Below, one piece after another: positions 1 to 32,000 of a DNA stretch of 32,000 nucleotides (position 1 is the first letter of the stretch; each line of letters opens with the position of its first letter). The notes beneath the pieces are model-generated. The model was given only the letters and a program-made list of their open reading frames with translations, was not told the origin of the DNA and ran no database searches. The stretch is from SAR324 cluster bacterium (GTDB lineage Bacteria > SAR324 > NAC60-12). The stretch covers positions 112,194 through 144,193 of the forward strand of contig JADFZZ010000003.1 in the NCBI GenBank assembly GCA_015232315.1, given 5' to 3'. A program made the position numbers and the translations under genes.

Positions 1-66
1 GACAGATCCAGCCAGTAAGAAGAACAGGGACAGGGTTGTTAGTTTCTTGAATGTTTTTTGTTTCAT
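1..66 (-). CDS. Partial CDS (N-terminus only, continues off the window): secreted or periplasmic protein with a signal peptide
   Basis: The minus strand has ATG at 66..64, preceded by GGAGGA about 5 nt upstream (rc of 67-78 reads ctttggaggact). Translation is MKQKTFKKLTTLSLFFLLAGSV, a basic n-region followed by a hydrophobic core. It lies 127 bp downstream of the RND exporter on the same strand. The rest of the gene is outside the window, so no family call is possible. Confidence 0.45.
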   Translation of the reverse strand, partial: MKQKTFKKLTTLSLFFLLAGSV

Positions 67-193
67 AGTCCTCCAAAGATTGGAAATTATAAGTCGGCCA
101 CAGTGTCACGCAAAACACAGGGAATTTTATAAAACAGTCCGCTGTGTCTCCGTGTCTCTGTTGCAAAAAAAGACAATTAATTTAGAAATAGCC

Positions 194-2785
194 TCAGTTT
201 TCAAAACTCGGCAACATGGGCGAAAACAGTTTAAGAATCGCAGGGAGCAGAATCAGGGTGGTGATTCCGCTGACCAACATGATTCCAAAGAAAAAGGCAC
301 CCACTGTCACATAGGGAACCAACGGCGCGAAAAACAACGGGGAAAATCCGATTGAAATCACCAGCACATTTCGCCAGATTGCCTGGGCAGTTCCCTCAAA
401 CATTTCCTGAAAAGTCTGTTCCGCATTGTTCAGTTTCTCATTCGTCTGGCGTGCGTGCTGAATGAAATGAATCGCAAAATCCACAGACAATCCCAGCGTC
501 AGACTGGAAAGTACCGCAATCGGTATGTCATAAAATTTTCCGGCAAATCCGATGGCGCCGTAAATCATTGTGATGGTGAGAGACAGTGGCAACATCGCTA
601 CGACCCCCCATTTGAAACTTCGGAACAGGAAAACCATCATCACAAAGACAATCACAAAGGAGCCAATGAGCGACATCGCCATACCAGTGACCATTTCATC
701 CTGCCAGACCTTGTTGATGTAGGTCAGCCCAGCCCATTGTATTTCCATTGTGATCTTTTCTCCATTGGCGCCTTCATAAACTGGAACAGGATGAGTTTTC
801 ATGTAGTCAGCAAACTGATCAATCACAAACTGCATGTTCTGGTTGTCTCCTGTTTTGAATTGAATCCAGGCCTGGGCATGCAGGGAATCCCCGGGATTGA
901 TCAATTTCCACATGTCACTGCCTTTTTTCGGATCACCGGATTCAAACAGAAACATGTATTGTGAAACCTTTTCTCTTGTGTCTGGAAGACTGCTGTCGTT
1001 GAACGCCACCATGCCCACTTTTCGTAAAACATCGGCAATGGTTGTGATTCCACCGATCAGGGAATCGCCTTCCTCATTTTTCAGATTTCTCAGAAAATTG
1101 GCGGCTTGATCAATGTATTGGATTACTTCCGGATTCCGGATGGAGGGCCCTGAGGGTTTTTCCAAAGAATCCGCAAAGGCATTTGCCTCCATCGAAAAAT
1201 CAGCAAACTCATCGGTTTCCATCCCCTTGTCGTTACCAAACGGATCCGAATCATTGGAGACCGCCGGTTCAGCTTTTTCTGATTTTACTTCAGGAAAACT
1301 GAAATACAGATTGGCCCAGTAGGTTCCGGCCAGTTTCTTGTTCATGATGCGATCGGCCTTACGAATCACATGGTCTTCCTTGAACCAGCGTACAGGATTG
1401 TCATTGATGATGATCTGCCTGATTCCGAAAATGGAGATAACCATGGTCACCAGGGCCGCCACAATGACCACATGCGGAGCTTGATTGGCAATCCCTTTGA
1501 ACATATGAACCACTTCCATCACAACCGATTTTTTATCATCTTCAATGCGGCCAAACCCCATGATTGTTTTTTCAGAGAGCAGCATGCTGTATGCGGGAAT
1601 AAAAACCATGGACAAAATCCAGGCTAACGCAACCCCAAACGCAATGGTCACGCCAAACACAACCACGGGTGGAATCCCGGTTGTTGCCAGTGACGCAAAC
1701 CCGACAACGGTTGTCACGGAAGTAAACAGCATCGGGAGAAACAACTCGTCCATGACATGTCGAAGGGCATCCTTACGATCACTGTAACGGTTCATTTGAT
1801 CATGCAGTGTGCTCAGGATGTGCACCGAATCCAGCACCGCAATCGGCATCAGAAATATGGGGATCATCGAACTCATGATGTGAATGCTCTGCCCGGAAAA
1901 AATGAGTGCGGCCATGGACCATGTAACCGTGAGCAGGGCCAATATCATAGGGGCGGCAATCAGGGCCAGATTTCTAAAAAAGAAATACAGCAGTATAAAG
2001 ATCACCAGTCCCGCTCCCGGTGCATAAACCGCCATTTGAATGAACATCTCATTGCCGAACGTGTTTTCCGCGACAGGAAGTCCCGAGATGAAAAACCGAT
2101 CATCGTCAGTGAAATGTTTGTTTGCGATGTCTTCAATTTTTTTGCTCAGGAAATAACTCCGATCTTTTTTCCCTTTTTCCAAGGGAATATAAATGCCGGC
2201 AATCGTCCCATCAGCCGCGGCAAGTTTGTTCATAAACAGTGGATTATTATTGAGCGCGGCCAGCAGTTGATCGGCCTCTTGCTGATTTTCAGGCGGGGTG
2301 TCCATCAACGGTTTCAACAACAATTCGCCGGACGCGTTCAAAATTATATCATCCACCGTAGACAGTGAAAACACATCCTCTTTCACAAACAATCGCAAAT
2401 TTTTCGCGTCATCTTCCGGATGAACACTCAGGATATTTACCAGCTTCGAGAACCAATGATCCGGATCAGACCTTTCATCTTCAACCGTCAGGATTTCCCG
2501 GGTAACCGCATGGATACGGGCCAGACGTTCCGGGGTGAATACCGAAGAACCATCATGGCTCATCACACCCACCACAATCATATCGCGGGTATTGAATTCG
2601 TCCTTGATCTGGCTGTAGAGCGTGATGGCCGGGTTGTTCTGGTTCAGCATGTGAACCGGATCGGTATCGGTCTTGATGCTGGGTAACGCAAACAGGGAGA
2701 CCAGAGTCAGCATGACACAAATCATGATAACCGTTTTTGGTCGTTCTATTCCAAACTCAATGATATTTTTTTTGAATGATTTCAT
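194..2785 (-). CDS. RND-superfamily / MMPL-type exporter (COG1033-like 'predicted exporter')
   Basis: Uninterrupted 863-aa ORF with the classic RND layout. It has TM1 (TVIMICVMLTLVSLFALPSI), a roughly 220-aa periplasmic loop, then a cluster of 5 TM helices. This is followed by TM7 (VVIVAALVTMVISIFGI), a second roughly 230-aa loop and a second 5-TM cluster. The two halves are internally duplicated. Substrate is unknown. Confidence 0.85.
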   Translation of the reverse strand: MKSFKKNIIEFGIERPKTVIMICVMLTLVSLFALPSIKTDTDPVHMLNQNNPAITLYSQIKDEFNTRDMIVVGVMSHDGSSVFTPERLARIHAVTREILTVEDERSDPDHWFSKLVNILSVHPEDDAKNLRLFVKEDVFSLSTVDDIILNASGELLLKPLMDTPPENQQEADQLLAALNNNPLFMNKLAAADGTIAGIYIPLEKGKKDRSYFLSKKIEDIANKHFTDDDRFFISGLPVAENTFGNEMFIQMAVYAPGAGLVIFILLYFFFRNLALIAAPMILALLTVTWSMAALIFSGQSIHIMSSMIPIFLMPIAVLDSVHILSTLHDQMNRYSDRKDALRHVMDELFLPMLFTSVTTVVGFASLATTGIPPVVVFGVTIAFGVALAWILSMVFIPAYSMLLSEKTIMGFGRIEDDKKSVVMEVVHMFKGIANQAPHVVIVAALVTMVISIFGIRQIIINDNPVRWFKEDHVIRKADRIMNKKLAGTYWANLYFSFPEVKSEKAEPAVSNDSDPFGNDKGMETDEFADFSMEANAFADSLEKPSGPSIRNPEVIQYIDQAANFLRNLKNEEGDSLIGGITTIADVLRKVGMVAFNDSSLPDTREKVSQYMFLFESGDPKKGSDMWKLINPGDSLHAQAWIQFKTGDNQNMQFVIDQFADYMKTHPVPVYEGANGEKITMEIQWAGLTYINKVWQDEMVTGMAMSLIGSFVIVFVMMVFLFRSFKWGVVAMLPLSLTITMIYGAIGFAGKFYDIPIAVLSSLTLGLSVDFAIHFIQHARQTNEKLNNAEQTFQEMFEGTAQAIWRNVLVISIGFSPLFFAPLVPYVTVGAFFFGIMLVSGITTLILLPAILKLFSPMLPSFEN

Positions 2786-2819
2786 GTTTTTTTTTTGATG
2801 ACAGGGTTAATAATAAGAA

Positions 2820-2839
2820 ATGAATATTCACATATTCAT
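2820..2839. promoter_or_regulatory. Overlapping AT-rich palindromes, a candidate operator upstream of the RND exporter
   Basis: tgaatattca (2821-2830) is a perfect 10-bp palindrome. atgaatat (2820-2827) and atattcat (2832-2839) form an 8-bp inverted repeat. The site is 35-55 bp upstream of the exporter ATG (2785, minus strand). No regulator can be assigned. Confidence 0.2.
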
Positions 2840-2996
2840 ATATAGTTTCACCTAAATTACTTTAAAAAAATGATAGGTCCAGTTTAAAAATCAGTTTTTC
2901 GAATTTGATTCTGTTATTCCAGAACTATGTGATGTTTCTCAATCTCAAGGACAAAGCAAACGCAGGTATGACTGGGATACCTGAAAATTGGTATGG

Positions 2997-3349
2997 TAAG
3001 TACCCGACCAAAAATAATTAAACATTTTTTCTGGTTCCCTACCTCTGGTGCAAGGCTGTTAAGTTAAGCACTCTAAAGGTCCCGGCACCAATTCCCCCTT
3101 GGTTTAAGGGGGTTAGGGGGATGTTATTCTGAGCGTTAAATCCCCCATGCCCCCTTTGAAAAGGGGGATTTTCTCGCTCGTAATTTCTTAACTTAACAGT
3201 CGTGGACCTCTGGTGGGGAACCCTCCTTGTCCCACTTCCGGTGGCTTGCCAACAAGCCGTGGAAGAGCACCAGAGGTACATTATGGAATGGTTCCCGACG
3301 AGACGTCAGGAACCAGATTAATGTTAAAAAACTGTTGATCGGGTACTTA
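2997..3349. repeat. Large imperfect palindromic element (outer element of a nested pair)
   Basis: The left arm (2997-3051) reads taagtacccgaCcaa...ttaaacatt...tctggttcc...tacctctggtgc. The reverse complement of the right arm (3267-3349) reads taagtacccgaTcaa...ttaacatt...tctggttcc[29-nt insert]gtacctctggtgc. The extra 29 nt in the right arm form their own 11-bp-stem hairpin (ggttcccgacg-aga-cgtcaggaacc, 3291-3315). I found no target-site duplication. Confidence 0.55.
3051..3205. mobile_element. MITE-like non-autonomous element (155 bp) inserted into the outer palindrome
   Basis: Perfect 13-bp inverted repeat ctgttaagttaag (3056-3068) / cttaacttaacag (3187-3199). It is flanked by a 10-bp direct repeat ACCTCTGGTG (3041-3050 and 3206-3215). 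The interior holds three consecutive hairpins built on G5/C5 runs: cccccttGGTTTaaggggg (3094-3112), gggggat...atccccc (3116-3146) and ccccctttGAAaaaggggg (3150-3167). It has no coding capacity. Confidence 0.55.
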
Positions 3350-3513
3350 TTTATTTTGATGTCCCAAAACAGGAATTTAACTCAACTTATCGGAGGTTCT
3401 CGTAAAGAACATGAAAAACTATTGATATTCGGGAATGAAAATGGCATTAGAATAACGAAATGCACGATTTAACGTGGATAAAATATTTCTGTATTCCTTT
3501 GAGCCTTTGATTG

Positions 3514-6500
3514 ATGGACAACATATTTCACGCTGATCACCTGTTTCCGTATGCGATTCCACCGTTTTTGACGATGGTGACCGCCTTTTTTCTGGCATCC
3601 ATCACGATTCAGGCTGGACGAGAGAAACGCGCAAATCAGTTATTCACCCTTTACTGTTTGCTTCAGGGACTGCTCTATCTTGATGTGATCCTGGAAACTC
3701 TGTGGATTTCCAAAGTGGCGGCGTTGACCTTCGGACGCGTCATTTTTATGTTTTATATCTTTATTGTTCCGGTAGGTGTTCACTTTGTTCATACCATTTT
3801 TGGGATAAAAGGGTCTTTGCGGATCATTCGCGGATTCTATGCGTTCAGTGCTATTTTTCTCATTATTGTTCCCACCTCCTATTTTTTCAGTGACTACCGG
3901 GATGTCTTTTATGGAAAGGTTCCGGTTCCTGGAATTGGGTTTCACCTATTCTCCTTATACGCGTTGGGTTCCATTATTTATAATGCAATAATTTTGTGGA
4001 AAGGATTCCGACAGACAACAGATTCTGAAAAAAAGCAGAAAATCCGCTATGTGACCTCCGGGATTTTGCTCAACGCGTTTTTAACCTTGTTCAATATTCT
4101 GCCGCTTTTAGACATTGAACTGTATCCCCTGGGAAACTTTGGTTTCATCCCTCTGGCCCTAATGGGCTACGGAATCCTTCAACATCAGTTTCTGGACACA
4201 ACCAAAAGCTGGTTCTCCCAAACAGCGTTTACCAGATTGGTGGTGGGACTCATCTGGGCTCCTTTGGTACTCAGCCTTGTGTTCTGGTTTTTTGCACCCG
4301 CAGAGATGTTTCGTTCTAATGGTTATGAGCATTTTTTACACTACTCCATTCCTCCACTACTAACCGTATTGACCTGTTATGGTCTGGCAACCTTCTGTTT
4401 CACCTCAGGAGGCGCAAAACTGGAAAATCTGCTGTTTGGACTCATTTGCTGGCTGTGGGGGGGCGTGGCCATTGAATTATTGTTTACAGGCAATGTGCTG
4501 GATCAAAATATTGCTTTGTGGATCACCCGAATTGATCATTTTCATCTGGTCAATCAATTGGCGATTTCACTGCATTTAATTTACCGGATTGTCCATCGCC
4601 CCCAACGGAAACTGATTTATTTCTATTACGCTTTTGGCGTCTGTCTGATGTTTTTGACGCATACATCGTATTATTACCAGGATACGATGTATCTTTATTC
4701 CTGGGGGTTGTTCCCCAAAGCAAACTGGGCCCTTCTTGTATATGGAGTTTTTAGTGCTGTCGCAATGATCTGGGCGTTCTGGTTGTTGTTCCAGAAGATG
4801 CGGCATGAACAGGATGCGTTTCAAAAAAAACAAATCCTGTTTATTTTTATTGGAGTGGTGATTACGGCCACACTCAATATCGGAATGGTTCCCGCGACGT
4901 TGGGCATTGATTTCTATCCATTGGGCGGATTTTCATTTATTGCCATTGCAATAACAGCGTATGGGATTTTCTACCATGATGCGCTCAAGCTCAATCCCTA
5001 TACAAAAAAACGGTTGGTTCGTAATATTTATAGAGGCACCATTTTTGCCGGTTATTTTCTCATGATTCCTGTGTCGCTATGGGCCTTACAGGGTTTGACA
5101 GGCGAACACCTCCTGAATCGAATCTGGCCCTATGGAATTCCACCGCTCCTCTCCCTCCTCGTCTGTATTTTTCTATCAAAAATTCTATTGGGAATGGCCA
5201 GCCACAATCAAAAAGAAATCTATGTGTTCAACCTTTTATGTCTGAGTTATGCGTTTTTGAATATGGATATCCTGTTGAATGGCATTGTCACAGATGTCTC
5301 CATAGGATTGCGACTCAATCGCTGGGATCATTTTCAATTGGCTTTTCTGGGAGGGTTCTCCATTCATTTACTCTATCGAATCACCCGCTATGAAAAGCTC
5401 CGATGGTTGATCCCAACCTGTTATGGCTTTGGGGCAATCATGGCTCCGCTGACCCAAACCACCTTTTACCTGCAAGACGAAATGTACACCTATTACTGGG
5501 GTTTTTTTGGCAAAAAAGCCGTACTTTTCGATGTCATGAGTCTGTTCTGGATGACTGTCATTGTTTACACCTGCCTGGTTTATTTCAGATATTATCAAAA
5601 AAGCCGTGACGCCTTCGAAAAACACCGTTTGTTCTATCTGTTCAATGGATTTCTCATTATCGGCTTGCTGTCACTGGGAAACATACCGGCGTTGAATGGC
5701 TATGAAATCTACCCTTTATGTAATTTCATCTTCATTCCCATGCTGTTCCTGGCTTACGGGATGCTGATTCACAACGTGAAAGAACTCACGCAACTGGTTC
5801 GGACCACCCTGTACAGGGCTGGATTGGCCGGCTTCATGATTCTCCTCACAGGCATATTTTGGCAGATTGATCTTTTCACAGAAAATTTTCAGGGCTATCT
5901 CTTGGGATTTATTTTCGGCGTACTCTGCCTGCTGGCCTTTGCCAAAAGCTGGAACATTATCTTGAGACTGTTTTTTATTGAGGAAAAAGAATCCCTGCAG
6001 AAAGCCTTCAACTTCATGATGGAATTGTTTTCACAAGCCACCCGTTTCAGGGAACTGTATCAGTTTGTCAGCTATTCATTGTTTCGCACTCTGTCCGCCC
6101 GTCGTTGTATTCTGTTGATTCAACATGCTCCGGATCAGGATTTTGAAGGCTGGTCCTATCAAAGCATGCAAGACACATTTTTTGAGAAGGCGCATCCCAT
6201 TGAAAACAGTGAACTGCCCGTCTCCCTGAAGCTGGAAAATCAGGTAATCCAGTGGTTCAACACGTTAGGGCGTGGGGCCAGTCACGAAGAAATGATAGAG
6301 TGGGCACTCCTCAACGATGTTTCCTTTGAACCGGGAAATGCCTTGGTGTCCGCAGAGTGGATTCAACCCGTTTTTTTCGAAAATCGACTCAAAGGTTTGG
6401 TACTGCTCCATGAAAAAACAAACAACTCCGCTTATACCCATGAAGAAAAGGAATTCCTCTTTCAATTGGGGATGGCGTTGGGATCTTACATCCAGAGTCT

Positions 6501-8565
6501 GGAGCTGTTACAGGGACTGGAGACAAAAGTACAGGAGCGCACCAGTGAGATCCATCATCTCAATCAGGTGATTCAGGCCGTCAATTCCACGCTGGAACTG
6601 GACGAAATCATTTTAACCATCATGGGATTTCTGCAGGAAATCTTTGATTTTAATCAATTGGGAATCTTCATGGCGGATCCCTCTGGTCAGGAGTTGCTCC
6701 TTATCGAGTATTTTGGTGAGGATATTAATGAAGAGAACCTGAACATCGTGAAAAGCGTTTATCTTCCATTGAAAAGTAATGTAAGTTATGTGTGCGAACC
6801 GTTTTTGAACAATAGCCCCTATTATTTTTCTCCGGTTACAGAAGAACTGGTCCAATATTTCTTTCCGGCAGATAAACAAATTTATGATGCGAATCCTGTC
6901 CAGTCCTACCTTCTGTTTCCGCTGTTAAGGCAGAATCAACCGGTTGGAACGATTGTTTTTGCCAATAGCAAGACAGCTTTTCAATTGATGGAATCGGATA
7001 TGGAACAAATTCAACGTTACGTATCCCAGGTTTCTTCTGCGTTAAACAATGCTCACCTCTCAGAAGAAACGCATAAAGCCCTCTTGAAAGCTCAAATCAA
7101 GGAACAGGAAATCACCCATATCAATCAGGTCGTTCAAACCGTGAATTCCACTCTGGATTTGTCACAGGTCATGCAATCGGTGATGGAGGCCTTGAAACAG
7201 GTGTTTCCGTTCGATCATATCGCGATCATGCTGGTTGATGAAGCTACCCAAACGATGAGATTCGAAAAGATCTATGGAACATCTTCTGACGAACTGGTTC
7301 TGAAGCTGAAACAATTGATCTTTCCTCTCGAGAATATCAATAGTTTTTATGTCAAAACAGTGGTGTATAACGATCTGAACTACATTCCCCGGATCACTCC
7401 TGAGTTAGCTGAATTGTTCTGCGAAAGTGATAAAAAAGCTTATGACATTAATCCAATAACCGCCATTTTAATGTATCCTCTGGAAGTTCAGGAGAATGTC
7501 ATTGGAACACTTGGCTTTGCCAACTATCATGATTTTTTTGATTTGGAAGAAGATACGATCTATAAAATCCAGCGTTATGTCGCTCAGGTTGCGACTGCCA
7601 TCCACAATGCCCAGGTCCATGATGAATTGAAAACAACGAGGGTTCAATTGGCAGAGTCAGAAAAAATCGCGGCAATGACTCTGACCTTTGAAAAATTTGT
7701 GCCTCAACAATTTCTGAGTCGTATTGCCAGAGAAGGGCTGGAAAAGATTGAGCTGGGCAAAGCTGAAAGCGCTTTTATCACCATCCTGTTTTCTGATATT
7801 CGCTCCTTCACCACCTTGTCAGAAACCCTGCCGCCACAGGAATTGATGAACTTCCTGAATGCCTATCTAAAACGGATGGCCAAACCAATCCATGCTCAAA
7901 AAGGTTATATTGACAAGTTCATTGGGGACGCGATCATGGCGCTCTTTGATCTTCCCGATGAAACCCACTCAGAAGAGGCCCTGCGGAGTGTTACTGCCGC
8001 GATTGACATGCATAAAGTTTTGCAACGTTACAATCGACACCGCCAGAAGGTTGGATATGCCCCTATCGAGATCGGGATCGGCATCCATAGTGGACCGGTC
8101 GTCATTGGAACTGTTGGCTCCTCAGACCGGATGGATTCAACCGTTTTGGGAGATACCGTCAATCTTGCGTCCAGACTGGAGAGCCTCACCAAACAATATG
8201 GAGTGAATATCCTGATCAGCAACGAAACCTTTGAGTTGATTCCCAATGAAGAAAATTTTCTTGTTCGGGAAATTGATTGGGTCAAAGTCAAAGGCAAAAA
8301 AGAACCAGTAGGGATATATGAAGTGTTTGATCATGTTCCCAAAGAAATTCAAGAACTCAAACGCAGGTCTGGAAAGTTGATCAAGAAAGGTCTCGTCAGA
8401 AGAATGTTCCGACAGTGGGATGCCGCAATTGAAGCGTTCCGGGAAGCTCTGCAAGTTTACCCGGAAGACAAAACCCCGAAAATCCACATAGAGCGTTGTC
8501 TGATGCTCCAGAATGCCGATCTTCCTGAAAATTGGGATGGGGCGGTGTCGCTGGATAGCAAATAA
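3514..8565 (+). CDS. Giant membrane receptor adenylate cyclase: 3 x 7TM sensor modules, degenerate GAF-like domain, 2 x GAF, class III cyclase, C-terminal TPR-like tail
   Basis: 1683-aa ORF from ATG 3514; the ORF track starts at TTG 3511. Three tandem 7TM modules lie at about 3544-4195, 4336-4980 and 5125-5775. Each opens with an (F/W)PYxIPP helix and closes with a G-x-x-x-YP-x-G-x-F-x-FIP...AYG...H helix. Two GAF-like domains (about 6556-7060 and 7111-7620) are each preceded by a coiled coil containing HxNQV(I/V)QxVNSTL. Class III cyclase motifs are ITILFSDIRSFT, IDKFIGDAIMALF and DSTVLGDTVNLASRLE (about 7771-8333). The tail reads PENWDGAVSLDSK. Confidence 0.9.
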   Translation: MDNIFHADHLFPYAIPPFLTMVTAFFLASITIQAGREKRANQLFTLYCLLQGLLYLDVILETLWISKVAALTFGRVIFMFYIFIVPVGVHFVHTIFGIKGSLRIIRGFYAFSAIFLIIVPTSYFFSDYRDVFYGKVPVPGIGFHLFSLYALGSIIYNAIILWKGFRQTTDSEKKQKIRYVTSGILLNAFLTLFNILPLLDIELYPLGNFGFIPLALMGYGILQHQFLDTTKSWFSQTAFTRLVVGLIWAPLVLSLVFWFFAPAEMFRSNGYEHFLHYSIPPLLTVLTCYGLATFCFTSGGAKLENLLFGLICWLWGGVAIELLFTGNVLDQNIALWITRIDHFHLVNQLAISLHLIYRIVHRPQRKLIYFYYAFGVCLMFLTHTSYYYQDTMYLYSWGLFPKANWALLVYGVFSAVAMIWAFWLLFQKMRHEQDAFQKKQILFIFIGVVITATLNIGMVPATLGIDFYPLGGFSFIAIAITAYGIFYHDALKLNPYTKKRLVRNIYRGTIFAGYFLMIPVSLWALQGLTGEHLLNRIWPYGIPPLLSLLVCIFLSKILLGMASHNQKEIYVFNLLCLSYAFLNMDILLNGIVTDVSIGLRLNRWDHFQLAFLGGFSIHLLYRITRYEKLRWLIPTCYGFGAIMAPLTQTTFYLQDEMYTYYWGFFGKKAVLFDVMSLFWMTVIVYTCLVYFRYYQKSRDAFEKHRLFYLFNGFLIIGLLSLGNIPALNGYEIYPLCNFIFIPMLFLAYGMLIHNVKELTQLVRTTLYRAGLAGFMILLTGIFWQIDLFTENFQGYLLGFIFGVLCLLAFAKSWNIILRLFFIEEKESLQKAFNFMMELFSQATRFRELYQFVSYSLFRTLSARRCILLIQHAPDQDFEGWSYQSMQDTFFEKAHPIENSELPVSLKLENQVIQWFNTLGRGASHEEMIEWALLNDVSFEPGNALVSAEWIQPVFFENRLKGLVLLHEKTNNSAYTHEEKEFLFQLGMALGSYIQSLELLQGLETKVQERTSEIHHLNQVIQAVNSTLELDEIILTIMGFLQEIFDFNQLGIFMADPSGQELLLIEYFGEDINEENLNIVKSVYLPLKSNVSYVCEPFLNNSPYYFSPVTEELVQYFFPADKQIYDANPVQSYLLFPLLRQNQPVGTIVFANSKTAFQLMESDMEQIQRYVSQVSSALNNAHLSEETHKALLKAQIKEQEITHINQVVQTVNSTLDLSQVMQSVMEALKQVFPFDHIAIMLVDEATQTMRFEKIYGTSSDELVLKLKQLIFPLENINSFYVKTVVYNDLNYIPRITPELAELFCESDKKAYDINPITAILMYPLEVQENVIGTLGFANYHDFFDLEEDTIYKIQRYVAQVATAIHNAQVHDELKTTRVQLAESEKIAAMTLTFEKFVPQQFLSRIAREGLEKIELGKAESAFITILFSDIRSFTTLSETLPPQELMNFLNAYLKRMAKPIHAQKGYIDKFIGDAIMALFDLPDETHSEEALRSVTAAIDMHKVLQRYNRHRQKVGYAPIEIGIGIHSGPVVIGTVGSSDRMDSTVLGDTVNLASRLESLTKQYGVNILISNETFELIPNEENFLVREIDWVKVKGKKEPVGIYEVFDHVPKEIQELKRRSGKLIKKGLVRRMFRQWDAAIEAFREALQVYPEDKTPKIHIERCLMLQNADLPENWDGAVSLDSK

Positions 8566-8607
8566 TCTCTTTCTTCATCCATTTGTATGAGCTGATCCTT
8601 GTACAGT

Positions 8608-9114
8608 TCATGGAATAGATTTTAAGGCAAGAAACATCTGAATTGGCTCCGGACGATCTGCCAACTTTCCTTGTTTGACATCAATACGTTCAAACCCATA
8701 ACGCGAATAGAACTCAACCGCCTCAGGTTTTGCATCAACGACAATTCCCACACAACCAAATTTTTGTCTCATTTCTTTAGCTAAATCAAATACCGTTTTC
8801 AATAACTGTAAACCAATCCCTTGCCCTTGAGAATGCTCACTTATGGCTAAACGTGCCAAGCGTAAAACTGGAAGGGGATATTGAGGCAATTTCTTCTTTT
8901 GTGGCTCTTTGAGGAATTCAATTTCTATGTGAGAGGCTGAAATGGTTGCATAACCTTTTATTTCCTGGTCCTCAACGGCTACATAAGTTGTTCCAACATG
9001 ATGTCTAAATTGATTTTGCCCCGCATACAGTTTGAAGAAGCGATCGAGATCTGGATTGCCTGATTGAAAACGAGTTCTATCATCCATTGGACGTAAGGGC
9101 CGAATTTCAATCAT
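8608..9114 (-). CDS. GNAT-family acetyltransferase toxin of a type II TA pair (TacT/KacT/AtaT-like)
   Basis: Sequence from the internal start is MIEIRPL...FQSGNPDLDRFF...PVLRLARLAISEHSQGQGIGLQLL...VVDAKPEAVEFYSRYGFE. This is the acetyl-CoA-binding Q/RxxGxG motif and the general layout of GNAT toxins. The start ATG (9114) overlaps the upstream antitoxin stop in ATGATTGA, an 8-nt overlap. The 198-aa ORF-track version (to 9204) would run through the antitoxin gene, so the shorter start is preferred. Confidence 0.75.
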   Translation of the reverse strand: MIEIRPLRPMDDRTRFQSGNPDLDRFFKLYAGQNQFRHHVGTTYVAVEDQEIKGYATISASHIEIEFLKEPQKKKLPQYPLPVLRLARLAISEHSQGQGIGLQLLKTVFDLAKEMRQKFGCVGIVVDAKPEAVEFYSRYGFERIDVKQGKLADRPEPIQMFLALKSIP

Positions 9115-9379
9115 TGCTGTATAGTGATTGCATTGATGGCGTCGGTGGAGGTGGGTTTTCCAGTTTATCCACAATATATTCTCCTGAATCTTTGGATACG
9201 ACAATTTTGGGAGGTATAATCACACCAAAAGGGATCTCATTCAATGCTTGTAGATAATGTAGAATGGCACTCTCAACAAAGAAACCTTTTTTCACACCGT
9301 GGTTTTGAATATAAGTTTCTAAAAGAGCTTGGGTCTCTGATGATATATGTGCTGTAATTTGTGGACTGATTGTTTTCAT
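9107..9379 (-). CDS. Ribbon-helix-helix antitoxin (DUF1778/TacA-like) cognate to the GNAT toxin
   Basis: 90-aa ORF immediately upstream of the GNAT gene and translationally coupled to it. The N-terminal RHH-like segment reads ITAHISSETQALLETYIQNHGVKKGFFVESAILHYLQAL. The C-terminal tail (LENPPPPTPSMQSL) resembles the toxin-binding tail of DUF1778 antitoxins. Confidence 0.65.
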   Translation of the reverse strand: MKTISPQITAHISSETQALLETYIQNHGVKKGFFVESAILHYLQALNEIPFGVIIPPKIVVSKDSGEYIVDKLENPPPPTPSMQSLYSND

Positions 9380-9453
9380 ATTACCCTCCTGTAGAGAATT
9401 CTACAAAAATGTAGATCGTTCTAAATCATCTGTCAAGAATAACACCTGCAAAC

Positions 9454-9585
9454 CAGGGTTGTTTAATTTTCAGTTTGGCATGGTGGGTAGGTTGGGTAGA
9501 ACGAAGTGAAACCCAACAAAACTCGATGGGTTTCGCAAAGGCTCTACCTATTACGCATCCTTTTTTGGAAAATTAAACGACCCTG
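9454..9585. mobile_element. MITE-like non-autonomous element (132 bp) with TIRs and a 9-bp target-site duplication
   Basis: 17-bp terminal inverted repeat with 16/17 match: cagggttgtttaatttt (9454-9470) / aaaattaaacgaccctg (9569-9585). It is directly abutted on both sides by CCTGCAAAC (9445-9453 and 9586-9594). The interior holds two inverted copies of a short unit: taggttgggtagaacgaagtgaaacccaac (9488-9517, hairpin gttgggt/acccaac) and gatgggtttcgcaaaggctctaccta (9525-9550). Confidence 0.6.
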
Positions 9586-9682
9586 CCTGCAAACAACACA
9601 TCGGGATTGATAAAACGGAAGGTCTGGTTCCCCACCACCCAAGAAGGTCGGGAACCAGAGTTTTGGCGGAAATTGTTATTTT

Positions 9683-11158
9683 TTAACTGGCGGCATACAA
9701 TCGGGGTCCTTGAATTTGAACAGGTTGACGCTCCTGTTGTTCCAGATCGAGCAGGCATTTTTCCAGGGTCAGTCCCACCAGTGTTTCGTTTTTGATCATG
9801 GCAATATGCGGCCAGGTGGCCCGTTCGCCTTCCAGAAGTGCGGCTCTGAATTCCTGTACGTCGGGATTGGCAAACAATCTCAAATATTTCTTCACTCCAA
9901 GCTTGGGGAAAATATTGATATCGCCCTGATATTGCTGATCCAGCACACTGTTGAGCATTCCCAGCATGGAAAGTCGATTGCCATATTTGGGTGCGCCAAA
10001 TAGTTTCAACAACTGCAAGCCACGGTGTTTGGCCTCAGACTTAAACAGATCGCGCATGTTCCAGCGGATGTCCTTGGTGTGCCAGCGTTGTTCCATGAAG
10101 GGCGTGATGTGTGGATTGACCTGACTGACAATGTAATGATTCACATTGAATAACTCACTGAGACGTTTGATCGGAATGTCATTGGTCACACTGCCATCAA
10201 CCCACCGAACGCCTTTCATGTGTGTCACATATTCGCCATGAATGTTCTTGGCGGTCAGTTCAACCGGTGCGAACACGCCGGGAACAGTGCAGGACGCCAG
10301 ACAGGCGCTCCAGATCAGCACATGCGGTGTGGTCAGATAATTGGCCAACCGGGGATGCTGACTCTGATAGAGTGGAGAGATGCTGATATTGATCATGCGC
10401 CCGGTTCTCTCAAAGGCTTCTTCAAACGTATATTCCCCAATGGTATCTCTCAGAAAGTTTTCCAGAGCTTTGGAACTTAAAATTCCTTTGCCCTGCGCGA
10501 TTTCAGCCCAGGGTAAACGCTGAAAAATATTTTTTGCCAGCATTTGCTCAGGTTCCCGATGCAATGTCCACATTTCCTCTTCGGTCTTCACACCAAACAC
10601 GGAGGTCATGATGGACCCCGCACTGGAACCGGAGATCACACGCGGCAATAAGCCTTGTTCAAACAGCGCCCGAAAAACACCCACATGGAACATCCCCATC
10701 GTGCTGCCACCACTGAGCAACAGTGCTGAACGTCCATAGCCCTGGTAACTCTGACGAAAAAATTTAAGTTTATCTTTCAAGGAAAACTGTTTGAGATCTT
10801 CTTCGGCGAGGTACTTGAGCAACGTAGAAACTTCATGAATGTAGTCATCAATCAGATATTTTGTACCAACCCTGGCGTGGTTATACAACACAGGATTCGC
10901 GATGTTGCCGATGTTGCGTTTGAGTCCTTCCCGAAGACTGTACACAAGTTGGGGGATGTCCTTGGCTTTGTAGCAGGCACGCAGGTGGTTGAGACGCTTC
11001 AGAATCAGTTTGTAGAGATAATCCGGTGATTCATTTTCAACTTTCCATGCTTCATGCCCCTTAAGCCAGTCATATTCCACAGCGGTGGTGTACCAGGATT
11101 GATAATCTGTGGATTGAGCCATGGCCTGCTTCAGTTCTACCGCATTACGTCTTTGCAT
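9683..11158 (-). CDS. Patatin-like phospholipase / triacylglycerol-lipase-type protein with an N-terminal DUF3336-like region
   Basis: 491-aa ORF. It has an oxyanion-hole Gly-rich stretch (LLLSGGSTMGMFHVG), the nucleophile elbow GSSAG (GxSxG) and the catalytic Asp motif VDGSVTNDIP. The roughly 130-aa N-terminal region resembles the DUF3336 extension of TGL-type patatins. Confidence 0.85.
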   Translation of the reverse strand: MQRRNAVELKQAMAQSTDYQSWYTTAVEYDWLKGHEAWKVENESPDYLYKLILKRLNHLRACYKAKDIPQLVYSLREGLKRNIGNIANPVLYNHARVGTKYLIDDYIHEVSTLLKYLAEEDLKQFSLKDKLKFFRQSYQGYGRSALLLSGGSTMGMFHVGVFRALFEQGLLPRVISGSSAGSIMTSVFGVKTEEEMWTLHREPEQMLAKNIFQRLPWAEIAQGKGILSSKALENFLRDTIGEYTFEEAFERTGRMINISISPLYQSQHPRLANYLTTPHVLIWSACLASCTVPGVFAPVELTAKNIHGEYVTHMKGVRWVDGSVTNDIPIKRLSELFNVNHYIVSQVNPHITPFMEQRWHTKDIRWNMRDLFKSEAKHRGLQLLKLFGAPKYGNRLSMLGMLNSVLDQQYQGDINIFPKLGVKKYLRLFANPDVQEFRAALLEGERATWPHIAMIKNETLVGLTLEKCLLDLEQQERQPVQIQGPRLYAAS

Positions 11159-11190
11159 AAGTCCCCCTGAAATTTGTTTTGCTCGATGTC

Positions 11191-11224
11191 CTGCTTGACA
11201 AGCAGTTTATGGAAAAGCTATGAA
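11191..11224 (+). promoter_or_regulatory. Putative sigma70-type promoter with a palindrome over the -35 box, upstream of the GGDEF receptor
   Basis: TTGACA at 11195-11200 sits inside the perfect palindrome ctgcttg-a-caagcag (11191-11205). An 18-nt spacer separates it from TATGAA (11219-11224). A second 7-bp-stem hairpin, cagatag...ctatctg (11249-11270), lies in the leader. Assignment is by eye only. Confidence 0.25.
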
Positions 11225-11330
11225 TTTTTATACAACTTATTTGTTCGTCAGATAGTTTCGGTGCTATCTGCGAAAAAACACAAACCCATTTCCTCTTAAC
11301 CCCGGAATGTCGCTTTTTGGAGAGCCTGTA

Positions 11331-14300
11331 ATGGAATCAATGCTAAGATTTGACCGGGTTTTCCCCTATGCCATGCCACCGCTACTCACCATCCTCGCCT
11401 GTCTGTTTCTTGCGTTACTAACAATAAAATCAGGAAGAAACAATCGGGAAAATAAATTATTCACGCTCCTCAGCCTGATGCTGTTGCTCTACAATGTGAA
11501 TTTTCTACTTTACATTCTCATGACCTCTCAGTCTGACACCGTGAATGTGACGCGCTGGAGTTTTGTGTTTTTTGTCTTTTCCCTGCCAGTCAGCATCCAG
11601 TTCATTCATCAGATGCTTGGACTTCACAACCGGAAGTGGATCGAGTGGGGATTGTATGGGTTTTGTTTTGTCTCACTTCCATGGATCACGCTCACAGATT
11701 TTTATTTCACGGAAGGTTTTGAGTATTATTTCGGGATGTATCCACGCGCGAATACAGGGTTATATCTGTTTGCGGTGCTGAGTGTTCTCGGGGGGAGCTA
11801 TTACCTGTTTCTGCTTGGAAAAAACTGGCGGGCTGAAACAGATCCCAATCTTCGGCGGAAAATGCTCTACATCCTGATTGGATTTCCAGGCGGGTGGCTG
11901 ATGATCGGTTTCAACATGATTCCCTATTCAGGCATCGAACTTTATCCGCCAGGCGCGTTTGCGTTCATCCCACTGTCACTCATGGTCTATGGCGTACTGC
12001 GTCACGCGTTGCTGGATACCAGTGAATCCTTCCTCAAAAAAGGCTATCTGGGAAAATGGCTGTCGTATGTGACCTTGCTTCCGTTACTGGCCGCGGGTTT
12101 ATTTCTGGAAATGTCAGAATCCCTCAGCATTACCGAAGACCAATCCCTTGTTGAAGTGCTCTGGCCGTTTGGATTTCCACCACTCCTGTCAGCCATCGTC
12201 TGTCTCGGACTCGCCGCATGGTGCCTGAGAAAAGGAATCCGGCAACTGAACACCATTCTGCTGGGCATCATCTGCCTGCTGTGGGGCTTGCTCAGCTTCA
12301 GTCGAGTCCTGATTTTTCTGGTTTCTGTCGGCAGTCCCGCGTTGCAATACCAGATTGCGAACACCGCGCATTTCTTTTTTGTGAATCAGTTGGGTGTCTA
12401 TCTGCATTTTATCCACAGAGTCAGCCATCGCCCTGAACGCAAACTTGTTATTTTTTACTATATCTGCGGCACGATCCTGATGTTTCTTCCTCAGGCCAAT
12501 TTATATTTCAACTCAACGCTCTACCACTATTATTACGGGGTGTATCTCAGTGGTAGCTGGGGCTTTGCCACCGTGGGACTGCTCGGTTTTTTCGGGTTGC
12601 TCCGGGGAGGCTATCTGCTGTTGTCCGCTCAACAAAAGGAAACAAATCCGCGAAAAAAGCGGAATCTGCATTATTTGTTCATCGGTTTGATTCTGACCGG
12701 GATTCTGAATCTGTTTACTGTTCCCGCGTTGCAGGGGATTGAGTTTTATCCGCTGGGAGATTTCACCTTCATTCCGATTGGAATTCTGGCCTATGGGATT
12801 CTGGTGCATGATGTCCTGCACATCAATGTTTCTTCCAAAAAAAGATTTTCGTTTGTGCTGGTAAAATTTCTGGTGATCGCAATCAATGCCGGAGTTTTCA
12901 TGGCAGGGTCATGGGCTTTGCAGGATTACTCATGGGCTCAGATCACCAGCAGACTTGGCTGGAGCAGTTTGCCACAATCGTTGTCCTGGCTCTCTTGCCT
13001 GTTTCTGTCATGGCTCTCACTCAGGATGGCACAAAATCAGAAAGCCGCGCAATTATTCAGTCTGCTGTGCTGTTTGTTCGGATTGATCAATGCTGATATT
13101 TTTTTAAACAGCATCATTGATGATCCGGCCATCGGTTTAAGACTGACCCGCTGGGATCAACCGCTGTTTGTGTTTGTCATGGCCCTGATTCCACACATGA
13201 CCTATCTGATCACCAAAAAAGAAACCGGCTGGCGTCTGGTGTATCTGGCCTACGGAGTGTGTATTGTGTACATTCCGATCACACAGACCGATTATTATTT
13301 CAGAACCATGCAGATGCATTTCTGGGGAATGTTTCCCCGAAACGGATTTTTCTTTGATGTCTTTGCACTGCTCATCGTTCTTTCCGCATCCTATTCCGCA
13401 TATCTGCTTTCAGTGACCTGGCGTGAAACCCGGAATCCGATCTTCAAAAACACAGTGAAGCATCTGCTGCTGGGGTTTATGGGCATTGCTGTGCTGACTC
13501 TGGGGGATATGCCCGCAATTTATGGCTATGACGTCTACCCGATTGGCAGTTTCAGTTTCATTCCCTTGACTGTTTTGGCGTATGGGCTGTTCAAACACAG
13601 TCTGAAAGAACTGGTTCAAAACCTCAGAGGCGTTTTATTTTGGGGGGTCGTAGGGCTGGCGATGGGATTTTTACTGTTTTTCACACGTGAACTGTTCGAT
13701 TTTCTTCCTGCGCAACTGGCACTCATGGCGGTCACTGTGACTGCGCTCATGACCTTTCCGATCCTTACTAAAAGTTGGCAAACCGTGCTGGACTTGTTTA
13801 TCTGCAATCAGGCTGAAGAACTCCGTCAATTGTTTTACTCGCTGACAGAAAACCTTTCACACGTGCATCGCCTCCAGGAAATTCATCAGCAAATCAGCGG
13901 CGCACTCATGGAAAATCTGAAGTGCAGCCGCAGCGAAATTTTATTTTATTCCAGGGAAGACAAAAAACTGATGGGTTGGCAACGCTGGAACAAACATTCC
14001 CCGGTTTTTGAAGATAAAATTCAGGAAAACATTGAAGATAAAACAGCCTTCATGGAACCGTATTATCCATTCCTGTCCATCTTCAATGTAGAAAACACAC
14101 TGATCGCACTGGAGGATATGGAAAGTTGGGTGCTTGAACAGCATCTTCCGCCAACTGTGACTGAAAAAATACTCAATACCGAATTGACCCTTGCCGTTTT
14201 TTTTCAGGATCGTCTGACCGCGCTCATTCTGCTTGACCAGAAAATCAACGGCATCCCCTACAGTCGGAATGATAAGGTTTTTCTGCAACAACTGGGGCTG

Positions 14301-15398
14301 GTACTGGGACCGCACATTGAACACGCCAAACTCTTGCAGGGACTGGAACGTCAGGTCGCGCAACGGACAAGAGATCTCACACGTTCCAATGAAATCGCGG
14401 GCAACCAGAACAGGATCTTTCAGTCACTGCTTCAAACCAGTGCGACCATGCACCAGATGAATGAACTGGAAGAATTTTTTCAATACACGCTCAATCAGCT
14501 TCGTCAATTATTCACGGATTCCGGGTTTGCCATTATCCTGCATGGAGAACGTCCGGAAATTGTGGAAATGGCTACGTTTGACGGAATTGAGGAACTTGAG
14601 CAGGATTATCTGTTGCAACATGCGGGAAGACTACTGGGTGATGACCGCCATGAATTTATACAGACAATGCGGAGTTCTCATGCGGCCTCTGCCGCGGAAC
14701 GTATCCGTGATCTGACTCACGGACATCACTGGACACTTCTGCCCCTCAGGGGTCGTGAACAGAACCTGAGCGGGAATCTGATTGTCAAAGGCCCTCAATT
14801 GGACAACGGCTCCCTGCGAACCATCACGCTGTTTCTGGAACAGGTCACAGCCGTGGCAGAAAACAAGATTCTCACCCGACAGTTGGAAAAAATTGCCAAC
14901 ACCGACGGTCTTACCGGTGTTTATAATCGTCTGTATTTTGATAGAGAGATGAACCGGTTGATCCAACAGAACCGGCAGTTTTCCAATATTCATTTTTCAG
15001 TCATACTCATTGACGTCAATGGTTTGAAACGGGTGAATGACGTGTATGGGCATCAGGATGGGGATGCCATGATTGTGACCGTTGCTGATTTACTCGTTCA
15101 GGTCTGCCGGAAATCAGATATCGTGGTTCGTCTGGGAGGCGATGAATTTGTGGTGGTCTGCCCCGCATCCGGCTATGAACAGGTGCAAATCCTGGTTGAG
15201 CGAATCCGTGAAGCTGAACAGCAGAGCACACTGACCTGCAAAAACGCGGAAGGACATGAGGATATCATTCCCATCCGCATGAGTCTGGGCGTTGCCTGCA
15301 CAGAGGACACCCCTGCTGATGCCGTCCTGAAAAAAGCCGATCAACGGATGTATGCTGATAAAGAAGCCTTTTATGCCAAGCAAAACCGCTATCGTTGA
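11331..15398 (+). CDS. Giant membrane receptor diguanylate cyclase: 3 x 7TM sensor modules, degenerate GAF-like domain, GAF-like domain, GGDEF
   Basis: The long ORF opens at 11307, but ATG 11331 is preceded by GGAGAG at a spacing of about 7 nt and aligns better with the paralog N-termini (MESMLRFDRVFPYAMPP). Three 7TM modules lie at about 11361-12006, 12162-12812 and 12951-13597, with the same start and end motifs as the two cyclases. The GGDEF domain begins at about 14904 (DGLTGVYNR). It has an intact active site RLGGDEFVV (about 15135-15149) and the I-site RKSD five residues upstream (15108-15119). Confidence 0.9.
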   Translation: MESMLRFDRVFPYAMPPLLTILACLFLALLTIKSGRNNRENKLFTLLSLMLLLYNVNFLLYILMTSQSDTVNVTRWSFVFFVFSLPVSIQFIHQMLGLHNRKWIEWGLYGFCFVSLPWITLTDFYFTEGFEYYFGMYPRANTGLYLFAVLSVLGGSYYLFLLGKNWRAETDPNLRRKMLYILIGFPGGWLMIGFNMIPYSGIELYPPGAFAFIPLSLMVYGVLRHALLDTSESFLKKGYLGKWLSYVTLLPLLAAGLFLEMSESLSITEDQSLVEVLWPFGFPPLLSAIVCLGLAAWCLRKGIRQLNTILLGIICLLWGLLSFSRVLIFLVSVGSPALQYQIANTAHFFFVNQLGVYLHFIHRVSHRPERKLVIFYYICGTILMFLPQANLYFNSTLYHYYYGVYLSGSWGFATVGLLGFFGLLRGGYLLLSAQQKETNPRKKRNLHYLFIGLILTGILNLFTVPALQGIEFYPLGDFTFIPIGILAYGILVHDVLHINVSSKKRFSFVLVKFLVIAINAGVFMAGSWALQDYSWAQITSRLGWSSLPQSLSWLSCLFLSWLSLRMAQNQKAAQLFSLLCCLFGLINADIFLNSIIDDPAIGLRLTRWDQPLFVFVMALIPHMTYLITKKETGWRLVYLAYGVCIVYIPITQTDYYFRTMQMHFWGMFPRNGFFFDVFALLIVLSASYSAYLLSVTWRETRNPIFKNTVKHLLLGFMGIAVLTLGDMPAIYGYDVYPIGSFSFIPLTVLAYGLFKHSLKELVQNLRGVLFWGVVGLAMGFLLFFTRELFDFLPAQLALMAVTVTALMTFPILTKSWQTVLDLFICNQAEELRQLFYSLTENLSHVHRLQEIHQQISGALMENLKCSRSEILFYSREDKKLMGWQRWNKHSPVFEDKIQENIEDKTAFMEPYYPFLSIFNVENTLIALEDMESWVLEQHLPPTVTEKILNTELTLAVFFQDRLTALILLDQKINGIPYSRNDKVFLQQLGLVLGPHIEHAKLLQGLERQVAQRTRDLTRSNEIAGNQNRIFQSLLQTSATMHQMNELEEFFQYTLNQLRQLFTDSGFAIILHGERPEIVEMATFDGIEELEQDYLLQHAGRLLGDDRHEFIQTMRSSHAASAAERIRDLTHGHHWTLLPLRGREQNLSGNLIVKGPQLDNGSLRTITLFLEQVTAVAENKILTRQLEKIANTDGLTGVYNRLYFDREMNRLIQQNRQFSNIHFSVILIDVNGLKRVNDVYGHQDGDAMIVTVADLLVQVCRKSDIVVRLGGDEFVVVCPASGYEQVQILVERIREAEQQSTLTCKNAEGHEDIIPIRMSLGVACTEDTPADAVLKKADQRMYADKEAFYAKQNRYR

Positions 15399-15508
15399 CA
15401 ATCGGGCCGTTTCATCGGTCAATCCCGTTACCTCACAAAAATATCGAAGCAACCATTGCCTTTGGAATGAATTTTCCATATAAACTCATTTTGTTCTAAA
15501 AAAATTGG

Positions 15509-15646
15509 GTAAGCGTTCAGTTTTCAGTATTCAGCTTTCAGTGTTTATGCGCTTCAGAAGCATTAGGACTCAATAGCAGAAACTATCGTTTGGCTTCCAA
15601 GCCTTTAGAATTCTTGAAAACTGATAGCTGACGGCTGAACGCTTAC
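15509..15646. mobile_element. MITE-like non-autonomous element (138 bp) with perfect 12-bp TIRs and an 8-bp target-site duplication
   Basis: gtaagcgttcag (15509-15520) and ctgaacgcttac (15635-15646) are perfect reverse complements. AAAATTGG directly abuts both ends (15501-15508 and 15647-15654). The sub-terminal arms are made of TTCAG-containing heptads (gttcag ttttcag tattcag ctttcag, mirrored as ctga.. repeats on the right). Confidence 0.65.
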
Positions 15647-15714
15647 AAAATTGGTTACGGCCATCTGGATGTTTAATTTTGTTATATTGATGAACCCCTG
15701 ATTAGGAAAAAAAG

Positions 15715-16584
15715 ATGAAGAGATCACATTTATTCAAACACATACTCCCAATCGTATTGCTGGCCATGTTCGTGTCAGGCTGTTATTCAGAAGCTGATTA
15801 CAAAGCCAAAGAAGCTGAGGCTCTGCAATATCAGCAAACCGCCGAAGACGCGCTGAAAGAAGTCAATGCCTTCCGAATCAGGATAAAATCACTGGAAACG
15901 CAACTGAAAGAGGCTTCGGAAGCCAGTGATAGCATGGGAAAACTCAAGGAAACAATCGCCAGTCTTGAGAATCAGAACATTCAATTGCAAACGCAACTGA
16001 AAGAATTATCTGATTCAGAAAATCAGTTGAAAACAGGCAATATCGAACTTAAAAATAAAAATCAGTCCTTGTCTGAGGAACTGACAAAACTCAAAAAAGC
16101 GGCACCCTCAGAACAGTCTAGTGCAGAACTGGATTCACTGACCAGTGAACTCACCAAACATCAACTCAAGATTTCGAGACAATCCAACCGTCTCGTGGTT
16201 CATTTGGAAGACAACGTGTTATTCCAGGTGGGTAACGCACAACTGAGCGATTCAGGAAAGACCGTTCTGAGTCAGATCGGAAAAAGTCTAAAACTTTTGA
16301 AAAAACGGTCGATTCAGATTGAAGGGCACTCAGACACACTCCGTCTGCTGAAAGAAGAAGTCAAAAAGCAGTACAAAAGCAATCTGGACCTGTCCCTGGC
16401 TCGAGCCTCCAATGTGGCGCATTATCTGATAAAAGAAGCACAAGTTCCCTCACAGCAGATTTCAGTTGCGGGTTTCGGATCATCCCAACCGGTGGCGTCA
16501 AACCGTACCGCAAAAGGCCGACAAAAGAACCGGCGCGTGGAACTCATCATTGTGATTCCTGAGTCCAGTAAAAAAATCATGTAG
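15715..16584 (+). CDS. OmpA/MotB-domain lipoprotein with a long N-terminal coiled coil
   Basis: Signal peptide plus lipobox (LLAMFVSGC). A roughly 130-aa heptad-rich region follows (LETQLKE, LENQNIQLQTQLKEL...). The C-terminal OmpA-like peptidoglycan-binding domain reads VLFQVGNAQLSDSGKTVL...IEGHSDT...NLDLSLARASNVAHYL...GFGSSQPVASNRTAKGRQKNRRVELII. Confidence 0.85.
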   Translation: MKRSHLFKHILPIVLLAMFVSGCYSEADYKAKEAEALQYQQTAEDALKEVNAFRIRIKSLETQLKEASEASDSMGKLKETIASLENQNIQLQTQLKELSDSENQLKTGNIELKNKNQSLSEELTKLKKAAPSEQSSAELDSLTSELTKHQLKISRQSNRLVVHLEDNVLFQVGNAQLSDSGKTVLSQIGKSLKLLKKRSIQIEGHSDTLRLLKEEVKKQYKSNLDLSLARASNVAHYLIKEAQVPSQQISVAGFGSSQPVASNRTAKGRQKNRRVELIIVIPESSKKIM

Positions 16585-16655
16585 GAATAGAGGCTCCCTT
16601 CAGAAACGGTGAGAAGTGGTCGACCGTTTGAATGTGCCATCCCGACAGAGCGAGT

Positions 16656-16699
16656 GACGAGGGATCTTAAAGCGTAGTGTTCAAGATCTCTCCTTCGTC
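16656..16699. repeat. REP-like imperfect hairpin in the ompA-like / small-ORF spacer
   Basis: gacgagggatctt (16656-16668) pairs imperfectly with aagatctctccttcgtc (16683-16699). A separate 7-bp-stem hairpin, aaacggt...accgttt (16604-16629), follows the stop at 16582-16584. It has no T-tract, so its terminator status is uncertain. Confidence 0.3.
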
Positions 16700-16763
16700 A
16701 AGAGACAAACTGAAATCTGAAAGGTGTCCGAAATTCTAAAACCTTGTCAAAAGGAGAATCATC

Positions 16764-17012
16764 ATGTCCAGCGATTTAATATTATGGTTGCTGACCACTA
16801 TAGGGTTGAGCGTGGGCTTGTTTTATTTCCATCAACGAAAAAGTGAACGCGGTAGCAATCTGGATGTAGAATTTTCCAATATCACCATGTTCTTTGATCC
16901 ATGGAAAGGTGAGGGCGACATTTTTGTAGGTGGAATTCTGATTCTGCTCAGTTTTTCAAAATTTCTGCTGGAACTGGCCCAGGCCATTCGTATGATCTTT
17001 ATCGGAATGTGA
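16764..17012 (+). CDS. Small hypothetical membrane protein (2 predicted TM helices)
   Basis: 82-aa ORF with a good SD (AAGGAG about 8 nt upstream of the ATG). It has two hydrophobic helices (LILWLLTTIGLSVGLFYF and IFVGGILILLSFSKFLL). I recognise no family. Confidence 0.45.
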   Translation: MSSDLILWLLTTIGLSVGLFYFHQRKSERGSNLDVEFSNITMFFDPWKGEGDIFVGGILILLSFSKFLLELAQAIRMIFIGM

Positions 17013-17116
17013 GTGCTTTTGAAAAAAATTCTGAGGGCGGAAAATCCCCCATTCATCAGCCAACCTTTACAGCAAAACACATCTGATGCATTTTCCCCAA
17101 AAAATATAGGAAGAGA

Positions 17117-17635
17117 ATGAAAAGGTGCCTTCATTTTTTCATGATAGTTTTTCTTGGAATGACAACCCTTGCGGGATGCAGTGTGATGATCCGGTATCCC
17201 GAAGAAACGCCATCAAAAACAGTCATCACACAGCAACAACTCTTTCTTTTCTGGGGTCTCTCAGGAGGTACCAGTATCGAAGTTTATGAAAAATGTCCCT
17301 ATGGTCGGGTGTCCGATATTTCTGTTTTTTCCTCGGCGTCTCAAGTGATTCTGAGTGTTGTCACTCTTGGCATCTACACGCCCAGAACGATTGAAATCCA
17401 TTGTTCGGCAAAAACAGAGCCGTTTCCACCAATCCCTGAACGGGTACTGAATTTTGAACGTTCAGCTCCCGCAGGACAAAAGGATTCACAAACATCCTCG
17501 CAGGAAACAAACGGTTCCGCCGACATAAAGCCACCATCCCGGACAATGGATCAGAACTTGAATAACGCCATCCGAAAGAACCCGCAAAGCGACATCAAAC
17601 CGCTTCCACGGCCCAATGCGTTTGAAACCCATTGA
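17117..17635 (+). CDS. Bor-family-like lipoprotein with a polar C-terminal extension
   Basis: Lipobox LAGC. The core FLFWGLSGGTSIEVYEKCPYGRVSDISVFSSASQVILSVVTLGIYTPRTIEIHC matches the Bor/Iss pattern (FF.SG.GQ...C....V.....T......ITLGIYTP....V.C). About 70 extra residues rich in P, S, Q and N follow. Confidence 0.65.
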   Translation: MKRCLHFFMIVFLGMTTLAGCSVMIRYPEETPSKTVITQQQLFLFWGLSGGTSIEVYEKCPYGRVSDISVFSSASQVILSVVTLGIYTPRTIEIHCSAKTEPFPPIPERVLNFERSAPAGQKDSQTSSQETNGSADIKPPSRTMDQNLNNAIRKNPQSDIKPLPRPNAFETH

Positions 17636-17714
17636 TGGATATAGCGTTTCAGAAATGTATTTTTGACACTGTTTGAGAATTAGCGGACGCAACGTTTTTT
17701 AGAATAAGAGGCAT

Positions 17715-18077
17715 ATGGCATTGATCATTGAAATTACACAGCAGACAGATCCGAATGTTCCAATTTTACATTTAGTTGGAAAATTTTTAGAAGAAGATAT
17801 CAAACACTTCAGAAATGAGATTCAGGTTTTTCTTGACGACAAAACTATAGCGGGAATTGTACTGGACTACTCTGATCTGCAATACATTGATTCAAGTGGC
17901 GTTGGAACCATGATTTCGATCTATCATCAACTGTCCAGGCGGGGTGCCAGATTGGCATTATTCGGCTTGAATAAAGATCTGCTGGAAATGTTTGAGATGG
18001 TTTTGATGCTGGACAAAATTTTAGCCATCTTTTCCACAGAACAGGACGCGATCAATTATATTGCTACCGGAAAGTAG
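17715..18077 (+). CDS. STAS-domain protein (anti-sigma-factor antagonist / SpoIIAA-like)
   Basis: 120 aa. The conserved segment is DYSDLQYIDSSGVGTMISIYHQLSRRGARLALFGLNKDLLEMFEMV, which contains the phosphorylatable DSSG serine motif. SD AAGAGG lies upstream of the ATG. Confidence 0.85.
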   Translation: MALIIEITQQTDPNVPILHLVGKFLEEDIKHFRNEIQVFLDDKTIAGIVLDYSDLQYIDSSGVGTMISIYHQLSRRGARLALFGLNKDLLEMFEMVLMLDKILAIFSTEQDAINYIATGK

Positions 18078-18143
18078 TCAGATCCATACATGAATGGAAA
18101 TGCCTGATGAATTTCGTTTCAACAAACTTCCTACAGATCCTTT

Positions 18144-20171
18144 ATGGACAACCAACAGAGCACAACTCATCTGTTTGATGAAAATGAGCAAATTCTGGAT
18201 TATTTAAAAAATTCCCGTTTGTTCACCCATTGGCCCAAAGACTTGCTGCTTCAGTTGGTTCCCCTCTCTGAATTCAGGAAATATTCCCCGCAAAGTACCA
18301 TTTTACAGGAAGGCGCCCCCAATGACCGTGTATATTTTCTGATTCGCGGGGAAGTGGATGTGGTTGCCGGGAATGAACACATTTTGTCCCTGAAACGTAA
18401 AGGGGATATCTTTGGTGAAATGAGCATCATTAGTCATAAAACTTGTGCGGCAACAGTCATTGCCCACACGATGGTAGACACCTTCAGCATCAAAGCCAAT
18501 AATATTGGAGACATCACGGATTTTGATGCTTCAATCCTGCAAAACACCTTGTATCGGCTATTTGCGATGATCCTGACCGATAAATTGTCACTGACTACTG
18601 AAAAAGCCAAAAAGTTTGAGGAAACCAACAGACTACTGCACCGCAGTAACCTGCAACTAACAGAGGAAATTCAGGAACGCCAGCATGCTGAGAAACAACT
18701 GGAACAAAGCAATCAGCATCTTCACGAGGAAATTGATCGAAGAAAAAACACAGAACAACAATTAAGGATTGCCAAACACGAAGCCGAATCAGCTAATAGA
18801 AGTAAATCAATGTTTCTTGCCAACATGAGTCATGAAATCCGGACTCCGCTGAACACGATCACAGGCTTCAGTCAGTTGCTTCTGAACCAGGCTGAAAAGT
18901 ATCATCTCTCCGCTGAAGCCACTCAATATCTGGATGGCATCACACAAAGCGGTCATCATTTATCAGAACTGATCGGAAACATTCTGGATCTTTCAAAAAT
19001 TGAATCCGGAAAAATAGACATCGTGCTGGAATCAATCAATCTCCGACTCTTGATCCAGGGTATTTTTCACATCAACAAAGCACAGGCCCTAAAGAAAAAT
19101 ATCCAGTTGACTTATCATGTTGATCCAGCCCTGCCTGACTCCATCTATTCTGATCGCAACAAACTCCAGCAGATTTTAATGAATTTCACAGTCAACGCCA
19201 TTAAATTCACATCAGAAGGTAAATCTGTCAAAATCAACGCCCTCAGAGAACAACAGAACCTTCTGCTGAAGGTCATTGATGAAGGCATTGGCATTGCTCC
19301 GGAATTCCATTCGAAAATTTTTGAACCCTTTGAACAGGTCGATAATACCCAAAGCCGGAATTATAGTGGTACAGGACTTGGACTGACCATTGTGAAACAA
19401 CTTGTGGACATGCTGCAAGGAGAGATTGGTGTCAAAAGTGAGCTGGGCAAAGGTTCGGAGTTTTATGTCAAACTACCACTGAAAGAAGGTCACTCCAATC
19501 AGGACATTGCCTCAGATGAGAACTTACCACTAAATTTTCAGTTTGCGCCAGACAGTAAAATTCTGGTGGTAGAAGATAATCCACCCACTCGACAAATGAT
19601 GAACGCGTATTTTGAATCAAAGGGACTCCGGGCCATCATTGTAAAAAACGCATATGAATTTTTCCAGAAAATCGAAGAATTTGAACCTGAAGTGATTCTG
19701 ATGGATGTTCATATGCCCGGAATGGATGGCATCTCAGCAATCAGGAAACTGAAAGCATCACACAAACATGCTCATATTCCTGTCTTGGTACTTTCCGCAG
19801 ATGTTTTCAAGGAACAGCAAGATCAAGCGATTGCAGCCGGTGCTGCTGGATTTCTCGGGAAACCTTTACGAATGGACGTGTTGTTGCGGATGCTGTCAAA
19901 AATTTTAAGACAACAATCCGTGCCAATTCCCCTATCTCAAGCCAACTTGTTAACACCTGAGCTAAGAGGCCAGATCTTGGAGGAGTTTAAAAAATTGTCA
20001 TTGATGCCATTTTTTGATGAAGCTGAATTGATAGATCAACTCAACAAAATCAATAATATATGCCCGACTGAGCCTGCATGGTCTGCAACACTGGATAAAA
20101 TCATGAACAGCATCATTCACGGAAATGAACCTGAATTTCAGGCATTACTCAAGGAGTGGATGAATGATTAA
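18144..20171 (+). CDS. Hybrid sensor histidine kinase: cNMP-binding-like domain, coiled coil, HisKA, HATPase_c, REC, uncharacterised C-terminal ~100 aa
   Basis: The cNMP-like beta-barrel reads [12 protein letters not shown]...[21 protein letters not shown]. The H-box is [10 protein letters not shown] (His codon 18831-18833). Also present are an N-box (NAIKFT), G1 (DEGIGI) and G2 (GTGLGLTIV). REC motifs are ILVVEDN...[12 protein letters not shown]...LSAD...GKP. Confidence 0.9.
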
Positions 20172-22671
20172 TATTCTGATTGTGGATGATGACAGATTCT
20201 TTATACAGAATCTTCGGCAGCAGATTGCGGAATGTGGCTACAGTTCCAAATACGCGGTTAATCCCTCGTTTGTACTTCCCCTGCTGGAAAAAGAGACGTT
20301 TGATCTTATATTGATGGATATCAATATGCCAGAGATGGACGGCATCATGCTTCTCAAACAACTCAAGTCCCATCCCGTGTATAAAAGAATTCCCGTGATC
20401 ATGCTGACAATGGAAACGGATGACCAGTCCCTGGTGACCTGTTTGAATAACGGGGCGATGGATTATATAAACAAACCTGTTAACAAACTGGCACTGGAAG
20501 CACGAATCAATGCCGCACTACGCACCATAGAATACGAAACATGGCTGGAAAAAAAATATCATGAGGAATGGAAGCAACGTATTGATTTAACACGCAAGCT
20601 TCAGAAAAACGAAAAACTGATTCATCAGTGGGAGATTCTCCCCGGGGATATTCAGTCTTCATTGCAACAGACTCTGGATAATTTTGAAAACAATGCCGAT
20701 TTCGTAGATAAAGAACTCATTGCTGTCCTGATCCAGATGACCGGGCAATATGGCGACAATCTGTCCAATTTTTTAAAATTAAGCAGAAAACGGGATGCCC
20801 AGACCATTGAACAACGAAATGCCCGTGTTGCGCTTTTAAAGAATATTCCGTTGTTTCAATCGCTCAACGTATTTGATCTGGCCATTCTGTCTGAAAGAAT
20901 GGAAGCCCTTGACGCAACAGAAGATATGGAACTTCTGGTTCAGAATGCTCCTGCGGGGTGGGTCTATTTTATTGGTTCAGGAATAGCGGAAATCCTGGTC
21001 AATGGAGAAATAGTGGCACATCGAAAAGCGGGGGATTCCATTGGCGAAATGTCCTGTTTGCGATCAGAACCCAACGCTTCGGCCACTGTCCGTATGGTTG
21101 ATGCCGGCACTGTTTTCCGAATTGAACGAACAGCGTTCATGGAAGTGATAAACCGACTTCCACCATTATGGAAACGTGTCTTCATGGAGGCAACCAATCG
21201 ACTCAATCAGTTGTCACATCGTCTCAGTGAACTTTCACAGCATACCGCACAGGGGATTGTAAAAATTGATCCTCAAGGCAAAATCACGTCTGACTTTTCC
21301 TCTCCATGTATCAAGGTATTTGGTACCAAGTCACTGATCGGAAAAAATCTGGAGGATTTAATGTTTCCGGAAGATCCCATTGTGCAGGAAGGATGGCGGC
21401 AGGCATACCCTCTGTTTTTCGAAAATGCCCTGATGGATTATGAGATGCTGGCTGAAATGATGCCTCGTGAAACAGTGATTGTTCATGAGGGTGTCCCCAG
21501 GGAATACAAACTTTCCTATTATCCATGCCGAAACGCGGAAAAAATCCTCACCGGGATTGATATTGAAATTGAAGACATCACGGAAGAACGAAAATTATCC
21601 CGGGAAACGGAAGCTTTGAAAAGAGAGCAGTATATTGTGGAAAAAATCTATAACGATCCTGATTCCTACATGCAGATGCTACTTCTGATGGAAGACAACC
21701 TGACCATGCTGCGTCAATTTTCTGAAAAACTGACCTCAAACGCTATGGCACAACTCAAGGAGGACACGGTTGAACTCATGCGTCTGCTTCACACACTCAA
21801 AGGTGTCAGCAGTCTGTTTGGTCTGGATCGTGCCAAGGCGATCACGCACCAACTTGAAGAATTTCTTCGCTCCTCCATCAACTCCCCGAGCGTTCTGAAA
21901 ACCCAGTTGATCCAGGGTACTGTGGACTTGACCGCACAATGCGATTATGCACGGGAGTTGCTTGAAAAAATTGACCCTGATTTACGCAAACGATTGATAG
22001 GCGTTGTGTTTTCCAATGACGATTTCGCTGACTTGAAAAAATCCCTTCAGTCACGAGACTATGGACGTGTTGAAACACTGGTATTGAGTGCAGAAAAAGT
22101 CTCCCTGAAAAAACTGGCTCAACACTGGCCCGCTGAAATCCGTAAGCTGGAAACAGCCTTAGGAAAACAGGTTAAATTGATCATTGAAGGCGAAAATGTC
22201 CAGGTATCCCGAACACTGTTCCAGAAACTGGATGGACCGTTGGTGCATCTCCTGAGAAACTGCATGGATCATGGCCTTGAGACCGTGGAAGAACGACTTG
22301 AAAAAGGCAAGGATGAATGGGGACGTCTCACCTTGAAAATCAGTATGGTGAATGAATGGGTCACGCTGGAAATATCTGACGATGGCAACGGCATCAATTA
22401 TGAACGGATCCTGCAAAAAGCACAGAACCATCCTTCGCTGGACCAGACCGTGGTGCAACAACTGATTGACGAGAACACTGTGTGGAAAATTCTGTTTCTT
22501 CCGGGATTCAGCACAACGGAACAAGTCACTGATTTATCCGGTAGAGGGGTTGGGTTGGATGTCGTACAGAACACGATCAACGAACTGCATGGCAACATGC
22601 AGGTTGAAACCACCCCTGATCAGGGAACCAGTTTTATCCTGCGGTTTCCGCTGGCGCAGGACACTGCGTAA
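20164..22671 (+). CDS. Multidomain kinase: REC, cNMP-binding-like, PAS-like, Hpt, CheA-type HATPase (no CheW-like P5 domain)
   Basis: The start overlaps the upstream stop by 8 nt (ATGATTAA). REC motifs are ILIVDDD...[13 protein letters not shown]...INKP. The cNMP-like domain reads [20 protein letters not shown]. The Hpt motif is [13 protein letters not shown] (His codon 21790-21792). The CheA-like P4 region reads [47 protein letters not shown] and [24 protein letters not shown]. The ORF ends right after the ATPase domain. Confidence 0.9.
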
Positions 22672-22722
22672 TACAGAGTCCTGCCGAGAAAATGCTGTGT
22701 TGCCTATCTTATCTAAACATCC

Positions 22723-22875
22723 ATGGGCCATAGTCAAATGGCACTGACTGTGGCACGTTCAGCCCGGAGCATTTTGGGGGCAAATGGAATCAGCAGCGAA
22801 TACCCGATCATGAGGCATTTGTGCAATCTGGAAACCGTGGTGACCTATGAAGGAATCTCATCGCTGGGATCGTAA
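22723..22875 (+). pseudogene. Remnant of the C-terminus of an acyl-CoA dehydrogenase (glutaryl-CoA-dehydrogenase-like)
   Basis: The roughly 50-codon frame reads [50 protein letters not shown]. The stretch [11 protein letters not shown].EYP..RH..NLE.V.TYEG is the conserved C-terminal helix region of ACADs. The upstream ~330 residues are absent, and homology stops after TYEG, where THDIH would be expected. Confidence 0.6.
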
Positions 22876-23011
22876 ACCTTCGATATGCCGCATAATTCCA
22901 AGAGTTATTTTGGAAAGATGTCTATTCTTTTGCCGTTCCTTACCAAAGGCTCGGGATAACAGTTAACGGTAACCCGGTTCTACCAATCATCCCTCAGCGG
23001 AAGGTCACGAA

Positions 23012-26000
23012 TTATTTGATATCCATGATAACGGCACCGTTCCAGTTTTCAGGCAGAATCCGGGCCTGTAACTGCTCACACTGCCGAATATGAAGCATGG
23101 CCGCCCGATCTTCAGGAAAGACCGACAGGGACTTCTCAAACATCTTGATCGCATCCCACCATTTTCGTTCATACCTCAAGAAGAGTCCTGCCGAAAAAAA
23201 TTGTCTGGTCTCGTTTTTCATTTCCAGAATATGTGGCGGATCGTGATTGAACACTTCATAAATACCTGTGGCTTCTGTTTTTCCTTTCACCTGGATCCAG
23301 TCCAGTTCCCTGAAACACAGATGTTTTTGTTCCATCATCAGATAGCGGACCGTCCGACTGACAATAATAGACGCTCCGTAATATTTGGTGAGTCCTTCCA
23401 TGCGTGCGGCGATGTTGACCGTATCTCCGACGACCGTTGAATCCATTCTGTCCTGTCCTCCCACAGTTCCAATCACCACGGGCCCCCGGTGCAGTCCAAT
23501 GCCAATACGAACCGGAGAATATCCGACAGACTCGCGATGCTGGTTGTAGAGTTGCACAGCCTGTTGCATCGCAATGGCGGCATTCACAGCGTTCAGCGTG
23601 CTGTTGACAGGATCCTTTTCCGGATAGTCAAACAAGGCCATGATGGCATCACCGATGAATTTGTCGATGAAGCCATAATTGTCATGAATGGCATTGTTCA
23701 TCCGTTTAAAATAGGCATTGAGGAAATTCAGCAATTCCTGGGGGGTCAAGGTTTCAGAAAAAGAGGTGAAATCACGAATATCAGAAAATAAAATCGAAAG
23801 CTCTTCACTTTCCGCATTACCCAGTTGAATGTTTTCCATCCCATCCACGGCCAGCCGTTTCAAAAATTGACGGGGCACAAATTTTTCAAAAGTGCGGGTC
23901 ATGGCCGCGATTTTTTCAGTGCCTGCCAACTGGATCTGCGTGGTCTTCAATTCCTGATAAAGATGGGCATTATGAATGGCGATCGCGACTTGCGGGACAT
24001 AGCGTTCAATTCGTTGAAGGTCGCTTTCATTGAGTTCAAACGGGGTAATAGTCTGCACAAAAACCATGACGCCAATCACTTCCTGCTGGACTGAAATGGG
24101 AACCAGCAGGTAGGCCTTGACAGGATGAATATCATACATCTGTTTATCAATGGGGAAAAAATAATCACTCAATGTCGGTGTGATTGGAGAAATATATTTG
24201 GTTTCCTTGTCCAGAATAGTGTTGGCGATATAACTGGTGTACTGTTCCAGGGGAATCGAAATTTGACGGATCATCTCAGCCTGTTCCCGGGAATAGGCCC
24301 CTTTGCCATAGTAATCGGCGAGACGAATTGTTTTTTTGTCAGGCTCAACCAGAAAAATGCCGAGTTGATTAAAATCCAGAATGGTTTGCAGGCCCTCCAT
24401 AACAGCGTCCATGACATCCCTCAGATTGAGGGTGGAACTGACCATTTTCAGGACCTGATTCATGTGCTCGAGTTCCAGTTCATGCTGATGAGACTGTTCG
24501 TACAGCGTCATAACCTGTTTCTGTGCCTGTTCCAGGTCACGGGTCCGTTCCTCAACCATGTGTTCCAGTCCCTCAAGGAGTCTGGTGTTTTCAATATGGG
24601 CCCCTAAACCAAAGCCAATTTGTGCTAAAAAGTTTTTTTCGGCATCCGAGTAATAATTGCCATTCAATTTCTCACCAAGCAACATCAGCGCACAAATCGT
24701 TTCCTGATAAAATACAGGCACGATCAGCCAGGCATTGCGCATCTGGTCAGCGCCACTGGCAGGATGTGTCAGTAGCCATTCCTCCCATTCCTCCTGCTGG
24801 ATCAAATGTCGATCTTCCATGAATTCAAGCAGGGCATGATCGGCTGGAATGGAGCACCATTCCTCTGAAGTGGTGCTGGTTGAGCCAAAAAAGACATGTT
24901 CCGCATGGGTGTGTTGCCAGCCGGTGTAAGCCTGTTGTTTCGCGTCAAATACCAGAAATGATAATTGCCGGGTCGATAATAAGCGCCCCAGGTGATTGGC
25001 CAGGACTGAACCCAGCTCCTTGAGCGACCGGGACTGTGATAATTCCTGGTTGAGTTTGGGAATTTTATGCCGGATGTGATCAGGTCCCTGCCAGAATAAT
25101 TTGAGAAGCATGTTCAGAACATGAAAAATAACTTTGTAGCCAAGTATAACCATGGCCATGACCACCCAATAGGCCAACACCCCCCAATTGGTTGGAAAAA
25201 CAAGTTTGAGGCTGACGCCCAGGAGTCCCAGGGCGCTGAGCGTTGCAGACCACAGCACAATTTTTCTGCTGATCTGTAGAGCGTTTTGCAGATTATGGCG
25301 GAACAGCCCATAGGCAATGAACAAAAACGGGATGAAAATCAAACTGCCCAGCGGATAAATCTGATAACCCACCGTGCCGGGGATATTTCCCAATGTGAAC
25401 ACGCCAGCTCCCAGGGTTCCCGGAAAAATCCATTGGGAACCAACACTTGCCTCCGTCACCTTCATTGTGTGGTATTTCCGATAAATCAGCCATGCGGCGA
25501 GTGGCGTATAAACCAGCCAGCCCAGACACATGAATAAAAAGGCGATATTTCCTTGTGGGTACCACCCCCAGGGCATTTTAACCGAAGTGCCGAAATACCA
25601 ACTGGTTTGGGTCAGCGGTAGCATGATGAGGCCTGCGAGATAGGCACCTTTCCAGAGCCAGCGATGAGTGGTTATTCTAAAAACAATGAATAAAAAATGC
25701 AGTGTCAGCCCCAGAATCAACACCAGAAAAAAGTGACTCAGCCGACTGAGCGTCAATGCCTGTTCCGCGGAATTTACCATATTGTTCAGGAAAATTTCGG
25801 TATTAAGAAATGCGTAAATCGTACAGATGATGCTGAAAATTTGTGATGTTTGGGTGTGCTGTCCCAGGTAAAGCGCCAGTATCGACAGCAATCCACAAAT
25901 CAGTACTGAAATGAAGGGGGGCAGGACATACCAGTTTAAATGAGTCAGCATGTGTTGCCAGGAGTGTTCACGGACAACCCACAAAATAATGAAGAACAGT

Positions 26001-27523
26001 CCGAAATACCCCAAAATCACTCCAAGGCGCACCATCTGCCCCTTGAGTCTTCTTTTGGTATAAAGATTCATCGACAGGATTTCATGATGGAACATGCCAT
26101 AAGCCATGAGCAATCCCGGAATGAAGATCCAGGTTGCAGTCGGATAAAAATCAATTCCGTTGACCAGCGGAATGTTTCCCAAGGTCAAGAGGGCACTGAC
26201 AGAGTTTCCCAGGAATACAAACAGGATCCGCTTTTTCTGTAGGGAATCTGTTTCCACGAGCCAGGACTTTCTCAATAACCAGCAGGCCCAGAGCGTGGCC
26301 AGACTGCCACTGATGCCAAACAGATTGAACGGCCATTTTCCATGCAGATAGTAACCAAACGAATAGGTGTAAGGCTGTGGCCATGCATACCATGGTGTCA
26401 TTACCAGATACATGAGCAACAGGGATAGTCCATACAGCAGATAGATCAGCCGACGTTCATCCCGTTTGAGCAACAGATAAACAAAGTGCAGACCGATGGG
26501 AAGGATCGCAACCAGAAACGCATGGGTTGTGAGTGCGATGTGATTGACAAGTGTGGCATCTTTCAGGATAAACGCACACAGAGTATTCAGGTTGAGCCAT
26601 CCCAGTAACGCAAAAAACACACCCAGTAACAAGGCTGAGAGGTCACGGTAAATTTTCAGAAAACAGAAACTGGCAAGTCCCAGACAGACAAACAGGGAAG
26701 TGACGGGTGGGATCGCATAACGCCATCCCGCAGTCCAGAATTCCGGTCTGGTGTGTGTGTTGGCGGCGGCCAGCATGAAGAGAACAAATACCAGAACTGG
26801 AAGCCAGAAGAACATGACGATCAATCTGGGGTAATGTCCTCGATTGAACCAGTTTCTGGTGGTGGCAAACAGTCTGTATTCCAGAATGCCATAGGCGATG
26901 AACAACAGTGGAATAAATCCGAAATTTCCAGGAGGATAAATGTTGATACCAAAGGTTGGGATGGCAGTGGTGAGCGTCAACGCGGCATTCAGAATCATGC
27001 CCAGCAAGACATAACGGACTTTATGCGAACTTGCTTTCAACTTTGACCAGAGCAGAGCGATAGCGTAAATCAACGAGACACCCGCATAAATCACAAAAAA
27101 ATCATATCCGGGACCAGTAAGATATTCTACACCCTGCGGCGTTTGATAAGTTCCTCTGACAAACCAGGAGGTTGGTACCGTCAGCATCAGCAGCAAACTG
27201 ATGGTGTAATTGATCCTGATCACCAGAAACCAGTGTTTTATCGCCAGAATTTCATGAATAAAATGCAGTGCCACCGGGACGATAAAAACGTAAGGCAGAT
27301 AGATGAAATGAAGGAGGTTCAAACTCATTGAGGGGGAGAGACTCACGGTGTCAATCAGTTCATTGAACGCCTCGAGTCCCTGGAGGATGCAATAGATGGT
27401 GAATAACTGCGCGTCACGACGGTGTCGTCCGGTTTTGATCGTGATTGATGCCAGAAAAAAAGCTATCACAACGGTCAAAATGATTGGAACAGTGTATGGA
27501 AAGATTAAATCCCAACGAAGCAT
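23012..27523 (-). CDS. Giant membrane receptor adenylate cyclase: 3 x 7TM sensor modules, degenerate GAF-like domain, 1 x GAF, class III cyclase, TPR-like tail
   Basis: 1503-aa ORF. The 7TM modules lie at aa 8-216, 267-480 and 530-743 (nt 27502-26876, 26725-26084, 25936-25295). The GAF domain is at aa ~1020-1190 (nt 24466-23954). The cyclase is at aa ~1240-1430 (nt 23806-23234) with LSILFSDIRDFT, IDKFIGDAIMALF and DSTVVGDTVNIAARMEG. The tail reads PENWNGAVIMDIK. By eye it is about three-quarters identical to the 3514-8565 protein across the GAF-cyclase region. Confidence 0.9.
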   Translation of the reverse strand: MLRWDLIFPYTVPIILTVVIAFFLASITIKTGRHRRDAQLFTIYCILQGLEAFNELIDTVSLSPSMSLNLLHFIYLPYVFIVPVALHFIHEILAIKHWFLVIRINYTISLLLMLTVPTSWFVRGTYQTPQGVEYLTGPGYDFFVIYAGVSLIYAIALLWSKLKASSHKVRYVLLGMILNAALTLTTAIPTFGINIYPPGNFGFIPLLFIAYGILEYRLFATTRNWFNRGHYPRLIVMFFWLPVLVFVLFMLAAANTHTRPEFWTAGWRYAIPPVTSLFVCLGLASFCFLKIYRDLSALLLGVFFALLGWLNLNTLCAFILKDATLVNHIALTTHAFLVAILPIGLHFVYLLLKRDERRLIYLLYGLSLLLMYLVMTPWYAWPQPYTYSFGYYLHGKWPFNLFGISGSLATLWACWLLRKSWLVETDSLQKKRILFVFLGNSVSALLTLGNIPLVNGIDFYPTATWIFIPGLLMAYGMFHHEILSMNLYTKRRLKGQMVRLGVILGYFGLFFIILWVVREHSWQHMLTHLNWYVLPPFISVLICGLLSILALYLGQHTQTSQIFSIICTIYAFLNTEIFLNNMVNSAEQALTLSRLSHFFLVLILGLTLHFLFIVFRITTHRWLWKGAYLAGLIMLPLTQTSWYFGTSVKMPWGWYPQGNIAFLFMCLGWLVYTPLAAWLIYRKYHTMKVTEASVGSQWIFPGTLGAGVFTLGNIPGTVGYQIYPLGSLIFIPFLFIAYGLFRHNLQNALQISRKIVLWSATLSALGLLGVSLKLVFPTNWGVLAYWVVMAMVILGYKVIFHVLNMLLKLFWQGPDHIRHKIPKLNQELSQSRSLKELGSVLANHLGRLLSTRQLSFLVFDAKQQAYTGWQHTHAEHVFFGSTSTTSEEWCSIPADHALLEFMEDRHLIQQEEWEEWLLTHPASGADQMRNAWLIVPVFYQETICALMLLGEKLNGNYYSDAEKNFLAQIGFGLGAHIENTRLLEGLEHMVEERTRDLEQAQKQVMTLYEQSHQHELELEHMNQVLKMVSSTLNLRDVMDAVMEGLQTILDFNQLGIFLVEPDKKTIRLADYYGKGAYSREQAEMIRQISIPLEQYTSYIANTILDKETKYISPITPTLSDYFFPIDKQMYDIHPVKAYLLVPISVQQEVIGVMVFVQTITPFELNESDLQRIERYVPQVAIAIHNAHLYQELKTTQIQLAGTEKIAAMTRTFEKFVPRQFLKRLAVDGMENIQLGNAESEELSILFSDIRDFTSFSETLTPQELLNFLNAYFKRMNNAIHDNYGFIDKFIGDAIMALFDYPEKDPVNSTLNAVNAAIAMQQAVQLYNQHRESVGYSPVRIGIGLHRGPVVIGTVGGQDRMDSTVVGDTVNIAARMEGLTKYYGASIIVSRTVRYLMMEQKHLCFRELDWIQVKGKTEATGIYEVFNHDPPHILEMKNETRQFFSAGLFLRYERKWWDAIKMFEKSLSVFPEDRAAMLHIRQCEQLQARILPENWNGAVIMDIK

Positions 27524-27620
27524 GATGTTTTGATTTCTAAAATTGGATGAATGCAGTAACAGGAATCCCCCGAAGCCGAAATTTAACAGTGCAAGTTACA
27601 TGCTCATTCAGCTCTAAAAT

Positions 27621-27945
27621 AACAGGCTTTTTTTTTAGGAAAAATTCGGAAAATTTGGGGGGTAGTTCCTGAAAAGCTGATCAGGTGAGGAGTGCTTCTC
27701 GTTCCGATGCCGCAATTGCTATAGCCTATAGCGGGAATCAGGGCCATTTTAAATTCGCTGTTGGCACCACCCCAGCGGTCACAACAGGCTTTTTAGGAAA
27801 AGTTCGGAAAAACTTTGGGGCCATTCCTGAACAGTACATCAGGAATGGCGGAAGGATGGATTCATGCGCCGGGGCCGCAATCAATACAACGTTTGGCAGA
27901 AACAGGGCCCATTTTGAGTTTGCTGTTGGCATCACGCAAGGCGGT
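27621..27945. repeat. Diverged tandem duplication (2 x ~162 bp) covering the 3' end of the flavoprotein gene and its downstream spacer
   Basis: Unit 2 (27783-27945) contains the last ~28 codons of the 27862-29298 gene plus ~80 bp downstream. Unit 1 (27621-27782) aligns along its whole length, for example aacaggcttttt..aggaaaa.ttcggaaaa..ttgggg...ttcctgaa.ag...atcagg and gggcc.atttt.a.tt.gctgttggca.cac. It no longer preserves the reading frame end. Confidence 0.6.
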
Positions 27946-29298
27946 CCGGAGGCCTTCTTCCACAACAGGATGGTAAAACGGCATATCCAGCATTTGTGGA
28001 ATGGTGAGTTTCTGCTGATGGGCCCATGCCAGCAGATGGCCTATGTTTTCAGCACGGGGGCCTATCATTTCAGCACCCATGAAAATTCCTGTTCCATGTT
28101 CCGCATACAGATGCAGTAACCCCTTGTTTTTCAGCATCACACGACTGCGTCCCTGATCTTCAAAAGAAACGATGCCGGTCACAAAACAATCTCCGGGGAG
28201 TTGATCATAACGCATTCCCACGGTGGCAATCTGTGGATCACAAAACACAATCCCCAAGGGGCTGGTGCGATGTCCGGAGCGAATATCAGGGAACTTTCCG
28301 GCGTTTTCACCGGCAATCCGGCCTTCATCCGCGGCTTCATGCAACAGCGGAAGATCATGGTTGGCATCCCCCGCTATAAAAATGGAACTGTTGCCGCATT
28401 GCATGGTGAAATGGTCATAGACAGGAACGTTCCTTGAATTGAGTTCGAGGGTGGTGTTTTCCAGATGGAGCCGATCCAGATTGGGCTGGCGGCCAGTTGC
28501 CGCCAGGATGTAATCAAAATATTCTTCCCGTTCTTCACAGTGTTTGCCCTGATACACCATCCGCACGCGCTTGCCCTGTCGTTCGATAGCGATCAGATTC
28601 GCCTCGGTGATCAGACAGAATTCATTGCGGAACAATCGGGTGGAATATTCCTTGAGCGCAGGATCAGTGAAGGGCCCAATGAAGCCGCCACGCCCGAGAA
28701 GGCTGACTCGCACGCCAAGCCGGTGCAGAGCCTGGCCGATTTCGAGTCCGATCACACCGGGGCCGAAGACCGCGACAGATTCAGGGAGAGTGTCCCATTC
28801 AAAAACGTCATCATTGATGATCAGCCGATCGCCCAGCCCTTGAAGCACAGGCGGAATCACCGGACTGGAACCGGTGGCGATCACAATGGCGTTGGCTGTG
28901 ATCCGGGTATGATCCTCCACCTGGAGGGTGTGGTCATCCACAAAGGTCGCATATCCTACGATTTTGTCTTCCACCGGGAAATTTGCCACAGACTCCAGAA
29001 CAAAGCCCACAAAGCGGTCTCGTTCCGATTTCACCCGATGCATTACTTTGGCACCATCAATTCTGATTCTGCCTTCAGGGAAAATCCCGAATTCCGGAGC
29101 CTGTTCAATGGCATGCACTGCTTCCGCGGCTGAAATCAGCAGTTTGCTTGGCATACAGCCAACCCGGGCGCAGGTGGTTCCATACACACCCCCTTCAATC
29201 AACACCACTTTTTTCGCATGACGTTTTGCTCCACGGTAAGCGCCCATACCAGCGGTTCCGGCACCGATTATTGCGACATCAACATTCAATTCTTTCAT
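27862..29298 (-). CDS. FAD-dependent pyridine nucleotide-disulfide oxidoreductase, dihydrolipoyl dehydrogenase family
   Basis: 478 aa. It has an FAD-binding GxGxxG (IIGAGTAGMGA), the redox-active disulfide motif GTTCARVGCMPSK and an NAD-binding GPGVIGLEIGQ. The C-terminal interface His-Glu motif is HPVVEEG. An unusual extra tail, KRCIDCGPGA, follows. Confidence 0.85.
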   Translation of the reverse strand: MKELNVDVAIIGAGTAGMGAYRGAKRHAKKVVLIEGGVYGTTCARVGCMPSKLLISAAEAVHAIEQAPEFGIFPEGRIRIDGAKVMHRVKSERDRFVGFVLESVANFPVEDKIVGYATFVDDHTLQVEDHTRITANAIVIATGSSPVIPPVLQGLGDRLIINDDVFEWDTLPESVAVFGPGVIGLEIGQALHRLGVRVSLLGRGGFIGPFTDPALKEYSTRLFRNEFCLITEANLIAIERQGKRVRMVYQGKHCEEREEYFDYILAATGRQPNLDRLHLENTTLELNSRNVPVYDHFTMQCGNSSIFIAGDANHDLPLLHEAADEGRIAGENAGKFPDIRSGHRTSPLGIVFCDPQIATVGMRYDQLPGDCFVTGIVSFEDQGRSRVMLKNKGLLHLYAEHGTGIFMGAEMIGPRAENIGHLLAWAHQQKLTIPQMLDMPFYHPVVEEGLRTALRDANSKLKMGPVSAKRCIDCGPGA

Positions 29299-29312
29299 GA
29301 GTTTCCTTTGCG

Positions 29313-29780
29313 TTACCGATTGATTTTATCCTGAAGTTTTTCATTGACCCAGGCGACATAGGATCCAGGCAGTCCCATCAAGGCGACCAGTTCCGTGACA
29401 TATTCAAGTTCTTCATCTTCCAGAATACCATCAACCGCCAGGATCTCGCTGATCACCTCTAGGATCAATTCTCTCAAATCCTTGTTGAGATAATCGCATC
29501 CCGGTAATTCTTTCAAAAAGATATCAGGACTGTGCAGATCTCTGGAAAATTTGCGAAAGGCATCCATGTGAATCATGGAATAGGGCTGAAGGACATCTTC
29601 AATGAACTCACGTTCTTTTTCATCAATGATTCCGTCAATCGTGATGGCCTTGGCAATGGCTGTGTAAATCCACAGCACAATGTCAGGTAAAATAGTTTTA
29701 ACCTGTTCTGACTGTTCTGCTGATTCTATCAAACATTCAAACAAATATTTGATTTGTTGAAAAAGATGGCGAGGGGGCAT
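29313..29780 (-). CDS. TerB-like (tellurite-resistance TerB / DjlA N-terminal type) domain protein
   Basis: It has two copies of the TerB-type motif: IDGIIDEKEREFIEDVL and VDGILEDEELEYVTELVALMGL. The ORF opens at 29804, but ATG 29780 is preceded by GGGAGA at about 7 nt, so that start is preferred. The alternative is 29313..29804. Confidence 0.55.
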   Translation of the reverse strand: MPPRHLFQQIKYLFECLIESAEQSEQVKTILPDIVLWIYTAIAKAITIDGIIDEKEREFIEDVLQPYSMIHMDAFRKFSRDLHSPDIFLKELPGCDYLNKDLRELILEVISEILAVDGILEDEELEYVTELVALMGLPGSYVAWVNEKLQDKINR

Positions 29781-29883
29781 TGCAAAATCTCCCGGAAATG
29801 TCATGTAATGAATATGTAAGACAGAAACAGCTCTGTCTCAATGGTTATTCTTATAAACAACGATTGAACAACTGTATTGGCTG

Positions 29884-30339
29884 ATGAAACGACTCAGTGT
29901 TATTGATGCGGCATTTCTGGAAATCGAAACTCATGAAAGCCCCATGCATGTTGCGAATTTAATGGTAATGACCATTCCTGAAACACGGGAACAGGAATCT
30001 TTTTTAAGGGAATTGCTGGATTCATTTTGTGACTTAGCAAAATCTTCCGCACCTTTCAATCGGAAACTGGCCTCACCTCATTTACTTTCCGGTTGGCCGG
30101 CATGGATTGAGGACGATGGACTGGATTTGACGTTTCATATCCGTCGCTCCGCGGTGCCCTTGCCCCATGGCATTCCTGATTGGTCTAAAAACCGATTTTT
30201 CTCTGGGAAATACCTCTTTGCATGGACTTTTATATTGTGTTATCCGTCTTACATGCTACTTACCCAGATCTTTTGTGGCATAGACCGTTATCGGTTCCTT
30301 TCAAAAGTAGTTGACATTGAAGGGCAAACTGTAAACTAA
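29884..30339 (+). pseudogene. Truncated wax-ester synthase / diacylglycerol acyltransferase (WS/DGAT): N-terminal ~96 aa only
   Basis: MKRLSVIDAAFLEIETHESPMHVANLMVMTIP...APFNRKLASP...WIEDDGLDLTFHIRRSAVPLPHG matches the WS/DGAT N-terminus. The family pattern is L.P.D..FL..E....PMHVG.L......, PF..KL and FDL..H.R...LP.PG. Homology is lost near nt 30172, before the catalytic HHxxxDG motif. Full-length enzymes are about 450-480 aa. A +1 frame reading DLLWHRPLS (about 30270-30296) may be a further decayed piece. Confidence 0.65.
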
Positions 30340-30468
30340 AATTCAGTCTTTCTAAAAGGAACCCCGTTCACAATAGAAAATAATTTATTACTTGACAGGG
30401 ATGGCTACATTTTTGCAAACACTCAGTCCATATATTCATCTCGAAACATGACTGATACATGAGGTTCC

Positions 30469-31242
30469 ATGAAAATTACCTTTCTTGGTGTGGGTTCCGC
30501 ATTCTCAAAGATCAACGCGAACAGCAATCTTTTGGTAGAAAGTGGCAATATCAATATGTTGGTGGACTGTGGTCACACAGCCTCGGCATCCCTGATTCAA
30601 CACGGGAGATCTATTGCTGATATTTCCAATATTTTTATCACTCATTTGCATGCGGATCATATTGGTGGACTGGAAGAATTTGCGTTCATGACCCGTCTGG
30701 TGTTTAAAAAAAGTGTCCAGGTGATGGGAACCTCCTCGATCCTTCATCGACTTTGGAATCACAGTCTCAAAGGTGGTCTGGAATTTATTGAACTCACGCC
30801 TGATGACGTGACGCCCCAGGTGATGGAAGATTTTTTTACCCCTCGTTCATTGCCACATAGTCAATGGATCAAACTGGATGATTCCTCTCCTCTGGAAATG
30901 TACCTTCATCCAACGAATCATGTGAAACTGATGGAAAGTTATGCGGTGGAACTCCGTGAGGGTGACAAACATGTTCTTTATACCTCAGACACTCGCTTCG
31001 ATCGTCCCCTGCTGGAAAAATGCATAGATCGCTGCACCTATATTTTTCATGACTGTCAGTTGTTTGACATGGGAGGCAATAATGATCTCGGTGTTCACAC
31101 GTCCTACAATCAGTTACGGTCTCTTCCAGGCGACATGCGTAAAAAAATGTGGCTTTATCATTATGGGGATGAACCACGCCCAGAAGCCGAAAATGAAGGG
31201 TTTGCGGGTTTTGTTTCACAGCTACAGACGTTTGACTTGTAG
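30469..31242 (+). CDS. MBL-fold metallo-hydrolase
   Basis: 257 aa. The N-terminal beta-strand is KITFLGVGSAF, followed by LVDCGH and the canonical HxHxDH motif ITHLHADHIGGL. Later His and Asp ligands are also present (YTSDT, FHDCQ, LYHYG). Confidence 0.85.
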   Translation: MKITFLGVGSAFSKINANSNLLVESGNINMLVDCGHTASASLIQHGRSIADISNIFITHLHADHIGGLEEFAFMTRLVFKKSVQVMGTSSILHRLWNHSLKGGLEFIELTPDDVTPQVMEDFFTPRSLPHSQWIKLDDSSPLEMYLHPTNHVKLMESYAVELREGDKHVLYTSDTRFDRPLLEKCIDRCTYIFHDCQLFDMGGNNDLGVHTSYNQLRSLPGDMRKKMWLYHYGDEPRPEAENEGFAGFVSQLQTFDL

Positions 31243-31384
31243 AAAAAACCTGATTCTTTCCTGCCTTTGTCTCATATATTTGCCTCAATAATTAATCTTC
31301 ATTGACAGAACGATTGAAAAATCGTTCACTTTAACCTACACTGCACCGTTACCTTGAAAATATTAATCAAATTGAGTCGAACTC

Positions 31385-31777
31385 ATGCCTGACAAACATG
31401 ATTTTTGGGAAATGATCGAACTTGCCAAAAAAGAACTCAAAACCCAGGCTCAATTTCAGGAGCCTTCCTGGAAATGGGTTCATGAGTTGGATGAGGAAGG
31501 TTTTTTTATTTTCTGTTATCTCATCAATGATCTCAACCAGGATGTTCTTTCCCGCGAAATGCTGGAGGAAACCGTCTATACGCTGGTCATGCTGCGGCAT
31601 AAATTCCTGCCGGACCATATCAAGGAAAAATATGCGCTCAACAGTCGATGGCAACTCCAGATTCTGTTTAATTTGTATGAAAAACTCAAACATCATGAAA
31701 TGTCGTGGGATCTCTGCCAGCGTTTTGTCGACGAACAACTCGAAGAATTTGTCATGACAACCAGGAACACCAATTGA
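31385..31777 (+). CDS. Hypothetical protein
   Basis: 130-aa ORF with a protein-like, helix-rich, acidic/basic composition. It is preferred over the fully overlapping minus-strand ORF (31367-31738), which needs a non-ATG start and has an odd composition. No SD is evident and I recognise no family. Confidence 0.4.
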   Translation: MPDKHDFWEMIELAKKELKTQAQFQEPSWKWVHELDEEGFFIFCYLINDLNQDVLSREMLEETVYTLVMLRHKFLPDHIKEKYALNSRWQLQILFNLYEKLKHHEMSWDLCQRFVDEQLEEFVMTTRNTN

Positions 31778-31899
31778 GTTCTTTTTTTATTTTTTTTCAT
31801 TTCATGAGCAATCCCCCCTTTTTTATCCTGCAAACACTTGTTATAAAGAAGCACCAGTCTTTCGTTCGCTGGTTTGGCATATCTTTGTAATGAGAATCC

Positions 31900-32000
31900 A
31901 TGATAAAAACAGTCTATATTTCAATATGCTTGCTGTGGTGGTGTGTCTTTGCGCCGCTTTTGCCAGCGGCTCCTGCCTTGAATATCCCTGATGCTATTGA
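31900..32000 (+). CDS. Partial CDS (N-terminus only, runs off the window): secreted protein with a signal peptide
   Basis: ATG at 31900 opens MIKTVYISICLLWWCVFAPLLPAAPALNIPDAI..., a hydrophobic core followed by an AxA-like cleavage context. The frame is open to the window end. Confidence 0.35.
   Translation, partial: MIKTVYISICLLWWCVFAPLLPAAPALNIPDAI

Follow-up and report, generated by a model that had tools for sequence, protein, structure and literature searches.

Work on class III nucleotide cyclases has shown that their membrane domains serve as receptors for ligands or lipids (PMC4821796, PMC11606603, PMC12505454), and in algae tandem 7TM photoreceptor modules are fused to effectors (PMC10962995). 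The ERT signature and the properties of the signalling helix have likewise been described (PMC1592074). The HisKA_7TM domain is a poorly studied sensor domain, and no ligand is known for any of its members. A stretch of 32,000 nucleotides from an uncultured marine bacterium of the SAR324 cluster (contig JADFZZ010000003.1; hereafter the window) holds three neighbouring receptor genes with two output types. These genes encode the paralogous inner-membrane receptors A, B and C, each of which opens with three seven-helix modules in one chain. A conserved three-bundle version of a HisKA_7TM-type sensor appears not to have been described previously. In line with the original prediction, no description of the tandem three-in-a-row arrangement was found in the searchable literature, and database annotations name triple-7TM proteins only after their output domains.

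Three genes with a triplicated sensor

Three long genes with a shared N-terminal sensor had been predicted, and they were located as open reading frames (Table 1). A TTG lies at 3511, just 5' of the ATG of gene A. The true start of gene B is probably Met12 at 11340, since a close relative (P0048, 1352 aa) begins at the residue matching Met12. The product of gene C matches NCBI protein P0001, which comes from a SAR324 MAG, at every residue. In all three proteins, the modules are followed by two helices, a GAF-like domain and a signalling helix. This shared part leads to two GAF domains, a class III adenylate cyclase domain and a TPR-like tail in A, to a single GAF domain, a class III adenylate cyclase domain and a TPR-like tail in C, and to a GAF-like/DUF3369-like region and a GGDEF domain in B.

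Table 1. Receptor genes A, B and C and their parts, in window positions
Feature	Position	Strand	Product or residues	Evidence
Gene A	3514..8565	+	1683 aa from ATG 3514	ORF, translation, Pfam, module HMM
A module 1	3526..4206	+	aa 6-232	nine-module alignment, cross-position HMM matches
A linker 1	4207..4317	+	aa 233-269, single hydrophobic helix	hydropathy; W-x-P motif
A module 2	4318..4998	+	aa 270-496	nine-module alignment, cross-position HMM
A linker 2	4999..5100	+	aa 497-530, single hydrophobic helix	hydropathy; W-x-P motif
A module 3	5101..5793	+	aa 531-761	nine-module alignment, cross-position HMM
A two hydrophobic helices after module 3	5794..6000	+	aa 762-830	hydropathy
A GAF-like juxtamembrane domain and signalling helix	6001..6585	+	ERT at aa 1009	family-wide conservation, sub-threshold GAF_2
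A two GAF domains	6592..7647	+	aa 1028-1178, about 1199-1379	Pfam GAF, GAF_2, GAF_3; NCBIfam 1199-1379
A class III nucleotide cyclase domain	7774..8307	+	aa 1422-1599	PF00211 E 8.7e-29
Gene B	11307..15398	+	1363 aa counted from 11307	ORF, Pfam, NCBIfam
B module 1	11343..12026	+	aa 13-240	PF16927 34.7 bits, cut-off 28.6
B module 2	12138..12830	+	aa 278-508	nine-module alignment, cross-position HMM
B module 3	12927..13619	+	aa 541-771	nine-module alignment, cross-position HMM
B two hydrophobic helices, GAF-like domain, signalling helix	13620..14411	+	QRT at aa 1019	hydropathy, family conservation, motif
B GGDEF diguanylate cyclase domain	14895..15368	+	aa 1197-1354	PF00990 E 3.2e-36; TIGR00254
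Gene C	23012..27523	-	1503 aa	ORF, Pfam
C class III adenylate cyclase domain	23270..23812	-	aa 1238-1418	PF00211 E 1.3e-25
C GAF domain	23972..24430	-	aa 1032-1184	Pfam
C GAF-like juxtamembrane domain and signalling helix	24494..25033	-	ERT at aa 992	GAF_2 and motif
C two hydrophobic helices after module 3	25034..25273	-	aa 751-830	hydropathy; geometry poorly resolved in AlphaFold model
C module 3	25274..25963	-	aa 521-750	alignment, AlphaFold model, cross-position HMM
C module 2	26063..26749	-	aa 259-487	AlphaFold model alone pLDDT 93.8
C module 1	26855..27520	-	aa 2-223	PF16927 42.9 bits, cut-off 28.6

Three modules of about 225 residues each fill the N-terminal region of about 770 aa in A, B and C, and the nine modules form a nearly gap-free alignment of 236 columns. 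A profile HMM built from position-1 modules only detected the position-2 and position-3 modules at E values of 1e-25 to 1e-36 (scaled to 1e6 sequences). Reciprocal tests behaved alike, with single-position profiles finding the other positions at 1e-20 to 1e-42 overall, and BLASTP between modules within one protein reached E values as low as 2e-34, with C1–C2 (1e-3) as the weakest pair. Since a profile of one position recovers the others at such low E values, the repeat is far beyond chance. The alignment, the cross-position profiles, hydropathy and the AlphaFold model described below together uphold the predicted internal triplication of a 7TM module. The sequence motifs predicted for the two ends of the module stood only in part. 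The opening pattern, aromatic-P-(Y/F)-x-h-P-P, had been assigned to all nine modules; a single Pro is invariant, while the full pattern occurs in four. In the closing motif, said to be near-invariant, the Y, P, F, I, Y and G columns are invariant, whereas exceptions occur in A2 (FIA), C2 (YPTATW), C3 (GSLIF) and C1 (final residue Y instead of H).

The modules also retain the identity of their position. Within the window, sequence identity is 30–43% between modules at the same position versus 21–33% across positions, and the corresponding values in the wider set are 37–38% and 27–30%. In 230 of 231 protein pairs, modules at the same position are more alike in identity than modules at different positions, in agreement with the claim that each module most resembles its counterpart in the paralogs. 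The triplication is accordingly older than the paralog split, as had been proposed, and it also predates the split of SAR324, Desulfobacterales, strain TL4 and CSSED10-310. Modules 1, 2 and 3 are equally conserved among orthologues (identities of 0.381, 0.382 and 0.368, respectively).

Fold and membrane topology

The Pfam family HisKA_7TM (PF16927), the candidate put forward at the outset, matches modules B1 and C1 above its cut-off (Table 1) and also matches eight of 30 triple-module relatives, with a best E value of 2.6e-24. Weak, sub-threshold Pfam matches to Yip1 and Ost-alpha-type membrane families were also seen. The AlphaFold model of C residues 1–830 (pLDDT 83.3, pTM 0.69) contains three equivalent seven-helix bundles, each with a beta-hairpin in the helix 4–5 loop, and single helices between the modules. 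Module C2 modelled alone reached a pTM of 0.89, and the best 50 PDB matches of this model are all GPCR 7TM domains (TM-score 0.55–0.65, best E 6.1e-4), a likeness at the fold level only, with an rmsd of 5–6 Å and E values no better than 6e-4. The module represents a divergent form of the HisKA_7TM domain and has a GPCR-like fold.

Column-averaged hydropathy resolves seven hydrophobic segments in each module. Loops 1, 3 and 5 and the tail behind helix 7 are enriched in Lys and Arg, a pattern that places the N-terminus of each module outside and its C-terminus inside. An outside N-terminus is further supported by relatives that carry extracytoplasmic-type domains immediately N-terminal of the array, namely three SBP_bac_3 domains in P0058 and a Pkinase domain followed by WD40 in P0071. 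Hydropathy agrees with the predicted single extra helix between consecutive modules, exactly one helix being predicted in 65 of 68 inter-module linkers of triple-module proteins. These linker helices have conserved motifs of their own, and the W-x-P motif is conserved across triple-module relatives. With seven module helices and one linker helix, the repeating unit comprises eight; this even number gives all modules one and the same orientation, as claimed and as the positive-inside analysis indicates. The two hydrophobic helices expected behind module 3 were found in A, B and C and in 25 of 34 triple-module proteins. In the model of C, residues 730–775 form one continuous helix of 46 residues, beyond which the pLDDT falls to 56–67. 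Each chain would cross the membrane about 25 times, where both the count and the path of the last two helices are derived from hydropathy.

Output domains and distribution

The membrane region is followed in all three proteins by a GAF-like domain and an ERT-type signature (QRT in B); in C, this domain gives a full-length GAF_2 match at E 3.6e-4, under the cut-off. Pfam confirmed the predicted outputs, GAF plus Guanylate_cyc in A and C and GGDEF in B, and the catalytic residues are intact. The closest PDB structures to the C cyclase domain are adenylate cyclases; in the alignment, its Lys falls at the place of the engineered Lys in 6fht and of the Glu in 2w01. The A cyclase carries the motifs FSDIR, KFIGD and STVLGDTVNLASR; its catalytic assignment is made partly by analogy with the alignment of C to solved cyclases. 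From the Lys/Thr specificity pair, we infer that A and C make cAMP. In B, the GGDEF motif at aa 1277 is intact and RKSD, an RxxD feedback site (I-site), lies five residues upstream; on this basis, B would produce c-di-GMP.

A survey of the tripled architecture located it beyond A, B and C and counted at least 30 clusters that have it, drawn from SAR324, Desulfobacterales and lineages allied to them. The outputs of 30 triple-module relatives include histidine kinase (17), GGDEF (7), cyclase (4) and SpoIIE (3) domains, and receiver and PP2C-phosphatase outputs also occur among relatives. The triple 7TM chassis is a generic input module. One-module and two-module relatives use the same outputs, indicating that three modules are unnecessary for signalling as such. 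The last module of two-module proteins, as well as some single modules, is closest to module 3 of the triple proteins. P0002, a near-identical orthologue of C, lacks helices 1–6 of module 3 and keeps modules 1 and 2; provided that this gene is genuine, receptors of this type could perhaps do without the third bundle.

Sensing by the triple array

By our reading of the topology, approximately 18 of the 25 most conserved columns among 230 modules lie on the outer face. The conserved residues on the periplasmic side include a Pro-Pro that opens helix 1, an Arg/His where helix 3 begins, the hairpin 4–5 and a re-entrant loop, G-x3-Y-P-x-G-N-F-x-F-I-P, before helix 7. We favour, with a probability of roughly 0.6, a mechanism in which three outward-facing ligand sites are integrated to drive dimeric cAMP or c-di-GMP outputs via the GAF-like domain and the signalling helix. 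Each bundle would form its own putative site from these residues, a pocket proposed from conservation, and may bind a small or lipid-like ligand, so that three non-equivalent modules could integrate up to three inputs. A conformational change would leave module 3 by its helix 7 and travel along the two extra helices and the GAF-like domain to the ERT-type signalling helix; because this helix forms a parallel coiled coil, the receptor is expected to work as a homodimer. The transmitted change would set the activity of the dimeric catalytic output, producing cAMP in A and C and c-di-GMP in B.

The seven helices with an outside N-terminus, the marine source and the algal photoreceptor–effector fusions (PMC10962995) recall tandem rhodopsin-like retinal photoreceptors, as in bestrhodopsins. 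However, helix 7 has the consensus F-x-F-I-P-x4-A-Y-G in all position classes and no conserved Lys, microbial rhodopsins are absent from the top 50 PDB structural matches, and the Pfam search gave no match to Bac_rhodopsin; the missing helix-7 Lys effectively refutes a retinal photoreceptor identity. A pseudo-trimeric pore or carrier whose flux controls the output domains is very improbable. The 25 helices are transporter-sized, internal repeats are typical of transporters, and the weak matches to Yip1 and Ost-alpha-type families would fit. Nevertheless, the best structural matches are GPCR 7TM domains with no transporter fold among them, no transporter family matched in Pfam or NCBIfam, the repeats are parallel rather than inverted, and one-module relatives carry the same outputs.

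Sensing by module 3 only, with modules 1 and 2 as accessories that help to assemble, localise or modulate module 3, would fit the fact that module 3 is the sole physical connection to the transmitter. The likeness of the last modules of two-module proteins and of some single modules to module 3 suggests that extra modules were added N-terminally to a functional 7+2 core. We nonetheless consider this unlikely: modules 1 and 2 are as conserved as module 3 and retain the invariant residues of the closing motif across the window, and the natural variant P0002 has lost most of the very module in question. It is also possible, if doubtful, that the array binds no ligand and instead monitors the membrane itself. 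Its very large intramembrane footprint, with 25 helices per chain and about 50 per dimer, would then register bilayer thickness, fluidity, lateral pressure, overall lipid composition or a similar property. The window proteins lack an extracytoplasmic domain, their outer loops are short, and almost the entire sensor is intramembrane in the model of C 1–830. Other class III cyclase membrane domains respond to lipids (PMC11606603, PMC12505454), and neighbouring genes point to the envelope or to lipids (MMPL, patatin-like phospholipase, OmpA-like and Bor-like lipoprotein), although this neighbourhood is a weak argument and is kept only in part in the related genome L012. The strongest conservation, however, is seen on the periplasmic side, in motifs of polar, aromatic and Gly/Pro residues, rather than along lipid-facing helix surfaces, and position-specific signatures kept across phyla fit specific sites better than bulk sensing.

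The repeated module, its topology and its fold

Proteins A, B, and C, encoded in the window, each begin with a sensor region of three seven-helix (7TM) modules, denoted A1 to C3 by protein and by position from the N-terminus. The nine modules, cut at 222–231 residues each, align nearly gap-free. A profile hidden Markov model (HMM) built from only the three position-1 modules retrieved the position-2 and position-3 modules with E-values of 1e-25 to 1e-36 for a database scaled to 1e6 sequences, and reciprocal tests between positions gave E-values of 1e-20 to 1e-42. The internally triplicated module of the original prediction is thus real, as demonstrated by both the alignment and the cross-position matches. 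The motifs by which the module had been described require some revision. The aromatic and proline-containing opening motif is complete in four of the nine modules but does not fit the others, its core being a single Pro near the start of helix 1. The closing motif, described as near-invariant, retains an invariant core of Y-P, F-I, and Y-G around helix 7, but it has exceptions, and the description was somewhat too generous.

Column-averaged hydropathy over the nine modules reveals seven hydrophobic segments per module. Lys and Arg are concentrated in the first, third, and fifth loops and downstream of helix 7, and the remaining loops are acidic or aromatic, a positive-inside signature from which the module is predicted to be oriented N-out/C-in. 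An AlphaFold2 model of C residues 1–830, computed with a 23-sequence alignment (mean pLDDT 83.3, pTM 0.69), contains three sets of seven helices joined by single helices, with a β-hairpin in the helix 4–5 loop of each set. The hydropathy, the charge pattern, and this model all agree with the earlier view of three equivalent 7TM units separated by single helices. The pTM of 0.69 for a chain of 830 residues suggests that the modeled bundles adopt some definite mutual arrangement, although not which one; a single-chain pseudo-trimer, with the bundles related by approximate three-fold symmetry, is one candidate. AlphaFold merges helix 7 of module 3 in C with the hydrophobic segment that follows it into a single uninterrupted helix of 46 residues (730–775), and the pLDDT is 56–67 farther down the tail. 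A helix of this kind cannot cross the membrane twice; the path of the last two hydrophobic helices, and hence the count of 25 helices per chain, rests on hydropathy.

C2 modeled alone with 35 aligned modules again showed seven helices and reached a pLDDT of 93.8 and a pTM of 0.89. When this model was compared with the PDB by Foldseek, the top 50 matches were all GPCR 7TM domains, mainly of class C (mGlu, CaSR, and GABA-B) and adhesion receptors, with module-normalized TM-scores of 0.55–0.65, a best E-value of 6.1e-4, and rmsd values of 5–6 Å. The whole-sensor model matched the same GPCR families with weaker E-values, and the Pfam search of the modules gave no GPCR family match. We read the modeled module as having a GPCR-like fold; this is a fold-level resemblance only, which is not evidence of common ancestry, and convergence is possible. 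The modules share with eukaryotic class C and adhesion GPCRs the N-out/C-in orientation and the β-hairpin in the helix 4–5 loop but show no sequence-level similarity to them. Whereas GPCRs couple to G proteins, the window receptors are built without G-protein coupling, with the output covalently attached and three bundles per chain. A GPCR-like module fold would bear on the origin and versatility of 7TM signaling.

Family membership, distribution, and known relatives

B1 and C1 match the Pfam family HisKA_7TM (PF16927) with 34.7 and 42.9 bits, respectively, exceeding the gathering score of 28.6 and covering nearly the whole model. The other seven window modules gave no direct Pfam match, lying below the detection limit of PF16927; profiles of B1/C1-type modules find them with E-values of 1e-20 to 1e-42. 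The 7TM family, which had remained to be assigned, is identified through these two modules as HisKA_7TM, of which the window modules are divergent members. PF16927 matches also occur in eight of 30 triple-module relatives (best E-value 2.6e-24) and in two stretches of the two-module protein P0071. HisKA_7TM is a widespread orphan sensor domain, mentioned in two surveys of archaeal kinases that give no function for it (PMC5847659, PMC6944256). In the searchable literature, these surveys alone mention the domain, without ligand or mechanism, and a profile search of the PDB sequences with the module found nothing up to an E-value of 10. HisKA_7TM resembles the modules in its seven helices, its N-terminal position, and its link to a cytoplasmic transmitter. 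However, histidine kinases are described as carrying one such domain at the N-terminus, whereas the window proteins contain three consecutive copies, each with a position-specific signature and with fixed single-helix linkers between them; these copies would drive adenylate cyclase and GGDEF domains.

A search of 1.84 billion representatives with the nine-module profile yielded 3107 proteins (representatives at 50% identity) with E ≤ 1e-3, of which 183 reached E ≤ 1e-30. Among the best 150 together with earlier matches, 91 proteins contain one full-length module, 41 contain two, and 32 contain three. About a dozen further triple-type proteins of this sample score as two because modules 1 and 2 are divergent, and none of the sample has more than three full modules. 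Only some 45 triple-module sequences are available. A homologue search with the three sensor regions returned only five matches, the word index handling hydrophobic sequence poorly, and the 11 loci obtained by scanning genomes with the three window sensors constitute a sample rather than a census. The layouts form a series of 7+2, 7+1+7+2, and 7+1+7+1+7+2 helices, in which each added module brings one linker of approximately 35 residues. Exactly one helix is predicted in 65 of the 68 linkers of triple-module proteins, and the even helix count of each added unit preserves the module orientation. Conservation extends to the linker helices, whose own motifs include a nearly invariant Pro and which look like structural parts rather than tethers. 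This series of one, two, and three modules, with position signatures maintained across phyla, represents a design principle.

The triple-module proteins derive from SAR324, Desulfobacterales/Desulfobacteraceae, Syntrophaceae, 'Deltaproteobacteria bacterium TL4', and candidate division CSSED10-310, and the two-module proteins from Spirochaetota and Leptospirales; their names in the source records refer to the output domains only. By Pfam, the outputs of 30 triple-module proteins comprise histidine kinases (17, of which 15 also carry a receiver and nine an Hpt domain), GGDEF domains (seven), class III cyclases (four), and SpoIIE/PP2C phosphatases (three). A local domain scan agrees with these outputs, and the two-module proteins are mostly kinase-receiver-PP2C fusions. 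At locus L003 of TL4, two triple-module genes (4603–8748 and 8752–12843) lie head to tail, four bases apart; paralogs of this kind of receptor therefore also cluster outside the window genome. SAR324 is an abundant, uncultured deep-ocean lineage, and its large paralogous family of triple-module receptors offers a clue to what these cells monitor.

Two relatives extend the array at its N-terminus. P0058 (SAR324, partial, 3040 aa) contains a WD40 propeller, three SBP_bac_3 domains, three 7TM modules, and GAF domains, while P0071 (2352 aa) contains a Ser/Thr kinase, a WD40 propeller, two 7TM modules, GAF domains, and a cyclase. The periplasmic-type domains directly N-terminal to the array in both proteins support the N-out topology, and these relatives indicate that signals from external domains can be relayed by the array. 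Class C GPCRs carry a Venus-flytrap domain N-terminal to the 7TM domain, and the SBP-type domains of P0058 recall this layout.

Bacterial 7TM inputs with interchangeable outputs (kinase, GGDEF, cyclase, and PP2C) are also a feature of 7TMR-DISM (PF07695/PF07696), examples of which were met in the search as P0021 and one neighboring gene in L012, a locus of a second SAR324 genome. However, 7TMR-DISM carries a single 7TM unit and DISMED extracellular domains, whereas the window proteins have three units, lack DISMED domains, and start directly at helix 1. Kinship between the two was rejected: no Pfam match was obtained, and hhalign of a 35-module profile against the DISM cyclase P0021 returned a probability of 0.1%. 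A and C further resemble the class III cyclases Rv1625c/Cya and the mammalian mACs in placing the cyclase under a large polytopic membrane domain. In these 6TM or 2×6TM enzymes, the membrane domain was shown to serve as a receptor for lipid or quorum-type ligands and transmits through a helical coiled-coil region (PMC4821796, PMC11606603, PMC12505454, PMC9433096). They possess one or two 6TM units, whereas the window proteins possess three repeated 7TM units, and A and C, unlike them, have GAF domains between membrane and cyclase. Bestrhodopsins contain tandem 7TM sensory modules in one chain fused to an effector (PMC10962995) and are the only other such case found described in the literature; they are eukaryotic and retinal-based, with two modules at most and a channel effector, and are unrelated in sequence to the window proteins.

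The HisKA_7TM domain family is already known, and so is the general scheme in which a 7TM input can be combined with different outputs. What is new is that two or three bundles form a conserved array within one chain, with fixed linkers, position-specific signatures, and a predicted GPCR-like fold. No description of a tandem or triple HisKA_7TM arrangement was found in the searchable literature, and to our knowledge the repetition of a whole polytopic sensor in one chain is undescribed for bacterial membrane receptors. Overall, the finding of three such paralogous receptors is real and its interpretation holds.

Output domains, signal transmission, and gene neighborhood

Pfam and NCBIfam searches assigned two GAF domains and a class III cyclase domain to A, one GAF and a cyclase domain to C, and a GGDEF domain to B, in agreement with the outputs claimed from the sequence. 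P0001, a protein recorded at NCBI for a SAR324 cluster MAG (340-kb contig), has the same sequence as C. The PF00211 matches have E-values of 8.7e-29 in A and 1.3e-25 in C. Class III adenylate cyclases are marked by two metal-binding Asp residues, a specificity pair of Lys plus Asp/Thr, and a transition-state Asn/Arg pair. Both cyclases contain the motifs FSDIR, KFIGD, and (S)TV(L/V)GDTVN(L/I)A(S/A)R, with the two metal-binding Asp residues (FSDIR and IGD), the Lys of KFIGD, the Thr of S-T-V-x-G-D, and the Asn/Arg pair all present. The Lys aligns with that of the adenylate-cyclase construct 6fht, whereas the guanylate cyclase Cya2 (2w01) has Glu at this position. Since we take the Lys and Thr to be the adenine-specifying pair of the sAC/CyaC-type subclass, cAMP is the expected product of A and C. 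As a direct read-out, cAMP would make these two proteins a practical route to a HisKA_7TM ligand, and it could show whether their modules act independently, additively, or as an AND gate. Downstream of the catalytic domain, each cyclase closes with a conserved tail of approximately 85 residues; that of A gave a weak TPR-like match (E-value 0.02).

The GGDEF domain of B matches PF00990 (E-value 3.2e-36) and TIGR00254 (E-value 7.9e-37). In its active-site stretch at aa 1277, RKSD-IVVRL-GGDEF, the GGDEF motif is intact, and RKSD, presumably the product-inhibition site (RxxD I-site), lies five residues upstream. Judging from the close relative P0048 and the N-termini of A and C, the true start of B is likely Met12, at position 11340.

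Coordinates of the receptor genes, parts of them, and neighboring genes in the window
Feature	Positions	Strand	Description
MMPL/RND-type transporter	194-2785	-	
Gene A	3511/3514-8565	+	very long ORF, 1683 aa counted from ATG
Conserved cyclase tail of A	8308-8562	+	~85 residues
GNAT acetyltransferase	8608-9204	-	
Patatin-like phospholipase	9683-11158	-	with DUF3336
Gene B	11307-15398	+	very long ORF, 1363 aa
OmpA-like protein	15715-16584	+	
Bor-like lipoprotein	17117-17635	+	
Hybrid kinase 1	18144-20171	+	cNMP_binding, HisKA, HATPase_c, REC
Hybrid kinase 2	20164-22671	+	REC, cNMP_binding, sub-threshold PAS_9, Hpt, HATPase_c
Gene C	23012-27523	-	very long ORF, 1503 aa
Conserved cyclase tail of C	23015-23269	-	~85 residues
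C residues 730-830	25034-25334	-	helix 7 of module 3, last two hydrophobic helices and tail of the model
Metallo-beta-lactamase-fold protein	30469-31242	+	anti-Pycsar Apyc1 family, 128 bits vs cut-off 50

In every family member, the two extra helices are followed by a conserved domain of approximately 170 residues, which in C gave an end-to-end match to GAF_2 below the Pfam threshold (E-value 3.6e-4). This domain ends with L-L-x-G-L-E-x2-V-x-E-R-T. Immediately behind the GAF-like domain, A (residue 1009) and C (residue 992) carry the signature ERT, and B (residue 1019) carries QRT; across 30 relatives, the R, the T, and the flanking Leu are almost invariant. The signaling helix is a dimeric parallel coiled coil of approximately 40 residues with a central ERT signature, linking sensor and effector domains (PMC1592074). 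By this signature and its place, A, B, and C are predicted to carry such a helix. Class III cyclases and GGDEF enzymes both require dimerization, a requirement compatible with a homodimeric receptor.

Two overlapping hybrid kinase genes, which look like an operon, lie between B and C. The idea that they form a local cAMP reader circuit was downgraded, since their cNMP-binding domains have Cys and Ala in place of the canonical phosphate-binding Arg and the kinases are absent near the orthologue of C in the second SAR324 genome. The transporter, acetyltransferase, phospholipase, OmpA-like, and lipoprotein genes interspersed with the receptors have an envelope or lipid flavor, possibly by coincidence. 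An Rfam search of the window gave no match. The Apyc1-type protein is a candidate cyclic-mononucleotide phosphodiesterase. An Apyc1-type gene is also present at L012 5118–5891, and this gene and that of a pyridine-nucleotide-disulphide oxidoreductase stay near the orthologue of C in the second genome. The Apyc1-type protein could act as an eraser of the cAMP predicted for C.

Positional conservation and possible modes of sensing

The window modules are 30–43% identical at the same position and 21–33% identical across positions. In 22 triple-module proteins, the mean same-position identities are 0.381, 0.382, and 0.368 for positions 1, 2, and 3, respectively, against cross-position means of 0.265–0.296, and same-position identity is the higher in 230 of 231 protein pairs. 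Nearest-neighbor and neighbor-joining analyses of 230 modules agree, and in one clade 24 of the 28 members are position-2 modules. The claim that modules correspond by position, originally drawn from the nine window modules, is upheld by the window identities, the protein pairs, and this enlarged phylogeny. These likenesses indicate an old triplication, with comparable constraint on each of the three positions. Consensus strings compiled by position give each position a distinct signature, and those of the last module in two-module proteins resemble position 3.

By our topology reading, approximately 18 of the 25 most conserved columns across the 230 modules are on the periplasmic face. Conserved outer-face features include the Pro-Pro with which helix 1 opens, an Arg and a His where helix 3 begins, a Tyr and an almost invariant Gly in the helix 4–5 hairpin, Asn at the outer end of helix 6, and the stretch G-x3-Y-P-x-G-N-F-x-F-I-P, which forms two short helices before helix 7 in the model. 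Since conservation lies toward this face, an outward-facing site is proposed in each bundle, and a ligand-binding receptor with three such sites is the best supported explanation, to which we assign a probability of about 0.6. In such a receptor, each bundle would form a ligand site, the ligand could be lipid-like, and the signal would pass from the last module through the GAF-like domain and the signaling helix to the dimeric enzyme. Set beside this outward conservation, sensing of the bulk membrane state by the array is conceivable but rather unlikely. Also conceivable but unlikely, considered alongside the similar constraint on all positions, is a chain in which only module 3 senses and modules 1 and 2 are accessory. 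A transporter-like device has essentially no support, as no fold or family match points to one, and is very improbable. The hallmark of microbial rhodopsins is a Schiff-base Lys in helix 7; the helix-7 consensus of the modules, F-x-F-I-P-x4-A-Y-G, has no Lys in any position class, so that a retinal photoreceptor, likewise essentially unsupported, is hardly credible.

Beyond a ligand-binding receptor with three outward-facing sites, A, B, and C might represent an unrecognized receptor class, in which three non-equivalent GPCR-like bundles in one chain each bind a different cue. Such a three-input logic device, acting as a coincidence detector or integrator, would set second-messenger synthesis directly, without G proteins. 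We consider this reading speculative and on balance unlikely; if true, it would describe a bacterial single-polypeptide counterpart of a GPCR hetero-oligomer.

An orthologue of C, P0002, is encoded at L012 10001–13918 in the second SAR324 genome (GCA_015231535.1), with flanks 93–95% identical to C. It shows a clean in-frame deletion of 198 residues, corresponding to C residues 511–708, with its junction halfway along linker helix 2 on one side and halfway along helix 6 of module 3 on the other. The deletion removes exactly six spans, and the predicted topology is kept. P0002 may be either an assembly artefact or a natural variant with two and a bit modules; if the gene is real, loss of a bundle is tolerated by the chassis.

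Follow-up and report, generated by a model that had tools for sequence, protein, structure and literature searches.

Comparison of sequences across the phylum indicates that the absence of the phosphate-binding Arg from the phosphate-binding cassettes (PBCs) of two neighboring cyclic nucleotide-binding (CNB) domains characterizes two large, lineage-specific CNB families, in which it is conserved, and is not a peculiarity of the locus that encodes them. The two domains belong to kinases K1 and K2, whose genes follow a STAS gene in a 32,000-nucleotide stretch of the genome of a SAR324 cluster bacterium (hereafter the window). The observation behind the original prediction, that both cassettes have lost Arg, was confirmed, and its interpretation was partly supported. 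In our best explanation, which we hold with moderate confidence, a small molecule would be perceived by the CNB domains, the signal would pass to the K1 and K2 kinase cores, and a partner switch on the STAS protein would be the output.

Organization of the locus

The genes and their junction are as follows.

17715-18077, + strand: STAS gene, 120 aa, anti-sigma-antagonist type
18144-20171, + strand: K1, a 675-aa cytoplasmic hybrid histidine kinase
20164-22671, + strand: K2, an 835-aa cytoplasmic sensor kinase
20151-20171, + strand: K1/K2 junction with an AAGGAG Shine-Dalgarno motif, the K2 ATG (20164) and the K1 stop codon (20169-20171)

ORF and Pfam analysis bore out the ORFs and domains described earlier. 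The K1 and K2 genes do share 8 nt, read in the sequence as ATGATTAA, and the AAGGAG motif lies 7 nt 5' of the K2 start codon. The STAS-K1-K2 gene order was absent from all other genomes examined.

CNB domains without the phosphate-binding Arg

The CNB domains and the residues at the diagnostic positions of PKA are listed below.

18204-18518, + strand: K1 CNB-fold sensor domain of the Asn/Ser/Cys type (PDB alignments, profile columns)
18321-18323, + strand: K1 Asn60, at the PKA Gly169 position
18411-18458, + strand: K1 PBC
18423-18425, + strand: K1 Ser94, at the PKA Ala202 position
18444-18446, + strand: K1 Cys101, at the PKA Arg209 position
20842-21240, + strand: K2 CNB-fold domain with C-helix (PDB match, family alignment A1)
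20953-20955, + strand: K2 Ala264, at the PKA Gly169 position
21040-21090, + strand: K2 PBC, one residue longer than that of PKA
21073-21075, + strand: K2 Asn304, at the Arg position (or else Ala305)

Both domains match PF00027 well above its gathering cut-off of 27.5 bits (53.2 bits for K1 and 40.4 bits for K2). In K1, phmmer alignments set Cys101 opposite the PBC Arg of the PfPKG and PKA structures, and a CNB profile built from the genome also puts Cys101 at the Arg column, so the claim that this cassette has no Arg holds. In K2, Ser297 occupies the PKA Ala202 position and the cassette ends in A-S-A-T-V, giving Ala/Ser and an extra residue at the positions of the PKA triad. Because this PBC is one residue longer, either Asn304 or Ala305 stands opposite Arg, depending on the template, and neither is Arg; the earlier assignment of the Asn codon to the Arg position is thus right about the missing Arg and ambiguous about which residue replaces it. 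The profile alignment that was proposed as a check accordingly found Arg replaced in both kinases.

Other parts of the pocket are retained. K1 keeps G91/E92, the contact to the ribose 2'-OH, and A103/T104, all invariant or nearly so in its family, and the same is true of G294/E295 and A307/T308 in K2. K1 and K2 therefore share with PKA-R, PKG and CAP the PF00027 fold, the Gly-Glu contact and a PBC that ends in Ala-[Ser/Thr]-Val, whereas equivalents of Arg209 and Gly169 are missing from both.

These replacements are family traits. Among the K1 family, which comprises 95 cluster representatives at E<=1e-30, Asn60 is invariant, and Cys or another small residue at the Arg position accompanies this Asn and a Ser at the Ala202 position. 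Of 48 close database homologues, 40 have Cys at the Arg column, as do all nine of the closest genome loci and 82 of about 140 representatives, the remainder of which have A, S, T, V or N. The K2 family is present in 24 of 88 genomes of the phylum, and the PBC is without Arg in all 18 sequences of alignment A1; K2 Arg300 is conserved in most of this family.

Within the host genome, Arg occupies the PBC column in only 15 of 50 CNB domains, and three further domains, with a PBC one residue longer, carry it one position later. The column itself is validated by 97 more distantly related CNB domains of other phyla, 66 of which have Arg there. Because just 15 of 50 host domains have Arg, two adjacent Arg-less domains are the expected state (about 0.4-0.5). 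A local explanation for the pair is unneeded since the pairing does not exceed chance. The weight that the original prediction gave to an Arg "missing twice" is therefore reduced: most CNB domains of this genome lack the Arg, and two entire families are characterized by its absence.

The substitutions also covary. Where the Gly169 column, which lies in the beta2-beta3 loop, holds Asn, Arg is present in just one of about 160 cases, while Gly accompanies Arg; Ser at the Ala202 column was found in 131 of 164 non-Arg domains versus 10 of 74 Arg domains. This pattern agrees with the reported co-evolution of Arg209 and Gly169 (Kannan et al., 2007; PMC2246266). Both CNB domains are under strong constraint, and we therefore read them as functional sensors in which the phosphate subsite has been rebuilt. 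In the K1 family, the CNB domain and the helix that follows it form the best conserved region across differing kinase output classes, which likewise argues for a functional rather than a decayed sensor. With the Arg loss both conserved and constrained, it was reasonable to suggest a different ligand or an altered regulatory fold.

Candidate ligands

According to the work cited in PMC2246266, the R209K substitution lowers the cAMP affinity of PKA about ten-fold. Since affinity falls when the PBC Arg is removed, binding of cyclic nucleotides by K1 and K2 is not assured. Both domains retain the Gly-Glu contact to the ribose and the C-terminal end of the PBC, so the ligand is most likely of the nucleotide type. 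Each domain belongs to a conserved non-canonical subfamily, and we consider it plausible that both are still small-molecule sensors and serve as the cytoplasmic inputs of K1 and K2. In the K1 type, the PKA Gly169/Ala202/Arg209 triad has become Asn/Ser/Cys (or another small residue in place of Cys), and in the K2 type Ala/Ser plus one additional PBC residue. The phosphate or anion subsite may then consist of neutral hydrogen-bond donors together with Lys99 (K1) or Arg300 (K2), with no guanidinium group at the usual place. Lys99 and Arg300 lie off the structural position of Arg209.

In the HisK CNB family (Kannan et al., 2007), as here, the CNB domain lies N-terminal to a histidine kinase. Its published consensus carries Arg, GELSLLTGGPRSATVRA (PMC2246266), in contrast to Asn/Ser/Cys in the K1 family and Ala/Ser with a longer PBC in the K2 family. 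The PKA regulatory subunits of trypanosomatids, which were among the PDB sequence matches of the K1 and K2 CNB domains (6flo, 6h4g and 6ftf), resemble K1 and K2 in having an uncharged residue for the PBC Arg and in keeping Gly-Glu. In the nucleoside-binding CNB domains of these organisms, whose pocket is termed a ribose-binding cassette, Arg209 is lost and a Glu that excludes phosphate stands at the Ala202 position (PMC10959531); this decisive Glu is absent from K1 and K2, which have Ser94 and Ser297, respectively. Among single-domain PDB matches to the K2 CNB domain, that of PycTIR ranked first (E 1.5e-10); PycTIR is a cUMP-binding Pycsar effector whose PBC is also one residue longer. PycTIR keeps the PBC Arg (K-R-S-A-T-V), whereas K2 reads N-A-S-A-T-V, and neither a TIR effector in K2 nor a defense-system context was seen.

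The CNB domains might instead sense something other than a cyclic nucleotide, the K1 Cys acting as a thiol switch for redox or electrophiles or as a ligand of a metal or haem, and K2 responding to an unrelated small molecule. Cys is retained in most of the K1 clade, and for CNB folds with a non-canonical PBC, haem, chlorophenolacetate and nucleosides are all known ligands (PMC2246266; PMC10959531). Members of a single family, however, have Cys, Ala, Ser, Thr or Val at this position, in free variation, which favors a requirement for a small residue over a reactive thiol. A nucleoside ligand is disfavored by the Ser at the Ala202 position in both kinases, and a haem ligand by the absence of a His or Cys-Pro haem motif. 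CooA, a haem-binding CNB protein, has a shortened PBC loop with His/Cys haem ligands. The cassettes of K1 and K2 are full length or longer and retain the nucleotide-contact motifs Gly-Glu and Ala-Thr-Val, so that the CooA/CprK analogy drawn earlier is weak. Taken as a whole, sensing of a ligand unrelated to cyclic nucleotides seems rather unlikely to us.

We give still less credence to CNB domains that bind no ligand and, like the CNB-homology domains of KCNH channels, have a structural or regulatory role (dimerization, an intrinsic ligand or protein contact), the real inputs being the receivers and PAS. Arg209 and Gly169, the residues most diagnostic of cNMP binding, are both missing, and K2 has REC and PAS as alternative inputs. 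An empty pocket is nevertheless hard to square with pocket-lining residues, Gly-Glu-Met-Ser and Ala-Thr-Val, that are invariant or nearly so over about 100 divergent clusters with several output types, and K1 is without any other sensor domain.

Kinase cores of K1 and K2

The features of K1 downstream of its CNB domain are as follows.

18825-18851, + strand: K1 H-box with the phospho-acceptor His230 (18831-18833), invariant in family alignment A2
19560-19895, + strand: K1 receiver with Asp521 (19704-19706) and Lys573 (PF00072, E 1e-22; motifs)
19896-20168, + strand: K1 C-terminal tail, four short helices of low confidence (AF2 pLDDT 44-70)

K1 is composed, in order, of CNB, a long helix, HisKA, HATPase, REC and a 91-aa tail, with Pfam matches to cNMP_binding (residues 45-122), HisKA (221-289), HATPase_c (337-447) and REC (473-584). 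In the AF2 model (mean pLDDT 79.6), a single continuous helix, 131-248, connects the CNB domain to the DHp. Alignment A2, which contains 28 K1-family sequences, shows H230, N347, N351, D379, G381, G383 and G409-G413 to be invariant. With its H-box, N, G1 and G2 boxes and receiver Asp and Lys all present, K1 is an ordinary hybrid histidine kinase with complete catalytic motifs. The tail gave weak matches only to the tails of two other kinases, and no Hpt was found in it by Pfam search even at E<=10, as expected from the claim that K1 has none.

The corresponding features of K2 are as follows.

20164-20523, + strand: K2 N-terminal receiver with Asp52 (20317-20319) (PF00072, E 1.4e-27)
21253-21576, + strand: K2 PAS-like domain (PAS_9, E 8.9e-4, below the Pfam cut-off)
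21658-21966, + strand: K2 Hpt four-helix bundle, CheA P1-like (PF01627, E 1.4e-10; helices in 499-601)
21790-21792, + strand: K2 phospho-His543 in LLHTLKG (H543, L545, K546 and G547 family-invariant)
21967-22095, + strand: K2 Hpt-P4 linker, a remnant of the CheA P3 hairpin (three short helices in AF2)
22096-22656, + strand: K2 CheA-P4-type HATPase with intact N (Asn699), G1 (DDGNGI), F and G2 (GRGVGLD) boxes

K2 runs from REC through a helical region, CNB, PAS, Hpt and a short linker to the CheA-P4-type ATP-binding domain (Pfam residues: REC 4-115, cNMP_binding 257-331, Hpt 513-570 and HATPase_c 693-831). Its AF2 model has a mean pLDDT of 83.8, and the PAS-like region shows strand/helix alternation of the PAS kind at pLDDT 84-91. 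Like CheA, K2 has a P1-type Hpt (H-T-L-K-G) bearing the phospho-His and a P4 domain; residues 638-830 match the NCBIfam CheA models, the kinase core aligns only to CheA P4, and Foldseek gave TM scores of 0.82-0.87 (about 0.85) at 35-39% identity to P4 of T. maritima. The K2 family shows no variation in the N, G1, F and G2 boxes. Unlike CheA, K2 lacks P2 and the P5/CheW-like domain and retains just a short piece of P3, and its input comes through fused REC, CNB and PAS instead of receptor arrays. P5 (PF01584) gave no match, the protein stopping four residues past P4, so its predicted absence stands. The predicted absence of P3 stands in part: PF02895, the P3 dimerization hairpin, had no Pfam match in K2 and residues 605-643 form three short helices in place of the long hairpin in the AF2 model, yet about 15-20 of the last residues of helix 2 are recognizable, and the alignment to T. 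maritima CheA begins only at that point. K2, with an Hpt and a P4 domain but without P5 and most of P3, is plausibly a CheA-core kinase that can work on its own.

Proposed signal flow in the kinases

In the AF2 models of both kinases, the CNB folds are intact and long helices run to the kinase cores. Ligand occupancy would be relayed to the core through the long helix after each CNB domain; in K1, the phosphoryl group would then go to His230 and Asp521, and in K2, P4 would modify His543 in the Hpt of the same protein, from which Asp52 of K2 or other receivers could be served. We hold this direction of phosphotransfer with no more than medium confidence.

The original prediction joined the two kinases in a closed His-Asp-His-Asp circuit, a dedicated relay from K1 His230 to K1 Asp521, K2 His543 (K2 supplying the Hpt) and K2 Asp52. 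The 8-nt overlap with its good Shine-Dalgarno motif and the lack of an Hpt in K1 speak for such a relay, as does a K2-type kinase adjoining a HisKA-HATPase-REC hybrid kinase on another contig of the same genome (C23) and in genome G071. Against it, the intact P4 beside the Hpt of K2 can load His543 itself, so K1 is not needed for K2 phosphorylation. K2 homologues stand alone at five of six loci examined from other genomes, and a K2-type neighbor was found at none of 21 K1-type loci; where hybrid kinases are paired with K2-type genes elsewhere, they have a K2-type and not a K1-type sensor. Adjacency of kinases is also common in a 5.25-Mb genome with about 130 histidine kinases. As other genomes do not conserve the STAS-K1-K2 order and rarely place the partners side by side, the closed circuit lacks comparative support, and we regard it as unlikely. 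The nearby cyclase genes are weak evidence for gating by locally made cAMP, because the genome has 45 class III cyclase domains and a cyclase neighbor is unremarkable.

Proposed partner-switch output

17895-17897, + strand: candidate phospho-serine Ser61 of the STAS protein, in IDSSGVG (motif from translation)

The STAS protein matches PF01740 (E 1.9e-19, 69.8 bits) and falls just under the TIGR00377 cut-off (53.4 versus 53.45 bits). It combines the STAS fold with a Ser in a D-S-S-G motif, as SpoIIAA and RsbV do. No REC-PP2C protein, RsbW-type Ser kinase or PP2C phosphatase is encoded within the window; elsewhere, the genome encodes 56 PP2C domains, about 17 RsbW-like domains and 23 REC-PP2C proteins, and includes one REC-PP2C/STAS/RsbW cluster. 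Two genomes from a different family of the phylum have a STAS gene directly 3' of a K1-type kinase gene, and a CNB-PP2C phosphatase gene is flanked by STAS genes. Adjacency of STAS to K1-type kinases is recurrent and far from universal.

In the HptB-HsbR-HsbA system of Pseudomonas aeruginosa and the SypE-SypA system of Vibrio fischeri, a hybrid kinase signals through an Hpt and a REC-PP2C/RsbW protein to a STAS protein. Here too, the operon combines a hybrid kinase, an Hpt and a DSSG-serine STAS protein, and the genome is rich in REC-PP2C proteins, whereas REC-PP2C/RsbW lies outside the operon and the Hpt lies within a second kinase. The recurrence of STAS beside K1-type kinases and CNB-PP2C, together with the 23 REC-PP2C proteins, favors a partner-switch output, and the earlier proposal of such an output is plausible. 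Most likely, phosphotransfer would reach one of the 23 REC-PP2C phosphatases, whose target would be Ser61 of the STAS protein encoded alongside; for this output, too, our confidence is moderate. The three genes probably make up a co-translated, lineage-specific signaling operon in a SAR324-type host with a very large signaling repertoire.

Organization of the locus

Three ORFs, all on one strand, occupy 17715-22671:

17715-18077, + strand: STAS protein, 120 aa (PF01740, E 1.9e-19)
18144-20171, + strand: kinase 1 (K1), 675 aa, with cNMP_binding 45-122, HisKA 221-289, HATPase_c 337-447, and REC 473-584
20164-22671, + strand: kinase 2 (K2), 835 aa, with REC 4-115, cNMP_binding 257-331, a weak PAS, Hpt 513-570, and HATPase_c 693-831

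These ORFs, their Pfam domains, and the K1/K2 overlap agree with the gene and domain anatomy of the original prediction. The K1 stop and the K2 start overlap in ATGATTAA, and an AAGGAG motif lies 7 nt 5' of the K2 ATG, while a promoter and terminator scan between the three genes gave no site above the shuffled background. The STAS protein has a D-S-S-G motif including Ser61 and scored 53.4 bits against TIGR00377 (cut-off 53.45). The genome, in which the window lies on contig C33, is 5.25 Mb in size and 95% complete, and the closest named relatives of its proteins come from 'SAR324 cluster bacterium' and 'Deltaproteobacteria bacterium TL4' MAGs (41-45% identity), on which basis the organism was taken to be of SAR324 type. 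Elsewhere in the window, the match of a 151-aa ORF (29884-30339, + strand) to the wax-ester-synthase/DGAT catalytic profile was limited to positions 1-91 out of 263, so this gene is truncated.

The phosphate-binding cassettes of K1 and K2

In phmmer alignments of the K1 cyclic-nucleotide-binding (CNB) domain with PKG and PKA structures, Cys101 stands opposite the Arg of the phosphate-binding cassette (PBC), which is Arg209 in PKA. The K2 cassette is one residue longer, and the partner of this Arg is Asn304 or Ala305 depending on the template, but an Arg in neither case; Ala305 is aligned by the cUMP-binding CNB domain of PycTIR, the top single-domain PDB match (E 1.5e-10). We also built a CNB profile from the 50 CNB domains of the same genome and tested its Arg column with 97 such domains of other phyla. 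Because 66 of these 97 carry Arg there, the column represents the true Arg209 position. Within the genome itself, Arg occupies the column in only 15 of 50 domains, and three further domains with a PBC one residue longer have Arg one position later; the remainder carry Ser (7), Ala (5), Cys (5), Lys (4), Thr (3), Asn (3), Tyr (3), Val (2), and single occurrences of other residues. The predicted absence of Arg from both cassettes was therefore confirmed by profile and PDB alignments. It is not an oddity of this locus, however, but a trait of the families and the lineage: with so few Arg-bearing domains in the genome, two adjacent genes with Arg-less CNB domains are the expected state.

A search of 1.84 billion proteins with the N-terminal 220 residues of K1 yielded 95 representatives of 50%-identity clusters at E<=1e-30. 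The CNB domain and the following helix were best conserved, with G57, N60, G69, R85, G87, D88, F90, G91, E92, M93, S94, I96, and S97 among the invariant residues. Cys occupied the Arg column in 40 of the 48 closer database homologues and in all nine closest genome loci, within the motif FGEMS-[IV]-IS-x-K-x-C; the counts for both kinase families are drawn from related sequences and do not represent independent events. Among the best 150 representatives, 82 had Cys, most of the others had Ala, Ser, Thr, Val, or Asn, and Arg was confined to distant multi-CNB proteins. The module is joined to kinases of the HisKA, HWE, and HisKA_3 types, which may or may not also carry PAS domains and receivers, and reaches 16 copies per genome in large-genome relatives (more than 10 in several large-genome SAR324 relatives). 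Members of the K2 family are built from an optional REC, a helical region, CNB, PAS, Hpt, and a CheA-type P4 domain. Of 88 genomes of the phylum, 24 encode this family, and the present genome has six paralogues; all 18 aligned members keep an Arg-less cassette of the form GEMSCLRGE-x-x-ASATV. Judging from these alignments, the absence of Arg in K1 and K2 is real and conserved, and probably functional. A distinct CNB clade was seen in Desulfobulbaceae, Desulfocapsa, and Desulfobacterales MAGs (loci L059-L061, L066, L080, L096, L112, and L114), with Val or Ile at the Arg position and the motif FGEMSL-[IL]-SGEP-[VI].

A three-position signature in the CNB domains

Arg209 was shown to co-evolve with Gly169 in the beta2-beta3 loop, which packs against the guanidinium group (Kannan et al., PMC2246266). 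Our CNB column counts reproduced this co-evolution and extended it to a further column. The Gly169 column is mostly Gly in Arg-bearing CNB domains and invariably Asn in the K1 family, and Asn and Arg occur together in only 1 of about 160 cases. At the Ala202 column, two residues past the PBC Glu, Ser is found in 131 of 164 non-Arg domains versus 10 of 74 Arg domains. The comparison of the three columns thus describes K1 as Asn60/Ser94/Cys101; K2 has Ala264 and Ser297 at the first two positions and a longer loop. By sequence, the Asn/Ser/Cys signature, in which another small residue can take the place of Cys, defines a coherent bacterial CNB subfamily that occurs in fusions with kinases, PP2C phosphatases, and kinases of RsbW-like type.

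Both cassettes retain the Gly-Glu ribose contact and the Ala-Thr-Val end. We infer that the pockets would still be functional for a nucleotide-type ligand, with neutral donors making up a rebuilt phosphate subsite; possible charge partners are Lys99 of K1, which is nearly invariant, and the mostly conserved Arg300 of K2. The trypanosomatid PKA regulatory subunit, which binds nucleosides and not cAMP, has likewise lost the Arg, and it has gained a phosphate-repelling Glu at the Ala202 position (PMC10959531). This Glu is absent from both K1 and K2, and we rejected a nucleoside pocket of the trypanosomatid type because the position is Ser. Within the K1 family, Cys swaps freely with Ala, Ser, Thr, and Val, which weakens a reactive-cysteine reading and speaks against a strictly required reactive thiol.

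The match to PycTIR, together with an Apyc1-like gene at a distance of 8 kb from the kinases, suggested a Pycsar or defence reading. This reading was set aside: K2 has no such effector domain, and PycTIR keeps the PBC Arg that K2 lacks. The Apyc1-like gene (30469-31242, + strand) encodes a 257-aa metallo-beta-lactamase-fold protein that scored 128 bits against Pfam Anti-Pycsar Apyc1 (PF23023; cut-off 50). Its product is probably a chromosomal cyclic-nucleotide phosphodiesterase, and the gene shares the cyclase-rich surroundings of the kinases. To the flanking cyclases, which had invited a model of locally made cAMP, we give little weight because the genome holds 45 class III cyclase domains.

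Kinase cores

The catalytic motifs of K1 are complete (H230, the N, G1, and G2 boxes, D521, and K573), and its AF2 model (mean pLDDT 79.6) connects the CNB domain with the DHp by one uninterrupted helix, 131-248. As had been predicted, K1 has no Hpt: the 91-residue tail (19896-20168, + strand) gave no Pfam match at E<=10, and AF2 placed only low-confidence short helices there. These helices are four in number, and the tail showed weak similarity only, to the tails of two other kinases.

The AF2 model of K2 (mean pLDDT 83.8) comprises, in order, REC, a long helix, the helical region, CNB, a C-helix, PAS, Hpt, a linker, and P4, with a four-helix Hpt at 499-601 carrying His543 and three short helices at 605-643 forming the linker. 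Its kinase core matched only CheA P4 by Foldseek and NCBIfam (TM 0.82-0.87, 35-39% identity). The sequence alignment of K2 with Thermotoga maritima CheA begins in the last part of P3 helix 2, and K2 has no P5. The prediction of a CheA-type core devoid of P5 thus held; P3, which had not been evident in the original prediction, is present as a stub. The Hpt His and the N, G1, F, and G2 boxes are invariant across the family, by which K2 is classed as a complete Hpt-plus-P4 autokinase whose Hpt would need no K1 for loading.

Gene neighbourhoods and proposed output

K2 homologues stood unaccompanied at five of six loci from other genomes (G048, a 'TL4' MAG, and G044, G041, G084, and G081), and none of 21 K1-type loci had a K2-type gene or an upstream STAS gene; one K1 sub-clade has a REC protein of about 300 aa upstream instead. 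Among the genomes examined, only this one thus has the STAS-K1-K2 order, and on that basis a conserved three-gene system was rejected. The closed His-Asp-His-Asp relay proposed for K1 and K2 is a possibility without comparative backing. On contig C23 of the same genome and in genome G071, a K2-type kinase adjoins a HisKA-HATPase-REC hybrid with the same K2-type sensor. In these pairs (C23:34356-40319, - strand, and locus L023 on G071:C159), the adjacent Hpt-P4 and HisKA-HATPase-REC genes share a helical-CNB-PAS sensor; the C23 pair has a single-domain receiver alongside.

In another family, two genomes belonging to a single genus have a K1-type CNB-HisKA-HATPase-REC kinase with a STAS gene directly after it, and contig C5 of the present genome carries a double-CNB protein followed by STAS. 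In genome G044, two STAS genes flank a gene for a 396-aa CNB-PP2C phosphatase (locus L134, C12, 4693-6695), a compact CNB-driven partner-switch module. The present genome encodes 15 STAS, 56 PP2C (23 REC-fused and 2 CNB-fused), and about 17 RsbW-like domains, including one REC-PP2C/STAS/RsbW cluster. In known schemes such as HptB-HsbR-HsbA and SypE-SypA, a hybrid kinase signals through Hpt to a REC-PP2C and on to STAS. Because the STAS/PP2C/RsbW set fits this scheme, a partner-switch output is our best guess for STAS-K1-K2. The overall signalling load is extreme for 5.25 Mb: beside the 50 CNB, 45 cyclase, and 56 PP2C domains, it includes some 186 receivers, some 132 kinases of the HisKA type, and 37-53 ATP-binding domains resembling CheA P4, the majority of which have no CheW domain that could be recognised. 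Nine giant paralogues of about 1740-2015 aa (contigs C87, C30 with two copies, C66, C88, C5, C68, C40, and C2) end in a PP2C domain, and their first 1500 or so residues gave no domain-probe match.

Implications

Knowledge of non-canonical CNB domains dates from 2007; to our knowledge, ligands have been found for few of them, namely haem, chlorophenolacetate, 2-oxoglutarate, and nucleosides. Non-canonical cassettes are a known phenomenon. Our literature search turned up neither work on CNB kinases of SAR324 or on CNB-Hpt-P4 kinases nor any account of the Asn/Ser/Cys subfamily or the CNB-PAS-Hpt-P4 kinases. By itself the locus is modest, with two ordinary-looking members of the K1 and K2 families behind a STAS gene. 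In K2, a CheA Hpt-P4 unit is kept while P5 is absent and P3 is no more than a stub, which is relevant to how much of CheA autophosphorylation requires.

We consider it rather unlikely that K1-type and K2-type CNB domains serve as receptors of some messenger that is neither cAMP nor cGMP, or that K1 is gated by the redox state of its PBC Cys. If this were true, roughly two thirds of the approximately 50 CNB domains in these SAR324 genomes would read a second, unrecognised signal beside the 45 class III cyclases, and the operon would couple that signal via K1, the K2 Hpt, and a REC-PP2C to the STAS partner switch. Once known, the ligand of the Asn/Ser/Cys subfamily would test whether a cyclic phosphate binds without Arg, and it would account for a large share of the signalling capacity of SAR324, an abundant and mostly uncultured marine lineage.
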